Of a stretch of 64,000 bases of DNA, positions 1 to 64,000 are shown piece after piece. Location of the stretch: positions 62,001-126,000 of IMG/VR virus record IMGVR_UViG_3300044821_000131; one strand, given 5' to 3'. How positions within the stretch are numbered: position 1 is the stretch's first letter; every line of letters begins with the position of its first letter. The notes below the pieces were generated by a model. That model made no database searches and was not told the DNA's origin. It was given only the letters and a program-made list of their open reading frames with translations. Made by a program: the position numbers and the translations under genes.

Positions 1-2
1 AT

Positions 3-92
3 GCTGACGGCGTGAGCCTCATTCTTGTGGATGCCGTCAAAAACGCTGACGAAGTGCTGAACATATCCGCACCGCAATCCGTGAAGCAATGA
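3..92 (+). CDS. 3' end of a hypothetical protein entering from the left edge
   Basis: Open frame from base 3 to TGA at 90-92, just before the next ATG at 103. Confidence 0.35.
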   Translation, partial: ADGVSLILVDAVKNADEVLNISAPQSVKQ

Positions 93-102
93 AAAGCAAA
101 CA

Positions 103-501
103 ATGAACACTGACACACCAGAGACTGATTTATGCGTAAAATCAGCCGATAGATATGGCGACCGAGATGTGGTTCCGGCGACCATCGCCCGCCAACTCAA
201 ACGCGAACTAGACCAAGCCAAAGAACTAATGAAAACCGCCGCAATCTGGATTGAGGCGTGTCCATTTGAAAATTCAATTCCGCTCGGACTAAAACTGCGC
301 AACGCCGCGATGCCCGAAGTGGAGGGCGTAGAGGCCTTGGCAACTGGTTCGGCGACTCCGATCACGATAGCAGATGCCATCGCTGAATACAAAGCCACGC
401 GAGGAACGTCGGCTGTCAATCTACTGCATAAAGTACTCGACCAAATAATCGGTCTCCGCTGCCCGCAATGCGGAGAAGACATAAAGGTCACGCTGGAATG
501 A
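103..501 (+). CDS. hypothetical phage protein, C-terminal CxxC
   Basis: 132-aa ORF in a co-oriented run; ends with RCPQCG. Confidence 0.7.
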   Translation: MNTDTPETDLCVKSADRYGDRDVVPATIARQLKRELDQAKELMKTAAIWIEACPFENSIPLGLKLRNAAMPEVEGVEALATGSATPITIADAIAEYKATRGTSAVNLLHKVLDQIIGLRCPQCGEDIKVTLE

Positions 502-528
502 AACCTGACTGTCAACTTGTGAAATAAC

Positions 529-879
529 ATGTACTCACATCAAATTAGTGAAATGGCTGAATTGTTGGCCAAAACCGTCAAGCTACCTATGGAGCCGGCT
601 GCGAGAACCGCCATGATTTTGGATTTTGTTCATGCTCTCAGTAATTACTGGAGTGACAAAATAGCTATCACTTGGTCTCTCGACGACGTTCGGCATGTGG
701 CAGAGATGCATGCTGAGGACTATACCTGTTCTGAGGCTCAGTTGCGCGAATGCCTGCACAACATACTGCATGGAAGCTCCGCGGACATAGGTGTAACGTG
801 GGCGACGATTGACGATGAATTACAGCACCTGACCAGCGATGAAAAAACAACCTGCTTATCCTGTCACGCCAGAGCTTGA
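529..879 (+). CDS. hypothetical phage protein
   Basis: 116-aa ORF, A-rich leader, C-terminal CLSC. Confidence 0.7.
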   Translation: MYSHQISEMAELLAKTVKLPMEPAARTAMILDFVHALSNYWSDKIAITWSLDDVRHVAEMHAEDYTCSEAQLRECLHNILHGSSADIGVTWATIDDELQHLTSDEKTTCLSCHARA

Positions 880-1168
880 TAAGGTGAAGGCCGTGCACGA
901 GAAGGCTCAAGCCATCGGAGAGTTTTTAGATATCTTCCTTTCTGAAAAGGGAGGTTACTCGATCGGCCGACCGCACAAGCATGGCCCACAATGTGGCGTA
1001 ATTTTTGAAGACGATAGCCCAAGCTGTGGTTATCGAACTGGCGAATTCGAGGCATTGAATGGCGCTATTGAACAGCGCCTTGCTGAGTTCTTCGGTATTG
1101 ATCTCAAGAAGGTTGAACGCGAACGCCGGCAGGTTTTAGACTACATACAAACTCTCAATGACAGATAA
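839..1168 (+). CDS. hypothetical phage protein
   Basis: 109-aa ORF overlapping both neighbours. Confidence 0.65.
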   Translation: MKKQPAYPVTPELDKVKAVHEKAQAIGEFLDIFLSEKGGYSIGRPHKHGPQCGVIFEDDSPSCGYRTGEFEALNGAIEQRLAEFFGIDLKKVERERRQVLDYIQTLNDR

Positions 1169-1406
1169 AACTGAATCCCCTACACTCTCGGATAGCATAC
1201 TCCCGATTTGTCCGCTTTGTGGTCGGGTTTTAACCACTGATGATAAGCTAATTTTGCATTACAACATTACCAGGAAATATTGGGTGACGTCACACTTGGT
1301 GAAGCGGGACAACGGTGAGCTCGCTCTTCGGGATTTCTCCGGACAACTCTGTCAATGGACGAGTAGATGTGCCTGTGCAGATATACAAACAGTGATAGAT
1401 AGATGA
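1158..1406 (+). CDS. hypothetical protein with CPLC motif
   Basis: 82-aa ORF coupled to the upstream gene. Confidence 0.55.
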   Translation: MTDKTESPTLSDSILPICPLCGRVLTTDDKLILHYNITRKYWVTSHLVKRDNGELALRDFSGQLCQWTSRCACADIQTVIDR

Positions 1407-1455
1407 ATTATGACTGAATCCGAATCGAACCGGCGCCGCCTGCGAGCAAAACTTT

Positions 1456-1977
1456 ATGAGACACCAACTAAAGCTATGGCCTGAATATTTCAAGGCCGTA
1501 GCTACTGGAACGAGAACTTTCGAGGTGCGTGAAAATGACCGCAACTTCAAGGTGGGTGATGTGCTGGAACTCCGCGAATGGATACCGCAGCAAAATGATC
1601 CCGAATGTGAAATCCATTACTACCTCATGGGTGATGGTAACTGCACCTGTGGCACAAAAGGCAAATACACAGGGCGGCGCCTCGAATTTCGAGTGACCTA
1701 CATGACAGACTTTGGTCAACCGGACAATCAGGTAGTCATGGCTATTATCCCTAACATGCACAAAAATCAATGGCAATTAATCGAAACCGCTCCGCTTGAT
1801 AGCACAGTCATAGATATATGGTCTGCCAGCGAGGGCAGGCTGACAAACTATCGGCGCGTGAAACTGTCAAAAGACAACATCTTTTACGACCCTGACGAAT
1901 CTGGTGCCTGCTGCATCCGTGATGCAACTCATTGGATGTCGATACCGAATCCGCCGAACGCAAAGGAACGAATATGA
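1456..1977 (+). CDS. ASCH/PUA-like (DUF3850-type) protein with C-terminal DUF551-like segment
   Basis: N-terminus [40 protein letters not shown] is typical of phage ASCH/DUF3850 proteins; C-terminus WQLIETAP...[10 protein letters not shown]. Confidence 0.8.
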
Positions 1978-2049
1978 AATGCCCTAAATGCAACCATGAA
2001 ATCCACGTGGCCTAACAGTTAAATCTACCAAATTGGCGGGCATAGTCCT

Positions 2050-2247
2050 ATGGCATACATCTTGAATTATCGGGAGCCAGGCAAGCGTCCCGGAACGGAA
2101 CGCTGGGCCAAACGAAAAGTGGACTCGGTGCAAGAAGCAATTGAATGGATGAATAACAATAAAGAAATAGCCTTCCTGCCGGCATCAGTCGTGACGAACG
2201 CCTGGCGGCCATCCACGGTCGCCATATTGGGAGGAGTAAAATTCTAA
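2050..2247 (+). CDS. hypothetical protein
   Basis: 65-aa ORF in the co-oriented run. Confidence 0.6.
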   Translation: MAYILNYREPGKRPGTERWAKRKVDSVQEAIEWMNNNKEIAFLPASVVTNAWRPSTVAILGGVKF

Positions 2248-2263
2248 ATAAAAACAACAAACT

Positions 2264-2485
2264 ATGGCTACTGGACGTGAATTAATCGGAGAAACGGTCA
2301 CGCTTAACGTAGGTGCCTATAAGGACCAACAGGGTGTCGTGAAAGCCTATGACCCCGGGCTGGACCAATACTGCATCGTCTGTGACGGATACCCCGACAT
2401 GTACGAACGTGGGGGTTTTCGCACGGACGCGGATCTTAACGGACGTCAAGGCGTGATGGACCGCGACTCGGACTTCTATGCTTGA
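2264..2485 (+). CDS. hypothetical protein (possible KOW/SH3-like)
   Basis: IGETVTLNVGAYKDQQGVVKAYD resembles a KOW motif. Confidence 0.55.
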   Translation: MATGRELIGETVTLNVGAYKDQQGVVKAYDPGLDQYCIVCDGYPDMYERGGFRTDADLNGRQGVMDRDSDFYA

Positions 2486-2780
2486 TCAACGTGATAAACC
2501 CGTGCCGATAGATCTCACCCTCTTGTTCTTTGCACCCAAGGAACTCAGCAAGCGTGAGATTGAATTGATTGATGCCTTGGACTGGTATCAGCCGGACCGT
2601 GAAGCACATCCCGGGCGTCAGACTATAATTCTGGTCAGTGAGCAGAAACTGCGCTCATGCCTGCGAGAGGATTTCGAGCCGTACGCTCTGGAGGACATTG
2701 GTCTCAAGCATCTTCGCGCAGTTGATTATATCGACCCAGTCTTACATCGTTGGGATCGGGATATGTTCTACCACGCATAA
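2478..2780 (+). CDS. hypothetical protein
   Basis: 100-aa ORF; stop lies in the first copy of the 27-nt repeat. Confidence 0.6.
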   Translation: MLDQRDKPVPIDLTLLFFAPKELSKREIELIDALDWYQPDREAHPGRQTIILVSEQKLRSCLREDFEPYALEDIGLKHLRAVDYIDPVLHRWDRDMFYHA

Positions 2781-2855
2781 GTGCGCGATATGTTCTACCA
2801 CGCATAAGTGCGTGATATGTTCTACCACGCATAAGTGCGTGATATGTTCTACCAC
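2760..2855. repeat. 27-nt tandem repeat, ~3.5 copies, each with an internal inverted repeat
   Basis: GATATGTTCTACCACGCATAAGTGCG(C/T) at 2760, 2787, 2814, partial at 2841; contains CACGCA-TAAG-TGCGTG. Confidence 0.95.
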
Positions 2856-2864
2856 ACCCAAATT

Positions 2865-3128
2865 ATGAATGACACACACACGGAGACTCCGCTTCCGCTG
2901 GAACAGGAGTTTCCTCGACTGGCTGAGCACCTGCGCTTAATAGCCAACGATCAGCACCCGGTTGTACTTGGATTCTCAGTTGAGCCGAAGCACTTGCGGC
3001 TCGTTATGCGCGGTACTGAAAAGCATCCTCAGCCCTTTGTGCGGGTGATAGCTCACCAAATGCCCGGTCGAAACGACCCTTGTCCTTGTGGAAGTGGTGA
3101 GAAATTCAAAAGGTGCCATGGCCAATAA
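2865..3128 (+). CDS. SEC-C motif zinc-binding protein
   Basis: C-terminal [19 protein letters not shown]; start placed at ATG 2865 after the repeat. Confidence 0.8.
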
Positions 3129-3312
3129 ATCACAGTCAGCACCCATATCCGCGCTGGGTGCTGACTGGCCTGACACCGGACGCACCTTTCCACCAGATGC
3201 GGCGCTGCATACCACTGTGGTGCATCCTAATTGGGTGGACTTATGTTGGTACGATTCGCTTCGGTCTGTGTGGATATATCTGTCAACATTACCAGTGGAA
3301 AAATTCAAATGA
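3118..3312 (+). CDS. hypothetical protein
   Basis: Short ORF overlapping the SEC-C gene end. Confidence 0.45.
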
Positions 3313-3321
3313 AAGGAAACG

Positions 3322-3558
3322 ATGGCAACAGTATGGTGTCCGAATTGTGCAGCCTTATCTATTAACGGTATCCCTTGTCATGAAACCGGCTGTCCGAATA
3401 GCGACCAGGCTTGGAAGTTTCGAAGCAAAGGCTTGATCGGAAAGTACTGCATCCCTAAAGGTGAAGATCCGGCTGCGTGGATGCATAAGGATTATAGGCG
3501 TCCAGCGAATCTTGAACAAGCTGCTAAGGCGTATGCCCGGCCTTCAAAAATATTATGA
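3322..3558 (+). CDS. hypothetical protein, Cys/His N-terminus
   Basis: CPNC...GIPCHETGCP. Confidence 0.6.
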   Translation: MATVWCPNCAALSINGIPCHETGCPNSDQAWKFRSKGLIGKYCIPKGEDPAAWMHKDYRRPANLEQAAKAYARPSKIL

Positions 3559-3905
3559 AAAAACTAAAATGCTCGGTGTTCGTTACGTTACTCGCGCTAG
3601 CCGTCTGCGGCTGCGTTCAGTTCGGTCCGGTGCCTGTGTACGACGGTTATGCCGTACAAGGCACCCAAACACGACAAGTGCTCGTGGTCAACGCCCCATT
3701 GCACGTGGTGCTGTCGGAAACCCATGTGCTGCCTCTTGTTCCTGTGCCAGGACTTACTTGGATACCTGGTAACTGGGTTTGGCATTCGTATCGTGGGGTG
3801 CCCGAAAATCCATATTGCGGTCGCTACGGCTTCACCTACCCGTGGGGATGTGGCTACTACAACTATGCTCCGTCGTATTATGTACATGGTCAGCCGAGGT
3901 GGTGA
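3555..3905 (+). CDS. predicted lipoprotein with YXWGXW-like repeat
   Basis: Lipobox-like LLALAVCGC; WIPGNWVW; Tyr/Gly-rich tail. Confidence 0.65.
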   Translation: MKKLKCSVFVTLLALAVCGCVQFGPVPVYDGYAVQGTQTRQVLVVNAPLHVVLSETHVLPLVPVPGLTWIPGNWVWHSYRGVPENPYCGRYGFTYPWGCGYYNYAPSYYVHGQPRW

Positions 3906-3922
3906 TTGAATCAGGTTGAGTT

Positions 3923-6868
3923 TTGGCGGGCTACGGGTTAATCTTCGGGCAAATGTTCAAGGTTTCGAGAGTCGTCGATTCTGCCAGCCTAAAGGAAGCG
4001 CGTGCTATCATGCGCCGAATTTATGATGAACATCCTGACCATTGGCCCCATGGCCTTTCTGCCGATCACTTCGACGACGGGTGCTACCTGATCCGTGAGA
4101 AACGATCCTCCACTCCAGTTGGATTTGCCGGCTTCCAGCGGCGTTGGGAATTCGATGGAGACTCCCCGAAACGCGTTGGCTTCTATTCCATAGGCATCCT
4201 TCCGGAGTACCGCCAGAACGGGTTCGCGAAGGAAGCGATCGGCAAATTGATCTCGATGAAGTCTGCCGGTGTAGATCGAGTCAAAGCCCTAATCGTTAAA
4301 GGTAACACACCGTCCTTGAGACTGGCATCATCCTTGGGCGTGCCCGCTATCGTCAAGTCGGCTACGACGACTCAAACGGCCCAGCGTCATCCGTTCGGCC
4401 TCAAGGATGTAGGGGCGATCGGGGGCGCAGCACTTCTAGGTGACACTTGGAATCAAAGTCGTAAGGCGGTCGGATATGCAAACAAGATGACCGCGCTGCA
4501 TGAGGCTCTAGCCAAACGGAAGTTCGCCGACATGCAGGATCCGGACGCGTTCTACGGTCTGATGCATGATTACGGAACCATGGCGCAGGGGGCATTGAAG
4601 ACCCGGGTGTTTGGTGTCCCGTTTCATACCATCGGCAGCGCTTTCCCGTTATCGCGTATTTCCACCGGTGACCAGACTAAAAAGTTGTCAATCGCTCAGT
4701 TGTTGAATCATTACAGCGGCAATAGGCCACTGGATCCAGAAACGACCAAGAGTTTGGAGGATGCCTACGGCCATTACGCCGGGTATTCCCGAAATCCTTC
4801 CGAGATTCAATTCCGGGAGTTCACCACCGGTAATTCCATAGGTAGCGCCCATCAGATTACCGGAGGCATGAGAACGTCCGGTATTACCCCGGAAAAGTGG
4901 GGTGAGATGCTCAAGTCATCGGATCCAATGAAAGCGCTCATGTCCCATATCAAATTGTCTCCATACCGGAAGGTCGCGTTGCGGGACATGTACGAGAACT
5001 TCGGAAAGGGACTTTTGACTGATAATCAGCCCGCAGCCGAATTCTTTGCCGGCAAGATGCCCGTCAATCCTTTCGGTGGTGGCCCCGCAGCCTACGGACG
5101 TGGTATCATAGGCGCCGCGCGTCAGCTTCGACCCCTAGCCGGTGCTGGCGCACTAGGCCTTGCCGGCTATGAGGCTTATAGGCGCACGAAGAAAGCCAGC
5201 GCCCAGTTACAGCGCAAAGATCGTGAAACGGCAGCGGCGGGCCTGTTGGGAGGGGCGGGTCTGGCTTCCAGTGCTCGTCGTTATCGTCCCTCCAATCTCA
5301 TTTTATCAACTGGCGGGCATCTTAAGGAGCCGGTCGCTTGGCTGGATACTGGCGCCGGTCACATCACTCCGGCGCGAGCGATGGCCGAATTACTTCGTCA
5401 GCACCCGGCAGTACAGTCGGGAGATTTCAGCGTAGGCGAGGCATACCGTACAATGAATGAACCTTACCTGAAGGAGTGGCATCAGGGTAAAGGCATGTTG
5501 GGTCCAGAGAATTCGAAGACGCTGTCCCCAATCTCCAACTTGGTACACGGGTTCTCCGATAAGTTCATAAATCCATTCACTGTAAAAGGAATGGAAAAGT
5601 CCAAACCTCACGCTCTAATGATGCTGGAACACGGCATGGGCGGAAATCAGTTTACATTTGGCGGTGCGATTCGTAATCCGCAATTCACTTGGCACCCGAA
5701 AGGTGGCGTGGGCTTCGTCTCGGACTTTGTCCATGACCCGTCTGATATTGCCCAAAAAGACACACTTTTGAATGTGGGCGGCTATCTGAATAAGATGCCT
5801 GCCATTACTTTCGGCAAGCCGCAGTCTCCGAACAAGTATGGACCTCTTTTAAAGCCTCTGATCAATACTTCGGTGCATCCGTTGTTGCAGCAGAAGGTCA
5901 TCGATAACGCGCGCGAGTGGCTGGTAGGTAAACGCAATCCGGCAGATGTATGGCACAATTTAGCGTCCGGAATGAAGGCCACAGATCCTGAAGGCTCGGC
6001 GCGACTTACGGCGGCGGTCCAGACTGGTAAAAAGATTGTTACGGTTTCGGGATCGTCCCGTGGTGATCTGGTAGCCCACCGTGCGGCCGATCTACAGCGT
6101 GAGTTAAGAGCCAATGGCTTGGACGGTCATTTTCAGGTCGTGGCGGCGTTGGGTAACGCCCATAATCATCCACAAGATCTATCTCATCGGCTACTGGATC
6201 ATTATCCCGAAGTGGTGCGGATTGGACACACTGCGAATTATCCTGGTGCCGACATGACGGATCTTGTGCATGCCTCGGATTTCCATTGGGGTTCAACCGG
6301 GGCTTCGGCTCACGCTGAAGCGATGTTGTCGGCTACCCCGACCGCGTTCGTAACCCGGTTCAATGATTCGCCAGAAGGACCTGGTGGTCTTGATAATCAG
6401 CTACGGGAAATGCAAGCCCGTGGATTGGACACATCACATTTCGAGCATATGCGTTCGAAGGGCTACAATCTCGATAGTTGGAATCGTGGCCTGATCAATC
6501 ACATAAAGACTAACATGGCGGGCAAAGAGTTGGGGGTAGAGTCGGCCAATAATGCCAAAGAACTGCTGCCGTTCTTACGGCGCATGTCTGGTGGCGAAAT
6601 CATGCGGTATGCGGATCGGGCGTCGCATCAACTTAACGCCACAGAATTTGAGCGTCGACGCTTATCGGACGCTCTGATCGAACATGCTGCCGTGCTTCGG
6701 TCGGGTGCTGCGAATGCCCGGCTGATGCGTTTGGGTGCAGGTGGTGCGTTAGCGGGTGCGGGTTTATATGCGTTGGGCAAGTCACAGATGGACCGGCCTC
6801 CGGTTCAAGGTCGATTTGCCGACGCGATTCAGAGATTCTCAAACTTATTTCATCAATATCAAAGATAA
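3923..6868 (+). CDS. multidomain protein: GNAT acetyltransferase + unknown domain + GT-B glycosyltransferase (MurG/MGDG-synthase-like)
   Basis: GNAT: VGFYSIGILPEYRQNGFAKEA...NTPSLRLASSLG. GT28-like: TGAGHITPARAMAE, KIVTVSGSSRG, SDFHWGSTGASAHAEAMLSATP. Confidence 0.75.
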   Translation: MAGYGLIFGQMFKVSRVVDSASLKEARAIMRRIYDEHPDHWPHGLSADHFDDGCYLIREKRSSTPVGFAGFQRRWEFDGDSPKRVGFYSIGILPEYRQNGFAKEAIGKLISMKSAGVDRVKALIVKGNTPSLRLASSLGVPAIVKSATTTQTAQRHPFGLKDVGAIGGAALLGDTWNQSRKAVGYANKMTALHEALAKRKFADMQDPDAFYGLMHDYGTMAQGALKTRVFGVPFHTIGSAFPLSRISTGDQTKKLSIAQLLNHYSGNRPLDPETTKSLEDAYGHYAGYSRNPSEIQFREFTTGNSIGSAHQITGGMRTSGITPEKWGEMLKSSDPMKALMSHIKLSPYRKVALRDMYENFGKGLLTDNQPAAEFFAGKMPVNPFGGGPAAYGRGIIGAARQLRPLAGAGALGLAGYEAYRRTKKASAQLQRKDRETAAAGLLGGAGLASSARRYRPSNLILSTGGHLKEPVAWLDTGAGHITPARAMAELLRQHPAVQSGDFSVGEAYRTMNEPYLKEWHQGKGMLGPENSKTLSPISNLVHGFSDKFINPFTVKGMEKSKPHALMMLEHGMGGNQFTFGGAIRNPQFTWHPKGGVGFVSDFVHDPSDIAQKDTLLNVGGYLNKMPAITFGKPQSPNKYGPLLKPLINTSVHPLLQQKVIDNAREWLVGKRNPADVWHNLASGMKATDPEGSARLTAAVQTGKKIVTVSGSSRGDLVAHRAADLQRELRANGLDGHFQVVAALGNAHNHPQDLSHRLLDHYPEVVRIGHTANYPGADMTDLVHASDFHWGSTGASAHAEAMLSATPTAFVTRFNDSPEGPGGLDNQLREMQARGLDTSHFEHMRSKGYNLDSWNRGLINHIKTNMAGKELGVESANNAKELLPFLRRMSGGEIMRYADRASHQLNATEFERRRLSDALIEHAAVLRSGAANARLMRLGAGGALAGAGLYALGKSQMDRPPVQGRFADAIQRFSNLFHQYQR

Positions 6869-7527
6869 TGTCCGAAACAATCTACGTTGGTCTGTTTCAA
6901 GGTAATAATAAAAAGTCCCCATTGGTAAAATATAATGTTCAAGGCGATATACAAACCATCGCGGCGCTGGCACACAGGACGTTGCGAGGTATATTATTGC
7001 TTGAAGCTGATGGGTGCTTTGATGATTTGACAATAGGGGTTCATCCAATGTCACAGGATACGCTCGACATCATTGAACCTTTGCATCAATTAATGCACTG
7101 TCTTTGGACTGTGCGGGCGGATTACGACACATTCGGAAGTAAAATCGCTAATGTCGAGTTTATAGTCGCACTGGTAGAATTTAACGTTATGCTGTTAGGC
7201 TCCAAGATTGGTCGTACGGGTAACGCTTCCACGGACAGGTGGACGCGTCATGAGATTTGGCAGCGCTTGTGTTGTTTCAATATGTCGAATGCCAACAGAC
7301 CGTCGGAGTCGGAGTTAACGGCGGACTCATATCAAAATATCGTCGAGTTGTTGCGTGACCTCTATGTTCTGTACGCTGAAGCTCCGATTGATGAGTACAT
7401 TAGCAATAAGTTCATATACGATCCCATCAAACCAGACATGGAAATCTTTGTCTCCAATAAGAAAGAACTGGCTTGGACAGCCAAGGCCTTTAAATCGAAC
7501 AAAGCTTTAAATCGAACAAAGCTTTAA
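6868..7527 (+). CDS. hypothetical protein
   Basis: 219-aa ORF, TAATG coupling; C-terminus runs into the 17-nt repeat. Confidence 0.7.
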   Translation: MSETIYVGLFQGNNKKSPLVKYNVQGDIQTIAALAHRTLRGILLLEADGCFDDLTIGVHPMSQDTLDIIEPLHQLMHCLWTVRADYDTFGSKIANVEFIVALVEFNVMLLGSKIGRTGNASTDRWTRHEIWQRLCCFNMSNANRPSESELTADSYQNIVELLRDLYVLYAEAPIDEYISNKFIYDPIKPDMEIFVSNKKELAWTAKAFKSNKALNRTKL

Positions 7528-7568
7528 ATCGAACAAAGCTTTAAATCGAACAAAGCTTTAACCGAATA
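7484..7568. repeat. 17-nt AT-rich tandem repeat, ~5 copies
   Basis: AAAGCTTTAAATCGAAC exact at 7501, 7518, 7535; degenerate at 7484 and 7552. Confidence 0.95.
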
Positions 7569-7618
7569 AATCATTACCGTCTTTAAATACGGTACTTCTG
7601 TCAGTTAAATCAAAATTT

Positions 7619-7981
7619 ATGAAAACCCAGGCTAGTTATTCGTATGTGATACCGGTGGAAAGATTTACCAAACTGTTCGACACGGCCTCGGCCAAACGCA
7701 AGTTCGAGAAGCTTTTGGACGACGGTTGGGAATCCAAGGACGAAATTTACGAAGTATTGAAGGAACTATTTCGACGGCTGAAGTTTCCGCCGATGGACGG
7801 TGACATTTTAATTTCGGATGAGGAACAGGCACCCGAGTTGCAGGATGAGTCTACTTGCGGCATGTTTGCGTGTTTTGCCACTGAGACCTTGTTCTTAATG
7901 TTCGATCGTCCGGCTTACACTGAAATGGTGAATCGTGGGGTCAAACCAGAACTTCGTCTGTGGACCACGTTCGCTTATTAA
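7619..7981 (+). CDS. hypothetical protein
   Basis: 120-aa ORF, AT-rich leader. Confidence 0.7.
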   Translation: MKTQASYSYVIPVERFTKLFDTASAKRKFEKLLDDGWESKDEIYEVLKELFRRLKFPPMDGDILISDEEQAPELQDESTCGMFACFATETLFLMFDRPAYTEMVNRGVKPELRLWTTFAY

Positions 7982-7998
7982 CAACAAAATATAACACT

Positions 7999-8268
7999 AT
8001 GGCTGATAGAGATGTTCGAGATGTAAAGAAAGAGTGGGCGGCTAAGTTTCAGCCGCTGGTTGGACGTAAAATCAAAACCGTGCGTTGGATGTATAACGAC
8101 GAGCTCGTGGCCACTGGTTGGTCCAAAGCCCCAATCGTACTCGTGCTTGATGATGATACTCTGTTGTATCCCAGCATGGACGACGAAGGTAACGACGCTG
8201 GCGCACTCTTCACTCAAGAGGGGCGTAAAACTAAAGGGCTGGAGCCAGTTGCCCCGGTTATCAGATGA
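7999..8268 (+). CDS. hypothetical protein
   Basis: Start placed at ATG 7999 after an A-rich leader. Confidence 0.65.
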   Translation: MADRDVRDVKKEWAAKFQPLVGRKIKTVRWMYNDELVATGWSKAPIVLVLDDDTLLYPSMDDEGNDAGALFTQEGRKTKGLEPVAPVIR

Positions 8269-8486
8269 GTCGAAAAAAGTCTGCTCTTGCCGGCACAGAT
8301 TTCCGTCTTGTTCGTAAGACAAAGAACTTTGTATGGCTTCGTTGGTGCGGTACTGGACGGTGGCACGGAAAAACCATCAGAGTTACTCGTTTGTTGTTCA
8401 ACACGATCTTTCGCATTATATCAGATAAAAATATTGAAGTTAAATCACCATGGCAAATTACTATACAGAGTTCAGTTTCACAGTAG
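8265..8486 (+). CDS. small basic hypothetical protein
   Basis: ATGA overlap with the upstream gene. Confidence 0.55.
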   Translation: MSRKKSALAGTDFRLVRKTKNFVWLRWCGTGRWHGKTIRVTRLLFNTIFRIISDKNIEVKSPWQITIQSSVSQ

Positions 8487-8899
8487 CACTGCCCAACAAG
8501 GAAGCACTGGTGGAAGCCTTGGATCTATATCGCCGATGTGGCGAGGACGAGTCTACCATTCCTGAAGAGCTCGAATCCGTTCGAGAACAGGGTGTGGGTT
8601 TTCATTTGGAGGAGGAGTCCAACGAGCAGTCCAACGAGCAGTATCCGCCTACGCTTTGGTTCCACTCCGAAGATGGTGGGAATATCGATTCTGTCTGCAT
8701 GTTCATTCAGTATCTGTTGAAGAAAAACGACATGAAGAACGCGGTCGGCTTTGAATACGCGCTCACTTGCAGCAAGCCCCGTATAGATGCTTTTGGTGGT
8801 GGCGCATGTATGATCACCGCGGACAAAATTGATGGTTTCAATTCTGGCGTTTGGTTGCTGGAGAGTCTGGGGCATCTGGGGCCTTGTCGAAACACATGA
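8450..8899 (+). CDS. acidic hypothetical protein
   Basis: 149 aa, YYTEFSF...FGGGACMIT. Confidence 0.7.
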   Translation: MANYYTEFSFTVALPNKEALVEALDLYRRCGEDESTIPEELESVREQGVGFHLEEESNEQSNEQYPPTLWFHSEDGGNIDSVCMFIQYLLKKNDMKNAVGFEYALTCSKPRIDAFGGGACMITADKIDGFNSGVWLLESLGHLGPCRNT

Positions 8900-9378
8900 G
8901 CTGTAAATCGTATTTTCTTCATGGTGGCAAAGTGGTGAAGTTCTTGGAAGACAACGATGACCTTGGTTGTCTTTGTACTTTTCCGCACGACGATGTAAGC
9001 ACATTGGACGCCGAACGCGTGCGTTCCTTAGCCTACCTCGGAGCTGCTGTCGTGTTACTGCAACGCGGACTCATTGAACATGGGTATCTACCAGATTGTC
9101 TGTCAGATTGGATACGTCGGGAGATCGATGCCAAGTTGGCCGGGCAGCCTTTACCCAACGTTATTACGCACGAAACCCCGTGCTACGTCGCGCTCAAGAA
9201 ACCCGGAGATTGCTTCTACACGTGGTATGATCGTAGCGCAATACTCGATAATCCTACGGATATTCCTACGAAGGAGGAAAGTAAATACGTCACTCGATTG
9301 CAATACAAGGCTAGTGGTGAATTAATCTCTCGTGAGGACGGGGCCAGAGCCGAAGTCTGGAAACCAATGGCGCCTTAA
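8896..9378 (+). CDS. hypothetical protein
   Basis: ATGA overlap at 8896. Confidence 0.65.
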   Translation: MSCKSYFLHGGKVVKFLEDNDDLGCLCTFPHDDVSTLDAERVRSLAYLGAAVVLLQRGLIEHGYLPDCLSDWIRREIDAKLAGQPLPNVITHETPCYVALKKPGDCFYTWYDRSAILDNPTDIPTKEESKYVTRLQYKASGELISREDGARAEVWKPMAP

Positions 9379-9385
9379 AATCCCA

Positions 9386-9706
9386 ATGCGCTTTAAATTA
9401 ATCTGCATGTCGTTCGACGGAGAATACAAGGTGGAACACGGCGATGATCGGAAAGGTTTTTACGATATAGCCGAGGCTTGGACTTGTAGTAATAATATCG
9501 GGTCCAAATGGTATTTCTATCCGTTTCACTTCGTCGTGAGCTTCAGCACGAAGACAATAGTGGCGGCGCCTTGCGGAATGGAATCGCTGGCGGGCAGGCG
9601 TACCGCATCAGTAGCTAGAATCTTTAATAAGTTCGCCGTCGAACCTGCTGCTCAATCTTTGACTGTGTACAAGTTCTTTCAATACGTGACTGGCAGGCTC
9701 ATATAA
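9386..9706 (+). CDS. hypothetical protein
   Basis: Start placed at ATG 9386; WYFYPFHFVV motif. Confidence 0.65.
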   Translation: MRFKLICMSFDGEYKVEHGDDRKGFYDIAEAWTCSNNIGSKWYFYPFHFVVSFSTKTIVAAPCGMESLAGRRTASVARIFNKFAVEPAAQSLTVYKFFQYVTGRLI

Positions 9707-9725
9707 ATTATCGGTTTAAAACAAC

Positions 9726-10445
9726 ATGAAATTCATATTTACACTACTCCTCATCCTGGCACTCAATCTCAGCCTTAACGCCCAAACACCTCCGTTCCCA
9801 GGGGGCACGAACAACCCTCCGATTACCAATTACGATGGCGGCGGCGTAACCGGCAGCACCTATGTGGTCGACACGAATCACCTCTACATCAAGTTCGTCA
9901 GCTACAGTACACACACTACTGGTAGTCACCACAATCCGATCGTCTGGGCCGACAAAGTGTTCTTCATCAGTGGGTATCTGGACACTAATTTGGTGTATGG
10001 GTTGGCTCAGTCCTCATCTATTAACGGCACGTACAAGACGATGGCTACATTCGTTGGAAATGCGAATGGTGTACTGGTGACCAATTCAGTTATTCTGTCT
10101 TCGACCATAACCTCTCCTGCCTGGTTCTTCCGTGCCGTGCAACAAGCTGGGTTCTTAGTGTGGTCCGATTACGAAGGTGGATCTTATGTGGCCTACACTA
10201 AGACCATTGCAGACGGTTGGGGCTGGTCACCGGATCGCAGTGAGTTGACGATCCAAGATCCTCAGAATAGTGACAACACCGTCTTGGCGTTCGGGTCCTA
10301 CGGCGACTCTTGGTCGGGGCAAGGCTTAGCCATCGTTCCGTTTCCCACCTACAGCCCGGTGTACGAATTCTCTATCACATTTGACGATCCTTTGAACCAA
10401 CCCTTTGGCATGTATCCGATCTGGTTAACCGGGTTTGCTCCCTAA
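9726..10445 (+). CDS. secreted Thr/Asn-rich protein
   Basis: Signal-peptide-like MKFIFTLLLILALNLSLNA-QT; repeated TN dipeptides. Confidence 0.8.
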   Translation: MKFIFTLLLILALNLSLNAQTPPFPGGTNNPPITNYDGGGVTGSTYVVDTNHLYIKFVSYSTHTTGSHHNPIVWADKVFFISGYLDTNLVYGLAQSSSINGTYKTMATFVGNANGVLVTNSVILSSTITSPAWFFRAVQQAGFLVWSDYEGGSYVAYTKTIADGWGWSPDRSELTIQDPQNSDNTVLAFGSYGDSWSGQGLAIVPFPTYSPVYEFSITFDDPLNQPFGMYPIWLTGFAP

Positions 10446-10446
10446 T

Positions 10447-10956
10447 ATGAGTTCTCTTCAATTACATCCGTCATTAGGCATCAATGCGCACCTCACGTTC
10501 TGTCCTCGTTGCGGCGGCGACGGACCCGACCTGATGCTTATCGGCAGTCGTACGAGTATCCTGCAATGTAACTCGTGCGGCATAACCATCTACGGCCATA
10601 AACCGTCTAAGCCTTGTCCAAAGTGTAAAAACGGTGGCCCATACTCCACTGGCAACTTCACTCACGTCGGCACCATCGGCGAGCGCGACAAACTGCCTGG
10701 TAGTTTGTGCGATAAGTGCAAAGCCGAGATCGAGTCATTTAAAAAGATCGTCGCTGATGGAGGCATATACTTTAAGTGCAAGACTTGTAAGAATACCGGT
10801 GTGATCAAGTCGAAGTCGGATATTTGTCGACTCGTTCGTGAAAAATTAAAAGTTGAAAAACCAGATCCCTGCGGTATCGAGTTCGAGAACTGCGAACAGC
10901 ATGCGGTGGAGGAATCTGAAACGAAGAAGAAATCCGATGCTAAAGCGCCTGATTGA
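10447..10956 (+). CDS. multi-zinc-ribbon protein
   Basis: CPRC, CNSC, CPKC, CDKC, CKTC pairs. Confidence 0.75.
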   Translation: MSSLQLHPSLGINAHLTFCPRCGGDGPDLMLIGSRTSILQCNSCGITIYGHKPSKPCPKCKNGGPYSTGNFTHVGTIGERDKLPGSLCDKCKAEIESFKKIVADGGIYFKCKTCKNTGVIKSKSDICRLVREKLKVEKPDPCGIEFENCEQHAVEESETKKKSDAKAPD

Positions 10957-11206
10957 TTGGTTGTTCGGTGTTCGACGTTACGGCTCTTCAGGGCTTACTC
11001 GTAAACGTCGAAACTATATCACAATGCTGGGGAACAAGAAGTACTGTATTGGGTACTACGACTACTGGTGCAAGTGTGGCACGAAGCTAACGCATGATGA
11101 ACCAAAGTCCTTTCAGTCCGTCCATGGCCGATACGGCATAGCCACAGCCAAGTGTGAAAAGTGTGGTATTCATTACGGCGTATTACCGGGATTTAGTGAT
11201 TTATGA
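10937..11206 (+). CDS. small zinc-ribbon protein
   Basis: CKCG...CEKCG. Confidence 0.6.
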   Translation: MLKRLIDWLFGVRRYGSSGLTRKRRNYITMLGNKKYCIGYYDYWCKCGTKLTHDEPKSFQSVHGRYGIATAKCEKCGIHYGVLPGFSDL

Positions 11207-11442
11207 ACGCATGTACAAAGAGTCTTAAAACCGGTTACGCAACTTACTATTTTCCGCCACAGTGGTCGTTTGTCGACACGGCAGAATGGATAGTTGCACA
11301 TCTGGGTGTGTTTATGGACGTTTGGGAGTTCGAGGTTGCTAAGATGGTAGATCAGACTTACTTGGAGTCAAAACAACTGAAACAATTCAATGAAAAAAAC
11401 TTGGCTAGTACACCGGTTAAACGCACCGACGAACGGAGCTAA
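11203..11442 (+). CDS. hypothetical protein
   Basis: ATGA overlap, 79 aa. Confidence 0.55.
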   Translation: MNACTKSLKTGYATYYFPPQWSFVDTAEWIVAHLGVFMDVWEFEVAKMVDQTYLESKQLKQFNEKNLASTPVKRTDERS

Positions 11443-11878
11443 CCCGTTCGCGTTCGGTGGCGGGTTTCGTAATGGTGGCATTTCTGACGGCTTGATGAAA
11501 AAGCTCATGCCGATCTTCTCTTTTGATTACATGGGCGCTGCCGAGTACGAGTTCGGCGATACGGCTGAAGCTTTGGAACTGATGTTGAGCGGCCAAAAAT
11601 TGGTGTCTGGTCAGATTCAGTTTCTTAAAACCCGACCGGAGGTCGTTGCATATTATATTTGTAACGCGTCGGATGAGTATGAAGTTCGAGACCGAATTAT
11701 CGCCTTGTACAAAGGCAAGCTGAATACCCGGGAGTATGTGTATTTGAAGCGGGTTTTCGATAAGGAGTACGAAGGAATGACTCGTGGCTGGCTGGAGTTG
11801 GATAACGGATTCGCGTTCTTTGTTGATCGGGAAATGTGGATCAAGTTTGGACGTTTGTTCGAATTAAACTTGGAGTGA
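11390..11878 (+). CDS. hypothetical large-phage protein
   Basis: 162 aa with FSFDYMGAAEYEFG motif. Confidence 0.75.
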   Translation: MKKTWLVHRLNAPTNGANPFAFGGGFRNGGISDGLMKKLMPIFSFDYMGAAEYEFGDTAEALELMLSGQKLVSGQIQFLKTRPEVVAYYICNASDEYEVRDRIIALYKGKLNTREYVYLKRVFDKEYEGMTRGWLELDNGFAFFVDREMWIKFGRLFELNLE

Positions 11879-12058
11879 TATGCCGACGGCTAAAATCGAG
11901 CGTCCTAACAAGCGGCGTGATCTGGACCGGTGGCGGTACAACCGACGGCGCCGCTTGGCCTGTATCCCGGTGCGGAACCGAACTGTGATGCAACAGGAAC
12001 GCATCACTCAACTTGAGTCTCTTATAGACTGGTCAGCCTTTAGACTGGGCAGTCCTTG
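11879..12058 (+). CDS. small Arg-rich hypothetical protein
   Basis: ATG directly after the upstream stop; 59 codons, below the ORF-track cutoff. Confidence 0.4.
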
Positions 12059-12065
12059 ATAAATT

Positions 12066-12344
12066 ATGAAACGTAAAACTATAGCTGATCCGGATGGTGA
12101 GCCCTTGCCAGTGAAGGAGGCGCTTGAGGCGTGGAATAAACTTACACGCCCTATGGAGAAGCTGGGTTTCGCAGTCAACGCAATCGATCCCCGGCGTGCA
12201 GTTCTTATGTCCCCATGGCGGCCCGGTGTTTTCTCTGCTGGTGAGTGCCATTCGTCGGATAAACGCGGCTTTGACTGGCGACTATCCTCCCGAGATAAAA
12301 CTTGTGCCGCGTTCTTCGACAACTCCATGTTACGCGTCGGGTGA
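12066..12344 (+). CDS. hypothetical protein
   Basis: 92-aa ORF, AT-rich leader. Confidence 0.6.
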   Translation: MKRKTIADPDGEPLPVKEALEAWNKLTRPMEKLGFAVNAIDPRRAVLMSPWRPGVFSAGECHSSDKRGFDWRLSSRDKTCAAFFDNSMLRVG

Positions 12345-12351
12345 GATTCCA

Positions 12352-12567
12352 TTGAAAGGTGATTTCATAATTCATCAGCGGGTGAACGAGGTTACCGATC
12401 GGTCGACGTTGTCAACTGAGGAGATCCAAATATGGATTGTCGTCGGCATCTGCGGCGATATGGTTCGATCTAAATGCAGTGGTGCCGATCGATGGCGTCA
12501 GGCTCATTACATAGACCGCATGTGCTTGTTGCAGCGAAAAACGGCACGGAAGCCGTTTGAGGACTGA
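12352..12567 (+). CDS. possible hypothetical protein (TTG start uncertain)
   Basis: 3' part of track ORF 12124-12567 fills the gap between genes. Confidence 0.35.
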   Translation: MKGDFIIHQRVNEVTDRSTLSTEEIQIWIVVGICGDMVRSKCSGADRWRQAHYIDRMCLLQRKTARKPFED

Positions 12568-12602
12568 GGCTATATGGCCAAATCAAAGAAAGTGCGAGAA
12601 TT

Positions 12603-12908
12603 ATGAACTACACATCGAAAGTAACCGAATGCCTGGGCTGTCCGCCGGGTGATCCTGATGTCTTTGCCAGATACGTCGCCAGTCTTCATCCGGAGGGTAA
12701 AGCTGCATCGAATGAATGTGCTGTGTCCGAGTGTGCTTTACCCGAAGTGACTACAGGCATTTTGGAGGCATACGTGTCGGACATCTATAAAGCAGCAGCA
12801 ATCAATCCCGGTGGTTGGGACGAGCAAAGAATCAAGAACTTCATTCGAGCCGTGCTGCAGTCATACGCTGAGTCGACTTGGAAAACTCGACAAGAACGTT
12901 CTTCATGA
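12603..12908 (+). CDS. protein whose N-terminus is a copy of the neighbouring RAMP N-terminus
   Basis: 12621-12692 matches 13046-13117 at 59/72 nt (17/24 aa); the rest appears unrelated. Confidence 0.7.
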   Translation: MNYTSKVTECLGCPPGDPDVFARYVASLHPEGKAASNECAVSECALPEVTTGILEAYVSDIYKAAAINPGGWDEQRIKNFIRAVLQSYAESTWKTRQERSS

Positions 12909-12976
12909 CTGACGGGCTTGGCTTAGTCATCTTCTGGACGCGAAACAGGACCGCGTTCAGATACAGTAAAGTCCTG
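12905..12976 (+). promoter_or_regulatory. predicted hairpin plus H-type pseudoknot in the RAMP-gene leader
   Basis: Stem 12905-12912/12923-12930; stem 12933-12942/12952-12961 (10 bp, one GU) whose loop CAGGAC (12946-12951) complements GTCCTG (12971-12976). Confidence 0.45.
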
Positions 12977-13018
12977 AAACTAAATAACTAAACATTAACA
13001 AAATAACAAAACAAACAT

Positions 13019-13687
13019 ATGATACTCAAAATCCACAGTGTTCTCGTAACCGAATGCATGGGCACCAAACCGGCTGACCCTGATGTCTTTGCCAAATACA
13101 TTGGCAGTCTTCATCCGTCCGGCACCGTTCAGCGTGACGAACTGGATAACGCCAAGGCCCGTGAAGCCACGGGCACCACGATCTTTCATCGTGACGTCTC
13201 CGACGACGCCCCCATCATCTATGACTATCAGGTCAAAGGCTTCATCAAGGCGGCCTGCACCGCCACTAACCGCTTCGACAAGGAATACCGTAACGGCCTG
13301 GGCAAGCTGACGGCCTGTCGCGCCAAGATCACGGAGGCATTGTTCATCAAGCCCCGGATCATTCGAATGGAAATGCCCAAGGGTCTGGAACGCGGCGTTT
13401 GTGAACGCCCGTTGATCGCCGAGACCGCCCAGGGCAAACGCGTGACAGTGGTGCGTTCCGAAACGGTTCCGGCCGGCACGGTGCTCGACTTCGAGATCCA
13501 CCTCTTCGCCAAGGAGCTTCTGCCCCATCTCAAAGTGTGGTTGAACTACGGCCTGATGATCGGTCTCGGCCAATGGCGTAACAGCGGCAAGGGCCAGTTC
13601 AAATGGGAACTGATGAACCCGGAAGTGCTGCCTACGCCTGACGCCATGGACAAAGTGCCCAAGTCGGAAGACGCGGGCGAAGAATAA
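13019..13687 (+). CDS. solitary Cas7/RAMP-fold protein (Csf2/Csm3-like, Vipr-like)
   Basis: N-terminal strand LVTECMGT; GTTIFHRD..PIIYDYQVKGFIKAAC; CERPL.AETAQGKR..V.SE.VPAGT..FEI; C-terminal glycine-rich loop GLGQWRNSGKGQF. No other cas genes in the window. Confidence 0.85.
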   Translation: MILKIHSVLVTECMGTKPADPDVFAKYIGSLHPSGTVQRDELDNAKAREATGTTIFHRDVSDDAPIIYDYQVKGFIKAACTATNRFDKEYRNGLGKLTACRAKITEALFIKPRIIRMEMPKGLERGVCERPLIAETAQGKRVTVVRSETVPAGTVLDFEIHLFAKELLPHLKVWLNYGLMIGLGQWRNSGKGQFKWELMNPEVLPTPDAMDKVPKSEDAGEE

Positions 13688-13711
13688 ATTCAGTTCGCGA
13701 ATATCTGTCAT

Positions 13712-13753
13712 TGCCCGGGCCTTGATACAGGGCTCGGGCATTGAACTTTTCAA
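13712..13753 (+). terminator. GC-rich hairpin (plus small AT hairpin) between RAMP gene and array
   Basis: TGCCCGGGCCTTG-ATA-CAGGGCTCGGGCA (13 bp, two GU), then TTGAA-CTT-TTCAA; terminator or processing site. Confidence 0.5.
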
Positions 13754-13800
13754 ATAACTGCTTCGCCGCTAATCCCGGTGAGGTCGATTATCCTTTAAAG

Positions 13801-14991
13801 CAAAGTGCAGGCAGAGTTTAGTTGGGTAATGGTTTGGTAAGGTCACGTGTGGTCGTGTGAGGGTATAGTCAGGTTAGGTACTGGTCAAGTTAAGCGTGGT
13901 GCTGGCGAAGTGCGGTATTGTGTAGCGTCGGCAAGGTAATGTTACGCGTGGTGACGGCAAAGTAATGTTACGCGTCGTGACGGCAACGTATCGTTTAGTT
14001 AAGGTAAAGTAAGGTGGAGCGCAGTGCAGGTAATGTTACGCGGTGTGAGGGCAACGTATCGTCTAGTTAAGGTAAAGTACAGTGGTGTGATGGTCAGGTT
14101 TGGCCTTGTGCGGGTACGGCAAAGTATAGTTCGGTATTGGCAAAGTTTCGTATTGTGAGGGTAAGGTAAAGTCTGGTCACGTAACGGTAAGGCGTGGTCG
14201 TGTGAGGGCATCGTAAAGTTCTGTCTTGTCTTGGCACTGTAAAGTTCAGTGCTGGCGTGGTGCAGTCGTGTGGAGGCACTGTTTGGTAGCGCGCAGGTAA
14301 AGTAGAGTGCCGTGCCGTGCTGGTAAGGTCTCGATATGCGAAGTGATGGCAAAGTTCTGTTGCGTGTCGGCAAAGTTGAGTCGTGTAACGGCAAAGTCCG
14401 GTCGTGTAACGGCAAAGTCCAGTCCTGTGTCGGCGTAGTGCAGTCCAGTCGTGTCACGGTTTGGTATAGTACAGTGAAGTGCTGGCGTGGTACAGTCCCG
14501 TTAAGGCCCTGTTTGGTAAAGTGAAGTGGGGGCAAAGTTCTGTGTTGTGTCGGCAATGCAAAGTATCGCGCAGTGCAGGCAATGTACAGTTCCGTTCGGG
14601 TCATGTTAGGTGCAGTATAGGCAAGGTCAAGCGCAGTGCAGGCAACGTCAAGTGCAGTAAAGGCGAAGTCATGTTAGGTGCCGTGAAGGCAACGTATGGT
14701 GGCGTTCGGTTTGGGTATGGTATCGTGCAGTGAGGTGAAGGCTAAGTATGGCGCCGTAGAGGCAAGGTTGGGTCCCGCAGAGTGATGGTATGGTCAAGTA
14801 TAGTGCGGTGAAGTGACGGCAAAGTTCAGTAACGTAACGTGAAGGCAAAGTGTGGTAACGTGGTGTGATGGCCGAGTACCGTATCGTCACGTGCGGGCAT
14901 AGTGCCGTGAGGTGAAGGCAACGTGCCGCATCGTCACGTGAGGGCAGAGTAGCGTATCGTCACGTGCGGGCAAAGTATGGGTTATGTTGGC
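13801..14991 (+). ncRNA. pentamer-periodic array [NN-NGY]n punctuated by NN-NGGY hexamers; candidate guide RNA for the RAMP
   Basis: 14581 onward parses as aa-tgt ac-agt tc-cgt tc-gggt ca-tgt ta-ggt gc-agt at-aggc aa-ggt ca-agc gc-agt gc-aggc; the register held throughout where I parsed it; 5- and 26-nt periods are not codon multiples. Confidence 0.8.
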
Positions 14992-15009
14992 ACACACCGG
15001 GTGATTGAG

Positions 15010-15093
15010 GCTTGCACGGCACGGATTTTAAAGATCAGCAGTGCCCCATAGTTTCTAACACTGATCCCGTCCGCCCGTGCAAGCTTCTTTTCT
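15010..15093 (+). terminator. long hairpin with U-tract closing the array transcript
   Basis: GCTTGCACGG (15010-15019) / CCGTGCAAGC (15075-15084), inner GATCAG/CTGATC, then TTCTTTTCT. Confidence 0.65.
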
Positions 15094-15118
15094 GAATTTT
15101 AATTTCCAGTAAATTTAT

Positions 15119-15586
15119 ATGCACAAAATCATTTTTGATAAACTTCGTCAGCTTGCTCCTTCCTTGAGTGTACAAGTGATATGGACGCATGATGACTATT
15201 CCCGTTTTGCCGAGGTCAGACATTGTTGTAAGGGTGGGCCTTCCAAGTGGCAAGCTTGGAACAGCGAAGTTCGTGCTACCATCATCGACGACGGGCACAT
15301 CATTTCTGGCAAATCATATTTAGGTGGCACTTGGGAACGAGCTAATCGGCATCCCAGTAAGAGCAATCCTAACATCTCGGGTTATCTACCGCAGATGGTC
15401 GAAGAGGCTTTGCAAGAACTACGGCTTCACTCAACCGCTCCAGAAATTAAAACACTTTTGGAGTCTGCAATCGCTACAGTGCGTCAGATCATACACGAAG
15501 ATTATGAGCAGAAAATCGAACTGGCTCCGCCGCGGTCTACAGAAGCCTCAAACAGAGTCCGACAGATTAAAAATAAAACAGGCTAA
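15119..15586 (+). CDS. hypothetical protein
   Basis: 155 aa, SYLGGTW...ISGYLPQMVEEAL. Confidence 0.7.
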   Translation: MHKIIFDKLRQLAPSLSVQVIWTHDDYSRFAEVRHCCKGGPSKWQAWNSEVRATIIDDGHIISGKSYLGGTWERANRHPSKSNPNISGYLPQMVEEALQELRLHSTAPEIKTLLESAIATVRQIIHEDYEQKIELAPPRSTEASNRVRQIKNKTG

Positions 15587-15737
15587 ATGGCTGGACCGGC
15601 AACTCGCTAAATTACCAAACGATCCAGCATTGCGTGAGTACGCGCGAAAGAATCCCCAATTTTTGACATGAAACATTTTCGAAAAGAACACTACTGCAGG
15701 CATTTCGGCTGTTGGATTGGTTGTTCAGGACATTGAT

Positions 15738-15887
15738 ATGATTGTAAACTTGGTGTCATTACTCGCTATTGCGGCGGCATGACTCGTGATAATGATAATA
15801 GTCATTGCAATGTTTATGGCCTCAACGTGTTCGTTCTTTGGTGGCAGGTCGGATTCGGAATTTACATTTAATGAAAGGTTTGAATGA
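15738..15887 (+). pseudogene. small membrane-protein ORF with one internal TGA (or sequencing error)
   Basis: MIVNLVSLLAIAAA*LVIMIIVIAMFMAS...; TGA at 15780-15782 splits a hydrophobic helix; final TGA overlaps the next ATG. Confidence 0.35.
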
Positions 15888-16348
15888 TCGAAGAAACTAA
15901 TACGCGAGTCAAAGATGTGCCGGTCGCTTTTTGTGACGACACAGATCCTGCCTATGTTCCACTCGAAGTGTTTGAACAGGCCTATCAAGGCTATCTGCTC
16001 ATAGTCAAGCAAACCGGATTGCCCCTTCATGCTGTAAAGGACAGGATTATTGAACGAGGTGGCTTTACTGCAATTGAGCTAGATACATTCTGTCCAGACT
16101 GGCGAAAGCAGTGTGAGCGGATAAACCGGCAACGACTAGCTAAGTCCGCCTCCGATACACATCAGAAAATGTTGTTCGCCATGGCGAAACTTTCGGTGGA
16201 GTTCCGGGAATATGTGGCCGCCATAGCTTACGAACAAGGACATTCGGCCGGATCTGAGGAAGTGGACGCTATCGCATGTGGTATGGCGACGGACTTGTTG
16301 CCATATATTTCGAGGTATAATACAAGAAAAAATATTCCCAATGACTAG
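15884..16348 (+). CDS. hypothetical protein
   Basis: 154 aa, GGFTAIEL motif. Confidence 0.7.
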   Translation: MIEETNTRVKDVPVAFCDDTDPAYVPLEVFEQAYQGYLLIVKQTGLPLHAVKDRIIERGGFTAIELDTFCPDWRKQCERINRQRLAKSASDTHQKMLFAMAKLSVEFREYVAAIAYEQGHSAGSEEVDAIACGMATDLLPYISRYNTRKNIPND

Positions 16349-16544
16349 CAACTTCAAAGAGTGGTGTCTGATGTCCGTGGTTATTACCGTCGTATGCGAA
16401 TCTTTAATCTGGTTTCTGTACGACGTCCACGATGCTTCAGTGTATTCAATGATGTGGATGGTGCTGCCGTACATGCCATTCATATCAGCAGTGATGTTGA
16501 TTCTGATCTGGTTGCTCGATAAACAAAAACAGCATGAAAAGTAA
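16341..16544 (+). CDS. small two-TM membrane protein
   Basis: Two hydrophobic stretches; start placed at ATG 16341. Confidence 0.6.
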   Translation: MTSNFKEWCLMSVVITVVCESLIWFLYDVHDASVYSMMWMVLPYMPFISAVMLILIWLLDKQKQHEK

Positions 16545-16905
16545 AAAGGCAAAAGGTAAGAGAACCAAAATCTCGTCCTCGTCCTGCGGGGCTTCGAGGT
16601 TCAGGCTTCATATAAGTTATAGACCAGAGACACCTATCGAAATGTTTGGCGCCAAGCACAATCTCACGCTACACGTGGAGGAGCGCGAAGCAGATCGGCC
16701 TAATTACCGAGCAGATAATCGATATCATGCCAGCTTTCCAAATGTGGAGGTTAAGGACGGAATCTTTCTTAGATCTGTTTTCGGCGACGGCGATACGGTT
16801 GCAGCAGCACTTAAGGACTATTGTGGTCAACTGTCCTCGAAATGTATAGTGATTGACGCTATGCTGGAAACTCGTCGAGAGCTTGATGTGCCGAAACTCT
16901 TATGA
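16534..16905 (+). CDS. hypothetical protein (weak HicB-like segment)
   Basis: YHASFPNVE...FGDGDTVAAAL. Confidence 0.6.
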   Translation: MKSKKAKGKRTKISSSSCGASRFRLHISYRPETPIEMFGAKHNLTLHVEEREADRPNYRADNRYHASFPNVEVKDGIFLRSVFGDGDTVAAALKDYCGQLSSKCIVIDAMLETRRELDVPKLL

Positions 16906-17693
16906 ACCTATATCTAAAAGATTCAGACGGTAATTGGAAATCACACAGCTACGAAACGTTATCCGATTTGGCCAATGAGTTTGCCAAACGTAACATAAAA
17001 ATCGGCAATGACGTGACGATCGGCGATTACGTGGCGCTCGGCAATGACGTGACGATCGGCGATGACGTGATGATCGGCAATTACGTGAGGATCGGCAATC
17101 GCGTGACGATCGGCAATTTCGTGAAGATCGGCGATTACGTGACGATCGGCAATCGCGTGGCGATCGGCAATCGCGTGACGATCGGCAATGGCGTGACGAT
17201 CGACAATTACGTGACGATCGGCGATGACGTGACGATCGGCAATCGCGTGACGATCGGCGATTACGTGGCGCTCGGCAATGGCGTGACGATCGGCGATGAC
17301 GTGGCGATCGGCAATGACGTGAAGATCGGCAATGACGTGGAGATCGGCAATGACGTGAGGATCGGCAATCGCGTGATGATCGGCAACGACGTGGAGATCG
17401 GCGATGACGTGATGATCGGCGATTACGTGGTTATTCCCAAAGCTGCGAACGTCCAACTCCAATACGACTTAGTAGTTATCAACAACTTGGGATCCCGGAA
17501 CGCGGCCTTATCTGCTGTTAAAATCAAGGATATCATCCATGTCGCGACTGGGTGCTTCAGTGGCACGATTGATGAGTTTGAGAAGAGGGTAAAGGAAGTG
17601 CATGGGGAGAGTGAGCATGGGCAACAGTACGCTATGGCTTTAACTTACATTCATTCGAGGTTGGGTCGTAAAACAAGAGCTCGGAAGAAATAG
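16902..17693 (+). CDS. left-handed beta-helix (hexapeptide repeat) protein
   Basis: Long run of IG(N/D)xVx hexapeptides from an 18-nt repeat; C-terminal GSRN...TGCFSGTIDEF. Confidence 0.85.
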   Translation: MNLYLKDSDGNWKSHSYETLSDLANEFAKRNIKIGNDVTIGDYVALGNDVTIGDDVMIGNYVRIGNRVTIGNFVKIGDYVTIGNRVAIGNRVTIGNGVTIDNYVTIGDDVTIGNRVTIGDYVALGNGVTIGDDVAIGNDVKIGNDVEIGNDVRIGNRVMIGNDVEIGDDVMIGDYVVIPKAANVQLQYDLVVINNLGSRNAALSAVKIKDIIHVATGCFSGTIDEFEKRVKEVHGESEHGQQYAMALTYIHSRLGRKTRARKK

Positions 17694-17740
17694 CTTGGCT
17701 CGCGGACTACGATTGATTACAACGAATCTGAATCGTAAAA

Positions 17741-17781
17741 GTGTCCCGCCTGGACTTCGGTTCAGGCGGGATATTCTTTTT
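17741..17781 (+). terminator. intrinsic terminator
   Basis: TCCCGCCTGGA-CTTCGG-TTCAGGCGGGA (cUUCGg loop) followed by TTCTTTTT. Confidence 0.85.
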
Positions 17782-17793
17782 GTTAGCTATCAG

Positions 17794-17822
17794 TTGACAA
17801 AGTGTTTCAGGTAACCGATAGT
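17794..17822 (+). promoter_or_regulatory. sigma70-like promoter
   Basis: TTGACA-17-GATAGT right after the terminator. Confidence 0.5.
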
Positions 17823-17905
17823 CTGATCGCATGTCGGAAAATAAACATCACCTGATACGACATCACTCGTGGCAGGGAACAATAAATGAAAGGTTAAAAT
17901 ACATT

Positions 17906-18178
17906 ATGAGCGCACTCGATGATCTGAAAATAGCCACTCAAGGCTTGGTTGCTGAAGCCTCTGCCGTCGCCGCCGCGGTCCTTGCTCTGAATAACACGAT
18001 TGCCTCGTTGCAGGCCCAACTCGCCGCTCCGCAGATCGACCCCGCAGCTGTCGAAGCCGAAGTCGCCCAAATCCAAAGCGTCACCGCCTCGTTGCAAGCC
18101 GCAATTACCCCGGCTGCCACTCCGGCACCCGCCGCAGTCACAACGCCCACTACTCCAGATCCAGCCGCCAGTAACTAA
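17906..18178 (+). CDS. small Ala-rich coiled-coil protein
   Basis: MSALDDLKIATQGL...; Pro/Thr/Ala tail. Confidence 0.75.
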   Translation: MSALDDLKIATQGLVAEASAVAAAVLALNNTIASLQAQLAAPQIDPAAVEAEVAQIQSVTASLQAAITPAATPAPAAVTTPTTPDPAASN

Positions 18179-18275
18179 TTTGTGGGGATCGAAATCAACA
18201 GCGTTCAGAATCATATCTGAACGCTGTTTTTGCTTGTGAGACTCGAATATCGCCGATACTATGCCCGTGACATTT

Positions 18276-18938
18276 ATGAAAAAACATCTCGTACCGTGCC
18301 TGATCACTTTCGTTCTGTTTCTCTCGTTGTCCGCGAAAGCCGTATACCAACCACCCGAATACAGTGTGCTGCCTCTCGGCCTTTATACGGATGTGCTCGG
18401 AGTGGTGCATAACGGATTCAATGGCGGCACGAACAATTTCGCCGCTTCGACGGCAACTACCTTTACCCAAACGGTGCTGATCACCAATAACCTACCGTAT
18501 CAGTACACCACCAATTATCCGGATACGAACAAATATGACAATCTGATTGGCCAGTTTACCTATCCGCCCACACAGGTTACGGTGACCAATCCCGTAGTTT
18601 ATACCTACTTTCCTTTACTACAGGATGTGCGCAACTACTCATCCTTCGGCGTGGTATGGTCTTATAGTCTCATGGGATCCGGTACGTCAGCTTGTACACT
18701 CAATTACGATACGTCGGGTGATACTGTCAACTGGCAGACAAATGCTGGATCGATCACATTGTTGGCGAACGGTACGAGCAAGGTGACCACCAATGCCACA
18801 ATCAACATCGGCCTATTCGGGTGGGTCCGATTCACCGGTATTTCTAACACCCTTAACTCCGCAGCGGGTACGAATAACATCATCCAGATCATACTGAAAC
18901 CGAATCAAAGTGGTCCGCCCCCAATGTCCAACAATTAA
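18276..18938 (+). CDS. secreted Thr/Asn-rich protein
   Basis: Signal peptide MKKHLVPCLITFVLFLSLSAKA; beta-rich body. Confidence 0.75.
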   Translation: MKKHLVPCLITFVLFLSLSAKAVYQPPEYSVLPLGLYTDVLGVVHNGFNGGTNNFAASTATTFTQTVLITNNLPYQYTTNYPDTNKYDNLIGQFTYPPTQVTVTNPVVYTYFPLLQDVRNYSSFGVVWSYSLMGSGTSACTLNYDTSGDTVNWQTNAGSITLLANGTSKVTTNATINIGLFGWVRFTGISNTLNSAAGTNNIIQIILKPNQSGPPPMSNN

Positions 18939-20609
18939 ATGCCAATCGCTGACAAAATACCGCTCTCGCGACTGCTCGCCTACGGCGCTGGCGGCGTAGG
19001 CCTCGCGGCACTCGAGAACCGCTACATCGGCAACAATCTACCGCCCGAACTCAAAACCGTTAACGGCGTGATCGGCGCCACCACCGGTGCCATGCTGGCC
19101 TCCCATAACCCGGCCATGCAAACCGCCGCCCTCGGCTCCATCCCGTTGAAAGAAATGGCCCTGTTCGGTATCGGTGGTATGGATCGCTTCCGCCGAGCCC
19201 AGCAAGGCTTGGTCGATACCAACCTGCAGACAGCCCGCCTCAATCAAGATACGGCTCGGACTACAGCCAATGACGCAAGCAGCCGTAAAGCCATGGCCCT
19301 GGCCTTTCTGTTGCCAGCCCTAGCCGTCGGTGGCGGCGTGGCAGCCAATTCCTATATGAATTGGAAGAAGCAGCACCACAAGACGAATCCACGATTTCAG
19401 ACCCTAGCGTCCTCCGGTAAACCTCGGTCCAGTCAACGCATTCGATTGGACATTCCGCCGTCGGCATTACCCCGATCATTCTTTCAATCGCTGGGCCGCG
19501 CCACCAACGACCCCCGGGATTATACTCGATTGCAAGGTAAGGACAATGAGATGACCGTGCAGGCCAGTGAGAAGGCCCCCTCGGTAACCATGCCCGAGGT
19601 TGTGAAACAGCTTAAAGACGAACAGAAACATCTACCACTGGTGAAAGGTAAACGCGCGGAGATCCTGAAACAGGCCTACGATAGCGGCCAACGCCCCAGC
19701 CTCGCCCGAACACTCGGCGGACTCGCTTGGGGCGCCACCGGTATCCCAATGGCCCAGAATGCCTGGCGTGAGGCCGGATATGGCCTCAATACCCTCCAGC
19801 AGGGCGATTATCACGACGCCAAGCGCTACGGCATGTCTAGCGCTGCCAACGCCGCATTGGCCCTGATTGCTCTGCGTTTCAACATGCCGTTGGCAGCCAA
19901 GCTGTTTGGTAAGGCACGTATCGGTGGCGTGCTCCGTAACGATATGGCGCGTCAGGGGCTGGCACGATTTAACCCTCTGGGTAAGGGCCAGTGGAGTGAA
20001 TTTCCGACGGCTGCACGCTTCGCCAACAAGTGGGGTCTTGGTCATCAGCTCGGACCGACGCATCTCAGTCCCGACGCGCCGATGCAAGGATTCACTTCGG
20101 CTCCGGGTGGATACATCACGGGCGCTGATCGTATGGCTCGTCGCAGCGCGTTGGGCCTTAATACCCGATCACCAATCAATCGCGCCTTGGATATCCATGG
20201 TGCCTACGATCCACAGCGTTATGCGTGGTCGAACCCGACAACTTCTAATCCTTTATTCCGCAAGCTGTTGTCCACCGGTGATCCGAAGACGTTGCCAGGT
20301 CACGCGATCAATCTGTTGCGCTATGGCGCTAATCGCGGTGTGAATGCCATGTATGCCGGTAAACAGTTTATGAAACGATGGCCAAATCTTACGGGGTCAT
20401 TGGCATTACCGGCCGTAGGCGCCGTGGGTGTTGAGGCGGATCGGTATCAACAGGAGCAAGAACGCGGCAATCAGCCTGGGTTCTTGGATTCGTCACGCAA
20501 TGCACCTTCGGGGAACTACATGCCGGCGAGCACGATGTTCGGTAACATGATCGGAGCTTTTGGTGGTGGTGGTCCAATGCAGCCCCTACGCGCGCAGCTG
20601 GGAGGTTAA
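18939..20609 (+). CDS. Gly/Ala-rich putative virion protein with K-x-A motif
   Basis: 556 aa, G/A-rich hydrophobic helices, internal EILKQAY. Confidence 0.75.
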   Translation: MPIADKIPLSRLLAYGAGGVGLAALENRYIGNNLPPELKTVNGVIGATTGAMLASHNPAMQTAALGSIPLKEMALFGIGGMDRFRRAQQGLVDTNLQTARLNQDTARTTANDASSRKAMALAFLLPALAVGGGVAANSYMNWKKQHHKTNPRFQTLASSGKPRSSQRIRLDIPPSALPRSFFQSLGRATNDPRDYTRLQGKDNEMTVQASEKAPSVTMPEVVKQLKDEQKHLPLVKGKRAEILKQAYDSGQRPSLARTLGGLAWGATGIPMAQNAWREAGYGLNTLQQGDYHDAKRYGMSSAANAALALIALRFNMPLAAKLFGKARIGGVLRNDMARQGLARFNPLGKGQWSEFPTAARFANKWGLGHQLGPTHLSPDAPMQGFTSAPGGYITGADRMARRSALGLNTRSPINRALDIHGAYDPQRYAWSNPTTSNPLFRKLLSTGDPKTLPGHAINLLRYGANRGVNAMYAGKQFMKRWPNLTGSLALPAVGAVGVEADRYQQEQERGNQPGFLDSSRNAPSGNYMPASTMFGNMIGAFGGGGPMQPLRAQLGG

Positions 20610-20615
20610 ACTCTC

Positions 20616-21902
20616 ATGCCAAGCTATGCATTCAAGTGGGATCCTTCGACCGGCACCTTCAGCCTTCCTACCGGTGACCAAGTTGCTGTGCCCGTTGCGC
20701 CGTCGAATCTTGTAGCCTTGGCGGTGTCCACTACAGCTATCGTTCTCACATGGAATCCTTCTCCGACGGCGAACGTAACCTATCTGGTCTATAGGAGTCC
20801 GAATGCCTCGTTCACACCCGGCACGGATACTTTGGTAGCATCTGGATTAAGAACTACGACTTTTACCGATACTGGCCTCGCACCAAGTACAATCTATTAT
20901 TACTACGTGGCGGCAATAGTGGTGGATTACGGCTCGGTTCTATCATTGTTGAGTAATGAGGGTTGGTCGCAAACGGTGTACACAACTACCACCACTACGA
21001 CAACCACTACAACGACAACCACGACAACCACTACTACGACGACCACGCCTACGACGACCACGACGACTACTACGGCTGGTACAACCACTACAACCACCAC
21101 CACTACCACCACCACTACCACCACCACCACTACAACCACCACCACCACCACTACCACGACCACCACGACCACCACGACCACCACCACCACCACCACTACA
21201 ACGACCACCACCACGACCACCACGGCACCGCCAGATCCTATTTTATGGATGAAGGGCGATGTTGGTTTATATAAGGATCTGGGTGTGACTCTGGCTACTG
21301 TGGGTGGGGATGCAATCGAACAATGGAACGACCAAAGCGGCAGCAACAACAACTTGACACAACTCACTCTTGCACACAGACCTTATTATAATATAGCTTC
21401 TGGTAGTCCTTATAATGGAAAGCAGTTCCCAGGTTTCAGTCTGGTACTCGGAAATAATGGCAACTTAACCAAATCCCCATTTATTTTGAATCAGCCGTTC
21501 ACCGTGATGTTTAACGTAGATCTTCCATCGCTCGGCTCGCATTGGTATCCGTTTGGCTCGATTGATAATACAAAGTACATAGCTGTAAGCGGTGCTTACC
21601 AAACTATCACAGTTAATTTCGGAACGCCGTTGATCGCAGCGTCGGTTAATCCGATTGGTGTAATATCGGTTGTAGTAAATGGTGCAAGTTCTAAAATAAG
21701 ACTTAATGGAGTGGATGTCGCTACTGGTAACGTTGGAAGTTTAGGACTTACTGATTTATTGGTGGGAACTACAGACTTCCCGCAAACTTTGGGCACGAAT
21801 CCCTATTTGTTGGAAATGATAGTGCATTCCGTGCGGTCTTCTGACTCCGACATCTCGGCGTTTGAGGCTTACGTGAAATCCAAATGGAACTGGCCGCACT
21901 GA
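20616..21902 (+). CDS. FN3 + poly-Thr linker + LamG/ConA-like domain protein (mucin-like adhesin)
   Basis: FN3: APSNLVA..VSTTAIVLTWNP...YLVYRS...FTDTGLAPSTIYYYYVAA; ~80-residue Thr tract; LWMKGDVG...IEQWNDQSGSNNNLTQ. Confidence 0.85.
   Translation: MPSYAFKWDPSTGTFSLPTGDQVAVPVAPSNLVALAVSTTAIVLTWNPSPTANVTYLVYRSPNASFTPGTDTLVASGLRTTTFTDTGLAPSTIYYYYVAAIVVDYGSVLSLLSNEGWSQTVYTTTTTTTTTTTTTTTTTTTTTTPTTTTTTTTAGTTTTTTTTTTTTTTTTTTTTTTTTTTTTTTTTTTTTTTTTTTTTTTTTAPPDPILWMKGDVGLYKDLGVTLATVGGDAIEQWNDQSGSNNNLTQLTLAHRPYYNIASGSPYNGKQFPGFSLVLGNNGNLTKSPFILNQPFTVMFNVDLPSLGSHWYPFGSIDNTKYIAVSGAYQTITVNFGTPLIAASVNPIGVISVVVNGASSKIRLNGVDVATGNVGSLGLTDLLVGTTDFPQTLGTNPYLLEMIVHSVRSSDSDISAFEAYVKSKWNWPH
20982..21224 (+). repeat. 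poly-threonine coding tract (~81 codons)
   Basis: ACN codons of all four kinds, interrupted only by one Pro and Ala-Gly. Confidence 0.95.
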
Positions 21903-21904
21903 CT

Positions 21905-21933
21905 TTGAAAATTAACCATTGCGCGTTCATAAT
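21905..21933 (+). promoter_or_regulatory. sigma70-like promoter
   Basis: TTGAAA-17-CATAAT upstream of 21954. Confidence 0.45.
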
Positions 21934-21953
21934 TCCCGTGCGAGTCTTTCCTC

Positions 21954-23180
21954 ATGTGTGATCACTCACGATTCGAAATTCATGCCACCGTTGATCGTCA
22001 AGTACACGATCAAAAACTCAAATCCCTAAATCTTAAACTCGCCGTCAAATGCGTCGACTGCGGTCAAGAATTCTATGTGGCCGGCACCGCACCGGACCTG
22101 ATACTTAAAGAAAGAGAACCAGATGGCACAGTCCACACCTACGCCGCCACCCGTACCTTGCCCGTACTCGACGTGGCATCCTCCATCACGCCACTGCCTC
22201 CGCTGAGCATCATCATACCCGTGCTCAACGATAAGGATGAGGCCAATGCAACAATTCGATCAATCCGCGCAACCTCGCCGCCGGATGTGGAAATTATCGT
22301 GGTCGACGATGCCTCAGACAACGTCCTGGTGATCGAGGATAAGTCCGCACGCCTGATTCGATACAAACAACGTATAGGTGCTGGAGCTGCACGCCACGCG
22401 GGGGCATTCGAAGCCAAAGCGCCCTACTTGCTGTTGCTCGACGCGCATATGCGCTTTGATCCCGGGTGGTATGAGCCGGCCATGGCACGTCTTCGTAATA
22501 CTAAACTGAACGTCGTGTGGTGTGCTGCTTGTATGGGCCTTAGCGAGGAAAATATGGAGCTGACGCCACATACGCCGATGTACACTGGTGCTGATCTGAT
22601 CTTCTGGGACCCGATTACCAAGCGGGTGTTCGAAGGCGTGTGGCGTCCGGAGGTTCAACACGCGGACGACTATGAGATTCAGTGTTTGATGGGTGCTTGT
22701 TACTTTATGCGTCGCGATTGGTTCTTTCACATTCATGGTCTTGAGTGGAACAGGAAATGGGGCAGCGAAGAACCTTTTCTCTCGTTGAAGACTTGGCTGG
22801 CCGGCGGAACAGTGCGTCTGATGAAGAGCGTCAAGATCGGCCACAAGTTCCGCAATTCCACCCCGTACTCGACCGAGCTGTCCAGCATACTGTACAATAA
22901 GATCCGGGCGATGAAGGAACTGCTGCCCGACGAGCTGTACCAGTTTCTGCTCGCCAAGATCCCGGATGACAAAAACAAGTTTAGTGCTTTACAGCAAGTG
23001 AAATTCAGCGACGCGGACATCACTGAGGAGCAGGCATACTATAAAAAGATTTTCACACATGATGTGTACTGGTTCTTCGAGAAGTTCGGGATTAAGAATC
23101 CGCTTGACGAAACTAAGCTCGATGGTAATGTAACTTTGAGTGGCGGGTTGGCGCAGCCTGGCAGCGCGCAAGTCTCATAA
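21954..23180 (+). CDS. GT-A glycosyltransferase, polypeptide GalNAc-transferase-like (GT2/GT27)
   Basis: SIIIP, EIIVVDDAS, LLLLDAHMRFDPGW (DxH), and MGACYFMRRDWF...WGSEEPFLSLKTWLAGG...IGHKFR, which parallels the ppGalNAc-T WGGENxELSFRxWxCGG...VGHxFR block. Confidence 0.8.
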   Translation: MCDHSRFEIHATVDRQVHDQKLKSLNLKLAVKCVDCGQEFYVAGTAPDLILKEREPDGTVHTYAATRTLPVLDVASSITPLPPLSIIIPVLNDKDEANATIRSIRATSPPDVEIIVVDDASDNVLVIEDKSARLIRYKQRIGAGAARHAGAFEAKAPYLLLLDAHMRFDPGWYEPAMARLRNTKLNVVWCAACMGLSEENMELTPHTPMYTGADLIFWDPITKRVFEGVWRPEVQHADDYEIQCLMGACYFMRRDWFFHIHGLEWNRKWGSEEPFLSLKTWLAGGTVRLMKSVKIGHKFRNSTPYSTELSSILYNKIRAMKELLPDELYQFLLAKIPDDKNKFSALQQVKFSDADITEEQAYYKKIFTHDVYWFFEKFGIKNPLDETKLDGNVTLSGGLAQPGSAQVS

Positions 23181-23218
23181 ACTTGAGGTCGTTGGTTCAA
23201 ATCCAACATCCGCTCCCA
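23142..23218 (+). tRNA. tRNA with CAU anticodon (elongator Met or Ile2), CCA encoded
   Basis: Acceptor GGCGGGT/ATCCGCT, D arm GCGC/GCGC, anticodon CAAGT-CTCATAA-ACTTG, T arm GTTGG-TTCAAAT-CCAAC; lacks initiator hallmarks. Confidence 0.9.
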
Positions 23219-23219
23219 A

Positions 23220-23534
23220 TTTGCTGAGTGCTGGACTAGTGGGGTGGCTGCGACGGACATGCCCCTGCGCCGTTTCCATTACGGTGAATTTTACGGCCCG
23301 TCGACGGTAGCTTGGTACAAGCAAGTTATCGCCAGCACCAGCAAACCCTCTGCCATATGCCCCCTCCGTAAAGTCCTATCTGATATCAAGTTATTCCCAA
23401 ATGCCTAGAGCTTATTGTCAGAAATACCTATATGTTCTTCTGACAGCTCATGTTGAAAACACGTATCTGTTTATACAACATACTTGTAGGTTTGTGCGTT
23501 TGCGGATTGGAGTGAAGGACGATACGATCCGCAA
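23220..23534 (+). ncRNA. candidate structured ncRNA downstream of the tRNA
   Basis: Nested closing stem TTGCTGAGTGCTGG/CCAGCACCAGCAA with internal hairpins, plus stems at 23408-23449, 23450-23481 and 23500-23534. Confidence 0.4.
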
Positions 23535-23596
23535 TTTAATTTGACAGTACTTCTAGGCTGTGCGAGGTTGCCGCGTCACTGGTTCCTATTAAAACT

Positions 23597-23818
23597 ATGA
23601 GCAACGCATTCAGAACGGAATTGGCCGCGGCTATCAACAGGCACAGCAAAGAGAATGGCTCCGATACTCCGGACTACATTCTGGCGGAATACCTCGAACA
23701 CTGCCTGTACGTATTCGACCACGCCGTACATGCCCGGGAGATGTGGCGCCGCCCGACCGGCAACGTCTTGGATAACCTAAGTGTTCTTGGTAATCAAAGC
23801 ACATATTCAAATCGATGA
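23597..23818 (+). CDS. small phage hypothetical protein
   Basis: FRTELAAAINRHSKENGSDTPDYILAEYL. Confidence 0.75.
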   Translation: MSNAFRTELAAAINRHSKENGSDTPDYILAEYLEHCLYVFDHAVHAREMWRRPTGNVLDNLSVLGNQSTYSNR

Positions 23819-25143
23819 AACTACTTTCAATCTGTATAACCTCTTGGAATACCCGGCGCATGGTCGCCCGGAAACTGACTGCGATCGAGAGCGAGTTAAA
23901 AGACGTCGATTACGAAATCTTTGTTTACGAGCAAGGATCGGAAGATGATAGCGCCGAAATGTTACGCAATAGCCGGCGGCTTAACCAAAAGATACACGTG
24001 TTCTACGAGACCGAGAACAAAGGTCAGTGTATCTCTCGTAACTCAATGGCGTCAGCAGCCACCGGTGAGTTCATCCTGTTCTTGGATGGTGATATTGACC
24101 TCATCCCCGGCAGCATCAAAGCGATGCTTGATTTTTTACAGCACACCGATCGATCAATCGGAGCTGTGTGCTACGATGTAAAATCCGATACTCCGAATGA
24201 AGCTGACGCCACTAAAGCTGAGAATACAATTCTACTGGAAGATGTGGTGTTGACTCAGAGATTCATGTTCTTTCATTATGCCATGTGGCGCGCGGATACT
24301 GCTCTAAAGCATCCGTTACCTGAATTCGCGCCGTTCAATGGTCCAGGTTGGGGTTGTGAGGAAGATGCGGCACTGCTGTACACGCCGGGCACAACGACGG
24401 CCATTATAAAATATCGAAAGTTCTATCATGCCCGGGACCAGCGTTCCTTCAATTTTCTCGGTCAAGACGCCTTGGCCCGTAGTCGTGCCAAGCGCTGGGC
24501 CTCTCTTGCCTGTTTGAAGCAGTTGGACCCGCAGCAGATTAAAGAGTGCTTCGCCAGTCGTACCAGCCCCAATCTTGGCGGATTGCCAGCACACGTCGAA
24601 TTACCCGTTTCGAGTTTGACCTGCTCCGCAGCAATGTATGCCTTGGCGGAATACATGCCGTTTGATCATTCGGGTATGCCAAGTAAATTGGGACCGATTT
24701 GTATCGAGCATGAACTGGAGGTATTGAAAGTTGACAAATCTTTCGGGGTCAACAAGTCAACCAACAGGTGGATACCGAAGTCATGCAGCCCGATCTGGGT
24801 GTTGGCCAATGAGCCGGTGATCGCTACGAATCCGTCGAAACCGACATGCACCATACTTCGTGATCGATCGGTATGGTCATCATACGATCAGCTGCTCAAC
24901 GACGCGATCCACTGGTCGTTCTTTTATACAGACAATGTGCACATGCTGTTGCTGCTGTCACTGTCTGGAATACCGTGCGGTCTCATCGAGGACGTCAATG
25001 CTCCCGGCCGCAGGTTCGCGGTCCTCGACTACGGACTACTGCCCGACATGAACATCGATCAAGTCTTGGCCTTTAGATCGGTGGTGCAGCAACGTTGCTG
25101 TAGCCAAGTAATCATTCCTTTAACTAAAATGTTATCGATATAA
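23815..25143 (+). CDS. GT2 glycosyltransferase with C-terminal polysaccharide-modifying-like domain
   Basis: LSICITSWN, ENKGQCISRN...ATGEFILFLDGD, GWGCEE; C-terminal FYTDNVHMLLLLSLSGIP. Confidence 0.8.
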   Translation: MKLLSICITSWNTRRMVARKLTAIESELKDVDYEIFVYEQGSEDDSAEMLRNSRRLNQKIHVFYETENKGQCISRNSMASAATGEFILFLDGDIDLIPGSIKAMLDFLQHTDRSIGAVCYDVKSDTPNEADATKAENTILLEDVVLTQRFMFFHYAMWRADTALKHPLPEFAPFNGPGWGCEEDAALLYTPGTTTAIIKYRKFYHARDQRSFNFLGQDALARSRAKRWASLACLKQLDPQQIKECFASRTSPNLGGLPAHVELPVSSLTCSAAMYALAEYMPFDHSGMPSKLGPICIEHELEVLKVDKSFGVNKSTNRWIPKSCSPIWVLANEPVIATNPSKPTCTILRDRSVWSSYDQLLNDAIHWSFFYTDNVHMLLLLSLSGIPCGLIEDVNAPGRRFAVLDYGLLPDMNIDQVLAFRSVVQQRCCSQVIIPLTKMLSI

Positions 25144-25150
25144 AATTAAT

Positions 25151-25333
25151 ATGCCTGATAATAATTTCATCACGCCGCCGCCTTGCCAACGCCACAGTTG
25201 GGAGGTAGTGCGTACTGTGGCGCTGCGGTTCCCTTTACCCGGGGGATACTCGAGCAAAGTTTATCGTCCATTTGAGTACCTTCGTTGTCGACTGTGCGGC
25301 GAGGTATCGAGCCGGTGGAAGAAGATCGGATAA
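25151..25333 (+). CDS. small zinc-ribbon protein
   Basis: CQRH...RCRLCG. Confidence 0.5.
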   Translation: MPDNNFITPPPCQRHSWEVVRTVALRFPLPGGYSSKVYRPFEYLRCRLCGEVSSRWKKIG

Positions 25334-25413
25334 TCTATGCCAGACTATTGGCCTATTGTCGTTGTGTTTCTCATCGGCCTATTCTGCGGCCTGTTTAAAA
25401 CTCGACAGAAATT

Positions 25414-26313
25414 ATGAGCACCAAATACTTGTACATCCTATGCAATGCCGGCCTCACCAATCGTATGCACGCCATCGCTGGCGCCCAGCGCCTGGCCGAA
25501 AAGACTGGCCGTGAACTTCGGGTGTGGTGGCCCCTTAATCGGCACCTCAATGCCCCATTCAAGCGATTGTTCACAAATCCATTGAATCTCCTGAAGCAGT
25601 TCGAGTTGGAGCATCTGTTGGAGACCGAAACCCGAGTGAAGTTCTACGATTGCGGTCCGAAGGAGGATGCCAGTTCCGGCGGCTATAATGTGGAGCGCGA
25701 TGATCCGCACGACATCATCGCCATCAAGACGTGGTATGTACCGAAGTTTCGAGGCGAAGGATTTCAGGACGTACTGCCGGAAGTCTTGCCCACCGTACGT
25801 GGTTTTAAACCTGTGCCGGAAGTAGTGGACATGGTGAAAGAAGCTATTAAACGGATCGACGGTTGGTGCAACGATGGCATGCTGTTTGGCGTGCACATTC
25901 GATACGGCGATGTGCGTCAGTATAACCCCAACGAGTGGGACGAAGCGATCATCAAGCGTTATGCCGCTTCGAGCGTCTTTGCATTTAACGTCGCGATCGA
26001 ACGCGTGCTGACACGTTTCCCGGAGGCCAAGTTTTTCTTGGTATCTCCCAATGTGGAAATTGAAAACAGATTTCGTGCTACCTATCTGGATCGGGTGTAT
26101 TCACCACTCAAGAGCACGGAAGGTCGTCTCGGCGTTCGCGGTATGCGCGAGGCCTTGGTCGATCTCCTTCTTCTTGCGCAGACCGATCTGATACTTGGTT
26201 CGGACTTCAGTCAATTCTCGAAGGCCGCGTCCGAGCTTGGTAACGTGCCGCTGGTTCAAGTTGGGAATTGGTGCTGGGAACATAAACTGGATCATTTGCT
26301 GGATAAACTGTAA
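25414..26313 (+). CDS. fucosyltransferase-like GT-B protein (NodZ/FUT/POFUT-like)
   Basis: AGLTNRM, GVHIRYGD, ALVDLLLLAQTDLILGSDFSQFSKAA. Confidence 0.75.
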   Translation: MSTKYLYILCNAGLTNRMHAIAGAQRLAEKTGRELRVWWPLNRHLNAPFKRLFTNPLNLLKQFELEHLLETETRVKFYDCGPKEDASSGGYNVERDDPHDIIAIKTWYVPKFRGEGFQDVLPEVLPTVRGFKPVPEVVDMVKEAIKRIDGWCNDGMLFGVHIRYGDVRQYNPNEWDEAIIKRYAASSVFAFNVAIERVLTRFPEAKFFLVSPNVEIENRFRATYLDRVYSPLKSTEGRLGVRGMREALVDLLLLAQTDLILGSDFSQFSKAASELGNVPLVQVGNWCWEHKLDHLLDKL

Positions 26314-26318
26314 ATATT

Positions 26319-27173
26319 ATGAAAACAGGTTTAATTTGGGTTTCCTACGCCAAAGATGTTTTATGGTTCGCTCTCTCTGCCGCGTCATATAGGAAGTTCG
26401 CGCGTGGTTGGGACATGGCGAAGTGCATCGTCCCCAAACAGGATGAAGAACAATTCAAGCCCCTCTGCGCCAATAACGGTATCGAGTTGGAAGCACTGGA
26501 GGAATGGACGGACAAGCCCTTCAATTGGCACCAGTTCATCAAATCGACCGCGGACCAACACCTGCCTAATGCCGATGTGATCTATCATATCGATTCAGAC
26601 GCCGTGTTCGCCCAGCCATGCACGCCAAAGGACTGGATGGTGGATACCCGCATTCTGATGCCGTACACACCGTATGACGCCTTCCTCAAACGCCCGGAAG
26701 ATGAGGATGAAATGCTTACCTTTATGGGCTATACCGGCAAGAAGGTTGATTTCGATCGGGGTCAGTACAATTGGCGTTTCGCTGTGGAATACGCATTGGG
26801 GCACCGCGTGGAGCGTGAGTGTATGGCTTGGAATCCAATTGTTCACTGGCGCCAGACGTACACGAAGATGCGCGATGTGATGAATACGCGCTGGCCTGGC
26901 CGAGGGTTTGACGGGTATGTGAGATCTTGTCGCGATCAACATCCGCAAACTTTTTGTGAGTTCAACACGTTGGGAGCGATTGCTCACAAATATTTTGACA
27001 GCAGTTATTTCTGGTATGACCTTCATTTCAATGGAAAATATCCTTTCCTTGGGAAGGTAATTCAGTCATGGTCTCACGGCGGCTTGGACCGACCACATGA
27101 CTATGGAGAACAGGTCCAAGACAAATCGATAAACACGCCGCGTAAACTTTTCGAGAGCATCGGCCTATTATGA
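26319..27173 (+). CDS. GT-A fold nucleotide-sugar transferase-like protein
   Basis: YHIDSD (DxD), FCEFNTLG, within a GT cluster. Confidence 0.65.
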   Translation: MKTGLIWVSYAKDVLWFALSAASYRKFARGWDMAKCIVPKQDEEQFKPLCANNGIELEALEEWTDKPFNWHQFIKSTADQHLPNADVIYHIDSDAVFAQPCTPKDWMVDTRILMPYTPYDAFLKRPEDEDEMLTFMGYTGKKVDFDRGQYNWRFAVEYALGHRVERECMAWNPIVHWRQTYTKMRDVMNTRWPGRGFDGYVRSCRDQHPQTFCEFNTLGAIAHKYFDSSYFWYDLHFNGKYPFLGKVIQSWSHGGLDRPHDYGEQVQDKSINTPRKLFESIGLL

Positions 27174-27925
27174 GAGTATGGGTGATGACAGTCTGTCACA
27201 ACGAGGCGAAAATACTTCCGTATTTTCTGGCCCACTACAGTCAATTCGCTGAACGCATTCTGGTGTGGGACGATCAATCCACCGATGACACCCGGAAGAT
27301 ATTGGCCGCCAACCCTTGGACTACTGTGCGGGACTGGCCCTTCGATACTGGAATCGACGACGAGGCGTTCGTCAATTTCGCCCATGCGGCTTATCGCATC
27401 GCGCGCGGACGGGCAGATTGGCTGATCTACGTCGATACCGACGAGTTCATCTATCACCCGAATATCTTGCACTTTCTGACGCACAACACGGAGGGGTTGG
27501 AAGTGATTCAGACCTGCGGATTCAACATGATTGGTACTGGCACCGGCGATGGACTGCCCCCATTCAACGGTCAGCAGATATACGATCGATTTCCGATGGG
27601 CGTCCGTGCGCCGGTGTATTCGAAGCCGGTGGTTATTCGACCTGGTGTCGAGCTGCATTGGTCCCGGGGTAAACATAAGCTTGAACGCTGTGCTGTAAGG
27701 CTGAGCGCCACTCCGTTGTTGAAGCTGTTGCATTATCGGTATATGGGTCACGATTGTACCAAGACTCGAAATGCGAAGAATTACGAGCGTTGCGGACTGG
27801 TCAATGGGGACAAGGCCGCGGCTTGGACGTGTGCACCTGGGCACAGAGGAGAACATTCGGCCGTGTGGGCGGATCGCGTTGTCGGAGAAGCATTCAATGT
27901 ACTAAATTCACCATTATATGTCTAA
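27170..27925 (+). CDS. glycosyltransferase family 2 (Glyco_tranf_2_4-like)
   Basis: VCHNEAKILPYFLAHY, VWDDQSTDDT, YVDTDEF, LLHYRY. Confidence 0.85.
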   Translation: MRVWVMTVCHNEAKILPYFLAHYSQFAERILVWDDQSTDDTRKILAANPWTTVRDWPFDTGIDDEAFVNFAHAAYRIARGRADWLIYVDTDEFIYHPNILHFLTHNTEGLEVIQTCGFNMIGTGTGDGLPPFNGQQIYDRFPMGVRAPVYSKPVVIRPGVELHWSRGKHKLERCAVRLSATPLLKLLHYRYMGHDCTKTRNAKNYERCGLVNGDKAAAWTCAPGHRGEHSAVWADRVVGEAFNVLNSPLYV

Positions 27926-28688
27926 ATCATTTAACGAACTTATTAAGAAGATCCATCTCGGTACTAACCCTTTCGAAGGTTATCCAAAGGATCAATGGCC
28001 CGTCCAACACTGGGGCGGCTGGGGCTCCGATCATCCGTTCTTCGCGGAAATGGTGGCCAAAATTAAACCGCACCTGATCATCGAAGTCGGCAGCTTTCTC
28101 GGCGGTTCCGCCATCCAGCAAGGACAATTGCTGAAGAAGAACGGATTGAACGACTCCGCTGTGCTGTGCGTCGATACGTGGCTTGCTGAACAGATCCTGT
28201 GGTCGTTGCCGGATCAACGTGAGAAGCTCAAACTCCGCTTCGGCCGACCGTGCTTCTATTACACCTTCCTTAGTAACATCATCGATGTCGGCCTGCAGAA
28301 CATGGTGGTGCCGCTGTCTATGCCTAGTTTGAGTGCCGCGCGTTATCTTAAGCAATTGGGAGTCACGGCGCCGATGATCTACATTGACGGATGCCATGAA
28401 GAATTCGATTGTCGTCGGGATCTCGATATGTACTGGGATCTATTGGAGCCAGGTGGTGGAATGATCATTGACGATTACGTCTGCGGCTCTGACATGTTTG
28501 CCGGGCTGGTGCGTGATGTGAATCGATTCGTATACGATACGCATAACGATGCTTTGAACTACGATTGGTTTATACCTCAACACGAGGGCGTGCAGCCGCA
28601 GAGTATAACGGAGGTGCAATTAGCCTTCGGGTTGCGTAGCGACAAGGTGTGGCGGGAAACCAACAAGGTTGTCGTATGGAAAGTTTAA
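27918..28688 (+). CDS. class I SAM-dependent methyltransferase (Methyltransf_24-like)
   Basis: IIEVGSFLGGS, CVDTW, MIYIDGCHE, GGMIIDDY. Confidence 0.85.
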   Translation: MSKSFNELIKKIHLGTNPFEGYPKDQWPVQHWGGWGSDHPFFAEMVAKIKPHLIIEVGSFLGGSAIQQGQLLKKNGLNDSAVLCVDTWLAEQILWSLPDQREKLKLRFGRPCFYYTFLSNIIDVGLQNMVVPLSMPSLSAARYLKQLGVTAPMIYIDGCHEEFDCRRDLDMYWDLLEPGGGMIIDDYVCGSDMFAGLVRDVNRFVYDTHNDALNYDWFIPQHEGVQPQSITEVQLAFGLRSDKVWRETNKVVVWKV

Positions 28689-29005
28689 GTCCCAGTCTTG
28701 TATTCTGTGTCGTGGCGGGAGTCGCCTTGTTTACAGGATTGGGCGACTATCTCTCCAAGAAGTTCTCATTGAACCCAAATTGGCACTTGGCATTTTATGC
28801 TGCTTCGGCGTACTTGGTTGGAGTGCTATTTTGGTTTCGGATGATCTATCATTTTCAAAGTCTGGCCCGCGCTGGTGAGTTGTGGATACTTACGTCGGGC
28901 GTATTGTTACTGGTGATCAGCCAATGTATATTTCACGAGCCCTTGTCGCCGAGGCAATGGGCTGGTGTGGCATTGGGTCTGATCGCGATCGTGTTATTGT
29001 TGTGA
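28676..29005 (+). CDS. small 4-TM DMT/SMR-type transporter
   Basis: Four hydrophobic helices; IFHEPLSPRQWAGVALGLIAIVLL. Confidence 0.75.
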   Translation: MESLSPSLVFCVVAGVALFTGLGDYLSKKFSLNPNWHLAFYAASAYLVGVLFWFRMIYHFQSLARAGELWILTSGVLLLVISQCIFHEPLSPRQWAGVALGLIAIVLLL

Positions 29006-29103
29006 CGGAGAAATTGGCTTGCGAGTTTAATTTTCATTATTCATAATCGGCGGCGTGAATTTTTTACTGGCACAACTTTAATGTCGTATGTTATCTTCAA
29101 TTT

Positions 29104-29691
29104 ATGCAACATTACAACGTCGAGTGGGTCTACTACTTCTTGGGTATTATATTGTCGTTATGTGGTGTGTGGCAATTCTTGTGGAAGCCGCTAAACAAGT
29201 TCGTACGCAACGCTAGCCATATTGGACACAGCCTTAACAGCGCCCTTCCCGTCCTCATAAAAATCGCCGAAGAGTTCAAACCAAACGGCGGCAACTCCCT
29301 CCGCGACGTCGTCAACCGCATCGAAATCAACCAGGCCGTCAGCGATCAGCGCCATCGTGCCATCTACGCCTACTTGGACCTGCCAGTATTCGAAGCTGAT
29401 GCCAAAGGCGCCTACACGTTTGTATCGAAAGATTGGTGTAACGCCGTCAATCTATTTCCAGAACAAGCGTTTGCCGATGGCTGGATCAACTCGGTTCATC
29501 CGGAGGATCGCCAGAAGGTGATGTCCGAATGGAGAAACGCTGTGACCGAGAAGCGTGAATTTGCCTTGGACTACCGCCTTGCCGTTCCTCCCGATCGTGA
29601 AGCTGGTCGCGTCTATGCTCGGGCCTTTCCTGCGAGAGTAACTGCGGAGCGTCCTGTTGTTGGTTATGTCGGTACTCTGAGAAAGTTATGA
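29104..29691 (+). CDS. membrane-anchored PAS-domain protein
   Basis: N-terminal TM helix; PVFEADAKGAYTFVSKDW...GWINSVHPEDRQKV..EW...FALDYRL; no output domain. Confidence 0.8.
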   Translation: MQHYNVEWVYYFLGIILSLCGVWQFLWKPLNKFVRNASHIGHSLNSALPVLIKIAEEFKPNGGNSLRDVVNRIEINQAVSDQRHRAIYAYLDLPVFEADAKGAYTFVSKDWCNAVNLFPEQAFADGWINSVHPEDRQKVMSEWRNAVTEKREFALDYRLAVPPDREAGRVYARAFPARVTAERPVVGYVGTLRKL

Positions 29692-30146
29692 TCGAAGAGA
29701 CGCCCGTCGCCACCTGCATCCCTACAGGCAATCCCAAGAAGACGCGTGCCGGTCTTGGTATGCCTGCCTCGTTGTATCTCCACCAGTTTGGCGAACTTCT
29801 TTTCCATGCTTTCGGTGACTATGCCTATCATGTCGGATCTTCGTTGACCGGCGCAACATGGCGCGATGTGGATATCCGGATTATGCTGGAGGCCGAACAA
29901 TACAAAGCCATGGGTTTCGGTGATCCGCAGCGTCCGCACGAGAATAAACGTTGGTGTGCTTACACGATGGCCTTCTCGGAATTGGGACGTCGCATGACCG
30001 GGCTGCCGATCGATTTTCAAATACAGGAGACTGAGACGGCCAGTACGCAGTACGATTTAGACGAAGGCCACTCGCGTAGTGCTCTGATTTTGTGGGCTCT
30101 TCGAACTGCTCATTCAGAAGTTGCAGCGGACGAGGCAAAACCTTAA
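29688..30146 (+). CDS. minimal pol-beta-superfamily nucleotidyltransferase
   Basis: YHVGSS...WRDVDIRI and distal PIDFQI. Confidence 0.7.
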   Translation: MIEETPVATCIPTGNPKKTRAGLGMPASLYLHQFGELLFHAFGDYAYHVGSSLTGATWRDVDIRIMLEAEQYKAMGFGDPQRPHENKRWCAYTMAFSELGRRMTGLPIDFQIQETETASTQYDLDEGHSRSALILWALRTAHSEVAADEAKP

Positions 30147-30155
30147 TATGCCGGC

Positions 30156-30608
30156 ATGCCTGATCTCATAATCGGTATCTCAGTCCTGCAACCTACTTGG
30201 ATCGATAAGGTCTATCGACTCTGGTTTCAAGCCCAGAAAGCCGACGGCGCAAAAAATCAAGGCTGGATCTTCGCCGTCGATAGCACGTCGGCCAGTACCT
30301 TGACCAAGATGCCCGAATACCCGGATGGCTGTAACTCGATCTGGCACTTCACCAGGCAGGGCGACACACTCAACTGCTCACCTTCGGTGAATTGGATATC
30401 TTGGGGTTTCCACAATGCTGGTAGCTGGACGACGCGCTATGTCGAGATGACCATCGCGGAACAGTCCATGTCGAAAGCGGGCGATGATACCGGCGAAGTC
30501 CCTACACGTTTGCGTATTGGACACACGGTTCATTACGATCTGAATAATGGTGCGGCCGATCCTCAGCAGGTGATCGCCGAGTACCGTCAGAAAGGGGTCC
30601 TGAAGTGA
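30156..30608 (+). CDS. hypothetical protein (DUF6527-like segment)
   Basis: WHFTRQGDTLNCSPSVNW. Confidence 0.6.
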   Translation: MPDLIIGISVLQPTWIDKVYRLWFQAQKADGAKNQGWIFAVDSTSASTLTKMPEYPDGCNSIWHFTRQGDTLNCSPSVNWISWGFHNAGSWTTRYVEMTIAEQSMSKAGDDTGEVPTRLRIGHTVHYDLNNGAADPQQVIAEYRQKGVLK

Positions 30609-32524
30609 ATCGGGCAGCACTCAGAGATGGACAATTCGCTGAGGTGCCCGATAAGGACATCGACTTTGAATTCACCTCTCCCAATCAATTTCTCGGCACC
30701 CATGCCAACTTGATCCCATTGCAGTCCGCAGTACAAGGTGGACGCCTGTTCTACGGCGCTCGATTCGCCAATCAGGCGTTGCCGATCAATAACTCGGAGG
30801 CCCCACTCGTACAGCTAAAGTCAGACGATGATCCGCAAGGCCGATCCTTCGACGAAATCCTCGGCGCCTCGGCTGGCGCCGTACACGCCAAACATGCCGG
30901 TACTGTACATGCTGTTACGCCAGACCATGTTATCGTTAAAACCAAGGATGGAGAAAAAGTGACACACGGATTGTACAACGAATTTCCGTATAACAGAAAG
31001 ACGAAGATCCACAACACTCCGGCGATTAAACCCGGGGATACTGTGGTCCCCGGACAGCTCCTCGCTCATTCCAATTTTACGGACAAGCACGGCACTCTGG
31101 CGCTAGGACTCAATGCTCGCGTCGGACTCGTGCCGTATCTTGGTCGCTCCATGGACGACGCGATTGTGATCAGTGAATCCTTTGCTAAACGTCTGGCCAG
31201 CAACCATGCCTACGGCTACGATCTCGACTACAAGCGTGGTGTGAAGGGCGGCAAAGCGCATCATGTCGGGCTGTTTCCCAACAAGTTCATTAATGACCAG
31301 TTAGATAAGCTGGACGATGAGGGGATCGTGAAGCCGGGACAGATTGTTAATCCTGGTGATCCGATCATCTTGGCCACGCGGCCACGCGTTGTGTCCTCAG
31401 CTTCGGCGCAGTTGGGTCTTCTGTCCAAACATATGAAGAACGCGCGCACGGATGCTTCCGTTCTATGGGAGCACGAAACTCCCGGGCGTGTGGTGGATGT
31501 CCACCGCGGTCGTGGTGGGGTGAAATTGAATATCCATACGGATGTGCCTACGCAGGTGGGCGATAAGCTCGCATTCAGAAGCGGAGGCAAGGCGGTTATA
31601 TCCACCATCCTACCAGACGAACACGTACCGCGCACGGCAGATGGCCAGCCATTGGAGGTTCTGCTAAATCCTCAGAGCATACCATCCCGGGTCAATCCGT
31701 CCTTGGTCTATGAGCTCCTGCTCGGCAAGGTCGCAAAGAAAACCGGACGCCCCTACAAACTGCCAGCCTTTACCAAGAACGGCGAAGCCTGGCACAATGT
31801 CGTCAAAAAAGAACTGGATGATAACGGCCTCACCGATACCGAAGACGTCTTTGACCCCCTCCTGAATAAAAAACTCGAGAACCCCATCACCGTCGGTAAT
31901 GGCTATGTCCTGAAATTACACCACACATCCGCCAGCAAGATAAGTGCTAGAGGTCAAGGTAGTTACAGCTCAGATCAGGAGCCGCTTCATGGTGGTGGTG
32001 AGGGTGGGCAGGGCAAGCGGTTATCGGGACTCGAGTCGGGTGCGTTATTGTCATCTGGGGCGTACGGGGTATTACGGGATGGTGCTACGGTACGTGGGAC
32101 ACGCAACGATCAATTTTGGCGGCAGTTACGTGCGGGGCAGGATCCGGCTGAGCCTGGCAGTTCGTTTGCGTGGGAGAAGTTCCGTGCTTTGTTACAGGGG
32201 TCTGGTTATCAGGCGCGCAAGCTCGGGGCTGGTCGGGAGCGTTTAGGTTTTTGGACGGACAAGGATTTAGCGGAGCGCAAGCCGATCAAGGTGAAGACCG
32301 GGGATATTGTGGATTTGAATTCCCTAGACCCAGTTCGAGGTGGGCTATTTGATCCGGCCCTGACGGGCAATCAGAGCTGGGGTTCGATCGATCTACCCAC
32401 CGCGTTACCAAACCCGGCGGCCGAGGATGTGATTTGCAAGATGTTGGGGCTTACGAATGCGCAGTATCGAAGGATACTGGCTGGAGAAGAGTCTTTACCC
32501 GAGCATTTGCTTCATCCACAATAG
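30605..32524 (+). CDS. rpoB: phage RNA polymerase: beta C-terminal half fused to a beta' N-terminal segment
   Basis: NLIPLQ...RFANQALP, LALGLNARVG..Y.G..MDDAIVISE, GDKLAFRSGGKAVIS.I...P...DG.P.EVLLNP..IPSRVN, YVLKLHH..KISAR; then beta'-like GGLFDP..TG...WGSIDLP. Confidence 0.9.
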   Translation: MNRAALRDGQFAEVPDKDIDFEFTSPNQFLGTHANLIPLQSAVQGGRLFYGARFANQALPINNSEAPLVQLKSDDDPQGRSFDEILGASAGAVHAKHAGTVHAVTPDHVIVKTKDGEKVTHGLYNEFPYNRKTKIHNTPAIKPGDTVVPGQLLAHSNFTDKHGTLALGLNARVGLVPYLGRSMDDAIVISESFAKRLASNHAYGYDLDYKRGVKGGKAHHVGLFPNKFINDQLDKLDDEGIVKPGQIVNPGDPIILATRPRVVSSASAQLGLLSKHMKNARTDASVLWEHETPGRVVDVHRGRGGVKLNIHTDVPTQVGDKLAFRSGGKAVISTILPDEHVPRTADGQPLEVLLNPQSIPSRVNPSLVYELLLGKVAKKTGRPYKLPAFTKNGEAWHNVVKKELDDNGLTDTEDVFDPLLNKKLENPITVGNGYVLKLHHTSASKISARGQGSYSSDQEPLHGGGEGGQGKRLSGLESGALLSSGAYGVLRDGATVRGTRNDQFWRQLRAGQDPAEPGSSFAWEKFRALLQGSGYQARKLGAGRERLGFWTDKDLAERKPIKVKTGDIVDLNSLDPVRGGLFDPALTGNQSWGSIDLPTALPNPAAEDVICKMLGLTNAQYRRILAGEESLPEHLLHPQ

Positions 32525-32528
32525 CGTT

Positions 32529-32909
32529 ATGCGACACATTGCTACATTCATCTTGGCTGATGCCCTCACTAAGATCGCGGCGCCCACCTCGTCCAATGCT
32601 GGTAGTTCCATGGCCGGCGGCCTGTTTCGTGGTGGACTGAAGGCGACACAGTCACAAGGTGGGTTGAAGGGTATGAGTGATTTACCGACTGGGATTCAAC
32701 GGCTCTCCATGTTTGGAAAAGCTTTTGGCTCCAAGGCATTTCGTCCGGCCAAGAATCCATTTTCGGCTATTAATCCTTCCGAGTTAGTTCGAACGGCCAG
32801 GCTACGGCAGATGAGCAAGTCAGCGCCATCAATGGGCAACACGGTGATGAGCAACATTCGAAACAGTTTGGGTGGCGGCGCGGCGATGGCGGCACCGGTG
32901 GCTAAGTGA
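32529..32909 (+). CDS. small G/A/M-rich K-x-A-type protein
   Basis: DALTKIAAP followed by a low-complexity tail. Confidence 0.65.
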   Translation: MRHIATFILADALTKIAAPTSSNAGSSMAGGLFRGGLKATQSQGGLKGMSDLPTGIQRLSMFGKAFGSKAFRPAKNPFSAINPSELVRTARLRQMSKSAPSMGNTVMSNIRNSLGGGAAMAAPVAK

Positions 32910-32924
32910 TTGGGCAAACCCGTC

Positions 32925-32953
32925 TTGACATGTTGGCGAATGGTGCAGATACT
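32925..32953 (+). promoter_or_regulatory. sigma70-like promoter
   Basis: TTGACA-17-GATACT upstream of 32988. Confidence 0.5.
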
Positions 32954-32987
32954 TTGTCAACGATAAATTTTTAAATCTGAAACTACT

Positions 32988-33356
32988 ATGAGCACAGCCA
33001 CACAAGTAAAACGCCGCCGCGGTACGACTGCCCAACACTCCACTTTCACCGGTGCCCTCGGGGAAATCACCGTTGATACCGACATCAAAACCATACGTGT
33101 CCACGATGGCATCCAAGCCGGTGGCTACGTGCTTCTACGTCTCAATGCTGATGGCAGCATCCCTCTTGGTCAGTTCACTGTATCGGCGGATGGCACGACG
33201 ATTACCAGCAGTAGTGGTCAGTCGAACGTGCGGTGGAAAAATGGTCAGTTTCAGATTTTCGATGAGGGCGACGCCACGGCGACACCATCGACGCCATGGC
33301 GTATTCTTGGATCGAACAACGGCTCGATTGTGCTGGCCGGACCGGTGGCCACTTAA
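32988..33356 (+). CDS. short tail-fibre-type protein (Mtd N-terminal-like)
   Basis: QVKRRRGTTAQHSTFTGALGEITVDTD...VHDG..AGG. Confidence 0.8.
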   Translation: MSTATQVKRRRGTTAQHSTFTGALGEITVDTDIKTIRVHDGIQAGGYVLLRLNADGSIPLGQFTVSADGTTITSSSGQSNVRWKNGQFQIFDEGDATATPSTPWRILGSNNGSIVLAGPVAT

Positions 33357-33371
33357 TCTTCATCGCGCGCT

Positions 33372-35519
33372 ATGAAAAAAACATTTGTTGTCTCACTCCT
33401 TCTTTGTATCAGTGCGCTGCTGGGTTTTGGTCAGACCCCAACCAACCTGCCAACACCCGGGATTATTGGATTAGGTGCTAATTCGAACAACGTTATTAGT
33501 GTGCCTCCTAATCCGACCAAGCCTTGGAACTTCAATAATGTGGGTCTGTCGAATGTGACGAGCATTTTTGATGGATCGGGCGTGCCCTATATAAAATCGG
33601 GAGATGTGTTCAACGGCGTCAATGCCACGAATCTCCCACCGGTCGGCACTGCCGCCACGGCGACGACGGCGAGCAATCTAGTGCTCGGTGTTACTGGTGA
33701 CGACCAATCGCTTGGGTCAGCTACTTTAACTGGTCAGCGTTGGGTATTATCTACTCCGTCGCCGAGTATTTATATTGGAATGCCAGGAACTAATCTTTTC
33801 AGTGAGACAAATATCTTGTTTATTTTGAACGATCTTCAAACAAACACAACCACCCCAATTGCTAATTTTACAAACACTCCCTATGGGATTCAACCCATGT
33901 GGATTACGATTGATGCGGGGTGTTTTGGTACACGCAAAACCGATTGGCCTTGGATAACGAACAACCTTGGCTCATTAACGTCAGAATCAAACCGTTTCCC
34001 TCACGGCATCCAATGGATTACTGCGGCTGCTCATACTAATAAAAACCTAGTTTGGGTATCTGGATTATATGCCACTAATTTAACCCCTCCCGGCGCGACT
34101 GAATGGATTGCAGATTCAGCCGGTAATAATCTCCAGCCTTGGACAAACGGAACAGGAACTTTTCCAACGAATATCTATGGACCTTATCAACCAGTGTTTA
34201 CTCCTGATTTTGCTCGTCCGATTCAGGGTCAGTTTAATGGTGGTGACATTCAGGAGTTAATTGCTTGGGGTGTGGATGGATTGCGACTAGCTGAATGTGT
34301 CCCTTCGTCTGGTGCCTCTTATTCGCCGATGGACAAGAAGCAACTAACATTCTGCTTTAGTCGTGCAGCACAAGAAGTCGCTATGCCAATGGTTAATAAC
34401 CCCGGATACTATTCTAATGCAGTTCCTACTAGGGTGATTTTCACCACAAATAGTCCGCTGGCTCTTATGGTCTATACTGACCCACAGTTAAGCTCTTATG
34501 GCCAGTCTTTTGCGATGGGGCAAGAAGTGCGACAGAATGTTACCGCATTTGAGTATGGAAATACACAGCAAGGAACATTAGCGGTTGGCGCAAGGGCTTT
34601 ATATCGCGATTTTGCTGGGCTGGATAAGGCTAATCATGGTGGTTATGTTGATTTTCAATTTGTGAGTGACCCAATCAACGAGGCTATGTTCAGTGCCATC
34701 CCGGAAATGGGTTATCGCAATGACGCCATATTTGGAGCAGGGTGGAACAACTGGTTATTCATTACTAACTCTTGGTTCAAGCTAATCAACCAAGACCCAG
34801 ATCAGATGTGGCCAACTCAAATACCACAGTTTACAACTACCAATTCAAGCAGTGCTTACAAACGAAGACTTGCTAATGGTAGCTGGAGGGTTTCCGTATA
34901 TAATGAGGGTTCGGTAACTATTAATCCTGCATTGACTTGGGATATGATGGGGTGGGATACGAATTTGAACGTTAGAATTACCGCTGTGACTCCTGCCGCC
35001 GGCATTCAGTCAACCAATACCAGAAGCTACACAATGACCACAACAGTTGCTTCGTACCAGCTTTATCAGTTCGATTTGATGCCCGACAACATTGGGGCTG
35101 GACAAATTAAGTTTGTTCCTGGAAATGCTGGGACTGTGGCTAATTCTTTTGGCTCAATGCAAATACTTGGTGCAGACAAGAATAGCCAGTTTGGAGGTTA
35201 CTATGGAAGTAAAAATCCGTCATATCCTGTTACAGTTGGAATGGCTGTAGGTCAAATGGTAGGTGGTGTCCCTTACGATGGATTTACAATGAACAATTCT
35301 GCGGGATTGAATGATGTAACATTTTCAAATGCTATTATTGTACGACGAACCATAGTTTTTTCCAATGCATGGAACTTGAATTTCGCCACCAACAATGCTC
35401 CAAACTTCTCAACAATCAAGAACGTCTCCAGCAACGGACCAATGGTGGACATCTACATGAGCAACGGAACGCCATTCATCTATTACCAGACACCTTCGAC
35501 TGGTGGAATTTTGCCGTAA
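33372..35519 (+). CDS. secreted adhesin-like protein with degenerate GH27 alpha-galactosidase-like domain
   Basis: Signal peptide; WITIDAGC, NRFPHGIQWITAAAH, DIQELIAWGVDGLRLAEC, WRVSVYNEG...LTWDMMG. Confidence 0.7.
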   Translation: MKKTFVVSLLLCISALLGFGQTPTNLPTPGIIGLGANSNNVISVPPNPTKPWNFNNVGLSNVTSIFDGSGVPYIKSGDVFNGVNATNLPPVGTAATATTASNLVLGVTGDDQSLGSATLTGQRWVLSTPSPSIYIGMPGTNLFSETNILFILNDLQTNTTTPIANFTNTPYGIQPMWITIDAGCFGTRKTDWPWITNNLGSLTSESNRFPHGIQWITAAAHTNKNLVWVSGLYATNLTPPGATEWIADSAGNNLQPWTNGTGTFPTNIYGPYQPVFTPDFARPIQGQFNGGDIQELIAWGVDGLRLAECVPSSGASYSPMDKKQLTFCFSRAAQEVAMPMVNNPGYYSNAVPTRVIFTTNSPLALMVYTDPQLSSYGQSFAMGQEVRQNVTAFEYGNTQQGTLAVGARALYRDFAGLDKANHGGYVDFQFVSDPINEAMFSAIPEMGYRNDAIFGAGWNNWLFITNSWFKLINQDPDQMWPTQIPQFTTTNSSSAYKRRLANGSWRVSVYNEGSVTINPALTWDMMGWDTNLNVRITAVTPAAGIQSTNTRSYTMTTTVASYQLYQFDLMPDNIGAGQIKFVPGNAGTVANSFGSMQILGADKNSQFGGYYGSKNPSYPVTVGMAVGQMVGGVPYDGFTMNNSAGLNDVTFSNAIIVRRTIVFSNAWNLNFATNNAPNFSTIKNVSSNGPMVDIYMSNGTPFIYYQTPSTGGILP

Positions 35520-35815
35520 TGAAAACCTATCACATTTGGGCGCTTTCGGGCGACCCTCCCGGCGACAATTCCGGCAAGAACATCGGCAACCCGGCTGAGT
35601 CTCTGTCGCAATGCTCCGGCTACGTTCCGGGCGACGGCGTGGCATTAGGGTCGTATTCTTCGGTGCTTCATAATTTCGCGAACGAACTTGTTCAGAGTAA
35701 TTTGGTAGCCTCGGGACCGATCATCATGGGGAGCTACACTATTCTAAACGGAGCTACCAATATCAACTTTATTGGAAATCTGTTTGTAAATGGAGTTCAG
35801 GTAGTCGTGCCTTAA
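35519..35815 (+). CDS. hypothetical protein
   Basis: TAATG coupling, MKTYHIW... Confidence 0.6.
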   Translation: MKTYHIWALSGDPPGDNSGKNIGNPAESLSQCSGYVPGDGVALGSYSSVLHNFANELVQSNLVASGPIIMGSYTILNGATNINFIGNLFVNGVQVVVP

Positions 35816-35820
35816 CGCGT

Positions 35821-37047
35821 ATGCTACTGGCATTTTTGACATCATTCATGGTTGGCACAGCGCCGTCTCCTACTCTACCAACAATCATCGGCAATAAGCC
35901 GTACGTTTATGTTGTGGGTACCACTACTGCTCCGGTCGCATTTAGCTATTCGGATTACTCGTATCAATCCAACGTAATGACGGGTACGATCACGCTTCCT
36001 TCATTAAACGTTTCTTTGTCAAATTATTTTTTAACTCTGGACATACCCTCCAACAATGTGGTTTTGGCAAACAACGATGGTAACGTAGTTGTCACCAATC
36101 CGGGTTCAGTTACCGCCCATTTTATTTTTACTCCGTATGGTCCGGGTACGCCCCTTGGTTGCAGTTACGTGTTCTCGGGATCAGCATCAACGACGACAAT
36201 TACAAATTTGACCTTCACCGGCTTTAGTAATTCAACCCTTGGAAATGTGCTGTGGACAAACTTTACTTCCAACACGAACGTTGTTGGAGTCGATAATACA
36301 ATCTGGGCCACGTACGTTCTTCCTTCGGGCTGGCCGGCTACCGGAACGCCCCAGCTGGCGTGGGACACGAACTGTCTGCTTTATAAATTCAACGATTTCA
36401 CTGCGGTCAGTCAATGCAATACGTCTCAGGGTTATCGTGGTGAAGTTCCATTCACTTTGCTCACTCCACGTCATGCTTATGCACGTGGGCATTCAATGGG
36501 GTGGGAAGGACGCACAGGAGTAGTCACAAACTCTCTTCAAGGAACTCGGGTGTTCTTTTGTACATCTAACAATGTCGTGGTGGAAGCGGATATTTGGTTG
36601 GATATTGGTGAAATTACTAATAGCGCGGGTGACGACTACACCCTTGTTATATTCAGCAATGATGTGCCGGCATCAATCACGCCGATGTGGATACAAGCAC
36701 AGACGAACATATTTTCCTATTATCCGATGCGTCTAGGTGGCGGCATGTTTAATTATGTTCCGTGGGTTTCTTACATAACCGAACAGACAGGTCACGTATG
36801 TCCCTATCTATGGTCAACTGTTACAACACCATTTTACTATAATTTTAATAAAGGCGGAGACAGCGGTTCTCCCTTCATGCTGCCAATGCCGGGGACATTG
36901 GTATTCTTTGCAGGCACTACCACGTCAGGTCTTAATGGTACGTTCACCAATGACCTGAATGCCCTGACCGTAGCCGCCGGTCTTTCGACGAGCACTTATA
37001 AATTGCGTATATACGATTTTTCGGCATTTCCTCTCGTGTCGCCCTAG
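35821..37047 (+). CDS. exported trypsin-like serine protease
   Basis: LLTPRHAYARGH (His), DYTLVIF (Asp), GGDSGSP (Ser); hydrophobic N-terminus. Confidence 0.75.
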   Translation: MLLAFLTSFMVGTAPSPTLPTIIGNKPYVYVVGTTTAPVAFSYSDYSYQSNVMTGTITLPSLNVSLSNYFLTLDIPSNNVVLANNDGNVVVTNPGSVTAHFIFTPYGPGTPLGCSYVFSGSASTTTITNLTFTGFSNSTLGNVLWTNFTSNTNVVGVDNTIWATYVLPSGWPATGTPQLAWDTNCLLYKFNDFTAVSQCNTSQGYRGEVPFTLLTPRHAYARGHSMGWEGRTGVVTNSLQGTRVFFCTSNNVVVEADIWLDIGEITNSAGDDYTLVIFSNDVPASITPMWIQAQTNIFSYYPMRLGGGMFNYVPWVSYITEQTGHVCPYLWSTVTTPFYYNFNKGGDSGSPFMLPMPGTLVFFAGTTTSGLNGTFTNDLNALTVAAGLSTSTYKLRIYDFSAFPLVSP

Positions 37048-37053
37048 CCCATT

Positions 37054-39150
37054 ATGAAAACTAAAATACTCATCTCCTCGCTTCTCTTCATTTCTGTCGC
37101 CTTGCTCGGGCAAACACCGACCAACCTGCCAACACCCGGGCGCGTAAGTCTGGTGGCCAATTCGAACAACGTCATAAATGTTCCTCCCAATCCGACCAAG
37201 CCTTGGAACTTCAATAATGTGGGCCTGTCGAATGTGGTGAGTATTTTTGATGGATCGGGCGTGCCCTATATAAAATCGGGAGATGTGTTCAACGGCGTCA
37301 ATGCCACGAATCTCCCACCGGTCGGCACTGCCACCAACGCGCGCACTGCAATCGTAGCCGGAATCGATACCGTAACCAACGTCGCCAACGTATTCCATGT
37401 CTGCCCTTACACCAATCTTTCGTCGTCGATAACCAATAGCACGCACTGGTTCGGGCCATGGCTGGGTTCCAATTACGTTCAACTGGCGATCAATGCGGCA
37501 AACTATTACAACACGGTAACCGCAGTAGGGGGCGCCGCGGTGGAGATCATCGGCATCAACTACATGACGAACACGTTGTGTTTAACCAACTACTCTGTAG
37601 GGGTTCAGTCATTCAACTTGTACGCTCCAGCCTACACCTACGGGGCGCTCGTCTGCACCACGAACCCGTGCATACAGATGGTCGATAACGACTCGGGCTT
37701 CCACAATACGCTGACGCTAAAGGGGCTGATCATCTCGACAACCTGTAACCAAACGAATTATCTATTGAACCTCGTTGGAGCAAATAAATTTGATATTGAG
37801 GACAACTGGTTCGGTTATTGGAACTACATGACCAACAATCAGGTTAACTCCACGTTCGTTGGTTTGGTGTCGGCAACAACCGGACCACAAGTGTTAACAA
37901 ACAACCTCGTGTTATATCTGACCAGCTCGGCTGATGAATGCATATTCTCCCGTAATTCGATGCTGGGCCTCGCCGCAGTCTATTTGGGCGTGGATCATCT
38001 AATTTGCGAATATAATCAAGGTTCCTATTGCGGCAACAATTACGACGGCAACGGGTACAACAGTATCGTTACCGACTGGAGTACATCATCTTACTTCGGT
38101 ATCGGAGCATTGTTCATTATGCCGTCTGGTGCAAATTACACTGGTGAGGGTCACATCAATTTCAGCCACAATTTCTTCTACCAGTGCTTCGCAGCATACT
38201 TCACAGGTATCGGAAATCTCATGCCGTTCTACTCGTATGACGACGAGTTTGAGACTACGGCGTATGAGTGTCTGTCACAAGCCGCGGATGAATTCGTTTT
38301 TATAAACGCCGACGTACATCAAGCTTTTCCCGGTTATCCTGTATGGGGTCTATACTCGGGATCACCGTATGTCATTACGCCGCAAGGCGCCGCGGACTAT
38401 ATCAAGCTGCATAAAACACCGACGGTGTTCAATGTCCCAGTGCAGATGAATACCAATCTGGTGGTGCTGGGCACGAACAGCGCTTATGCCTCTGTAGCTA
38501 CCAGTTACGTGGGCGACGGCAGCGCAGTGTCAAACATCGTCGCCGCCCACGTGTCTGGAACATTTCCGCCGATCACGCTAGGCACAAATACGGCGAATCC
38601 GACCTATACGCTAGGCACCAACAATCTTGGCACTGTCGTATCCACCAATTTTATAGGTAACGGATCTGGGTTGACCAATCTGCCGCCCACTTCCGTACCG
38701 CTTCTACGACAAGAACTACAGGTGCCGATCGTAGGCTACACCAATGCACAAGTCCTTCCAGGGTCGATCTTGAACGTGGGTTACTATCTGACCAATACGG
38801 CGTGGTTGATCTGGTCCATCGATATGTCGCCGTTTGCTGCGGTCGGATATACCAATATCTATGTGGATTTACGGTGTCTCGTTACGAATGCCTCAGCCCG
38901 ATTAAATCTGAGCGCAACATTGTCGTTGCTTACCAACAATCCATCTGGACCTGGTGGAGTGTATTCGATTGTCTCGAACAACTTTGTGTTCTCGGCGGTC
39001 AATTCGACCAATGTGATTCCGACACCATTTCGTTTCCGCGTGCCAATTGGTATCCTCACAAATATACAGGCCGCGTCTTTGATGATCACTAACAATATCG
39101 CCACCACGAATGGCTGGGCTACGACTTTGGCCGTTACCAATGGGCCTTAA
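37054..39150 (+). CDS. secreted adhesin-like protein with pectin-lyase-like beta-helix
   Basis: Signal peptide; N-terminus nearly identical to 33372; VQLAINAA...GGAAVEI..INYMTNTL followed by Asn-rich repeats. Confidence 0.7.
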   Translation: MKTKILISSLLFISVALLGQTPTNLPTPGRVSLVANSNNVINVPPNPTKPWNFNNVGLSNVVSIFDGSGVPYIKSGDVFNGVNATNLPPVGTATNARTAIVAGIDTVTNVANVFHVCPYTNLSSSITNSTHWFGPWLGSNYVQLAINAANYYNTVTAVGGAAVEIIGINYMTNTLCLTNYSVGVQSFNLYAPAYTYGALVCTTNPCIQMVDNDSGFHNTLTLKGLIISTTCNQTNYLLNLVGANKFDIEDNWFGYWNYMTNNQVNSTFVGLVSATTGPQVLTNNLVLYLTSSADECIFSRNSMLGLAAVYLGVDHLICEYNQGSYCGNNYDGNGYNSIVTDWSTSSYFGIGALFIMPSGANYTGEGHINFSHNFFYQCFAAYFTGIGNLMPFYSYDDEFETTAYECLSQAADEFVFINADVHQAFPGYPVWGLYSGSPYVITPQGAADYIKLHKTPTVFNVPVQMNTNLVVLGTNSAYASVATSYVGDGSAVSNIVAAHVSGTFPPITLGTNTANPTYTLGTNNLGTVVSTNFIGNGSGLTNLPPTSVPLLRQELQVPIVGYTNAQVLPGSILNVGYYLTNTAWLIWSIDMSPFAAVGYTNIYVDLRCLVTNASARLNLSATLSLLTNNPSGPGGVYSIVSNNFVFSAVNSTNVIPTPFRFRVPIGILTNIQAASLMITNNIATTNGWATTLAVTNGP

Positions 39151-39159
39151 AATTGTCAC

Positions 39160-39187
39160 TTGCATTCCCGAAACTCTGAGTTAAGTT
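39160..39187 (+). promoter_or_regulatory. sigma70-like promoter
   Basis: TTGCAT-16-TAAGTT upstream of 39194. Confidence 0.45.
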
Positions 39188-39193
39188 CCGGGT

Positions 39194-39352
39194 ATGACTG
39201 AACAAACTTTTGATTTCAAGTGGTTCGCCTGTCGAAATTATCAACCTGGTAACGGCGCAGGTGATGGGGCTAACAACGGCACATCCCCGGCTAATGCTTG
39301 GATCGATCCAAGTTACTGGACCGTGCCTGAAGGCCTTATCGCTTTCGTATGA
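39194..39352 (+). CDS. small hypothetical protein
   Basis: 52-aa ORF after the promoter; ATGA overlap with the next gene. Confidence 0.5.
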   Translation: MTEQTFDFKWFACRNYQPGNGAGDGANNGTSPANAWIDPSYWTVPEGLIAFV

Positions 39353-39648
39353 TAAATCCCATAACCGGAATCCCTGACGTCATCGCGGCCTGCTGTTCCG
39401 CCATCGACGACGCCGTGATCAAACAGCGGGACATTATTGATTACGAAATCATCGAACGTAATTTCGACACGGCCGAAAAACATATCGAGGCACATAACGT
39501 GCTGGTGATGCTGCGCCAGAATTTAACGCCAACCCCAGCCAACAATTTGTCGGCATTGCTTTATCTGCAGGATATCGTGAAGCAGGAGTATCCTCCGCAA
39601 TTGAAGCGTGTAGCGATTCAGGATGGAAAGGCTGTGGAGTTTGAATGA
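39349..39648 (+). CDS. hypothetical protein
   Basis: 99-aa helical ORF. Confidence 0.6.
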   Translation: MINPITGIPDVIAACCSAIDDAVIKQRDIIDYEIIERNFDTAEKHIEAHNVLVMLRQNLTPTPANNLSALLYLQDIVKQEYPPQLKRVAIQDGKAVEFE

Positions 39649-39673
39649 GCGCCAGGAAAGTTCTACCCATCAA

Positions 39674-40282
39674 ATGAATAAACACAACATTTACACCATC
39701 CCATTGTTAATCCTGATCTGCGGTTGCGCGCAGCCCGCTCCTAAACAGGTTCAAACCGCACCGGGCGTGCAGTCCGTTACATCGGCTTCCGATCTTACAC
39801 CCAAGGTCATACATCCGTCTGTACTTGTGAAGCATCCGCCGCGTCCGCGAACGCTGACCCTGACTTGGAATCCCGGCAGCTTTGGCGTGTCCGGTTATGA
39901 GCTCCAACAAGGCACCGTCGTTGGTAGCGTCACCAATTGGACCAATTCTTTGCTGGTGACCTTGCCCACTGCCACGTTTACAAATCTTCCGCCCACGAAC
40001 GAATTGCACTTTCGAGTCGATTGTTTCAACGCGCTCGGCATGGACAGTGCTTGGACTTCGGATTATCTCTTTCTTACCTTCGCTACCGCCTCGTATATCG
40101 AAGGGTCGGGTCAATTGAGATTCAGTCCGGATTTGGCAAACTGGATACTTTGGCCCACTAATGGGCTGCATGTGCAGTGGACGAATACTCCACCGGCTTG
40201 GATGTTGACGGGCAATGGTTTTTGGCAAGGTGTGAATGGCGGTACGATTATTGAGTCGAATCAAATCGTGGTGATTCCTTAA
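39674..40282 (+). CDS. lipoprotein with FN3-like domain
   Basis: LLILICGC lipobox; LTLTWNPG...SGYELQQG...LHFRVDCFNALGMDSAWT. Confidence 0.75.
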   Translation: MNKHNIYTIPLLILICGCAQPAPKQVQTAPGVQSVTSASDLTPKVIHPSVLVKHPPRPRTLTLTWNPGSFGVSGYELQQGTVVGSVTNWTNSLLVTLPTATFTNLPPTNELHFRVDCFNALGMDSAWTSDYLFLTFATASYIEGSGQLRFSPDLANWILWPTNGLHVQWTNTPPAWMLTGNGFWQGVNGGTIIESNQIVVIP

Positions 40283-40289
40283 TAAGCAC

Positions 40290-40318
40290 TTGACGAGGGC
40301 AGCGTCTTGACTTACGTT
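40290..40318 (+). promoter_or_regulatory. sigma70-like promoter
   Basis: TTGACG-17-TACGTT upstream of 40369. Confidence 0.55.
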
Positions 40319-40368
40319 GCGAGCACACCGGAAATGTATTAACCTCCGGACGATCGAAAAATAAACAT

Positions 40369-41061
40369 ATGAAAAACAAGTTCCTCATCCTCATGGCCGC
40401 CTTGCTCTGTCTCGTCGGCTACCAGTTGAACGCTCAAACAATCATCGTGACCAATCCCGCGCCGGGCATGCCGGCACTTCCGTCGACCAATGACAGTGTC
40501 GTCATCGGAGCCATCACCAATCTCGGCGGTTCTATTCGCGTTGTCCTCAATTACCTGGCGCCGAACACTAACGCGCTGCAGGCCACACGCTGGACATTTT
40601 TCGGGTCTTACACTAAGGCCGCAGGCTTGGTGAAGAATACGGGCTATTCATTCGGCGCGGTATATTATGTCAATTCCGTGGTCGGAACCCAGATTCGTAT
40701 GCAGTATTTGGATACAGGTCACGGTACTGGTGTCAATGGCATTTTGTTACCTAACGGTGCGATTACGCTGTCCAGCGCCTACCAGCCTTTTGGCAGCTCT
40801 ATTCCCGTAACTCTTCGACCGATCGCGGAAATGGGTGCCGCTGGAGATTTAAAGGGTAATCTGTACGCGATTGTTGGCGCCGGCACTGAACTGGATGTTT
40901 ATCACACCACGAACTCCGCCGCGGTCTTTCAGCGCGCGTCCTTTTTCTACGGCAAGGAGCAGTGGCAGGGCGGTAATAAATTTACCACTACCCAATACGG
41001 GGCAGCCCTGAATTTCAATCTCGAGAAACTGATGGCCAAGATCACGACTTGGCTGCCGTAG
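40369..41061 (+). CDS. secreted protein, possible outer-membrane beta-barrel
   Basis: Signal peptide; alternating amphipathic strands ending QYGAALNFNL. Confidence 0.65.
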   Translation: MKNKFLILMAALLCLVGYQLNAQTIIVTNPAPGMPALPSTNDSVVIGAITNLGGSIRVVLNYLAPNTNALQATRWTFFGSYTKAAGLVKNTGYSFGAVYYVNSVVGTQIRMQYLDTGHGTGVNGILLPNGAITLSSAYQPFGSSIPVTLRPIAEMGAAGDLKGNLYAIVGAGTELDVYHTTNSAAVFQRASFFYGKEQWQGGNKFTTTQYGAALNFNLEKLMAKITTWLP

Positions 41062-41086
41062 CTCATATTTTTAACTATCAGCCGCT

Positions 41087-41464
41087 ATGAAATTCAAAAC
41101 TCGTTTACTCGTTGGTGTCGGCCTTCTAGCCTGGATCGAGTGCGTTCGCGCTCAAGTCACCAATACGGTGCCGGTGATCCCATTGCCAATGCCCGAATCT
41201 TGGTACGGTACGTTGGCATCGACAATTGTGGCGCACAGTACGGCGATTGTGTCGTCTGGTTGGCTTATGCGAGAAATTCCCACCTTTTTCACTTGGTTCA
41301 AACAAGTGCAAGATGCGGGCGGCGCATGGCCCAACCTTCTTCGATTCTGGCTCGGCCGGACTACGTTTAAAGTGAATCCGCCGATTACCACGGTCAGCAC
41401 CGGTGGTAAGGCCTTGGTAATCCCTAACCCTCCGGTGGTGCTCACCCAGTCTCCGAAAGTGTAA
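41087..41464 (+). CDS. membrane protein with signal peptide (holin-like?)
   Basis: Signal-like N-terminus, Trp-rich amphipathic segments. Confidence 0.55.
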   Translation: MKFKTRLLVGVGLLAWIECVRAQVTNTVPVIPLPMPESWYGTLASTIVAHSTAIVSSGWLMREIPTFFTWFKQVQDAGGAWPNLLRFWLGRTTFKVNPPITTVSTGGKALVIPNPPVVLTQSPKV

Positions 41465-41467
41465 TCT

Positions 41468-42331
41468 GTGGCCTATTGCGATCTATTGGCTCTGGAAGGC
41501 GGCGGCGTGCGTGGTATCATGCATTGCATCGTCTTAGCCGAACTGGAGCGGCGTACCGGCAAGTCCTGTTACCAACTGTTCAAGCGTATTGCTGGGACGA
41601 GCGTGGGTAGCATTGTAGGGGCGGCATTGGCTATGGGAGTGCCGGCGTCAGAGATTATCAAGTTCTTTACCAAAGATGCCTCCGTAATATTCAGCAAGCC
41701 GTGGTGGGACATCTCGGGAGCTTGGGGTCCGAAGTTCTCCTTGGCGCCGCTCGTAGCTTCCCTACAAACACTCTTAGGTAACGCGAAATTGTCTGGTTGT
41801 AAAACGGATTTCATGGCGATAGCCTTCGACTGCCACGCGGGCGATCCGGTCAAGTTCAAATCGTGGGACATTCAGACCGACTATATGCTCTGGCAGATCT
41901 GCGCGGGATCTGCTGCGGCACAGACTTACTTCCCGGCATTTCCACTGGATGACATGATGCTCATTGACGGCGGCAACACGTCGTCGAACGCCCCGGATGT
42001 CAGTCTGTTTATGAATTCCCACCGTAAGTTTGGGGCTGAGAACATTCGTATGTTGTCATTGGGCACCGGCGATTCTCCTTGGGACATGGATTGGAAGGCG
42101 ATGCAGTCTCCCAGTCCTCTACGCGCGCTGGCGGCCACGGTGAAGATCGAATTCGAGGCATCCTCTGATGACGTGGTGGAAGATGCACAAGCGGGCATGG
42201 GTCCGGCCTACTACAGGATTCAGCCGCCACTATCCACGAATCCTGGGCTGAGTGATGCCAGTCCGGCCACGTTGGCGATGCTTACGGAGGCCGCGCAGAA
42301 GGTAACAGCCGGACCGATCTTCGTTTATTAG
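41468..42331 (+). CDS. patatin-like phospholipase
   Basis: LEGGGVRG, AGTSVG (GxSxG), LIDGG; GTG start. Confidence 0.9.
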   Translation: MAYCDLLALEGGGVRGIMHCIVLAELERRTGKSCYQLFKRIAGTSVGSIVGAALAMGVPASEIIKFFTKDASVIFSKPWWDISGAWGPKFSLAPLVASLQTLLGNAKLSGCKTDFMAIAFDCHAGDPVKFKSWDIQTDYMLWQICAGSAAAQTYFPAFPLDDMMLIDGGNTSSNAPDVSLFMNSHRKFGAENIRMLSLGTGDSPWDMDWKAMQSPSPLRALAATVKIEFEASSDDVVEDAQAGMGPAYYRIQPPLSTNPGLSDASPATLAMLTEAAQKVTAGPIFVY

Positions 42332-42359
42332 TTGCAAACATTGCATATTGGGGTATATT
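42332..42359 (+). promoter_or_regulatory. sigma70-like promoter
   Basis: TTGCAA-16-TATATT upstream of 42419. Confidence 0.5.
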
Positions 42360-42418
42360 AAGGTTATGTCAAAGTTCGGTGCTACACTGGGTAAACACAT
42401 GGTCAACAAATAAACATT

Positions 42419-43249
42419 ATGTCGAAGTCAACCTCCAAGTCTTATAAAAAAGTTCACAACATCGTGGTCATATCGGACACGCATATAGGATCGTCTCTGG
42501 CGATCATGCCGGTTGGCGTCACCGTCAACGGCGAATATGTCACGATGTCGGTAATTCAAAAACAACTACACCGGTTCTGGAACGAGTTCTGGGACTGGAC
42601 TTACGCACGCTTGAACGGTGAACCGTTCGTGTTGGTCCATAACGGTGACGTCATCGATGGTGAACATCACCAATCGAAAGAGAATATCACCAATCAGTTT
42701 TCGGTGCAGGTCGGCATGGCCGAAGAACTATTGAAGCCTCACGTGGACAAATCTGTTGGCTTCTACTGCATTCGCGGCACGGAGGCACACAGCGGCAAGT
42801 CAGCCGAGTACGAGGAAATCATTGCCAAGCATCTGGGCGCCATCAAATGCGAAGAGACTGGTGCCTACACCAGGTATCAAATGTTTGCGGAGCTGGGCAA
42901 CCAGTTGATCGACTTTTCACATCACATTGGTACGTCTTCGGCGCATGCCTACAAGTCGTCACCTGCGATGCGCGTCATGGCCGCGTCATTTGCTACGGCT
43001 GGTGAGTGGGGTCTGCGTGTTCCGAATATCTTGATTCGTGGGCACTCTCATGATTACGTCGAAGTGAAACGGCCCAACTGTCGCGTGGTGGTCTGTCCGT
43101 CATGGCAGGCTAAGACTGCCTTCGTGTGGCGTGTGGATACTGCCGTGACGCCAGTTATTGGCGGTCTGATTATTCGTGAGGGCTCGGAGGGTGTGCACAT
43201 CCGAGAGAAAATATTTACGGTCAAACGTCCTGACGCGGTAACCATCTGA
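42419..43249 (+). CDS. calcineurin-like metallophosphoesterase
   Basis: ISDTHIG, HNGDVIDG, IRGTEAH, FSHH, RGHSH. Confidence 0.85.
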   Translation: MSKSTSKSYKKVHNIVVISDTHIGSSLAIMPVGVTVNGEYVTMSVIQKQLHRFWNEFWDWTYARLNGEPFVLVHNGDVIDGEHHQSKENITNQFSVQVGMAEELLKPHVDKSVGFYCIRGTEAHSGKSAEYEEIIAKHLGAIKCEETGAYTRYQMFAELGNQLIDFSHHIGTSSAHAYKSSPAMRVMAASFATAGEWGLRVPNILIRGHSHDYVEVKRPNCRVVVCPSWQAKTAFVWRVDTAVTPVIGGLIIREGSEGVHIREKIFTVKRPDAVTI

Positions 43250-43253
43250 TTTT

Positions 43254-43583
43254 ATGGGTCTCAAAATTAAGACCGGCATCAAGTCGGTGACGACAGGTCG
43301 GGTGGTATCGGTACAAGAATGGCATCAGTTGTTAGCGACGGCGCGTCAGTCACCGGTGGAGACGCCGGGTCCGGAGTGGAAGTCGGTACCACAGCTTCTG
43401 GAAGAGTCTTTAGCCGCGGGTCTGAAGTGTGAGAAGTCGACGCTAAAGCATAGAATGGTCGGGTTGGTACGCAGGCCGAATAGTCCAGTCGAGCGCAAGA
43501 AGTTTCGAGTCGAGCTGCCTTCGGGTAAGTTACAGTCGGTCTGGCATTATCGGATTATCGAACCGGCGAAAAATAAATCTTGA
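43254..43583 (+). CDS. small basic protein, possible winged HTH
   Basis: WKSVPQLLEE...STLKHRMV...VWHYRI. Confidence 0.6.
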   Translation: MGLKIKTGIKSVTTGRVVSVQEWHQLLATARQSPVETPGPEWKSVPQLLEESLAAGLKCEKSTLKHRMVGLVRRPNSPVERKKFRVELPSGKLQSVWHYRIIEPAKNKS

Positions 43584-43642
43584 TTTTAGTTTGTTGGGTG
43601 ATAGTGTGTGTTTTGTTGTTTGTATCGTGTTTGTCTGGTTGG

Positions 43643-43686
43643 GTCCGCCGCAGTTTTTGTTGATTTTCTGCGGCGGACTTTTTCTT
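43643..43686 (+). terminator. intrinsic terminator
   Basis: GTCCGCCGCAG/CTGCGGCGGAC 11-bp stem followed by a T tract. Confidence 0.75.
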
Positions 43687-43717
43687 TCCATCCGTTGCAT
43701 TCATTAGTACATTTGCC

Positions 43718-45766
43718 TTGTATATGACCGATCCAACCACGTCTTGGGAAAACGCTGCATTCATTAAATTGGCGCGTCAGGGATCTATCGTGTTTCTGCC
43801 AACGTCCGACGGAAACTACTTGCTGCAGCGCGAGACCAACGGCAACCTGCGCCCACCTGGTGGTGGCAAAGACCGCAGCGACAAAGGGCTGTTCGACTGC
43901 ATTGTGCGCGAGATCCACGAAGAGTTCGGCCTTGATCCGTTGGAAATCAAAAAGAAACTCAAATTCCTCGGGTTTGAATACAGGAAACCTTTCTGGGGAA
44001 ACGCCGTATTCGAGCTGCGACAGCACGGTCTCAAACCCGGCGTCTATCAAGCCAGTAATGATCCCAGTGAGAAAATTCACCTGGTACGTGCCTCCGTTGA
44101 CCATGACGACTACGTAGGTCCCTATCCCCATAAACTGCTCTCGGATGCGGCCAAGGAGAAGGGTGATGACCTTTTCAAATCGGCGGAAGATAAATCCAAA
44201 GAAGATCGGGAAATCATTGCGGTCGACTTCGATGGCGTTTTGGCGAAGCACATGGAAAATCAGACCTCGCTTGGTGAACCGGTGCCCGCCATGATCGACA
44301 AAGTGCAATCTTGGATCGCTGAGGGTAAGCATGTCGTAATCTTCACTGCCCGGGCGCATGATCCGAAGAATGTACCGGCCATCAAGGCTTGGATCAAGGA
44401 GCACGGTTTGGGGGATCTCGATGTTACCAACCGAAAGATTCCGGAGATGTCGGTGTTCTATGACGACAAGGCGGTGCAGATTCGGAAGAATACAGGCAAA
44501 GTGGCACGGTCGATAATCGTCTGCCCCGTGGACGATTTGGACAAATCCGCGGCAGTCACCCCGCAAGTCACCCCGCAAGTCACCCCGCAAGTCACCCCGC
44601 AAGTCACCCCGCAAGTCACCCCGCAAGTCGCGAGTCCCACCACCGGTCCCGAAGCCATCGGACTTGCTTTGAGCAATCTCGATCTTAATCAAGAGGAGGT
44701 GCGGGCCAATGCAGAGATCAAACGCGGGCTGAAGACGAAACGCGGCTCGGCCGTGAAGCGTCTCGGATTCATTCAAGGATTCCGTCGGACCGGTGTACAC
44801 CCGAAAGATCTGATGCTGAAACAGGTGCCCGTCATTCCGCCACAATTCCGGCCATTCTCTGTCGCAGGCGACGTATTCATTCCCGGTGATGCCAACGAAC
44901 TCTATCGCGATCTGATCAACATGGTCGGCGTGCACAAAGAGCTTCAACGTAATTTGGGTGAAGGTGGTGCAGCCTCAAATAAATTGAGGATATATGATGC
45001 GATGCGCGCCGTGTATGGTTACGGGGAACCAACGGCGCCGAAGACTAAGGAGCGTGGAGTATCAGGCTTTCTCAAGAAGCTGACGGGTAGCAATCCTAAA
45101 TTCAGCTATTCGAACCGGCATCTATTGAGTCGTGATATGGATTTTGTGGGACGTGGTGTCGTCGGTGTCGATCCTGATATGAATTTGGACGAGATTGGAG
45201 TTCCGGAGGAAATGGCGTGGAAGATTTATGCCCCGTATATTCAGCGCCGTTTAGTGCGCAGTGGCATGGGCCTTGAGGCTGCAGTGCGATCTGTTCGTGA
45301 TAAGAACGAACAAGCACACAGGATGTTGCTGGAGGAATCTAAAGAACGTCCCGTCATGTATTCTCGTAGCCCGGCTTGGCATAAATTTTCGGTGCTGGGA
45401 GGCTATCCGAAAATTATTCCTGGTAACACTGTTATGGTTAATCCGTTGGTTACAAGCGGCTTAGGTATGGATTTTGATGGCGACACCTGTAATATTCATG
45501 TTCCGGCACTTGCTGACGCGGTGGATGACGTCAAGAATAAATTGATGCCATCGAGGATGTTATTTTCGACCAAAGGTCGGGATCAGGTGATGCCTACGCC
45601 CAAGCAGGAAATGATTCTCGGTATGGCCTCGGCGCAGCAACGTCCTTCAAAGCGTCCGCCGGTATCTTTTCCTGACGAGGCCTCGGCACTAGCGGCCATC
45701 CATAACGGTTCGGTGCGTTTAAGTGATGAGGTTCAGATTGGTAAGGCAAAGCCGATCATAGCATGA
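43718..45766 (+). CDS. rpoC: Nudix + HAD phosphatase + VTPQ linker + RNA polymerase beta' catalytic fragment
   Basis: Nudix GGGKDRSDKGLFDCIVREIHEEFGL; HAD IAVDFDGVL; beta' VPVIPPQFRP, LLSRDMDFVGRGV, SRSPAWH, GMDFDGD (45464-45484). Confidence 0.9.
   Translation: MYMTDPTTSWENAAFIKLARQGSIVFLPTSDGNYLLQRETNGNLRPPGGGKDRSDKGLFDCIVREIHEEFGLDPLEIKKKLKFLGFEYRKPFWGNAVFELRQHGLKPGVYQASNDPSEKIHLVRASVDHDDYVGPYPHKLLSDAAKEKGDDLFKSAEDKSKEDREIIAVDFDGVLAKHMENQTSLGEPVPAMIDKVQSWIAEGKHVVIFTARAHDPKNVPAIKAWIKEHGLGDLDVTNRKIPEMSVFYDDKAVQIRKNTGKVARSIIVCPVDDLDKSAAVTPQVTPQVTPQVTPQVTPQVTPQVASPTTGPEAIGLALSNLDLNQEEVRANAEIKRGLKTKRGSAVKRLGFIQGFRRTGVHPKDLMLKQVPVIPPQFRPFSVAGDVFIPGDANELYRDLINMVGVHKELQRNLGEGGAASNKLRIYDAMRAVYGYGEPTAPKTKERGVSGFLKKLTGSNPKFSYSNRHLLSRDMDFVGRGVVGVDPDMNLDEIGVPEEMAWKIYAPYIQRRLVRSGMGLEAAVRSVRDKNEQAHRMLLEESKERPVMYSRSPAWHKFSVLGGYPKIIPGNTVMVNPLVTSGLGMDFDGDTCNIHVPALADAVDDVKNKLMPSRMLFSTKGRDQVMPTPKQEMILGMASAQQRPSKRPPVSFPDEASALAAIHNGSVRLSDEVQIGKAKPIIA
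44555..44626 (+). repeat. 12-nt coding repeat x6 (VTPQ)
   Basis: GTCACCCCGCAA x6. Confidence 0.95.
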
Positions 45767-46365
45767 AAGAAGTTGAAAAATTACAGTTGGCCAAGGTCGC
45801 GGTAAACTTCCGCGGTGTGCCGGTCTATTCCAATCCTTTTCGATTTCTGGGGCGCATAGCCGATCAGCTTCAAGTTAATCCTTTTCTTCGTACTGCCGAC
45901 AAGGTGTTGCCTGGCACAACCGCGCAAGTTGTACACGAGTTGAGAAATGATTTGTTTAATCCGAATGTGCGTGGCATGTCGGCTGGAGGTGCGATATACA
46001 AACAACCCGGTTCACCGAACGGCAGGAGTACGATTGCTCACGAGTGGTTTCACAATGCGGTGCCGCTGGTGGGTCGCAGCGAGACACTGGCGCGCTTCTA
46101 TGGTGGTTATGCTCAGCCTCGTAATGTTGGGTTGTTACCGAGATTGCAGAGTGGTTTGAATTCGGTGAAGTCCTATTATAGACGTGACATCGATCAATAC
46201 AGTCCGATCATGGCTTGGTGGAAACAGCGACAAGCTATTTCTGGTCGGTCGATGCCCCTCGATAATCTCAACCGCTCGCTCTCTAACCCGGTTACCTTCA
46301 GGCCGCGTAACCCTGCTGCGGTATCGAATAATCTTGCTGCACAGCGAAATGACATGTTAGGCTGA
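45763..46365 (+). CDS. K-x-A-type putative virion protein, possible zincin HExxH
   Basis: LQLAKVA at the N-terminus; TIAHEWFH. Confidence 0.65.
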   Translation: MKEVEKLQLAKVAVNFRGVPVYSNPFRFLGRIADQLQVNPFLRTADKVLPGTTAQVVHELRNDLFNPNVRGMSAGGAIYKQPGSPNGRSTIAHEWFHNAVPLVGRSETLARFYGGYAQPRNVGLLPRLQSGLNSVKSYYRRDIDQYSPIMAWWKQRQAISGRSMPLDNLNRSLSNPVTFRPRNPAAVSNNLAAQRNDMLG

Positions 46366-46366
46366 A

Positions 46367-46807
46367 TTGATGATGAAAGTGGCCCAGATACTCCGTCTCA
46401 GCAAGTGTGCCCATGAACTCACACCAATCAACGTGGTGCGAAAATTTCCGATGCGCGCCGTGGCACTTTTGGGTGGTACTGCTTTGGCCGCTCCCTTACT
46501 GCCTTGGAATACCGCAGGTGCCATAAAAGATCGAATGCAAGGTACAGAACATGAAGATCAGCTATCCCAGTCCATTGCCACTGATACTGGTCGCGGCATT
46601 GGTACGGCATTAGGTGCAGGAGCTGTTCGTGGACTTGGTGACACGTGGCATTTGCCGAAGACGAGTCCGTTATTCAACTTGGCTCTGGTGTTAGGAGGTG
46701 CTGGGGTTGGTGGTTTTCTGGGGCACCGGCAGGGTAAAATGATCGGACAAGACTTGTTTCCGGGATCGTTGTCCGATAGAATTCATCGCGCAGCCAATCG
46801 TTTTTAA
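46367..46807 (+). CDS. K-x-A-type Gly-rich hydrophobic protein
   Basis: MKVA, LSKCA; LGGAGVGGFLG. Confidence 0.65.
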   Translation: MMMKVAQILRLSKCAHELTPINVVRKFPMRAVALLGGTALAAPLLPWNTAGAIKDRMQGTEHEDQLSQSIATDTGRGIGTALGAGAVRGLGDTWHLPKTSPLFNLALVLGGAGVGGFLGHRQGKMIGQDLFPGSLSDRIHRAANRF

Positions 46808-46811
46808 ATTT

Positions 46812-47456
46812 ATGCCATTCGACACTCAAGTCTTCAAAGAACTGATGACCTCGTTATCAGAACTCCGCGCCGATCTGAAAAAACAAGCGTTCGTCCCGAT
46901 GCCTGGGGATATGCCGCCGGGTGGTGGTCAAGGCGGCCCTCCGCAGGGCGGACCTGGCGGACCTCCTCCGGGAATGGATCCTTCACAGATGCAGGGTGGT
47001 GGCGGGCCTCCTCCGGGAATGGACCCGTCGCAGATGCAGGGTGGTGGTGATCCTTCTCAAGGTGGTGGCGGACCTCCGGGAATGCCGCCTGGCGCCGCGC
47101 CTGGTGGTTCTGGTGACCCGGCTGGAGGTTCTGATCCCTATGGTCCTGTATTCGAATCCATTCTGCAGGGCATGCAGCAGTTGATGGAAACTGTGCAACA
47201 GATGGGTCAGGAGTTTGATCAGCGCCTGGCAAAATCTGAGCAGGAGTTGCAACAGATGACGCAGGTACAGCAGCAGACTGATGATCAGATGAAGCAGATT
47301 CAGCCATTGGTGCAGCAGATGCTGCAGCCGGCACCGATGGACGGTTCAATTCAGGGTCAAGCTCCGCAAGGGGCCGGCGCGGATCAAGGTATGCTGCCGG
47401 ATCAGAGCGGTGGACCTCCGATGTCGGCGCCGGGTGAAATGGGAATGATGCAATGA
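46812..47456 (+). CDS. G/P/Q/M-rich low-complexity protein with coiled coil
   Basis: KKQAFVP, repeated GGPPPGMDPSQMQGGG, Q-rich helix. Confidence 0.8.
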   Translation: MPFDTQVFKELMTSLSELRADLKKQAFVPMPGDMPPGGGQGGPPQGGPGGPPPGMDPSQMQGGGGPPPGMDPSQMQGGGDPSQGGGGPPGMPPGAAPGGSGDPAGGSDPYGPVFESILQGMQQLMETVQQMGQEFDQRLAKSEQELQQMTQVQQQTDDQMKQIQPLVQQMLQPAPMDGSIQGQAPQGAGADQGMLPDQSGGPPMSAPGEMGMMQ

Positions 47457-47740
47457 ACAACGCCGATAAACTTTTCGTCGCCGCGGCCATCTTGATCAAA
47501 GACGCGGCAACGGCGCCGTCCAACATGGGCGGCACGGGAACGATGCCGATGGCTTCGATGATGCAACAGATGTCGTCCTCCGTGGCCAAGAGCCCGCTGG
47601 AGGCTACGTCCATGAACCCGATGGGTGCGTCAGGCGGCATGCTGGCGCAATGGGGCAGCAAGATGAATATGCCACTGGCATCGCTGTTGAATAATTGGAA
47701 GATGCAGATGGCTTCGAACAAGGGTCGAGCTCTGTTCTAA
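47453..47740 (+). CDS. small Met-rich K-x-A-type protein
   Basis: ILIKDAA. Confidence 0.6.
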   Translation: MNNADKLFVAAAILIKDAATAPSNMGGTGTMPMASMMQQMSSSVAKSPLEATSMNPMGASGGMLAQWGSKMNMPLASLLNNWKMQMASNKGRALF

Positions 47741-47961
47741 TGATTCAATTGCGCAAAACGGACGGTTCGGTGATGCCGGTACCTAAAGAGGGCGTGTTTG
47801 TGGAACTGGTGTCAGACGATGGTACGATCGGTATGGTGTTCTTTCAGACGCCGGGAATGATAGTACAGATCAACCCGGGGTCGATAGATGCTGCACGGTA
47901 CGAGGATATGTTTCGTCCGTGTGGAGTGAAGTTCAATAAAATACTGGTGCAGAGAAAATGA
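47740..47961 (+). CDS. small hypothetical protein
   Basis: TAATG coupling. Confidence 0.6.
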   Translation: MIQLRKTDGSVMPVPKEGVFVELVSDDGTIGMVFFQTPGMIVQINPGSIDAARYEDMFRPCGVKFNKILVQRK

Positions 47962-48470
47962 GCTCGATACAACGTAAATATTCGAAAGCCAAAGCCGCTG
48001 GTGGACACGTAGTCTGGACTGGCGATCAGGTCATACCTGTGCCCTACACCATGACGGGTAGCGTAGTGAACGACGCTTTCGGTTTCTTGCGTATTCAAGG
48101 TAACCCGGTAATCTGCACCGGAATACACGCTCATTTTCAAGTGCCGTCGGGCGACGCCAATTTACAAATGTCCGTACAACTGGCCGATGCTAATAATGAT
48201 TTGGTGCCTGGCACGCAATTGTTTCTCAACGGCGTGGTGCTGGGCGGAGATCTGAAATTCAGTCCGGCCGTGAAGATGCCATCGGGATCTCTTTGGAAAT
48301 TGAATGTTAACATCATCGAAGGTGATTCCAACTTTTATCCCGAGGGCTTGACCGTCACGTACCATTTGCGATACTCGAACGGTCCAGTTCGTACTAATTT
48401 CTGGGCCTCCGGTGAACCAGCGATTGGTATTGGCTTTTATGATGTCAACGGAACGTTTGTGGTACAGTAA
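47958..48470 (+). CDS. beta-rich structural-type protein
   Basis: ATGA overlap; ends IGIGFYDVNGTFVVQ; precedes fibre genes. Confidence 0.65.
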   Translation: MSSIQRKYSKAKAAGGHVVWTGDQVIPVPYTMTGSVVNDAFGFLRIQGNPVICTGIHAHFQVPSGDANLQMSVQLADANNDLVPGTQLFLNGVVLGGDLKFSPAVKMPSGSLWKLNVNIIEGDSNFYPEGLTVTYHLRYSNGPVRTNFWASGEPAIGIGFYDVNGTFVVQ

Positions 48471-48472
48471 TT

Positions 48473-49606
48473 ATGAGCGTCACAACTATATCGGATATCA
48501 AGAATCGTTTCGCCTCGATGGACATGCCGTCGGCGAAAGACTTTTCGGACATGATCGATACGGTCTTGGCTAACGCTATTTCTTTTGCCAAGACCGAAGT
48601 TGTGACGCCCGCCTATGTCACCGGCTGGACTTCGGTGCCGACCGCCTTCACTGTGGTTGTGACTACAATCAGCCCAATGGTCATAGCCAACTCGGTAGCC
48701 GCAATTCCCAATTCTTACACGGTGTCATTGCGTAATGTGAGCGCGGATGGTTCCTATAACGTAAATGACGAGGTTCCGATCAGTGAGTTCACCACGTCCT
48801 CATTCGAGCCGGCGTTTACGGTTAAGGTGTCCACTGCAAATTTCACGATTACGGCTAATGCGGCTTCGAACGCAATACAGGTTGGAAGTTATGTGATCAC
48901 GCTGTCCAAGTGGCAGGCTGTGGTACGTTCGATCATTCCCACCACTTCGGGTATCCCGGTGCTGGCTCAACCGGTGGCGCCCAATGCAACCTATGCCGGA
49001 AGCATCTGGATCAAGACTGATGCAACATCCGGCGCTCCGCTGCGCGCATATAACTATTATTCTGGTGATGGATACTGGCATGCGCGTCATCCTATTCCGC
49101 CGGGCACGACTGTGGCTGTGCTGGACACGTCTTGGACTGTGCCGAGTTTGGCCACATACGATGGTGGCGGATCGCCGGGCATGGGTGCCATGTGGCAGCT
49201 GGCTTCGTCGCTGACCAACCGCTTTATATTCGGTGCCGACCCGTCGACTTACATTATTGGATCTTCAGGTGGTGAGATCACGCATCTGTTGACATCGGCA
49301 GAGGCTGGTGTTGATCCGCTGCACCGGCATGGCCTCGGCCAAGGCTCGTCGAATTTCCACCAGATGGCTTTTGAACTCGGTGGCACATTGTCACCCGGTA
49401 TGCCAGGTGAAGCTGTTGGGGGATCCGGTGATGTTGGCCCGGCCGCCTTGTCCAGTGTCAGCACATTCGGGCCTTACACGTTCCAGACCGACGTTCCTGG
49501 AAGTCCTCAAACTGTTGCACCACACAATAACATGCCGCCTTATGTGGCCGCATATTTTATTCAACGCACGTCTCGATTGGATTATGTGGAAGCACCTGGT
49601 CCTTAA
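48473..49606 (+). CDS. tail fibre/baseplate-associated protein
   Basis: N-terminal DMPSAKDFSDMIDT; collar-like GGEITHLLTSAE...HNNMPPYVAAYFIQR. Confidence 0.75.
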   Translation: MSVTTISDIKNRFASMDMPSAKDFSDMIDTVLANAISFAKTEVVTPAYVTGWTSVPTAFTVVVTTISPMVIANSVAAIPNSYTVSLRNVSADGSYNVNDEVPISEFTTSSFEPAFTVKVSTANFTITANAASNAIQVGSYVITLSKWQAVVRSIIPTTSGIPVLAQPVAPNATYAGSIWIKTDATSGAPLRAYNYYSGDGYWHARHPIPPGTTVAVLDTSWTVPSLATYDGGGSPGMGAMWQLASSLTNRFIFGADPSTYIIGSSGGEITHLLTSAEAGVDPLHRHGLGQGSSNFHQMAFELGGTLSPGMPGEAVGGSGDVGPAALSSVSTFGPYTFQTDVPGSPQTVAPHNNMPPYVAAYFIQRTSRLDYVEAPGP

Positions 49607-49611
49607 ATTTT

Positions 49612-52110
49612 ATGGCAATCGTACCTGTCAATGATTTGAAGCAGCGGTTTCTCACAGGAGATTATCCGTCGGCTAAGGACTTCGCGGATCTGATCGACAC
49701 CATTGTGGCGATCAAAAATACTGCCATTGTGAATGGATCTTTGGGTTTATCCGCGTTCGCGCCGCAAGCTCACAATGAAGTGTTGCAAACTGACAGTTCT
49801 GGAAATGTGATCGTGTCAGCCATGAATTATCCAGTGGTGACCGGTGATGGAAGTCTGACCGGAACTTATCCGAGTATATCGGTTGTCAGTGATGGATCAG
49901 GAATCACGTCTGGCATTCAGTCTCAACATATACGGAATCAGGCGGTGAGTCTTCGACATTACAATCAGGCCGAAGCTGCCGGAGCTCCGATTGGAGCCAG
50001 CCTCACTTGGACCGGCGCCGGCTTCAACTGGCTCAGCGCGGTGTCATCGTCTGCATTGCAACGCGTCGCGGCATCGGGTGGCGTGCGTAAATTCAAATCT
50101 GCATTAATACCATTGCCCACGGTGCCGGCTACTTATACTTCTGGAGGATTTTCACAAGTCGTGGCCCATGGTTTAGGTTTCTCTCCGGACACTTGGCGCG
50201 CGGCGTTGATCTGCATCAATCCCGGAGGTTCGGCGGGATACGCTCAAAACAAAGAGCTGCCACTGAACTTGTTCGTAGGCACCGCCAACGCACCGGTCTT
50301 CTTCACGGATGTCGACAGTACGAATATCACTTGCGTGGCGAATTTCGTTTCGGTCGGTGCCGGTGCCGACTACAACATGTCCGTGTATGATGGCACCGTG
50401 CCGGGACAACTGGATACATTGTCGATGACCGGTGGTGATTTCGCCAGATGGTATCTGGTTCTCTACGCGGAGACCTATATCAATGGCGATGGCTTTGGTG
50501 CTGTGACTGGTTGGACATCGGCGTTGACGGCCTTCGATCATGTTATTACTCCCCTGAGTATCACCAATGTCCAAGGTGTGGTTCCAAACGTTTACAGTGT
50601 GGTGCTGCGCAATGTGACAACGGACGGTACTTATAGCCCAGGGGACGAGGTTCCGATCTCCGAGTTTACCACGGCAGCGTATGAGCCAGCCTTCACCGTT
50701 AAGGCTACGTCCGCGGCCTTTACGGTCACGGCCAACACGGCGTATACCACAATTCAGGTGGGGAGCTATGTAATAACGTTGGATAATTGGCAAGCGGTGG
50801 TGCGTGCCATGTACGCAACGGGCAATGCCACGTCGATTCAATCGCCTACCGCCATTCAATTGCATGGAGTCCGTAATGCGGTACCTTATAACGGAAGCAT
50901 CTATGCTTCGCATGTTCTGGGTACGAATCAGGCTGATGCCAGTCTGGGCAATTATGGGGACTCCCCGACGGTAGTGTCGTCGGTGCTTTCCAGCATTAAT
51001 GTTCAGAACGGCAACATGATCATTGGCGCCGGCATCGTGAGTGGAAATCCTTTTCCATCTTCTGATCTTGCAGTCGGCGCCGGGAAAGGCTGTTACAACA
51101 CATTCGGCCGCGCGCAGATGAACGCGGTACGCTGGCCTACATTGGGTGTTAATGCGATCATGTGGATGCGCGGAAACGATACATTCTTCACCGACGACGC
51201 CAGTCTGACTTCCGCGGGTCCCGTCGAGACGGTTGGCATACCTTATGGCGCAGACATTGTGACAGCATACTTTCCCGACACGGCACCTCCGTCTTTTCAG
51301 ACGTATGGCGCGGTACAAGTCAGTGCTAACAATCCGGTGGTGTACAATGTTTGGGGCTACAATGTTTCTAAGACCAGTCCGCTCACATTCTATCCGTATC
51401 CACAACATTCGGCCATCGTGCAGGTTGATGACAGCGGATCCGCACCAGGTGGAACATCTCATCCGGATCTGTATGTGGTTGGATCCCAGTTTTATCCGCT
51501 TCCGATCATCGGCCTATGTGCCAAGATGGATAACTGTCGTTTCGGTAAGTATTCGTACATATCGAGTGTCTACACGTTTGTCGGTCCGGCCGCGGGATCT
51601 GGATCCGGAGGCTCCCCTACCAGCAGCGTGAACAGTCCGGTTGGAGCGATCAATTGGTTCAATGCCAACATCGTCAACATCACGGCGCGCAACGCCGATA
51701 TCTTTGCGTCCAACCTGGCCTATAACCCGATTTATTATGTGATGGTCCGCTACAATCCGGTGAAGAATCTGTTCTATGTGATCGATGCGTTGACCGGTCT
51801 GCTCCACATTTACAGCTTGGTCATCGCCGGGCATACTGGTGCCGCGACATTGCCCTACTGGCTGGGTAGTGGATCGACGGCGCTGGATTACACCAAATTG
51901 ACGTACACCGGATCCTACGTGCTTCCGATCGGTCCGTCGCGCTATGATACCCTGTTGTTTGAGGACAAGGGAACGCTCAACTGGGAGCCTTCAATGCGGG
52001 ATTCGTGGACGGTGGAATTTGATCTGGTGTCAGGCGCGGAGATATCGATCTGTGTGGCACGCGGCGGCAGTAATGAGATCACCCGGATTCCGTGGATATA
52101 TCCAATCTAA
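49612..52110 (+). CDS. long tail fibre-like protein
   Basis: N-terminal TGDYPSAKDFADLIDT; ~100-aa module shared with 48473. Confidence 0.75.
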   Translation: MAIVPVNDLKQRFLTGDYPSAKDFADLIDTIVAIKNTAIVNGSLGLSAFAPQAHNEVLQTDSSGNVIVSAMNYPVVTGDGSLTGTYPSISVVSDGSGITSGIQSQHIRNQAVSLRHYNQAEAAGAPIGASLTWTGAGFNWLSAVSSSALQRVAASGGVRKFKSALIPLPTVPATYTSGGFSQVVAHGLGFSPDTWRAALICINPGGSAGYAQNKELPLNLFVGTANAPVFFTDVDSTNITCVANFVSVGAGADYNMSVYDGTVPGQLDTLSMTGGDFARWYLVLYAETYINGDGFGAVTGWTSALTAFDHVITPLSITNVQGVVPNVYSVVLRNVTTDGTYSPGDEVPISEFTTAAYEPAFTVKATSAAFTVTANTAYTTIQVGSYVITLDNWQAVVRAMYATGNATSIQSPTAIQLHGVRNAVPYNGSIYASHVLGTNQADASLGNYGDSPTVVSSVLSSINVQNGNMIIGAGIVSGNPFPSSDLAVGAGKGCYNTFGRAQMNAVRWPTLGVNAIMWMRGNDTFFTDDASLTSAGPVETVGIPYGADIVTAYFPDTAPPSFQTYGAVQVSANNPVVYNVWGYNVSKTSPLTFYPYPQHSAIVQVDDSGSAPGGTSHPDLYVVGSQFYPLPIIGLCAKMDNCRFGKYSYISSVYTFVGPAAGSGSGGSPTSSVNSPVGAINWFNANIVNITARNADIFASNLAYNPIYYVMVRYNPVKNLFYVIDALTGLLHIYSLVIAGHTGAATLPYWLGSGSTALDYTKLTYTGSYVLPIGPSRYDTLLFEDKGTLNWEPSMRDSWTVEFDLVSGAEISICVARGGSNEITRIPWIYPI

Positions 52111-52113
52111 TTT

Positions 52114-52848
52114 ATGGCCAAGCAAACGTTCAAGCTCGACTACAATGATCTGATCGAAGAAGATCTGTTCACACAGTCCAATAGCGACAATCTGATCAAT
52201 GGTGTAACCGACACTGGCACAGCACAGTTCGGTGTCAGCGTTGGCGGCACTGGCAATGCCAATTTCGTACCTGGTCAAACCATCGTATATGACGGCCTAC
52301 ATCTCGTGTCGTCAGGATCGCCGCCTATACCAGCAAATCCCGGGGCCTTGATCAACGATGACCGGTACTATACCAAAACGGAGATCGACACTTTCTTTGC
52401 CAGTCTCGGCACGGTCGGAGGTTATGCCGTGGCGTACGCCAATATCACTGGGGCACCGGTGCCGGGCGTGCGGATGCAGTTTTTGTCGGCGCCGGTTCAA
52501 ATTGTATCGGTAAGTGCGGTAATGGGTTCTCCAGTAGCCTTCTCGATGGCCTCTTATGCGCCGGCCGGCACGAAGATCGTGGCGGCGATTATTACAGTCA
52601 CCTGTAAACTAGGTGGCCCGGACGGAACGCTCAATCCCGCGAAGTTCATGGTACAGCAGAATTTGACGTCTCCGCAGATCGACGCGGGTTGGTTCGCGGC
52701 ATCTGGTGGTGGCGATGGTGTGGCGGGCTGCACTGGTAGTTTGGTGCCAGTAGATCCGACAGCACAGTCTTTCTTTTATCAATTGATCTCCAATTTCGTG
52801 ACACCTGGTCCAGTGGTAGCCAATCTGATCGGCTATTTCTTCCAATAG
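52114..52848 (+). CDS. tail-fibre-associated protein
   Basis: DDRYYTKTEID motif; beta-rich C-terminus. Confidence 0.7.
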   Translation: MAKQTFKLDYNDLIEEDLFTQSNSDNLINGVTDTGTAQFGVSVGGTGNANFVPGQTIVYDGLHLVSSGSPPIPANPGALINDDRYYTKTEIDTFFASLGTVGGYAVAYANITGAPVPGVRMQFLSAPVQIVSVSAVMGSPVAFSMASYAPAGTKIVAAIITVTCKLGGPDGTLNPAKFMVQQNLTSPQIDAGWFAASGGGDGVAGCTGSLVPVDPTAQSFFYQLISNFVTPGPVVANLIGYFFQ

Positions 52849-52851
52849 CAT

Positions 52852-52879
52852 TTGACAGATTCCTCCGCACGCGTATAGT
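52852..52879 (+). promoter_or_regulatory. sigma70-like promoter
   Basis: TTGACA-16-TATAGT. Confidence 0.6.
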
Positions 52880-52938
52880 AGCAACAGCATCAGCAATCAC
52901 GCTGATGCTAACAAAGTCCGTATAACGGCAAGCCTACT

Positions 52939-53799
52939 ATGAAAATATTAAATGATTCGTTCGAGCTACGCATTCTCGTGAATGGAAACAAACTCCGTGA
53001 ATATGGTGTTGACAATAAAACTTACGTGGAAGGTCGTCCCGCCATCACTTATACGATTGAATTCAAAAACAATGGTCCCAGGCGTGTACTCTTCGTGCCG
53101 GCGGTGGACGGGTTGAGTGTTCTGGATGGCAACCCTGCAACCCACGAATCCAACGGTTACATCTGCGACGGTTACGCCGCCATCCAGATTCCCGGGTGGC
53201 GCACCAGTCACACGCACTGTCAGGACTTCAAGTTCACTGAGCCTCAAGCCAGCTACGCCGGCAAGACTCAATCCGTTGCTAATTGCGGCGTGATCGGTGG
53301 GCTTGTTTTTAACGAAAAGATCAAACCGGCTCAGAATGCCTCAGTGTTCAGCCACACGACACCTGTTGTGGTGATACAGCCGGCATATCCGAATTATCAG
53401 CCTTGGCATCCTTGGTGGTGGAATCAACCTATGTGTGTTGGAGCAAGTCCAGCTTGGCCCTATCAAATGTCCTCCAGTTGTAGTGCTTCAGTGTCCTCTA
53501 CTCCGGACGCTGCTGTTTGCCAATTTCAGGCTTCCGATCCTTGTGGACCAGTTACTTCGGCCTGCAACAACTTTACTGAAGTAACGGAGTACAATCTAGG
53601 TACTGGTGCTGGGCACGCCCGTGAGAGTCACGTAGATTTAGTTCAATTCGAAAAGGGCGATCTGTGTGCCACGTTTGATATATTCTACACGGATCGGGCA
53701 GGTCTCGAAAAGGCCGGCGTTAAGTTAGACAAGGCTCCGTTAGCGGTAGGCGTGCGTCATCCTCAGTCTTTCAGTGGATTTTGTCAGATTCCGAAGTAA
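52939..53799 (+). CDS. large-phage hypothetical protein
   Basis: ILVNG..LREY...Y.I...N....V..AVDGLSVLDG..GYI...IPGWR...GVIG. Confidence 0.75.
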   Translation: MKILNDSFELRILVNGNKLREYGVDNKTYVEGRPAITYTIEFKNNGPRRVLFVPAVDGLSVLDGNPATHESNGYICDGYAAIQIPGWRTSHTHCQDFKFTEPQASYAGKTQSVANCGVIGGLVFNEKIKPAQNASVFSHTTPVVVIQPAYPNYQPWHPWWWNQPMCVGASPAWPYQMSSSCSASVSSTPDAAVCQFQASDPCGPVTSACNNFTEVTEYNLGTGAGHARESHVDLVQFEKGDLCATFDIFYTDRAGLEKAGVKLDKAPLAVGVRHPQSFSGFCQIPK

Positions 53800-53804
53800 A
53801 TGAG

Positions 53805-53834
53805 AACCGGCGCAGATTCTTGTCTGCGCCGGTT
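53805..53834. terminator. perfect 12-bp inverted repeat overlapping the next -35 element
   Basis: AACCGGCGCAGA-6-TCTGCGCCGGTT. Confidence 0.6.
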
Positions 53835-53860
53835 GACAAACCACTGGTTCGTATTATATT
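53833..53860 (+). promoter_or_regulatory. sigma70-like promoter
   Basis: TTGACA-16-TATATT, 7 nt before ATG 53868. Confidence 0.55.
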
Positions 53861-53867
53861 CAAACAC

Positions 53868-54581
53868 ATGAAAAATCACAAACTGTATGCCTTCACCGGG
53901 CTCATGTTCAGCGGAAAAGATTATGTCGCAGAACAGGCCAAGTTAAAACCCCTAAGTGTAGCCAAGCCGATCTACGAGCTTGTTGAATACTTTACGGGCT
54001 ACACGCGTAAGAACCCCGAAGTACCAGGCATTCGCCGGTTGTGGCAGCAGATTGGTCAATGGGGCTGGGGTGACATCAGCGACAAAACACCGCTTACGAT
54101 TGAACGGGTGCTCATGACCAGCCAGATTCGGATGATGGGCGGGCATATGACCAAGAGTTTCAAGTGGGTGGACTGGGAACGTTATGGTCAGCGTAAGGAT
54201 TTTTGGATCAACATTTGTCTGTCCGCACTACGTCAGGAGTTATTGGATATCGATAATAATCAGTCCGTGTTCGACACCAACTCTCCGGGTGGACGCTACG
54301 CAATCACCAACGCCAGGTTCCATCATGAAGTCACGCCTCTCAAAGAGTTCGGGTTCCAGACGTATCACGTCCTCTGTAGTGAGGCAACCCGGCAGGAGCG
54401 TATGGCGTTGAAAGGTTACAAACAATCGGCGTTGGAAGCTAACGACATATCAGAACAGATGGCAAAGGATCTGATGTCAACGGTTAATGATGATCATGTG
54501 ATATGGTCTGATCATCGGGACATGCCAGAAGGTCATCTTTATTGGACGGTTGCTGAATTTTGCAACATGACGAACAAATAA
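53868..54581 (+). CDS. deoxynucleoside monophosphate kinase
   Basis: P-loop FTGLMFSGKD, RRLWQQIG, ITNARFHHE; start placed at ATG 53868. Confidence 0.75.
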   Translation: MKNHKLYAFTGLMFSGKDYVAEQAKLKPLSVAKPIYELVEYFTGYTRKNPEVPGIRRLWQQIGQWGWGDISDKTPLTIERVLMTSQIRMMGGHMTKSFKWVDWERYGQRKDFWINICLSALRQELLDIDNNQSVFDTNSPGGRYAITNARFHHEVTPLKEFGFQTYHVLCSEATRQERMALKGYKQSALEANDISEQMAKDLMSTVNDDHVIWSDHRDMPEGHLYWTVAEFCNMTNK

Positions 54582-54596
54582 ATCCGACGGAAGAGT

Positions 54597-54634
54597 AACG
54601 CCTGCAAGTCAATCTTTACTTGCAGGCGTTTTTT
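54597..54634 (+). terminator. intrinsic terminator
   Basis: AACGCCTGCAAGT/ACTTGCAGGCGTT 13-bp stem followed by a T tract. Confidence 0.85.
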
Positions 54635-54653
54635 ATATACCGTTCGTCTCGGA

Positions 54654-55094
54654 ATGCTAAACCGATCTCCAGCAGCAATATTGGCCAGATCAAAAACCCA
54701 CGCCAACCCAGGACTGTACTCCCGGGCTCGTGCGCGGGTCATCCGATACGTCGGGGATTCCAACGAAGATAAAGATGAGTATTCACGTATTGGCACTCCA
54801 GAGAAAATCACCCCGAGGCCCATCCCGTATACACCGGCACCATTGCCGGTTACAGGTGTCGATTATGGACTTATCACACAACCCGTAGGCATCACAATCG
54901 ATTACGATTTCAATCCCGATGCCTTCGCTGCGATTCACACACTCAACGATGATTATCTTACCATTGATGTGACACCCGAAGAGTATGATGACTATGGCTA
55001 CGTCGCGTCGCCGGTAGGCATATCTGAGGACTTCGGTCTGATAAGTGAACCGCTGGTGCCGATCGTAGATTTTGGCCCCTTGGTAGTATCCTGA
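54654..55094 (+). CDS. protein with basic N-terminus and acidic D(Y/F)G repeats
   Basis: DYGLITQP, DYGYVASP, DFGLISEP, DFGPLV. Confidence 0.65.
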   Translation: MLNRSPAAILARSKTHANPGLYSRARARVIRYVGDSNEDKDEYSRIGTPEKITPRPIPYTPAPLPVTGVDYGLITQPVGITIDYDFNPDAFAAIHTLNDDYLTIDVTPEEYDDYGYVASPVGISEDFGLISEPLVPIVDFGPLVVS

Positions 55095-55095
55095 T

Positions 55096-56940
55096 ATGCG
55101 TGCGATTGATCTATACGTCAACTCAGTGTTGCCACCCGATCTTCGGTCTAACAATCGTGTGCTCAACAAGAAGAATATCGAGTCGGTACTGGCCGACGTA
55201 GCTCGACGTTATCCTGAGCAGTACGCTGACATATCAAAGTCGCTTTCGGACATCGGGCGCAAAGCGGCTTACCTACAAGGAGAAACTCTTAATTTATCGG
55301 ACTTTCAACCGGTACTGGATCGAGACGGTTTGCTGAAGCAAATGGATCATGAGGTGCGAGCGTCGGATGCCGAGACTAAAAATCCTGACGAGCGTGAAAA
55401 GAAGCGACTCATTATCTGGGCCAAGTATTCTACAGCCATTGAGAAATCCACTTCCGAAAACGCGCGACATACTAATCTCGGACGTTCGGTGACTTCTGGG
55501 GCGCGCGGTAACGCCCTGCAATTGAAAGCAATTTTGTCCACGCCGGCGCTCTATACTGATTACAAAGACAGAGTTATTCCGATGTTTATCAGACATGGTT
55601 TCGGGGAAGGTCTGCGTCCCGCTGAATACTTGGCCTCGTCTTTCGGTACACGTCGCTCTGTGATCTCAACCAAGAGCAGCACGGCCCGCGGCGGAGACTT
55701 CATGAAGCAGATTATAGCGGCTACCACACCGATAATCGTCACCGAAGATGATTGTGGTACGAGTAACGGTCTCGACTTCGATGTTACCGATCATGAGATT
55801 CAAGGTCGAGTGCTGGCCAAGGAAGCGGGTGGAGTGGCGGTTGGTACGACAATCGACAAACATGTAATACAAGCTTTACATAAAGCGGGTGTGAAGCGAA
55901 TCATTGCGCGAAGTCCGATGACGTGTACTTCGAAGAGTGGAATCTGTTCTCATTGTTTGGGCACTCTGCCGTCCGGACATTTTGCACCCCGAGGATACAC
56001 CGCCGGGACCACGGCCGCTCAGGCAGTCGGAGAACCAGTTGTGTCGGGAGCTCTGGCGGCCAAGCACACCGGCGGATCTTTTAAAGGTTCACAAAAACAA
56101 TTTGCTGGATTCGACACGATCACGCAGCTCGTGCAATCGCCGGAAACATTTCCGAATAAGGCTCCGTTGGCCGAGACCTCCGGTAAGGTCGATAGTATCG
56201 AAGATGCACCGCAAGGTGGCAAGTACGTCACGATAGGTGAAAATAAACATTATCTGTTGCCCGATTTCGCCCCGTTGGTCAAAGTGGGTGATACTGTCGA
56301 AGCCGGCACGCCTCTTAGCGAGGGCGTGGCTGATGTGGCCGATGTGGTACGCCTGCGCGGTCTGGGCGAGGGCCGCCGATATTATGTGGATCGCCTGAAA
56401 CAAGCTATGGAAGAATCAGGGGCGGGTCACCCGAGCAAATTAAATCTGGAACTGATCGCCCGCGGGACCTTAGACCACGTCAAAATCGACGATCCTGACG
56501 GCTTGGGCGGGTACCTTCCCGATGACGTCGTGTCCTACGGAACAATGTCCAATTCGTACGTGCAACCCAAATCGGCCACCATGATGAGTCCCGACCAAGC
56601 CGTAGATAAATACTTGCACGCCCCGGTATTGCACTTCACTATCGGTACCAAAATGACACCGAAGATGATAGATCGGTTGAAAAGTGCTGGTATTAAAGGA
56701 GTTGTAGCATCCGGAGAAGAACAGCCGAAATTCCATCCGGAGATGGTGCGGCTGCGCGCGGCGGCGCACAACAATCCTGACTGGTTGGCTCGGATGCACT
56801 CGAGTTATTTGATGAGCAATCTGGATGAATCGGCATCCCGGGGCAGGGACACGGACACTATGGAGAACACGCATTTTGCGCCCAGGCTTGCAATCGGCAA
56901 GAACTTTGGCAAAAATATTGACACGACTGGAAAGTTCTAA
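55096..56940 (+). CDS. rpoC: phage RNA polymerase beta' C-terminal fragment
   Basis: SGARGN, F.EGL..AEY..S.FG.R (bridge helix), VTEDDCGT, RSPMTC...GICSHCLG, AAQAVGEP...KHTGG (trigger loop). Confidence 0.9.
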   Translation: MRAIDLYVNSVLPPDLRSNNRVLNKKNIESVLADVARRYPEQYADISKSLSDIGRKAAYLQGETLNLSDFQPVLDRDGLLKQMDHEVRASDAETKNPDEREKKRLIIWAKYSTAIEKSTSENARHTNLGRSVTSGARGNALQLKAILSTPALYTDYKDRVIPMFIRHGFGEGLRPAEYLASSFGTRRSVISTKSSTARGGDFMKQIIAATTPIIVTEDDCGTSNGLDFDVTDHEIQGRVLAKEAGGVAVGTTIDKHVIQALHKAGVKRIIARSPMTCTSKSGICSHCLGTLPSGHFAPRGYTAGTTAAQAVGEPVVSGALAAKHTGGSFKGSQKQFAGFDTITQLVQSPETFPNKAPLAETSGKVDSIEDAPQGGKYVTIGENKHYLLPDFAPLVKVGDTVEAGTPLSEGVADVADVVRLRGLGEGRRYYVDRLKQAMEESGAGHPSKLNLELIARGTLDHVKIDDPDGLGGYLPDDVVSYGTMSNSYVQPKSATMMSPDQAVDKYLHAPVLHFTIGTKMTPKMIDRLKSAGIKGVVASGEEQPKFHPEMVRLRAAAHNNPDWLARMHSSYLMSNLDESASRGRDTDTMENTHFAPRLAIGKNFGKNIDTTGKF

Positions 56941-57602
56941 TGACCAACCAAGATAAAATCTTTGTCAGCTCCTATTTAATCAAACGAGCTTTCGAGCCTG
57001 CGTCCCTGCTCGGTGGCGATACAGGTTTCGAACACGCCATGGGCGCTTTGTCCTTTGTGCCTGGTGTGGGATTCCTCGGCAATCTGGGGCAAGGTGCCAG
57101 TCAACTTATTCGAGGTCATCCTTGGCAGGCTCTAGGTAGTGCAGCCCTTGGCGCTGGCTCTCTTTTCACAGGCGGTCTAGCGAATGATGCGGTAAAAGGT
57201 ATCGGAGCAGCCAGCCGAATCGGCAAGGCTTTGCCTACCTTTTCTAAAGGTGTGGGCATGTTGAACAAGGTACCGAAGGCTGTGATGGGAATGGGTGCGC
57301 TCAAGTCCCCGAGCTTCCAGTCGTTCGCTCGTAAGTACCCGTCGAATTGGGTTAGTGGCGGCCAGTCTCTTCAAGGGCCGAAGAATTTTGCCAAGAACTT
57401 CGTCGGCAGCAACGTCGTGACCGGAGCGGCGAATCATCTTGATTCCGCCGGCAGTACTGCCCGGGACAATGTGTTCAATTCGACGATGAATTTTGCTGAT
57501 AAGACTCCAAGTTTCATGGGTGGAGGAATGTCGGGCGATCCTCGTTATTTGGCTCCCCAGCCGATCCCGGCCCCGTTCGAGCCGATGTTTGGTCACAGTT
57601 AA
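56940..57602 (+). CDS. K-x-A-type Gly/Ala-rich putative virion protein
   Basis: YLIKRAF; LSFVPGVGFLGN...ALGAGSLF. Confidence 0.7.
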   Translation: MTNQDKIFVSSYLIKRAFEPASLLGGDTGFEHAMGALSFVPGVGFLGNLGQGASQLIRGHPWQALGSAALGAGSLFTGGLANDAVKGIGAASRIGKALPTFSKGVGMLNKVPKAVMGMGALKSPSFQSFARKYPSNWVSGGQSLQGPKNFAKNFVGSNVVTGAANHLDSAGSTARDNVFNSTMNFADKTPSFMGGGMSGDPRYLAPQPIPAPFEPMFGHS

Positions 57603-57652
57603 GTTTGCGGTTGCAATACCATCCTTGCGACGTTAGACTGCAGACAATATTT

Positions 57653-58327
57653 ATGCGGGATGAATTTTCACATAGTGTGGCCTTCGCACAAGGTATCCAG
57701 AAACAACTCGTCCACCGCGCGAAAGAAGCCATGTGTAAACGTGCGCTCAACCCGCGCGTGATCGAAAAAGTTATCTACGACGCGCGGCGCACTCCAGAAC
57801 TCGCAGCATTAGGCCAAAGTATATTTGCTCGGTCATATCGGCAATCCAATCCCTTGAAAGGTATGCTCATGACCGGTTTGGCAGGTTACGGGCAACTTCG
57901 AAATTTGCACGCCGACCGCATGGGCTTCATTAGAGAGATCGCCGGGTTGCGTGGCGAGATGAACCGGTTGCCTGAAGGTAATGCAAATCGGGAATTTCTA
58001 GCCAATCGCATCGCCGACAAGATGAATGCATTCAAATCAGAAAAGCGTACACGCTTGGCTGAAGTGGGTGCCACCGCCGAACCACGATTGAAATTTCTAC
58101 GAACGACAGTACCCGCCACCGTAGCCGGCGGTGCCGCATTGGGAGCCGGATCAGTACTGGGTAATCTTTCGGGTCAAGCGGCATCGCAGAAGGATGTTTC
58201 CGGTGCTCCATTTGGATCCCGGCTGCAGTATCTTCTCAATCCGTCGAAAGTCCCGTCCTCGGTGATGCCTCAACCTCAAGATCCTGGCTCTCAGACATCG
58301 TCAGCAACCGACTCAGGTGGCGTATAA
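57653..58327 (+). CDS. K-x-A-type putative virion protein
   Basis: AKEAMCKRA; AGGAALGAGSVLG. Confidence 0.7.
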   Translation: MRDEFSHSVAFAQGIQKQLVHRAKEAMCKRALNPRVIEKVIYDARRTPELAALGQSIFARSYRQSNPLKGMLMTGLAGYGQLRNLHADRMGFIREIAGLRGEMNRLPEGNANREFLANRIADKMNAFKSEKRTRLAEVGATAEPRLKFLRTTVPATVAGGAALGAGSVLGNLSGQAASQKDVSGAPFGSRLQYLLNPSKVPSSVMPQPQDPGSQTSSATDSGGV

Positions 58328-58328
58328 A

Positions 58329-59048
58329 ATGAAACATACTGAAATTTTGAAGTTCGCGTCCATCCTTAGCGACGGACTGGAGAAAGAAGCCGGACTGGCA
58401 GGACTGGCCGGTGGCATTGGTCGCTTCGCGGGACGGGGTTTTGGTGACGCCGGGCGCTTGGGCGTTCAAGGTGCTATGGGCACAGCACGCGGTTTGGGTC
58501 GGGCCGCGGGCAACGTAGGTCAATTTCTGACCAAAGAAAGGCAGAACCCGTTTCCAGTGCTCGGACGTGAATTCGCCCAGTCCGCGCGACAAAGCTACGC
58601 CGGTATTCATCCGCAATCCACCGGTCAGTTCCATGGTCCAACACCGTATGTGCCGCAGAGCATGCCCACCGCGTACATGAATCCGGCGTTCTCACCGAAA
58701 ACTTTTCATCCCGCTGCCGCACCCAACATGCCTTATTATAGCAGTAACCCATTGCTGTCGACGCAATTTCACGGATCGTCCCCCGCGCCCACAGCCGGTC
58801 CTTCAAGTGGTTCGAACAACTACTACGACCGGTTCAAGACGTATTGGACTTCACGTACCCCAGTGCAAAAGGGAGCCTTGGGTTACGGCGCCTTGACGGC
58901 GGCATCATTACCGAGTAATTACATCAACAATCAGCATGTGGCTTGGCAGCAGCAGCATCCGATCATGTCTTGGGCTGGCCAAACGTTCGGCGGTATGCCA
59001 AATTACACGCGGCGCAATTATTTGATGCCGTCCGTGCTTCAACGATAA
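58329..59048 (+). CDS. K-x-A-type putative virion protein
   Basis: GLEKEAG; C-terminus GALGYGALTAA...N..QQ.HPI.SW paralogous to the next gene. Confidence 0.7.
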   Translation: MKHTEILKFASILSDGLEKEAGLAGLAGGIGRFAGRGFGDAGRLGVQGAMGTARGLGRAAGNVGQFLTKERQNPFPVLGREFAQSARQSYAGIHPQSTGQFHGPTPYVPQSMPTAYMNPAFSPKTFHPAAAPNMPYYSSNPLLSTQFHGSSPAPTAGPSSGSNNYYDRFKTYWTSRTPVQKGALGYGALTAASLPSNYINNQHVAWQQQHPIMSWAGQTFGGMPNYTRRNYLMPSVLQR

Positions 59049-59052
59049 AAAT

Positions 59053-59556
59053 ATGAATAACACAGCTAAACTATTTCTGGTGACATCCATCCACGAAGAA
59101 ATGCGCAAGGAAGCCGCAGCCAACTTGCTCGAACGCGGTCTCGGTTACCTTGGACGTGGCGCCGAACAGATCGAGTCGCGTATGCCGAACAACTCTTTTT
59201 CTCAGGGTGTTGGCCGATTGGCGAGTCGTGCTGTTCCGCAACTCGGAGCCTCCAGCCCCAGCTGGTTGTCAAAGCTGCTCGTCGGATCACGTGAACTGGC
59301 CCCTGCGACTCAGGACATGGGCCTGTCCGGTTTGGAAAATCACTTTCAAGGTGAATTGGGCAAACGTCTATTAAGCCGCGGCACCGTTGGTGGTGCTTTG
59401 GGTTATGGCGGTCTGACCGCGGCGGAAGCCCCGGGCAAATACGAGAACAATCAACGGTTCGCGCAGCAACAGGCACATCCGATTCGTTCGTGGCTGTCCC
59501 AACATCTGCAGGGCAAGCCGAAATTACAGCATGAATCGTATCTGAGTCCTTTTTGA
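59053..59556 (+). CDS. K-x-A-type putative virion protein, paralog of 58329
   Basis: MRKEAA; GALGYGGLTAA...QQAHPIRSW. Confidence 0.7.
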   Translation: MNNTAKLFLVTSIHEEMRKEAAANLLERGLGYLGRGAEQIESRMPNNSFSQGVGRLASRAVPQLGASSPSWLSKLLVGSRELAPATQDMGLSGLENHFQGELGKRLLSRGTVGGALGYGGLTAAEAPGKYENNQRFAQQQAHPIRSWLSQHLQGKPKLQHESYLSPF

Positions 59557-59560
59557 ATCT

Positions 59561-61735
59561 ATGATCAACATCGAGTGGAAAAAGAAAGCGTCGGCGCAAG
59601 CCCAGACGCTCGCCGACATTGAGCAGGCGTTTATGGATCAGGCGTACATGGCCATTCAGACCAAGGCTGCGCCGATCATGAAGCCGCCCTACCGCATCGG
59701 TTTTGAAATCGTTCATCACAATGACGACAACACCCGGCTGGTGGGCATTTTCGTCTTCCGCGTGAACAAGGACCTTTACTATGCCCCGGTCTTTTTCATC
59801 AACGGCAACATCAAGGGCACCGATCTGTTCTACCGTCACACCACCAAGAGTTTCGTGCCCCTTACGGAACGCTGGATCGAGTATTTGATTTCGTTGTCGG
59901 AAACCTCGGAAGGCCATGGCGTTCCGATTTCCGAGCGCACCAACACCCGGCGCCAGTTGAATTTGCAGGCCTTGGTCAGTCCACCGGATACGATGATGAC
60001 CCGCAAGTATGCCTCCGCCGTCTGGGCTGAAATGAAGTCGGCGGCGATCCCGGAACTGTCCAAAGACAGCCTGCTGCGCAAGTTCATGGTTCAGGATGGT
60101 GGTTTTGGCGCGATGAAAAAGCTGGCCCATGCGGCGCGTGAGGATTTCGATTTTGCCCAGGCCCTTTTGAAGGCCAGTTCGCCGGAAAACTACATGCCGG
60201 ACCTCGAACCGCAAAAAGTGGCGGCGTCCCCGGTGCCGCTGCTGACGCTGCATCGGGATCTGATGAAGAATGCCGCGGTGAAGCAGGCGGCGGAGGCGGA
60301 TTTGCGCAAGGGTTATGTTTTTGAGGACAACCGGCCCAAAGCGGCGGTAAACGAACTGGTCTATGAGGCGAACGAGCGCCAGCTGCAATCGGTGACGGTG
60401 CCGGGCATCTACCGCGTGCTGGTGGCGGATGGAAGCACCCGGGAAATGATCTGCGCGTATCATCGGGATCTGCTCAACAAGGACCGTCAACTCGGCTCGC
60501 CCAATGATGCGTCGGCCAGTCCGACCAGCGGTTTCGATCCGGTGCTGCCGTTCATCCTGGTGGACACGGGTGATCGCAAGTCGATCAAGATTGATTTGAT
60601 GCCGGCCGCCAAAACCTGGCGGGTGCTGGGCGAGTTCGACAAGGAACTTTCCGATTCGGTTGGGGAGAAGATTCCCGAATCAGGAAAGATGTATCGGGTG
60701 CTCAATCTGAAAACGAAATCATTCTCGGAACCCCTGTACGTGACCGAGGTTTCCAAGCAGGATCTCGGCTTGACGGAAGTCAAGTTGCAGACTCATGGCT
60801 ACTGCCCAGAAACGATTACGATCAACCCGGATTACACCGGGATCGATCCTTTCGAGAAGGTTCTGGGCCGCCATTGCGTCTGGGTGCCGGTCAAGTTTGC
60901 GACGAGCGGTACGGGCGATGAATCCAAGTATCACCAGGCTGATGAATCCATCGAGCTGGGTGATTTGACGGCCATCAATGAATTTATTTTCCGGCAGGGT
61001 TATTTGAAGGCGGCGGTGCAGAAATCCGCGGGTGAATACATTGTGCGGCTCAAGGCCAACGAGAAGAACACGCCGGGTGCGTTCATGAGCAAGCTGGCGG
61101 CGACGGCGGCACTGATGACGCACTGCGCCCTTCGGGAGGAGGATGCCGACGCGGTCCTCAAGGCGGCGGATGAAAAGGGGCGGTTCATTTTTTATTATGA
61201 GCCGGCCGAGAAGAAGGCGCACAATCTGCGGTTTCCGCAGTTCCCGGAATTCTATGACAACATGAATTCGGATTACAATGTCATGGAGCAACCGCAACCC
61301 AGCAGCATGCTGATCGAGGCGGAACGGGATCTGCCGTACATCGAGAAACACCGCATTGGTGACCAACAAAGGTTCCAAACTTCGGATAACGGCATTGATA
61401 CCGCAACGCCGCTCGGGCTTTACCAGCTGTCGCAGGAGCGCGGGGTTGGCAGTTTATTTGAGCATGGTGTGGTGGGATCGCTGACGAACACTTTTGATTC
61501 GGCGGCGATGATCGACACGTACATGCCGGAGCTGCAAACCGCGCTGGATCGAATTGGTCGCATCTTGTTTCTGTTCTACTGGAAGCCTGAAGATTTTGCT
61601 CAATCGTTCGGGTCGGATGATCAGACGCAACTGGAGAACAAGCTCGTGTCGAATTTCAAATCGTACGGGGAGTTGGTGATGGATCTCCTGCAAAAGAACA
61701 AGCAGAACCAACAGGGTTCGGTCAGCATGGTGTAA
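59561..61735 (+). CDS. large K-x-A-rich putative virion protein
   Basis: 724 aa; IGFEIV...LVGIFVFRV...YYAPVFFING.IKG; KKAS, KSAA, KQAA, KSAG, KKAH. Confidence 0.8.
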   Translation: MINIEWKKKASAQAQTLADIEQAFMDQAYMAIQTKAAPIMKPPYRIGFEIVHHNDDNTRLVGIFVFRVNKDLYYAPVFFINGNIKGTDLFYRHTTKSFVPLTERWIEYLISLSETSEGHGVPISERTNTRRQLNLQALVSPPDTMMTRKYASAVWAEMKSAAIPELSKDSLLRKFMVQDGGFGAMKKLAHAAREDFDFAQALLKASSPENYMPDLEPQKVAASPVPLLTLHRDLMKNAAVKQAAEADLRKGYVFEDNRPKAAVNELVYEANERQLQSVTVPGIYRVLVADGSTREMICAYHRDLLNKDRQLGSPNDASASPTSGFDPVLPFILVDTGDRKSIKIDLMPAAKTWRVLGEFDKELSDSVGEKIPESGKMYRVLNLKTKSFSEPLYVTEVSKQDLGLTEVKLQTHGYCPETITINPDYTGIDPFEKVLGRHCVWVPVKFATSGTGDESKYHQADESIELGDLTAINEFIFRQGYLKAAVQKSAGEYIVRLKANEKNTPGAFMSKLAATAALMTHCALREEDADAVLKAADEKGRFIFYYEPAEKKAHNLRFPQFPEFYDNMNSDYNVMEQPQPSSMLIEAERDLPYIEKHRIGDQQRFQTSDNGIDTATPLGLYQLSQERGVGSLFEHGVVGSLTNTFDSAAMIDTYMPELQTALDRIGRILFLFYWKPEDFAQSFGSDDQTQLENKLVSNFKSYGELVMDLLQKNKQNQQGSVSMV

Positions 61736-61740
61736 CCAAC

Positions 61741-62703
61741 ATGAACGTATCCCGAATAGAAGATCTGGTACTTTCAGTACCTGGCGACGTTCCGCTGTAC
61801 ACCAGGGTAACTCCCGGGACAAGTGCCAGGCCGACTCAGGAGCAAATTGTTGAGCGGACGAATCTGGCGGTTTGGGATCCCCATTTTCCCTGGCTGTATG
61901 CTGCCGCCTTTGCTAATGCGAAGCGGCGTTTGCCGTGTGAGGCCAATGAGGATTATTTGCGCACGGCACATGAGTTTTCGGCAAATGGCCGCATGTGTCG
62001 GGAAGTGAAGTGGGCGCTCATGCTACAGAATCCTGCGTCGTCTATGACTCGATATATGCTGGAGGCGTTGTTGTTAATACCCAGTCAATCGATCGAGGCG
62101 GTATCCAGAATATCGGGTATTGATGTCGAGATCATCAACACTTACGAGCAGTTGTTCTTCAACGTTCGGGATCGTCTGAATGATCTGATATACATCAACA
62201 AGATTGTGTACCCTGAGACCCGGCATCCGGAGGCCAAGCCGAGTTATTATCTCAATGCTCACCCGGGTCGTCTTATGTTAATCTCGGCCATGCAGCCTGA
62301 CGGAGAGAACGTCGAGGCCATTCTCAACATCTACGGCACGCGTACGAATACAGACAAGCTGGCATACGAACTTTTGTCGAAGGCGGTTGAAAATCGTACC
62401 CTCTCTGATGCTTATCGGTTGGTATCGTCCGGCGGTGCGAATCAGAGTCACAGTCCGGTATTGAATAGAGCCATGCAACTCTTGGTGGCGGCCAGGTCCA
62501 ACCCGATGCTCACGAATGATACGAGCGATGCCATCGCGGGGCTGACGGCATTGGCCTTGAATCCAGGGCAGTCGGCGTTGGCCACGATCAAAGGCATTAC
62601 GAACAATGATGCGTATGACGCGGCGTTGGCCCGTCAGACTGTGTCACGACAGGATTGGCTGAAGGTGCAGGAGGTGCAGAAACCCAATCCGTCCCGGAAT
62701 TGA
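61741..62703 (+). CDS. hypothetical protein
   Basis: 320 aa; ..TYEQLFFNVRDRL.. Confidence 0.75.
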   Translation: MNVSRIEDLVLSVPGDVPLYTRVTPGTSARPTQEQIVERTNLAVWDPHFPWLYAAAFANAKRRLPCEANEDYLRTAHEFSANGRMCREVKWALMLQNPASSMTRYMLEALLLIPSQSIEAVSRISGIDVEIINTYEQLFFNVRDRLNDLIYINKIVYPETRHPEAKPSYYLNAHPGRLMLISAMQPDGENVEAILNIYGTRTNTDKLAYELLSKAVENRTLSDAYRLVSSGGANQSHSPVLNRAMQLLVAARSNPMLTNDTSDAIAGLTALALNPGQSALATIKGITNNDAYDAALARQTVSRQDWLKVQEVQKPNPSRN

Positions 62704-62740
62704 CTTGTGACGAGTGGCGGATGATTATAAACTCACTTTT

Positions 62741-64000
62741 ATGAGACAGCAATTGATTACCTGGTTGATCGACGAAATCGCACCGGAGATTCGTAAAAAT
62801 CGGGATCCCGAAGGCACAATCCTCAAGTTCGCCAACGAAAAGAATTTAGCCCCGGCCTTGGTGCAAAGCCTTGGGCAACTGTTCAACACAGCCAAGACCT
62901 TGGCCTTCATGGAGAAGTCCGCCAATCGTGGGGCTTCATTTCCATTACTGGACGTGGACAAGATGGTGGAAAAATATACCGCCGTGCCTCATACGAAGTC
63001 GGCCTCCAAGAATCTGATGGCAGCAACCGAATCAGCGTACGATCACTTCGGCTTCGACACTCCGTCCAAATCCTTGGCTGCCTGTTTCAAGGATGTACCT
63101 GGGTTGAAAATCGAGGATGAGCAGGTGTACAGCGAGGAACCGGTTAAATCGGCCTCGTCTGATACTCGTCAGGCGTTGCGTTCTGAATCTGAGACGCGGC
63201 ATCTGATTGATACTCTAACTCAGGCCAAGGCAGATTTTGAACAGGACGCGCGCGAGTTGCTGATGAAGTCGGCGCAGCAGATCAAACAGGCCGGGCTGAG
63301 TTTCGAAAAGATTGAGCAAGACGCGCTCTGGGTACACGGCGATATAATCAAACCGGCTACGGCGTTGTTGGCGTCTTATTGCTCGGCGGAACACATCAAA
63401 GTGGCCCGGGCACGTGATGCCGGGGAAAATCGTTTGGTTCGGGACAACCTCGATCTCATTAAGAATTTGGAACTGGTGAGTGATTGTTTGTTTAAGATCG
63501 CGGCAACCGATGAGATGATGGCAGCAACCCGCAAGTTGCCAGACAGCGCGAACCCGGTAGACCCCGCTAAAGGCTACAAGTACGAGCGTTCGCCGGATCC
63601 GGAGGAAAGGGTGCGTCCGCTTGATTTACACCAGCCGCCTGACAAACCTCATAAATCCCCAAAAGCTGACCGACCAGAGTCGCGCTCGACTGGTCGATCT
63701 GGAGGACAAAAGAGCGCACCGGCGGCCGAAGACAAGGGCTATTTCGCTCATGTCGGAGGTGCCTTAAATGCTGCGGCCGCACCTTTGACCAACATCCCTA
63801 CTTTCCAGAAGAAGTTCAAAGAGATGCTCGGGCATGGTCGCAATTCGGATCAGCAGCATGTAGATACATCGTTCGAGGATGCAAAGCATCTGGCTGTTTT
63901 ACAGAACTTGTTGACGACAGATGACGTTCTGTCCGAAGCTGATCCGGAAGCTGTCGTAAACATGTACAACACTGTGCGTCGTGCGGCTCCATCTTTGGCT
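62741..64000 (+). CDS. large K-x-A-rich putative virion protein, truncated by the window end
   Basis: Frame from ATG 62741 reads open to base 64000 (MRQQLITWL...KFANEKNLAP...EKSA...TKSAS...VKSAS...MKSAQ); absent from the track because there is no stop. Confidence 0.75.
   Translation, partial: MRQQLITWLIDEIAPEIRKNRDPEGTILKFANEKNLAPALVQSLGQLFNTAKTLAFMEKSANRGASFPLLDVDKMVEKYTAVPHTKSASKNLMAATESAYDHFGFDTPSKSLAACFKDVPGLKIEDEQVYSEEPVKSASSDTRQALRSESETRHLIDTLTQAKADFEQDARELLMKSAQQIKQAGLSFEKIEQDALWVHGDIIKPATALLASYCSAEHIKVARARDAGENRLVRDNLDLIKNLELVSDCLFKIAATDEMMAATRKLPDSANPVDPAKGYKYERSPDPEERVRPLDLHQPPDKPHKSPKADRPESRSTGRSGGQKSAPAAEDKGYFAHVGGALNAAAAPLTNIPTFQKKFKEMLGHGRNSDQQHVDTSFEDAKHLAVLQNLLTTDDVLSEADPEAVVNMYNTVRRAAPSLA

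What the first reader, a model, noticed from the sequence alone, without database searches (positions are those of the whole stretch)
3923..64000. Recurrent K-x-A motif sits at N-termini and at the domain junctions of fusion proteins: candidate maturation or packaging signal
Seen: KSA/KQA/KEA/KVA/KIA/KRA/KKA occurs near the start of many G/A-rich proteins (32529 TKIAA, 45763 AKVA, 46812 KKQAF, 56940 IKRAF, 58329 EKEAG, 59053 RKEAA) and repeatedly in 59561 and 62741. In 43718 it lies at both junctions: FKSAE (44177) between Nudix and HAD, and DKSAA (44543) between HAD and RNAP. In 3923 it lies after the GNAT (VKSAT, 4355) and before the GT-B (KKASA, 5189). Established: T4 gp21 and phiKZ gp175 prohead proteases cut head proteins at short motifs. 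Inference: these are processing sites that release enzymes, including the RNAP core, from virion-packaged polyproteins.
Basis: partly seen in the sequence, partly recalled or inferred. Interest (0 to 1): 0.7.

Follow-up and report, generated by a model that had tools for sequence, protein, structure and literature searches.

The report
K-x-A prohead protease cleavage motif
A short Lys-x-Ala signal, conserved across a large group of mostly uncultured giant phages, most likely marks where the phage's own capsid-maturation protease trims head proteins and cuts enzymes, including RNA polymerase pieces, out of fusion proteins loaded into the virus particle.

Summary
The window is part of a complete 204-kb jumbo phage genome. 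Loose K-x-A is only weakly enriched over the whole window (95 seen, 77 expected). The sharper form K-x-A-[S/A] is strongly enriched, directional and local. In genome bin 120-130 kb (window 58-68 kb) it occurs 30 times against 5.4 expected, the reversed motif is not enriched, and the rest of the genome sits at or below expectation.

In six related loci it occurs 193 times against 43 expected. Just beyond the window lies an assemblin-fold prohead protease (T4 gp21 fold, Z 10.2) carrying three conserved K-x-A sites. The scaffold protein and the major capsid protein carry conserved sites too.

In homologues of the beta' N-half, 39 of 52 N-terminal fusions have K-x-A-[S/A/T] about 10 residues before the point where stand-alone versions begin. 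In 124 of 129 GNAT fusions K-x-A follows the GNAT domain directly.

Best reading: cleavage at K-x-A before S/A by the phage prohead protease, removing N-terminal leaders and separating cargo enzymes. No proteomic proof exists. Some listed sites (the beta' C-half) are probably chance. This is a new variant of a known kind.

The parts
3923..6868 (+). GNAT - G/A-rich linker - GT-B (MurG-like) fusion protein with two conserved K-x-A junction sites: K145-S-A (4355-4363) and K423-K-A-S (5189-5197). The true start is probably M11 (3953).
   Evidence: Pfam GNAT at residues 21-139. The GT-B fold for residues ~455-930 comes from the Atlas structure search, TM 0.5/0.7, and is a lead only. K-x-A follows the GNAT domain directly in 124 of 129 homologues, and stand-alone GNATs end there. 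K423 is retained in 4 of 5 orthologues inside a gapped linker.
30605..32524 (+). RNA polymerase beta C-terminal part. It belongs to the single split multisubunit RNAP of this genome.
   Evidence: phrog_24349 positions 600-1095, E 7e-53. No conserved K-x-A site was tested here.
32457..32909 (+). Small G/S-rich protein with a short leader followed by K-I-A-A (32571-32579).
   Evidence: Read from the sequence. It has the same leader-K-x-A-Gly-rich layout as the other small proteins. No orthologue test was made.
43718..45766 (+). Nudix - HAD phosphatase - RNAP beta' N-half fusion. Junction sites are K154-S-A (44177-44185) and K276-S-A-A (44543-44551). A perfect (VTPQ)x6 repeat (44554-44629) follows the second site.
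   Evidence: Pfam NUDIX, Rpb1 domains 1 and 2; the PHROG HAD-like match covers residues 156-279. For the HAD|beta' site, 39 of 52 fused homologues have K-x-A-[SAT] within 45 residues (mode 8-11) of the 'TGPEAI' anchor, and stand-alone proteins start 5-9 residues before that anchor. For the Nudix end, 8 of 9 homologues have K-x-A there; the closest homologue, P0088, which lacks the HAD domain, has K-E-S instead.
45763..47740 (+). Four small proteins (45763, 46367, 46812, 47453) whose N-terminal leaders end in K-x-A: K11 at 45793, K4/K13 at 46376/46403, K24 at 46881, K16 at 47498. G/A/P-rich sequence follows in most.
   Evidence: Read from the sequence. The 47453 leader 'MNNADKLFVAAAILI-KDA' matches the leaders of L016 and 56940. 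No orthologue alignments were made for these four.
55096..56940 (+). RNAP beta' C-half. Its five K-x-A sites, including K492 and K529, lie in folded conserved sequence and are not retained in orthologues, so they are probably not used.
   Evidence: Pfam Rpb1_5 and phrog_25354. Retention is 0 of 2 at all five sites.
56940..57602 (+). G-rich (glycine-zipper-like) protein with the leader 'MTNQDKIFVSSYLI' followed by K15-R-A (56982-56990).
   Evidence: The leader and K-x-A are retained in 6 of 7 homologues while the residue after Ala varies.
57605..59556 (+). Three more small head-module proteins: 57605 (K40/K45), 58317 (K12/K23) and 59053 (K19). K-x-A falls in the first 45 residues. 58317 and 59053 are paralogues.
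   Evidence: Positional counterparts in L013, L016 and L018 show the same leader-K-x-A layout.
59561..61735 (+). 724-aa conserved head-module protein of unknown fold with 15 K-x-A sites. Seven are retained in at least 4 of 5 orthologues: K8, K149, K187, K219, K241, K483 and K551. It is a candidate multiply cleaved internal protein. It is not the portal, because its Arash homologue is gp218 and the Arash portal is gp204.
   Evidence: Arash. The Atlas search was uninformative.
62714..64000 (+). 491-aa protein that runs 189 nt past the window end. It has 10 K-x-A in the window part, including five K-S-A. The sites recur in a variable linker between conserved N- and C-terminal domains.

Best explanation
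K-x-A, usually followed by Ser or Ala and often preceded by [D/E][D/E][L/M]x, is the recognition site of this phage's own prohead (capsid-maturation) serine protease. That protease is a 498-aa protein encoded at genome 128091-129587, 2 kb past the window end.

The protease has an assemblin/T4-gp21-fold domain, a disordered linker, and a helical scaffold-like C-terminal domain. It most likely cuts itself at three K-x-A sites. It also removes a leader of about 37 residues from the major capsid protein and trims both ends of the scaffold protein. It strips 10-25-residue N-terminal leaders from a set of glycine-rich internal proteins. And it separates the domains of fusion proteins: Nudix | HAD | beta' N-half in ORF 43718, and GNAT | linker | GT-B in ORF 3923.

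By analogy with the P3-x-P1 sites of related proteases, the bond cut is most likely the one after Ala.

What is shown: the motif exists, is enriched, is directional, is local to the head module and is conserved. The protease fold is shown. Fusion junctions coincide with the natural ends of stand-alone homologues.

What is inferred: that cleavage happens, which bond is cut, that this protease does it, and that it happens inside the prohead so that the RNAP and the fused enzymes travel in the virion.
For: Enrichment and direction. K-x-A-[SA] is 30/5.4 in the hot bin, 34/8.9 in the module against 29/33.5 elsewhere, and 193/43.3 in six related loci. The reversed motif and R/E/Q variants are not enriched.

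Conservation: own K-x-A sites are retained in orthologues 47% of the time, against 2-32% for 12 control motifs.

Protease: AF2 pLDDT 85; T4 gp21 at Z 10.2, then VZV, HCMV and KSHV assemblins. K32 and A34 are invariant in 68 homologues. The second site lies in a linker with pLDDT below 50 and is duplicated in tandem in some homologues. The third lies in a gapped loop.

MCP site in 7 of 7 relatives; scaffold N- and C-terminal sites in 5-6 of 6.

N-terminal bias: 16/31 against 39/242. Shared leaders of the form 'MNNxxxLFxxxxLI-K-x-A'.

Junctions: beta' N-half 39 of 52 against about 3% by chance, at the stand-alone start; Nudix end 8 of 9; GNAT end 124 of 129, where stand-alone GNATs stop; K423 in 4 of 5; Arash beta-beta'N fusion gp206 has 'H-KEA-E' eight residues before the beta' anchor.

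The Arash head block also shows 24 against 5.6 expected, and RNAP beta and beta' are abundant in its virions (PMC10585845).

Co-folding the protease domain with MCP residues 24-48 gave ipSAE 0.44 against a best control of 0.06. That mark was reached by 58 of 80 solved complexes and 2 of 110 mismatched pairs in the tool's calibration; the runs agree in at least 51% of contacts and the partner's pLDDT is at least 41. The tool's verdict is weak support only.

Related proteases use P3-x-P1 sites: SPN3US A-x-E with Ser favoured after the cut (PMC10052503), and PrV YLQA-T and VQA-S (PMC4498786).
Against: There is no peptide-level or gel evidence of cleavage for this phage or any relative. The Arash supplements hold no peptide data.

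The protease family has no sequence match to Pfam protease families or to PDB chains. The catalytic His/Ser assignment (H103, S154) rests on invariance alone.

The first protease site (K32) sits in a confidently modelled helix, so it could be structural.

The residue after Ala varies at some conserved sites (F, D, W, M, G). The bond that is cut therefore remains uncertain.

Many K-x-A in the module are not conserved, for example all five in the beta' C-half.

ORF 3923 lies about 40 kb from the head module, among glycosyltransferase genes.

The related loci are homologous, so their counts are not independent events.
Confidence: 0.72

Rival explanations
1. The motif is a docking or targeting signal rather than a cleavage site. 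It would bind the scaffold, portal or protease C-terminal domain to load proteins into the prohead, and the fusion proteins would stay intact in the virion.
For: N-terminal leaders resemble T4-type capsid-targeting sequences in position. Arash gp206 is reported with 100% coverage as a single gene product. No cleavage data exist.
Against: Sites fall exactly where stand-alone homologues begin (beta' N-half) or end (GNAT). They also occur at C-terminal and internal linker positions and in tandem duplicates within the protease itself. Invariant small residues at the Ala and following positions are what protease subsites would require. In T4 and SPN3US targeting and cleavage go together, so this rival overlaps with the main reading.
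Confidence: 0.12
2. The sites are real cleavage sites but are cut by another protease, either a host enzyme or a second phage enzyme, or are cut in the cytoplasm. On this reading it is ordinary polyprotein processing unrelated to capsid packaging.
For: ORF 3923 and two other motif-rich genes (genome 27856 and 173568) lie outside the head module. The protease assignment is by fold and gene position only.
Against: The motif is concentrated in the protease, scaffold, MCP and their neighbours. It co-occurs with this protease family in every related locus examined, including Arash. K at P3 does not fit signal peptidase I, which prefers A-x-A (own knowledge). RNAP subunits are abundant in Arash virions.
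Confidence: 0.12
3. K-x-A is a by-product of K/A-rich helical composition or of paralogy, with no function.
For: Over the whole window the loose motif is only 95 against 77 expected. Several listed sites are not conserved.
Against: The reversed motif A-x-K, which has the same composition, is depleted (0.84-0.85x), while K-x-A is 1.84-1.87x and K-x-A-[SA] is 3.8-4.5x. K and A are invariant across 68 protease homologues with variable flanks. Junction conservation is 75-96% against about 3% by chance.
Confidence: 0.02

Closest known systems
Prohead proteases of phiKZ-like giant phages (SPN3US gp245, phiKZ gp175, 201phi2-1) and their processed head and ejection proteins
   Same: An assemblin-fold protease cuts many head proteins at a three-residue P3-x-P1 motif, mostly removing N-terminal propeptides, and cuts itself. 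The virion carries a split multisubunit RNAP. In 201phi2-1 the vRNAP beta subunit loses a 275-residue propeptide (PMC10052503, PMC5694885).
   Different: Their motif is A/S/G-x-E with cleavage after Glu; here it is K-x-A. SPN3US vRNAP subunits are not processed. Those phages have two RNAP sets, and this genome has one. Here the removed parts are recognisable enzymes (Nudix, HAD, GNAT). There is no detectable sequence similarity between the proteases.
T4 gp21 prohead protease and the capsid-targeting sequences of the T4 internal proteins
   Same: It is the best structural match to the protease domain (5jbl, Z 10.2). In T4, short N-terminal leaders on internal proteins are removed after loading (own knowledge; touched on in PMC10052503).
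   Different: T4 cuts after Glu in L/I-x-E (own knowledge). T4 packages no RNAP and no enzyme fusions of this kind.
Herpesvirus assemblin (pUL26): a protease-scaffold fusion with R- and M-sites
   Same: The layout is the same: N-terminal protease domain, a release site in a linker, a scaffold-like helical domain, and a maturation site near the C-terminus. Cleavage is after Ala with Ser or Thr following (PrV YLQA-T and VQA-S; PMC4498786). VZV, HCMV and KSHV proteases are the next structural matches.
   Different: P3 is hydrophobic or Gln in herpesviruses and Lys here. These are eukaryotic viruses. No processing of RNAP or cargo enzymes is known for them.
Salmonella phage Arash (OQ632216) and Vibrio phages D69, D181 and D148
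   Same: They are the nearest cultured relatives: MCP 27-29% identity, protease domain 35-37%. The Arash head block shows K-x-A-[SA] at 24 against 5.6 expected, and Arash has MCP, protease and beta|beta' junction sites. RNAP beta and beta' are abundant in Arash virions.
   Different: They are distant relatives. Arash fuses beta to the beta' N-half rather than Nudix/HAD to the beta' N-half. The published description does not mention a protease ('protease' occurs 0 times).
Polyvalent proteins of phages and conjugative elements (Iyer et al. 2017; own knowledge)
   Same: Multi-domain proteins carry several enzymes that are delivered with the DNA and may be processed into separate effectors.
   Different: Those are giant proteins with their own embedded peptidase domains. 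Here the fusions are modest in size and appear to rely on the capsid-maturation protease. No membership test was made; an Atlas feature score of 0.60 to LPD families for ORF 59561 is too weak to count.

Membership tests
Assemblin-fold prohead serine proteases (T4 gp21 / HK97 gp4 / phiKZ gp175 / herpesvirus assemblin) | Assemblin/gp21 fold of the catalytic domain | tested here: met
   AF2 model, pLDDT 85. Residues 20-213 match 5jbl at VIA Z 10.2 (rmsd 3.1 over 136 residues) and Foldseek prob 0.98. Next come VZV (Z 6.4), HCMV (4.7) and KSHV (2.6) proteases.
Assemblin-fold prohead serine proteases (T4 gp21 / HK97 gp4 / phiKZ gp175 / herpesvirus assemblin) | Sequence membership in a curated protease family (Pfam Peptidase_S77/S78, PHROG prohead protease, or a PDB sequence match) | tested here: not met
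   No Pfam hit for the protein or for any of 68 homologues. The only PHROG hit is an unknown-function family. No PDB sequence hit with the family profile. The only sequence-feature hint is an Atlas score of 0.88 to a Peptidase_S78 cluster.
Assemblin-fold prohead serine proteases (T4 gp21 / HK97 gp4 / phiKZ gp175 / herpesvirus assemblin) | Conserved catalytic His and Ser | tested here: inconclusive
   H103 and S154 are invariant in 68 homologues and 51 residues apart.
Assemblin-fold prohead serine proteases (T4 gp21 / HK97 gp4 / phiKZ gp175 / herpesvirus assemblin) | Gene placed next to the scaffold and major capsid genes | tested here: met
   The order protease - scaffold-like (A/E/K/G-rich, 483 aa) - 151 aa - 193 aa - MCP (phrog_2522, E 4e-4; 73-40% identity to relatives) holds in the genome and in six related loci.
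Assemblin-fold prohead serine proteases (T4 gp21 / HK97 gp4 / phiKZ gp175 / herpesvirus assemblin) | Demonstrated cleavage of head proteins and of itself at a defined motif | not testable with these tools
   Only indirect evidence: conserved K-x-A sites in the protease, scaffold and MCP, and a weak co-fold score (0.44 against a best control of 0.06; that mark was reached by 58 of 80 solved complexes and 2 of 110 mismatched pairs in the calibration).
Virion-packaged multisubunit RNAP (phiKZ-type vRNAP) | Split beta/beta' subunits encoded by the phage | tested here: met
   The beta' N-half is ORF 43718 and the beta' C-half is ORF 55096. Beta is in three pieces, at genome 43441, genome 45712 and window 30605.
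Virion-packaged multisubunit RNAP (phiKZ-type vRNAP) | Physical presence of the subunits in virions | not testable with these tools
   Indirect only. The beta' genes lie in the head module. Arash Gp206 and Gp216 are abundant in virion mass spectrometry, but that list has 116 proteins including replication enzymes, so carry-over is possible (PMC10585845).
Virion-packaged multisubunit RNAP (phiKZ-type vRNAP) | A second, non-virion RNAP set for later transcription | tested here: not met
   Profile searches of the whole genome find only one set of beta and beta' pieces. This phage is therefore not organised like phiKZ in that respect.

The most novel reading that the evidence does not exclude
A large, almost wholly uncultured clade of ~180-215-kb phages uses one capsid protease with a previously undescribed K-x-A specificity as a general cargo-loading and release system. 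In this reading, short 'MNN..LF..LI-K-x-A' leaders and RNAP subunits act as carriers. Swappable enzymes (Nudix, HAD, 2H phosphoesterase, GNAT, GT-B, SET, LigD-like) are fused to them, packed into the head, cut free, and injected with the DNA together with the phage's only RNA polymerase. The junction motif would then let injected effector repertoires be read directly from metagenomes.
Probability: 0.4. Interest if true: 0.8.

Novelty: new variant of a known kind. Interest (0 to 1): 0.65.

Why it matters
Proteolytic head maturation is well known, but each protease specificity has had to be found by mass spectrometry in a cultured phage. Here a specificity (K-x-A, probably cut before S/A) can be read from sequence alone across hundreds of metagenomic relatives.

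The motif gives testable predictions of mature protein ends. It identifies candidate substrates outside the head module. It suggests that RNA polymerase subunits and accessory enzymes (Nudix, HAD, GNAT, GT-B, 2H) are made as cleavable fusions for delivery into the host.

If confirmed, it would explain the variable N-terminal extensions on phage beta' homologues. It would also give a simple rule for predicting injected proteins in this clade. A cultured relative, Salmonella phage Arash, makes the test practical.

Tried and rejected
- A DNA-level motif was rejected. The K-S-A codons vary (AAA/AAG, TCN/AGY, GCN).
- A composition artefact was rejected by the reversed and substituted control motifs.
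- Megablast of 20 kb against GenBank phages found nothing.
- A related-loci scan of viral contigs with the protease found nothing.
- Two of the eight encoding-contig look-ups returned no DNA.
- The genome search could not reach the metagenomic records behind my loci.
- PHROG scans of nine further large proteins, made to place the portal and tail, were almost all blank.
- The Atlas search gave nothing usable for ORF 59561.
- A profile search of PDB sequences and a Pfam scan of all 68 protease homologues gave no protease family.
- The Arash supplementary tables hold annotation only and no peptides, so they cannot show cleavage.
- The T4/phiKZ-type motifs [L/I]-x-E and [S/A/G]-x-E are not specifically enriched in the module (1.22x and 1.03x, much as in the rest of the genome).
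- The beta' C-half K-S-A sites were examined and set aside as not conserved.

Full report
CONTEXT. The window is bases 62001-126000 of a single-contig, 204,257-bp virus record with direct terminal repeats, judged complete. Almost all genes are on the + strand. The genome encodes one split multisubunit RNA polymerase. The beta' N-half is fused to Nudix and HAD domains (window 43718-45766) and the beta' C-half is at window 55096-56940. Beta is in three pieces, at genome 43441, genome 45712 and window 30605-32524. No GenBank phage is similar at the DNA level. The nearest cultured relatives by protein are Salmonella phage Arash and three Vibrio phages, with MCP at 27-29% identity.

THE OBSERVATION. 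As a loose pattern, K-x-A is a weak statistic. The window proteome has 95 against 77.4 expected from within-protein shuffles (z 2.2). The excess comes almost entirely from ORFs 59561 (15 vs 4.3) and 62714 (10 vs 4.2). Genome-wide the count is 297 against 267.

The tripeptide K-S-A, however, clusters. Seventeen of its 39 genomic copies lie between 105.7 and 134.1 kb, encoded by varied codons and often followed by S or A.

Taking K-x-A-[S/A] as the motif, an unbiased 10-kb scan shows one outstanding bin at 120-130 kb (window 58-68 kb), with 30 observed against 5.4 expected (P 2e-13). Lesser peaks lie at 130-140, 20-30 and 170-180 kb, and every other bin is at or below about 1x.

Across 105.7-134.1 kb the motif is 34 against 8.9. 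The reversed motif of identical composition, [SA]-A-x-K, is 4 against 8.9. R, E or Q in place of K give about 1x. The rest of the genome is 29 against 33.5. I chose that region after seeing the data. The six related loci were defined only as +-10 kb around a homologous gene. They give 193 against 43.3 (P 2e-62) for K-x-A-[SA] and 422 against 229 for plain K-x-A, with the reversed motifs at or below 0.85x.

Own K-x-A sites are retained within +-3 alignment columns in 47% of orthologue comparisons, against 2-32% for twelve control motifs.

K-x-A occurs in the first 45 residues of 16 of 31 module proteins against 39 of 242 elsewhere (P 3e-5). The preference for S (3.3x) or A (2.0x) after the motif is seen only in the module. 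An extended logo reads [D/E][D/E][L/M]-x-K-x-A-[S/A]-A.

THE PROTEASE. Just past the window end the gene order is: a 498-aa protein (genome 128091-129587), a 483-aa A/E/K/G-rich scaffold-like protein, two small proteins, and a 347-aa HK97-type major capsid protein. The 498-aa protein has no Pfam or PDB sequence match.

An AlphaFold model built on 68 homologues (pLDDT 85) shows an alpha/beta domain at residues ~20-213. Its best structural matches are T4 gp21 prohead protease (VIA Z 10.2; Foldseek prob 0.98), followed by the varicella-zoster, cytomegalovirus and KSHV assemblins. After this domain come a disordered linker (215-241) and a helical domain (243-498).

The family has 87 detectable members, all but one known only from metagenome assemblies (that one has an NCBI record). 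Several sit on 180-215-kb contigs. In the alignment, K32 and A34 are invariant ('[V/I]-K-S-A-[A/S]-S' after a variable N-terminus). K233 and A235 are more than 90% conserved within the disordered linker, with tandem duplicates of the site in some members. A third K-x-A-S lies in a gapped, variable loop near residue 445.

This layout of protease, linker site, scaffold-like domain and C-terminal site parallels herpesvirus pUL26 with its R- and M-sites, which are cut after Ala (PrV YLQA-T and VQA-S; PMC4498786). H103 and S154 are invariant and are candidate catalytic residues. This is an inference, because I could not superpose them on the gp21 structure.

OTHER HEAD PROTEINS. The major capsid protein carries '..DG-x-x-K-x-A-[S/A]' at about residue 35 in all seven genomes compared, shifted by one residue in one of them. 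The scaffold-like protein has K-x-A-[S/A] at residues ~21-30 in six of six, and K-E-A-[S/A] near the C-terminus in five of six, despite 27-39% identity.

ORF 59561 (724 aa) has seven sites retained in at least 4 of 5 orthologues, including 'W-K-K-x-A-A' at residue 8. ORF 62714 shows recurring K-x-A-[S/A/T] in a variable linker between conserved end domains.

The small glycine-rich proteins around the beta' C-half, and their positional counterparts in the relatives, begin with similar leaders such as 'MNNADKLFVAAAILI-KDA', 'MTNQDKIFVSSYLI-KRA' and 'MNNSEHLFMAGLLI-KSA'. For ORF 56940 the leader and K-x-A are kept in 6 of 7 homologues while the next residue varies. Tail-fibre-like proteins in the same stretch (48473, 49612, 52114) have none or one.

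FUSION JUNCTIONS. A search with ORF 43718 returned 120 listed homologues of the beta' N-half. About sixty are stand-alone proteins of ~375-390 aa that begin, most often, 5-9 residues before a conserved 'TGPEAI' anchor. Fifty-two carry N-terminal extensions of at least 60 residues of very different kinds: Nudix, 2'-5' RNA ligase-like, SET, LigD_N, and whole beta subunits.

Of those 52, 39 have K-x-A-[S/A/T] within 45 residues upstream of the anchor, most often 8-11 residues away. About 3% would be expected from the motif's density in the core. At least five of the other 13 have K-x-A-[G/M/I] within that stretch, and two more have the motif farther upstream. The predicted new N-terminus of the fusions therefore coincides with the natural N-terminus of the stand-alone proteins. 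The window's own site is DKSAA (44543). It is followed by a perfect (VTPQ)x6 repeat that accounts for its longer spacing.

At the C-terminal end of the Nudix domain, 8 of 9 Nudix-fused homologues have K-x-A 15-30 residues after the conserved 'Y-x-G-P' motif, whatever follows. The closest homologue, which lacks the HAD domain, has K-E-S there. The FKSAE site (44177) is thus supported, but less firmly.

For ORF 3923, an exhaustive search found the GNAT domain at the N-terminus of many proteins of 145-1000 aa. In 124 of 129 homologues that continue beyond the GNAT domain, K-x-A directly follows the conserved '..LA-x-SLGV-x-V..' end of the domain. Stand-alone GNATs stop at that point without the motif. 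What follows is variable and often Gly/Ala-rich. K423-K-A-S lies in a gapped linker after a hydrophobic G/A-rich segment and is retained in 4 of 5 orthologues. The region after it (~455-930) resembles GT-B/MurG-type glycosyltransferases in the Atlas structure search (TM 0.5 by query, ~0.7 by hit; a lead only).

By contrast, the five K-x-A of the beta' C-half lie in conserved folded sequence and are not retained in either orthologue. I treat them as chance.

PACKAGING. Direct evidence is lacking. Three things support packaging indirectly. The motif is shared with the MCP, scaffold and protease. The beta' genes sit inside the head module. And in phage Arash, virion mass spectrometry found the beta-containing Gp206 to be the most abundant protein by spectra (3516), with beta' Gp216 at 1210 and the protease homologue Gp222 and its neighbours also present (PMC10585845).

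That list holds 116 proteins, including replication enzymes, so carry-over cannot be excluded. The held supplements contain no peptide data. Arash itself shows the motif: 24 against 5.6 expected in gp216-gp228, 'GLV-KEA-G' in the MCP, and 'GLT-KQA-AA' in gp222. Its 1525-aa beta-beta'N fusion gp206 has 'MH-KEA-E' eight residues before the diverged beta' anchor.

A co-fold of the protease domain with MCP residues 24-48 scored ipSAE 0.44 against 0.06 for the best control. In the tool's calibration that mark was reached by 58 of 80 solved complexes and 2 of 110 mismatched pairs. The runs agree in at least 51% of contacts and the partner's pLDDT is at least 41. The tool rates this as weak support.

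MECHANISM. The most likely account is that the prohead protease recognises K at P3 and A at P1 and cuts before S or A. This follows the P3-x-P1 pattern of its structural relatives: T4 L/I-x-E (own knowledge), SPN3US A-x-E with Ser favoured after the cut (PMC10052503), and herpesvirus x-x-A before S/T. It would remove leaders that may serve as capsid-targeting sequences. It would release itself from its scaffold-like domain, degrade or detach the scaffold, trim the MCP, and separate fused enzymes.

There is a precedent for processing of a virion RNAP subunit. 201phi2-1 beta loses a 275-residue propeptide, whereas the SPN3US subunits are not processed (PMC5694885). The exact bond, the enzyme responsible and the site of action are inferences. 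The alternatives are a docking signal without cleavage, or cleavage by another protease or in the cytoplasm. These remain possible at roughly 0.1 each. A composition artefact is excluded.

NOVELTY. I found no description of a K-x-A specificity for a prohead protease, or of these fusions as cleavable cargo, in the held literature. The Arash paper does not mention a protease. The held library is incomplete, so this is absence of evidence. I rate the finding as a new variant of a known kind: the same type of machinery as T4, phiKZ and herpesvirus maturation, with a new specificity, a new and sequence-divergent protease family, and an unusual set of substrates.

Noticed in passing
window 44554-44629: A perfect 12-bp x 6.3 tandem repeat encodes (VTPQ)x6 in the linker right after the predicted DKSAA site of the Nudix-HAD-beta' fusion. 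The closest homologue, P0088, has only two copies, so this is a recent expansion in a spacer.
   Followed up: partly
genome 45712-47163 (L011; outside the window): The middle piece of RNAP beta begins with a leader-like 'MLTYEKIFAQA-KKA-FVES-KSA-T'. It also contains an insert that looks like an intein (Cys-start Hint-like block ending ..SGN|S). Several beta' homologues in relatives carry LAGLIDADG intein domains (PF14528).
   Followed up: no
genome 43441-44985 (L012; outside the window): The N-terminal piece of RNAP beta carries a C-terminal domain with two H-x-T-x motifs (HITL, HVTL), typical of 2H phosphoesterases. It is joined through 'QQQ-KEA-R', another enzyme-RNAP fusion with K-x-A at the junction.
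   Followed up: no
genome 27856-29181 and 173568-174629 (outside the window): Two proteins far from the head module are rich in the motif. One is 441 aa, Gly-rich, with five K-x-A-[SA]. The other is 353 aa with four K-S-A. They are candidate extra substrates or packaged proteins. PHROG scans were blank.
   Followed up: partly
window 16902-17693 (repeat 17001-17429): An 18-bp x 24 repeat encodes IGNDVT-type hexapeptide repeats. The protein belongs to a family of six paralogues scattered over the genome (genome 2, 2714, 39263, 47221, 51452, 78902) at 55-80% identity. This explains the genome-wide excess of the IGN, VTI and TIG tripeptides.
   Followed up: no
window 13929-14977: About 1 kb holds several 21-26-bp and 68-bp tandem repeat arrays ('CGGCAAAGT...'-type units) and only short, dubious ORFs. 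It may be a regulatory or origin-like non-coding region.
   Followed up: no
window 23142-23218: A single tRNA-Met (CAT) gene lies between the glycosyltransferase-like genes.
   Followed up: no
window 33372-35519 and 37054-39150: Two ~700-aa proteins share their first 100 residues at 80% identity, including a signal-peptide-like start ('MKK..LL..S.LLGFGQTPTNLPTPG'). ORF 35821 has a related N-terminus. These may be exchangeable receptor-binding or surface proteins and may hint at the host envelope type.
   Followed up: no
whole genome: Only one set of beta/beta' pieces was found. Unlike phiKZ-like phages, which have separate virion and non-virion RNAPs, this phage may use a single enzyme for all transcription, or may rely on the host enzyme for part of it.
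   Followed up: partly
window 2760-2855 and 7488-7561: Two short, near-perfect intergenic tandem repeats: 27 bp x 3.6 and 17 bp x 4.4.
   Followed up: no

What the first reader, a model, noticed from the sequence alone, without database searches (positions are those of the whole stretch)
13019..15093. Solitary Cas7/RAMP gene plus a 1.2-kb pentamer-coded RNA array: candidate repeat-programmed RNA-guided system
Seen: one RAMP-fold gene (GLGQWRNSGKG loop) with no cas1/cas5/cas6/nuclease and no repeat-spacer CRISPR array. About 110 nt downstream lies ~1,190 nt in which GT (sometimes GC) recurs every 5 nt with three variable bases between, closed by a terminator-like hairpin. Established: Cas7-family RAMPs polymerise along guide RNA with a fixed nucleotide footprint per subunit. 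Inference: the constant GY is the per-subunit handle and the interspersed variable bases form a non-contiguous targeting code. I recall recent preprint descriptions of phage 'VIPR' systems (RAMP plus GGY/NN RNAs), which I cannot verify here. This locus would be a variant, because the first base of the trimer is any nucleotide (AGT, CGT, TGT, GGT all common).
Basis: partly seen in the sequence, partly recalled or inferred. Interest (0 to 1): 0.95.

Follow-up and report, generated by a model that had tools for sequence, protein, structure and literature searches.

The report
Jumbo-phage VIPR guide-RNA locus
A small Cas7-like gene in a 204-kb phage sits beside a 1.2-kb array of five-base repeats, so this is a new example of the recently described phage 'VIPR' RNA-guided DNA-silencing systems; its one unusual feature is an extra base after every 4-5 repeats.

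Summary
The ORF at 13019-13687 (+) is predicted to have a RAMP/Cas7 fold, and all top 50 PDB matches are Csm3, Cmr or type VII Cas7 subunits. About 110 nt downstream, 13797-14991 is the only period-5 tract in the 64-kb window (lag-5 z = 14.9). Inner units read NNN-G-Y, with three positions near maximal entropy.

After every 4-5 pentamers there is one hexamer, NNNGGY. This gives about 50 modules of 21 or 26 nt (lag-21 z = 16.5, lag-26 z = 18.3).

Homologues abut a same-strand period-5 array in 80 of 80 viral loci and 72 of 80 genome loci. The punctuation is family-wide in the viral loci. Arrays diverge faster than the adjacent gene in all 14 pairs compared.

VIPR is now published (bioRxiv 10.64898/2026.04.26.720920 and follow-ups). 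Those papers already report relaxed repeats (YNNNG, WGT/NN) and 'staggered' arrays. This is therefore a new member of a known kind, not a new system.

Still open: no target was found, sequence similarity to the reference Vipr is weak, and the meaning of the one-base punctuation is unknown. A truncated vipr paralogue lies just upstream.

The parts
12603..12908 (+). Truncated vipr paralogue, 101 aa. It covers the N-terminal strand, the helical bundle and helix-1, and lacks the thumb and G-loop.
   Evidence: BLASTP against Vipr gives 40% identity over 81 aa, E = 1e-13. About 75 nt are 85% identical to vipr codons 10-34. No second copy was found in any of the 80 related viral loci.
13019..13687 (+). 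vipr: a 222-aa single-domain RAMP (Cas7-like) protein. The G-loop is at residues 182-192 and the thumb hairpin at about 126-150.
   Evidence: The AlphaFold model has pLDDT 82.7. The top 50 Foldseek PDB matches are all Csm3, Cmr or type VII Cas7 subunits, with E down to 6e-6. There are 230 homologues, 529 viral loci and 156 genome loci. The G-loop aligns to SUSP1 Vipr.
13712..13740 (+). 13-bp GC-rich hairpin followed by a U-rich stretch, lying between vipr and the array. It may be an attenuator or partial terminator.
   Evidence: RNA fold of 13685-13815 gives -46.4 kcal/mol, z = -3.55. Any function is inferred.
13797..14991 (+). vrRNA-like array of about 230 units NNN-G-Y, grouped into about 50 modules of 21 or 26 nt (rarely 31). 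Each module ends in a hexamer NNNGGY. Module junctions are semi-conserved as G-a-n-GGC|AA-n-GT.
   Evidence: Autocorrelation, parses and logos. Local tandem duplications of 21-, 26- and 68-nt blocks. No excess RNA secondary structure, z = -0.43. No Rfam match.
15007..15096 (+). Long terminal hairpin followed by UCUUUUCU. This is the probable transcript end of the array.
   Evidence: Fold of 14975-15100: 13-bp outer stem, -38.3 kcal/mol, z = -1.77. Relatives also end their arrays with a hairpin, for example L003 near 3710-3735.

Best explanation
This is a VIPR-type system (Viral Interference Programmable Repeat) carried by an uncultivated 204-kb jumbo phage. The + strand from about 13.8 to 15.09 kb is transcribed into a long, unstructured RNA that ends at the 15007-15087 hairpin.

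Copies of the 222-aa RAMP protein polymerise along this RNA, one protomer per five nucleotides. Each protomer holds the invariant G and the pyrimidine, which correspond to G2 and Y3 of the canonical GGY motif, and leaves the variable bases exposed. By analogy with the SUSP1 system, the exposed bases pair non-contiguously with double-stranded DNA of a competing mobile element and block its transcription.

The first G of GGY is not required in this family. This fits the replacement of the Asp that contacts G1 in SUSP1 Vipr (D177) by a conserved Gln (Q185), while the residues that contact G2 and Y3 (W186, R187) are kept.

The extra G after every 4-5 repeats divides the RNA into about 50 modules of the form G(YNNNG)k. 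Each module is about one turn of a Vipr filament. The modules are probably separate short guides or hinged segments.

Shown here: the fold, the array statistics, the gene-array linkage and the fast evolution of the variable positions. Inferred: transcription, protein binding, DNA targeting and the role of the punctuation.
For: - RAMP fold: model pLDDT 82.7, and the top 50 PDB matches are all Cas7-type subunits. The best viral match is a family member that UniProt names a RAMP superfamily protein.
- The period-5 array is on the same strand and unique in the window.
- Linkage: 80 of 80 IMG/VR loci and 72 of 80 GTDB loci that encode a homologue have a period-5 array directly abutting the gene. 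The array is on the gene's strand in the viral loci checked.
- In related arrays, n1, n2 and n3 substitute at 10-13% against 3% for G and 5.6% for Y. Arrays are more diverged than the adjacent vipr gene in 14 of 14 pairs, for example 88.7% against 99.8% identity.
- The array RNA has no excess secondary structure and no coding periodicity.
- The published mechanism and residue contacts come from bioRxiv 10.64898/2026.04.26.720920 and 10.64898/2026.04.26.720927. Alternative repeat classes are listed.
- SUSP1 residue numbering was verified.
Against: - Sequence similarity to the reference type II Vipr is weak. hhalign gives probability 48-56% and E about 1e-4, with confident alignment only at the G-loop.
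- SUSP1 Vipr was not among the top BFVD structural matches.
- No target was found. Rule tests against 1.8 Mb of related loci, and for self-targets in the window, were at background or explained by duplicates and purine-rich composition. Eight exact-pattern scans of viral and metagenome collections gave no hits.
- A 21-nt module has only two fully variable pentamers, which is too few for a unique site under the published NNx rule.
- No vap accessory gene was found.
- No expression data exist, and no sigma-70-like promoter was seen before the array.
Confidence: 0.8

Rival explanations
1. The components are the same, but the job differs. The kilobase-long array is not a set of specific guides. 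It acts as a sponge or decoy that soaks up Vipr protein (the phage's own or a rival's), or it regulates the phage's own or host genes through short, low-specificity words.
For: Modules carry little information: AA and Ga are constant at the ends and only 2-3 pentamers are free. No target was found. The literature shows that solo vrRNAs redirect a rival's VIPR to decoy sites.
Against: There was no excess of self-matches in the 64-kb window under any rule. The variable positions evolve fast and the frame is preserved across hundreds of loci, as expected for specificity-bearing positions. A sponge would not need diverse variable bases.
Confidence: 0.1
2. The array acts as DNA, not RNA. It would be a field of protein-binding sites (iteron-, centromere- or pac-like) recognised by the neighbouring protein.
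For: Modules of 21 and 26 bp are near 2 and 2.5 helical turns. There is no direct evidence of transcription.
Against: The partner protein has an RNA-binding RAMP fold with a G-loop and thumb. In all 80 viral loci the G-rich strand of the array is the coding strand of the gene, which a double-stranded DNA site would not require. Arrays often run straight into the vipr start codon. Three of five positions are unconstrained, unlike iterons.
Confidence: 0.05
3. The tract is protein-coding. JGI called a 201-aa ORF at 13999-14604 on the - strand, which would encode a low-complexity repeat protein.
For: An open frame of 201 aa exists on the - strand.
Against: Lag-3 periodicity is depleted (z = -4.4), while lags 5, 21 and 26 dominate, and none of these is a multiple of 3. 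The longest + strand ORF is 84 aa. The open frame follows from the skewed base composition. Equivalent spurious ORFs cluster inside the arrays of relatives.
Confidence: 0.02

Closest known systems
VIPR type II (Escherichia phage SUSP1, P. fulva prophage): Vipr plus GGY/NN vrRNAs (bioRxiv 10.64898/2026.04.26.720920 and .720927)
   Same: A small single-RRM RAMP with a G-loop, thumb and helical insert. It is phage-encoded, with no cas genes. The adjacent same-strand pentanucleotide array has conserved G/Y and hypervariable bases. The G-loop keeps the W-R pair that contacts G2 and Y3.
   Different: SUSP1 has four vrRNAs of about 100 nt, each with 9-16 uninterrupted YNNGG repeats and a pseudoknot tail, plus vap1. 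Here there is one 1.2-kb tract of about 230 repeats with a free first base, a one-base slip every 4-5 repeats, no internal tails and no vap. Protein similarity is confident only at the G-loop, and D177 is replaced by Q.
Non-canonical VIPR repeat classes (NNNGG, YNNNG, NNNNG; WGT/NN, TGH/NN)
   Same: In the published register, NNN-G-T is Y-NNN-G. This matches the YNNNG class and is close to WGT/NN.
   Different: Those reports describe short arrays; speaks of about 10 repeats. The held text does not say whether the protein clade is the same.
'Staggered' vrRNA arrays (fig. S18 of 10.64898/2026.04.26.720920)
   Same: Guides abut one another without tails, and the boundaries are offset by one nucleotide.
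   Different: The legend speaks of vrRNAs overlapping by 1 nt. Here modules are 5k+1 nt with two adjacent G residues at each junction. The figure is not held, so identity cannot be checked. The paper says this architecture was not confirmed by sRNA-seq.
Class 1 CRISPR backbone subunits (Csm3, Cmr4, type VII Cas7)
   Same: They are the best structural matches. They also polymerise on guide RNA, and a thumb flips out bases at a fixed interval.
   Different: CRISPR subunits have a 6-nt footprint on contiguous spacers and come with a CRISPR array, Cas6, Cas5, Cas10 and Cas1-2. None of these is present here.

Membership tests
VIPR | Vipr protein with a RAMP fold: RRM core, glycine-rich loop and thumb hairpin | tested here: met
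   Model pLDDT 82.7; strands, helices and a long hairpin at 126-150; G-loop at 182-192. The top 50 PDB matches are all Cas7-type subunits.
VIPR | Small protein of about 20-25 kDa without a second RRM domain | tested here: met
   222 aa here, and homologues are mostly 182-253 aa. The model shows one beta-alpha core.
VIPR | Not in a CRISPR-Cas context | tested here: met
   Neighbouring ORFs have no cas hits. No repeat-spacer array is present in the 64-kb window. Conserved neighbours in relatives are Erf, RecT and SSB.
VIPR | Adjacent tandem pentanucleotide array with conserved scaffold bases and hypervariable bases, on the gene's strand | tested here: met
   for the window. 80 of 80 viral and 72 of 80 genome loci have such an array.
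VIPR | Canonical GGY scaffold (YNNGG repeats) | tested here: not met
   The first scaffold base is free: A43, C35, G26, T22 of 126. This matches the published alternative class YNNNG, so it does not exclude membership.
VIPR | Sequence homology to reference Vipr (SUSP1 / X1U2U4 clade) | tested here: inconclusive
   hhalign gives E = 1.1e-4 to 1.8e-4 and probability 48-56%. The alignment is collinear over 176 columns but confident only at the G-loop. A structural bridge could not be run.
VIPR | Viral or proviral location | tested here: met
   The contig is 204 kb and carries a virion protein hit and a phage RNAP beta-like gene. At least 529 homologous loci occur in IMG/VR.
VIPR | vrRNAs are expressed and co-purify with Vipr | not testable with these tools
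   This needs sRNA-seq and a pull-down.
VIPR | Targets found with the one-nucleotide skip rule (NNx) | tested here: inconclusive
   The NNx rule showed the largest excess over shuffled guides in 1.8 Mb of related loci (14 hits against 0.3 at the highest score). The hits were duplicated loci and purine-rich matches. There was no self-target signal, and eight collection scans were empty.
VIPR | Accessory vap gene (typical but not universal) | tested here: not met
   No neighbour is shared with related loci apart from a partial match of ORF 16902-17693 in 2 loci. No family-specific neighbour cluster was found. The paper accepts stand-alone vipr genes.
Class 1 CRISPR-Cas (Cas7/Csm3) | CRISPR repeat-spacer array plus Cas5, Cas6, large subunit and adaptation genes | tested here: not met
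   Similarity is at the fold level only, with 11-18% identity.

The most novel reading that the evidence does not exclude
The one-base punctuation may define a guide architecture that has not been characterised. About 50 self-contained modules G(YNNNG)k, with k = 4-5, would each span about one turn of a Vipr filament. They would work either as many one-turn mini-RNPs or as a kilobase-long hinged filament reading a long stretch of target. The third variable base, freed by the D-to-Q change in the G-loop, may also be read, giving a triplet code rather than a doublet code. The truncated upstream paralogue could be a filament cap or a decoy for rival guides that aim at early vipr codons.
Probability: 0.2. 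Interest if true: 0.8.

Novelty: new member of a known kind. Interest (0 to 1): 0.45.

Why it matters
VIPR is a months-old class of RNA-guided DNA recognition, proposed as the ancestor of the CRISPR RAMPs. All mechanistic work so far is on type II systems with short GGY/NN guides.

This locus belongs to a large, widespread clade: at least 529 viral loci, plus MAG contigs from Verrucomicrobiota, Planctomycetota, Clostridia, Coriobacteriia and Bacteroidota. The clade differs from type II in three linked ways:
- the first scaffold base is free;
- the Asp that contacts G1 is replaced by Gln;
- the arrays are long and punctuated by one extra base about once per filament turn.

The published text says such tail-less arrays have not been confirmed experimentally. 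The clade therefore offers a direct test of how guide length, register and processing are set without a tail, and of whether the code can use three bases per repeat. It also places VIPR in a jumbo phage that has its own RNA polymerase.

Tried and rejected
- Pfam, PHROGs, NCBIfam, PADLOC and a PDB sequence search gave nothing for the protein. Only the fold identifies it.
- Rfam gave no match for 12.3-15.5 kb.
- megablast and tblastn against GenBank phages found no close relative. There were four unannotated gut phages at 34-38% identity, and SUSP1 was not hit.
- I tested targeting rules (2 or 3 read bases, 0-3 skipped) with all family arrays against 1.8 Mb of related loci. Period-5 rules only re-found arrays. 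The NNx excess was not convincing.
- Single-module matches in the window were at shuffle level.
- Eight exact multi-module or triplet patterns searched in IMG/VR and JGI metagenomes gave 0 hits. These scans need perfect matches and a guessed junction offset, so a negative result is weak.
- I tried to use substitution classes to decide whether the third variable base is read. n3 varies as much as n1 and n2, but G and Y are also elevated, so the test does not decide.
- The coding reading of the 201-aa minus-strand ORF was rejected on periodicity.
- The supplement text of the VIPR paper holds no description of which type carries staggered arrays.

Full report
**1. What is in the sequence**

The + strand ORF 13019-13687 encodes 222 aa ending in the loop GLGQWRNSGKG. 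Homologues begin at the same N-terminal strand, so the ATG at 13019 is the start; the JGI gene call starts at M14.

From about 13797 to 14991 the sequence has a strong five-base rhythm. Lag-5 identity is 0.471, against 0.271 +/- 0.013 in composition-matched nulls (z = 14.9). Lag 3 is depleted (z = -4.4). In a sliding scan, this is the only such tract in the 64-kb window.

A dynamic-programming parse gives 231 units, and 99.6% of them end in G-pyrimidine, against 73% in nulls. In the 126 inner pentamers the first three positions carry 0.02-0.05 bits. The fourth is always G. The fifth is T in 110, C in 15 and A in 1.

**2.

Autocorrelation is even higher at lags 21 and 26 (0.53; z = 16.5 and 18.3). 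After every 4 or 5 pentamers one unit is a hexamer, NNNGGY. The tract is therefore about 50 modules of 21 nt (26 of them), 26 nt (22) or 31 nt (2).

Each module can be written G(YNNNG)k. Junctions are semi-conserved as G-a-n-GGC|AA-n-GT, so a 21-nt module has only two fully free pentamers. Blocks of 21, 26 and 68 nt are locally duplicated, so the array grows by module duplication.

The RNA has no more predicted structure than shuffles (z = -0.43) and no Rfam match. A 13-bp hairpin lies between the gene and the array (13712-13740). A long hairpin followed by a U-rich run closes the array (15007-15096).

**3. The protein**

Profile libraries and a PDB sequence search found nothing. An AlphaFold model built on 30 homologues has pLDDT 82.7. 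Its 50 best PDB matches are all Cas7-type backbone subunits: Csm3, Cmr and type VII Cas7, with E down to 6e-6. The best viral match is a family member that UniProt names a RAMP superfamily protein. The RAMP fold is therefore confirmed.

**4. Linkage of gene and array**

The family is large. It has 230 clusters in the protein index, at least 529 loci in IMG/VR and 156 loci in GTDB species representatives from many phyla.

- All 80 viral loci retrieved have a period-5 region that abuts the gene, upstream or downstream, and 72 of 80 genome loci do as well.
- In the viral loci the arrays lie on the gene's strand. They contain 15-20% hexamers and show lags at 5k+1 (26, 31, 36), so the punctuation is family-wide.
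- Most relatives use G-C, some use G-A, and a few use G-T as here.

**5. How the arrays evolve**

Among related arrays the three free positions substitute at 10-13%, G at 3% and the pyrimidine at 5.6%. In 14 of 14 pairs the array is more diverged than the adjacent gene, for example 88.7% against 99.8% identity. This is the behaviour expected of positions that carry specificity within a preserved frame.

**6. What is known**

VIPR systems were described in 2026. They consist of a phage RAMP (Vipr) and vrRNAs of 9-16 YNNGG repeats. The NN bases pair with DNA while one target base is skipped per repeat, and binding silences competing elements (bioRxiv 10.64898/2026.04.26.720920).

Cryo-EM shows one protomer per repeat. 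G1 is read by H17 and D177. G2 sits between R138 and W178. Y3 is held by R179. The filament has six subunits per turn in the free state and five per turn when bound to DNA (10.64898/2026.04.26.720927).

The first paper also lists alternative repeats (NNNGG, YNNNG, NNNNG) and 'staggered arrays' of abutting vrRNAs offset by one nucleotide. That architecture was not confirmed by sRNA-seq. A later preprint lists WGT/NN and similar motifs. In the published register, the units here are Y-NNN-G.

**7. Comparison with the reference protein**

I located SUSP1 vipr at 28474-29061 (-) of KT454805.2, with its YNNGG vrRNAs alongside. Those vrRNAs have no register slips.

Profile-profile alignment of the two families is weak, with E about 1e-4 and probability 48-56%. 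It is collinear over 176 columns but confident only at the G-loop. There, GLGQWRNSGKGQF aligns with GVGDWRPR-FGRF. W178 and R179 are kept as W186 and R187, while D177 becomes Q185, which is conserved in at least 90% of this family.

The residue that reads G1 is changed in the clade whose arrays do not conserve G1. This is a consistent inference, not a test.

**8. Mechanism proposed**

The array is transcribed on the + strand. Vipr protomers bind one per five bases through the invariant G and pyrimidine. The free bases are presented for gapped pairing with DNA of a competitor, and binding represses that competitor.

The extra G ends one module and starts the next. Module size (4-5 repeats here, 5-7 in relatives) is close to one filament turn. 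Whether modules are cut apart or act together cannot be decided here.

Confidence that this is a VIPR-type system is about 0.8. Confidence in any particular reading of the punctuation is low.

**9. Targets**

None was found.

- Rule tests with all family arrays against 1.8 Mb of related loci gave the largest excess for the NNx rule, but the hits were duplicated loci and purine-rich stretches.
- Module matches within the window were at shuffle level, which agrees with the published absence of self-targeting.
- Eight exact patterns scanned in IMG/VR and JGI metagenomes gave no hits. These scans demand perfect matches and a guessed junction offset, so they are weak negatives.

**10. Context**

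The contig is JGI 3300044821 Ga0480567_0000003, 204 kb. It carries an RNA polymerase beta-like gene that is 31% identical to those of Salmonella phage Arash and Vibrio phage D69, and a tRNA-Met. No close DNA relative exists among GenBank phages.

No vap-like accessory gene was found. Conserved neighbours in relatives are Erf, RecT and SSB.

Just upstream, ORF 12603-12908 is a truncated copy of the Vipr N-terminal third. A stretch of about 75 nt is 85% identical at the DNA level. This copy is unique to this locus among the 81 examined.

**11. Verdict**

It is a new member of a known kind.

The points worth follow-up are the family-wide one-base punctuation, the unusually long array, the G-loop change, the truncated paralogue and the jumbo-phage setting.

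Noticed in passing
window 12603-12908 (+): A 101-aa ORF is a truncated paralogue of the Vipr N-terminal third. About 75 nt are 85% identical to vipr codons 10-34. It is absent from the 80 related viral loci. A published report says rival guides aim at early vipr codons, so it could be a decoy or a cap; this is untested.
   Followed up: partly
window 13999-14604 (-): The source metagenome annotation calls a 201-aa gene inside the array. Periodicity argues that it is a spurious ORF caused by skewed composition. Similar spurious ORFs occur in the arrays of relatives.
   Followed up: yes
window 2760-2855; 7488-7561; 44554-44629: Three short, near-perfect tandem repeats: 27 nt x 3.6, 17 nt x 4.4 and 12 nt x 6.3. 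Their role is unknown.
   Followed up: no
window 16902-17693 (+): A left-handed beta-helix (hexapeptide repeat) protein. Its C-terminal domain also occurs 0.5-1 kb from vipr in two related loci (L047, L059).
   Followed up: partly
window 30605-32524 (+); 23142-23218 (+): An RNA polymerase beta-like gene, 31% identical to those of Salmonella phage Arash and Vibrio phage D69, and a tRNA-Met. The contig is a 204-kb jumbo phage with no close cultured relative.
   Followed up: partly
L013, L015, L018-L023, L027, L029, L032, L037, L042, L047; L101: In some relatives the 'pyrimidine' scaffold position is A (NNNGA arrays). L101 uses GT as here. L021-L023 carry a second array about 6 kb from the first.
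   Followed up: no
window 13019-13687 against flanks: vipr is 57% G+C, against 49% in the flanking 3-4 kb and 51% for the window. This hints at acquisition from elsewhere.
   Followed up: no
L001-L080 array pairs: Arrays of near-identical phages differ far more than their vipr genes (14 of 14 pairs). G and Y positions are also somewhat elevated, so recombination or slippage may add to selection.
   Followed up: partly

What the first reader, a model, noticed from the sequence alone, without database searches (positions are those of the whole stretch)
13801..14991. Second-order grammar in the array: hexamer punctuation defines 21/26/31-nt segments that duplicate locally
Seen: roughly every 3-5 pentamers a 6-nt unit with an extra G (NN-NGGC/NGGT) breaks the register. 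It is often preceded by GA or GC and followed by AA (e.g. GA-CGGC-AA-AGT). Segments are copied locally: 13929-13954 vs 13955-13980 differ only at two first positions of NGY trimers; 13981-14010 vs 14049-14078; GTCGTGTAACGGCAAAGTCC twice near 14380-14420; ATCGTCACGTG three times in 14880-14970. Inference: the hexamer may be a processing site or filament boundary that yields many short guides, with diversification by slippage or recombination rather than spacer acquisition.
Basis: partly seen in the sequence, partly recalled or inferred. Interest (0 to 1): 0.75.

Follow-up and report, generated by a model that had tools for sequence, protein, structure and literature searches.

The report
Hexamer-punctuated VIPR guide-RNA array
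The 1.2-kb array is the guide-RNA array of a phage VIPR system (a recently described CRISPR-like, RAMP-protein-based system), and the extra-G hexamers are real, conserved delimiters that cut it into about 50 short modules of 21 or 26 nt, which are gained, lost and duplicated as whole units.

Summary
Window 13813-14971 parses without exception into 173 pentamers NNNG[T/C] and 49 hexamers NNNGG[C/T]. This gives 25 segments of 21 nt, 22 of 26 nt and 2 of 31 nt. The flanking biases are significant and all four quoted local copies are exact.

The array lies 110 nt downstream of ORF 13019-13687, on the same strand. This ORF is a minimal RAMP protein. Its predicted fold best matches four of the five founding Vipr accessions of the 2026 VIPR preprints. 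The locus is therefore a VIPR system with the non-canonical xGY/NN (YNNNG) repeat, carried on a 204-kb jumbo phage.

The hexamer grammar is family-wide. In 69 non-redundant related arrays, hexamers (consensus AA-x-GGC) recur every 5-7 units. Arrays usually open with a lone delimiter and often end on one. Related arrays differ by whole segments. A near-identical relative carries a 21-nt one-segment tandem duplication.

My best reading is that each hexamer is a +1 register break that ends one short Vipr filament or guide and starts the next. This probably corresponds to the preprint's untested "staggered arrays". No RNA data and no targets were obtained, so boundary versus internal bulge stays open. 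This is a new member of a known kind.

The parts
13019..13687 (+). vipr gene: a 222-aa minimal RAMP protein with the C-terminal G-loop GLGQWRNSGKGQF
   Evidence: There are no Pfam or PHROG hits. It has 230 or more homologues and 2036 cluster representatives at E<=1e-3. The AF2 model has pLDDT 79. The top AFDB fold hits are A0A1F4YLN4, X1U2U4, A0A2D6XG06 and A0A0F9A1L0, which are founding Vipr accessions. The top PDB hits are Csm3/Cas7. The G-loop aligns to SUSP1 Vipr D177-W178-R179 as Q-W-R.
12603..12908 (+). 101-aa ORF that is a paralogue of the N-terminal ~80 residues of Vipr (a truncated duplicate or a stand-alone helical piece)
   Evidence: BLASTP against Vipr gives 40% identity over 81 aa, E 1e-13.
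13708..13745 (+). Strong hairpin between vipr and the array
   Evidence: strand folding gives z -4.8 against shuffles.
13797..13812 (+). Array leader: two pentamers plus the first hexamer (a lone delimiter)
   Evidence: Parse. Related arrays likewise open with 1-3 units ending in a hexamer.
13813..14971 (+). 49 hexamer-terminated segments (25 x 21 nt, 22 x 26 nt, 2 x 31 nt) of xGY/NN pentamers
14972..14987 (+). Terminal short units after the last full segment (AAAGT ATGGGT TATGT)
   Evidence: L004 ends in a similar way.
15007..15100 (+). Long hairpin followed by a U-rich tract, a probable end of the array transcript
   Evidence: strand folding. The z-score is only -1.4, so this is weak.

Best explanation
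This is the vrRNA array of a phage-encoded VIPR system.

Shown:
- The adjacent gene is a Vipr-fold RAMP protein.
- The array is a tandem pentamer scaffold with an invariant G, a following pyrimidine, and three variable bases (xGY/NN, i.e. YNNNG).
- It sits on the vipr strand and the RNA is predicted to be unstructured.
- Every +1 register shift is a hexamer carrying a canonical GGY preceded by three rather than two variable bases.
- Hexamers are evenly spaced, have their own flanking consensus, are conserved throughout this Vipr clade, and bracket the units that are gained, lost and duplicated.

Inferred from the published SUSP1 structures:
- In those structures one protomer binds each 5 nt. 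The second G sits in a strict pocket and the next base in a pocket that excludes purines.
- A filament locked to a 5-nt register therefore cannot run through a hexamer.
- The long transcript would then be partitioned into about 50 short Vipr-RNA modules of 4-5 protomers. That is roughly one turn of the target-bound helix.
- The modules are probably separated by trimming at the exposed junction.
- Each module presents its NN (and possibly x) bases for gapped pairing with DNA of competing elements.

New modules arise by tandem duplication and recombination at the conserved delimiters, followed by point changes at the variable bases. They do not arise by spacer acquisition.
For: Vipr identity: with the accession list.

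Gene-array linkage: a 5-nt G periodicity lies directly next to the homologue in nearly all of 80 viral loci and in L087 and L088.

Repeat type: YNNNG is listed as an alternative vrRNA repeat in the preprint.

Hexamer regularity and flanks.

Family-wide grammar: 1023 hexamers, mode 6 units per segment, consensus GC|AAxGGC|A. It persists in AT-rich clades with 38% identical Vipr.

Lone delimiter at array starts and hexamer at array ends.

Whole-segment differences among related arrays: indel peaks at 26/31/36/41, 57/62/67 and 88 nt.

Near-identical relatives: a 21-nt one-segment duplication, and 7 SNVs in X2/X3, of which the six I mapped onto the parse (three at N1, three at x) avoid the invariant G and the following pyrimidine.

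Variation between near-identical segments falls at N1, N2 and x, almost never at G.

The array RNA folds worse than its shuffles, z +1.9.

Structural basis for a register lock. Canonical SUSP1 vrRNAs have about 15 uninterrupted pentamers and a tail.

Against: - There is no RNA evidence. No RNA run was listed, and the preprint did not confirm staggered arrays by sRNA-seq.
- I could not see the preprint's Fig. S18, so equating it with the hexamers is my reading of its legend.
- Information per segment is low: 12.8 or 16.3 bits in NN, plus 7-9 bits in x.
- Single-segment NN patterns hit the phage's own genome 174 times, equal to the null.
- No target was found under any rule.
- Hexamer spacing of roughly one helical turn would also fit an internal strain-relief role.
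- No vap accessory gene was recognised.
Confidence: 0.6

Rival explanations
1. This is a VIPR array, but the hexamers are internal features of long filaments. The extra base is bulged, or it pairs with the otherwise skipped target base. This would relieve helical strain about once per turn, so several segments (or the whole 1.2 kb) act as one guide or scaffold.
For: - The target-bound filament has 5 protomers and about 25 nt of RNA per turn. Hexamers recur every 4-5 units here and every 5-7 in relatives.
- Single segments carry too little information for specific recognition.
Against: - Spacing varies within one array (4, 5 or 6 units).
- Canonical 12-16-repeat vrRNAs need no hexamer.
- The NN positions flanking hexamers are semi-conserved. 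A continuous guide would then demand fixed dinucleotides in its targets.
- Arrays open with a lone delimiter.
- A 12-unit pattern crossing two hexamers found nothing in metagenome contigs. This is weak evidence because the match had to be exact.
Confidence: 0.22
2. The 21/26-nt pattern is only a historical footprint of repeated duplication of an ancestral unit, and the extra G has no function.
For: Tandem duplicates of one to three segments are frequent.
Against: - GG is present at 49 of 49 shifts here and at 96-99% of 1023 hexamers in arrays whose variable parts are unrelated and whose Vipr proteins are 36-60% identical.
- Hexamer flanks and the final base differ from those of pentamers.
Confidence: 0.05
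3. It is a DNA-level element, such as iterons, a centromere-like site, or 10.5-bp phased bending (21 bp equals two helical turns), bound by a DNA-binding protein.
For: 5.25 bp is half a B-DNA turn.
Against: - There is strong strand asymmetry (GC skew 0.36), with the G-rich strand always that of vipr.
- The partner protein has a RAMP RNA-binding fold.
- Spacings of 26, 31 and 36 nt in relatives do not keep helical phase.
Confidence: 0.03
4. It is protein-coding sequence, for example the 201-aa minus-strand ORF 13999-14604.
For: An open frame exists.
Against: - There is no 3-nt periodicity: the G autocorrelation is negative or near zero at lags 3, 6 and 9, against 0.44 at lag 5.
- The 26-nt units break any frame.
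Confidence: 0.01

Closest known systems
VIPR systems (Vipr + vrRNA), bioRxiv 10.64898/2026.04.26.720920 and 10.64898/2026.04.26.720927; characterised type II of phage SUSP1
   Same: - Phage-encoded small RAMP protein with a G-loop (W and R conserved).
- Adjacent, co-oriented tandem pentamers with a fixed trinucleotide core and hypervariable dinucleotides.
- No adaptation genes.
   Different: - The core here is xGY (YNNNG) rather than GGY. The residue that contacts the first G in SUSP1 (D177) is Q in this clade.
- There are no per-guide promoters and no 3' pseudoknot tails.
- One 1.2-kb uninterrupted array is cut by hexamers into 4-5-repeat modules, instead of separate vrRNAs of 9-16 repeats.
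- No vap gene was recognised.
'Staggered vrRNA arrays' of the same preprint (Fig. S18, legend only)
   Same: The legend describes adjacent vrRNAs with a 1-nt overlap, where the end of one marks the start of the next. This is what a GG-hexamer produces if runs of 5-nt units are read in successive registers.
   Different: - I could not see the figure, and the paper did not confirm this architecture by sRNA-seq.
- None of the four papers read mentions hexamers, 21/26-nt units or flanking consensus.
Class 1 CRISPR arrays and Cas7 backbones
   Same: - RAMP fold, best PDB matches Csm3/Cas7.
- Conserved delimiters flank the variable parts, which fits n+1 delimiters for n parts.
- Cassette-like gain and loss of units.
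   Different: - The period is 5 nt, not 6.
- The delimiter is about 11 nt and non-palindromic.
- The variable part keeps the G-Y scaffold.
- No cas1, cas2 or other conserved genes were found, and units are about 21-36 nt.
TIGR-Tas arrays
   Same: Short-period phage-associated guide arrays with very short specificity segments.
   Different: TIGR arrays have an 18-nt period and a Nop-domain effector. Here the period is 5 nt and the effector is a RAMP.

Membership tests
VIPR | Vipr protein: small single-RRM RAMP with a glycine-rich loop and thumb | tested here: met
   The AF2 model (pLDDT 79) matches A0A1F4YLN4 (E 2e-10), X1U2U4, A0A2D6XG06 and A0A0F9A1L0. These are four of the five founding accessions. 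PDB matches are Csm3/Cas7. The G-loop aligns to the SUSP1 Vipr W178/R179. Profile-level sequence similarity to SUSP1 Vipr is weak (probability 23%).
VIPR | Tandem pentanucleotide repeats with a conserved core and hypervariable NN, next to vipr and on its strand | tested here: met
   222 units with an invariant G and 90% T (10% C) at the next base in pentamers. The same linkage is seen in about 80 loci. The core is the xGY (YNNNG) variant listed, not the canonical GGY.
VIPR | Mostly viral or proviral location | tested here: met
   The window is part of a 204,257-bp IMG/VR record with direct terminal repeats. It encodes an RNA polymerase beta-like subunit.
VIPR | vap accessory gene beside vipr | tested here: inconclusive
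   No neighbour other than vipr is conserved across loci. The upstream ORF 12603-12908 is a partial vipr paralogue.
VIPR | vrRNAs expressed and bound by Vipr | not testable with these tools
   No RNA run was listed.
VIPR | Natural targets matching NN with a 1-nt skip | tested here: inconclusive
   No enrichment appeared in the phage's own genome or in 2 Mb of related loci. Exact-pattern scans gave no hits or chance-like hits.
VIPR type II (SUSP1-like) | Separate vrRNAs of 9-16 repeats, each capped by a conserved 3' tail or pseudoknot | tested here: not met
   There are no tails between segments and one terminal hairpin only.
VIPR 'staggered array' architecture | Adjacent vrRNAs overlapping by 1 nt, with no intervening tail or ribozyme | tested here: inconclusive
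   The sequence logic fits: the hexamer G is shared between two 5-nt registers. The figure was not available, and the Rfam scan found no ribozyme.
CRISPR-Cas | Direct repeats of about 23-50 nt separated by unique spacers, with cas1/cas2 adaptation genes | tested here: not met
   The period is 5 nt with roughly 11-nt delimiters. No conserved neighbours were found. There is no anti-repeat.

The most novel reading that the evidence does not exclude
The hexamer-delimited modules are real stand-alone guides of only 4-5 repeats. Specific recognition would then have to come from a code other than the published NN with 1-nt skip. Either the third variable base (x) is also read, giving three bases per repeat, or many beads-on-a-string modules of one transcript bind cooperatively. 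If so, this very large Vipr clade (2036 cluster representatives) would use a second, undescribed mode of noncontiguous RNA-guided recognition, and a self-delimiting array processed without a ribozyme, a tail or Cas6.
Probability: 0.3. Interest if true: 0.7.

Novelty: new member of a known kind. Interest (0 to 1): 0.5.

Why it matters
VIPR is a months-old class of RNA-guided system, and only the tailed type II guides have been studied experimentally. This locus is an extreme example of a different array architecture: about 50 modules, the shortest segments seen here, on a jumbo phage. That architecture dominates a very large Vipr clade.

The comparisons done here supply testable rules:
- An extra G that creates a canonical GGY marks every register shift.
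- A roughly 11-nt delimiter consensus flanks it.
- Delimiters bracket the variable parts (n+1 for n).
- Units turn over as whole cassettes.

These rules would let vrRNA units be called automatically in such arrays. They also pose a sharp question: how can 8-15 variable bases give specificity?

Tried and rejected
- Databases: the Rfam gathering scan found only tRNA-Met. BLASTN of the locus against the phage collection gave no match. Pfam and PHROGs gave no hit for Vipr or its neighbours.
- Coding reading of the minus-strand ORF: rejected, because there is no 3-nt periodicity.
- tracrRNA-like anti-repeat: none found in the window.
- Self-targeting or self-avoidance: no signal under seven pairing rules.
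- Targets in 2 Mb of related loci: no enrichment over shuffled guides.
- Exact-pattern scans:
  - 10-unit NN? pattern from L005: 0 hits.
  - Conserved L033-group segment, contiguous triplets: 0 hits.
  - The same segment as triplet plus 1 skip: 4 unrelated, chance-like hits.
  - Own 31-nt segment, contiguous: 0 hits.
  - 12-unit pattern crossing hexamers, in metagenomes: 0 hits.
  - Leader hairpin, used to fetch close relatives: 0 hits.
- Triplet (NNx) as the unit of change: two striking pairs in this array, but no clear clustering across the family, so this was dropped.
- RNA-end mapping: not possible, since no RNA run was listed.
- VIPR type (I-VII): could not be assigned from the text available.

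Full report
**1. The observation.**

The region is strongly G- and T-rich on the + strand (G 431, T 305, A 263, C 192). G autocorrelation peaks at lags 5, 21, 26 and 31 and is negative at lags 3 and 9.

A dynamic-programming parse of 13813-14971 yields 173 pentamers and 49 hexamers and nothing else.
- The fourth base is G in all 222 units.
- The last base of pentamers is T in 155 and C in 17.
- Hexamers end GGC in 33 cases and GGT in 16.
- Hexamers follow 3, 4 or 5 pentamers in 25, 22 and 2 cases, giving segments of 21, 26 and 31 nt.

None of 100,000 random placements of the hexamers gave such even spacing. The parse score is about 33 sd above shuffles.

A parser that does not ask for GG still finds GG at every one of the 49 register shifts. 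Only 23% of pentamers have G at the equivalent position.

**2. What it is.**

All genes around the array are on the + strand. The window is bases 62001-126000 of a 204,257-bp viral record with terminal repeats. The source appears to be a peat metagenome, and the phage encodes an RNA polymerase beta-like subunit.

ORF 13019-13687 ends 110 nt upstream of the array.
- It has no Pfam or PHROG match.
- It has hundreds of homologues with an invariant C-terminal motif G-x-G-Q-W-R-N-S-G-K-G.
- A profile search finds 2036 cluster representatives.

In 80 viral loci fetched through this protein, nearly all carry a 5-nt G periodicity directly before or after the gene, on its strand.

A literature search led to the VIPR preprints.
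- Vipr is a roughly 20-kDa RAMP protein that polymerises on vrRNAs made of GGY/NN pentamers.
- It binds with one protomer per repeat.
- The NN bases pair with DNA, skipping every third target base.
- Alternative repeats, including YNNNG, are listed.

The AlphaFold model of the window's protein (pLDDT 79) best matches A0A1F4YLN4, X1U2U4, A0A2D6XG06 and A0A0F9A1L0 in AFDB. These are four of the five accessions from which VIPR was defined. Among solved structures it best matches Csm3/Cas7.

Profile alignment to SUSP1 Vipr covers only the G-loop. There the W and R that hold the second G and the pyrimidine are conserved. The D that contacts the first G is Q in this clade. This fits the loss of the first G from the repeat core.

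**3. The hexamer grammar is a property of the clade.**

All related arrays examined show the same punctuation. This includes the closest relatives (L087 and L088, about 60% identity) and AT-rich phages with 38% identical Vipr.

Pooled over 69 non-redundant arrays and 1023 hexamers:
- The spacing mode is 6 units (range 5-7), that is 26-36 nt.
- The boundary consensus is G-C | A-A-x-G-G-C | A-(A/T)-x-G-C.

The window's array has the shortest segments (4-5 units) and one of the longest arrays. Canonical SUSP1 vrRNAs, by contrast, are about 15 uninterrupted pentamers followed by a structured tail.

**4. Segments behave as modules.**

- In a group of 25 related arrays, the same segments recur in different combinations, with whole segments present or absent.
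- Pairwise alignments show long indels peaking at 26/31/36/41 nt, at 57/62/67 nt and at 88 nt, i.e. one, two and three segments.
- Contigs of two rhizosphere metagenomes hold a near-identical relative of this array. It carries a 21-nt insertion that is a tandem copy of one segment. It also has 7 single-base differences, of which the six I mapped onto the parse fall on variable positions (three at N1, three at x) and none on the invariant G or the following pyrimidine.
- Within the array, near-identical segments differ at N1, N2 and x in equal measure (8, 7 and 7 differences) and never at G. Family-wide the counts are N1 148, N2 156, x 101, Y 96 and G 31.
- Of 52 complete non-redundant arrays, 46 open with only 1-3 units before the first hexamer, and 24 end exactly on a hexamer. 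Delimiters thus bracket the variable parts, as repeats do in CRISPR arrays. These arrays are phylogenetically related, so the counts are not independent. The pattern is nevertheless seen in several clades.

**5. Mechanism.**

The structural preprint shows three relevant features:
- The second G is clamped by R138 and W178.
- The following base sits in a pocket that excludes purines.
- The target-bound filament has five protomers and about 25 nt of RNA per turn.

In a hexamer x-G-G-Y, a filament continuing in the old 5-nt register would put a G in the pyrimidine pocket, and every later G would be out of place. I therefore infer that the hexamer ends one register-locked filament and that its canonical GGY starts the next.

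This matches the legend of the preprint's 'staggered arrays': a 1-nt overlap, with the end of one vrRNA marking the start of another. The authors did not verify that architecture by RNA sequencing.

Three further results are consistent with one long single-stranded precursor:
- The array RNA is predicted to be less structured than its shuffles.
- It is flanked by hairpins at 13708-13745 and 15007-15087.
- In many relatives the array starts at the vipr stop codon or ends at its ribosome-binding site.

**6. What remains open.**

- No RNA run was listed.
- Segments carry about 13 bits (21 nt) or 16 bits (26 nt) in NN, plus 7-9 bits in x.
- Single-segment NN patterns match the phage's own genome 174 times, which is exactly the null. 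One module cannot be specific under the published code.
- No target was found. Only exact patterns can be scanned in the large collections, so this is weak negative evidence.
- The main rival is that hexamers are bulges inside long filaments, about one per helical turn. Arguments against it are the variable spacing, the semi-conserved NN beside hexamers, and the lone delimiter at array starts. It is not excluded.

**7. Verdict.**

It lacks RNA evidence. The system is VIPR, which is already described. The hexamer grammar is at most hinted at in one supplementary legend, and it is documented quantitatively here.

Noticed in passing
window 12603-12908 (+): A 101-aa ORF just upstream of vipr is a paralogue of the first ~80 residues of Vipr (40% identity, E 1e-13). 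It is either a truncated duplicate or a stand-alone helical piece, reminiscent of a small subunit. It is not found as a separate ORF in the related loci.
   Followed up: partly
window 14216 and 14308-14312 (relatives in runs X2, X3): Near-identical arrays in two rhizosphere metagenomes carry a 21-nt tandem copy of one segment. They also have 44 letters replacing 3 at 14308-14312.
   Followed up: partly
L029 5589-5897 and 11982-12244 (also L027, L028): Some related phages carry two hexamer-punctuated arrays about 6 kb apart, one directly upstream of vipr and one far downstream.
   Followed up: no
L037 and about 25 related loci, mid-array: A conserved 4-nt unit (TATG) after a hexamer gives a -1 register shift in the middle of these arrays. 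The same TATGG string opens the array. It may mark a second start.
   Followed up: no
proteins P0122 (458 aa) and P0128 (432 aa): Some family members are double length and match the Vipr profile in two stretches. This suggests tandem-fused Vipr proteins.
   Followed up: no
window 23142-23218 (+): A tRNA-Met (CAT) gene overlaps the 3' end of the glycosyltransferase ORF 21954-23180.
   Followed up: no
window 30605-32524 (+): This ORF has an RNA polymerase Rpb2 domain 6 (E 4e-52), so the phage probably transcribes with its own polymerase. The sigma-70 promoter scan therefore says little about array transcription.
   Followed up: no
G000:C1 about 47350-47700 (outside the window): A weak 5-nt G periodicity (autocorrelation 0.26) without the 21/26 signal. 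It is probably chance.
   Followed up: no
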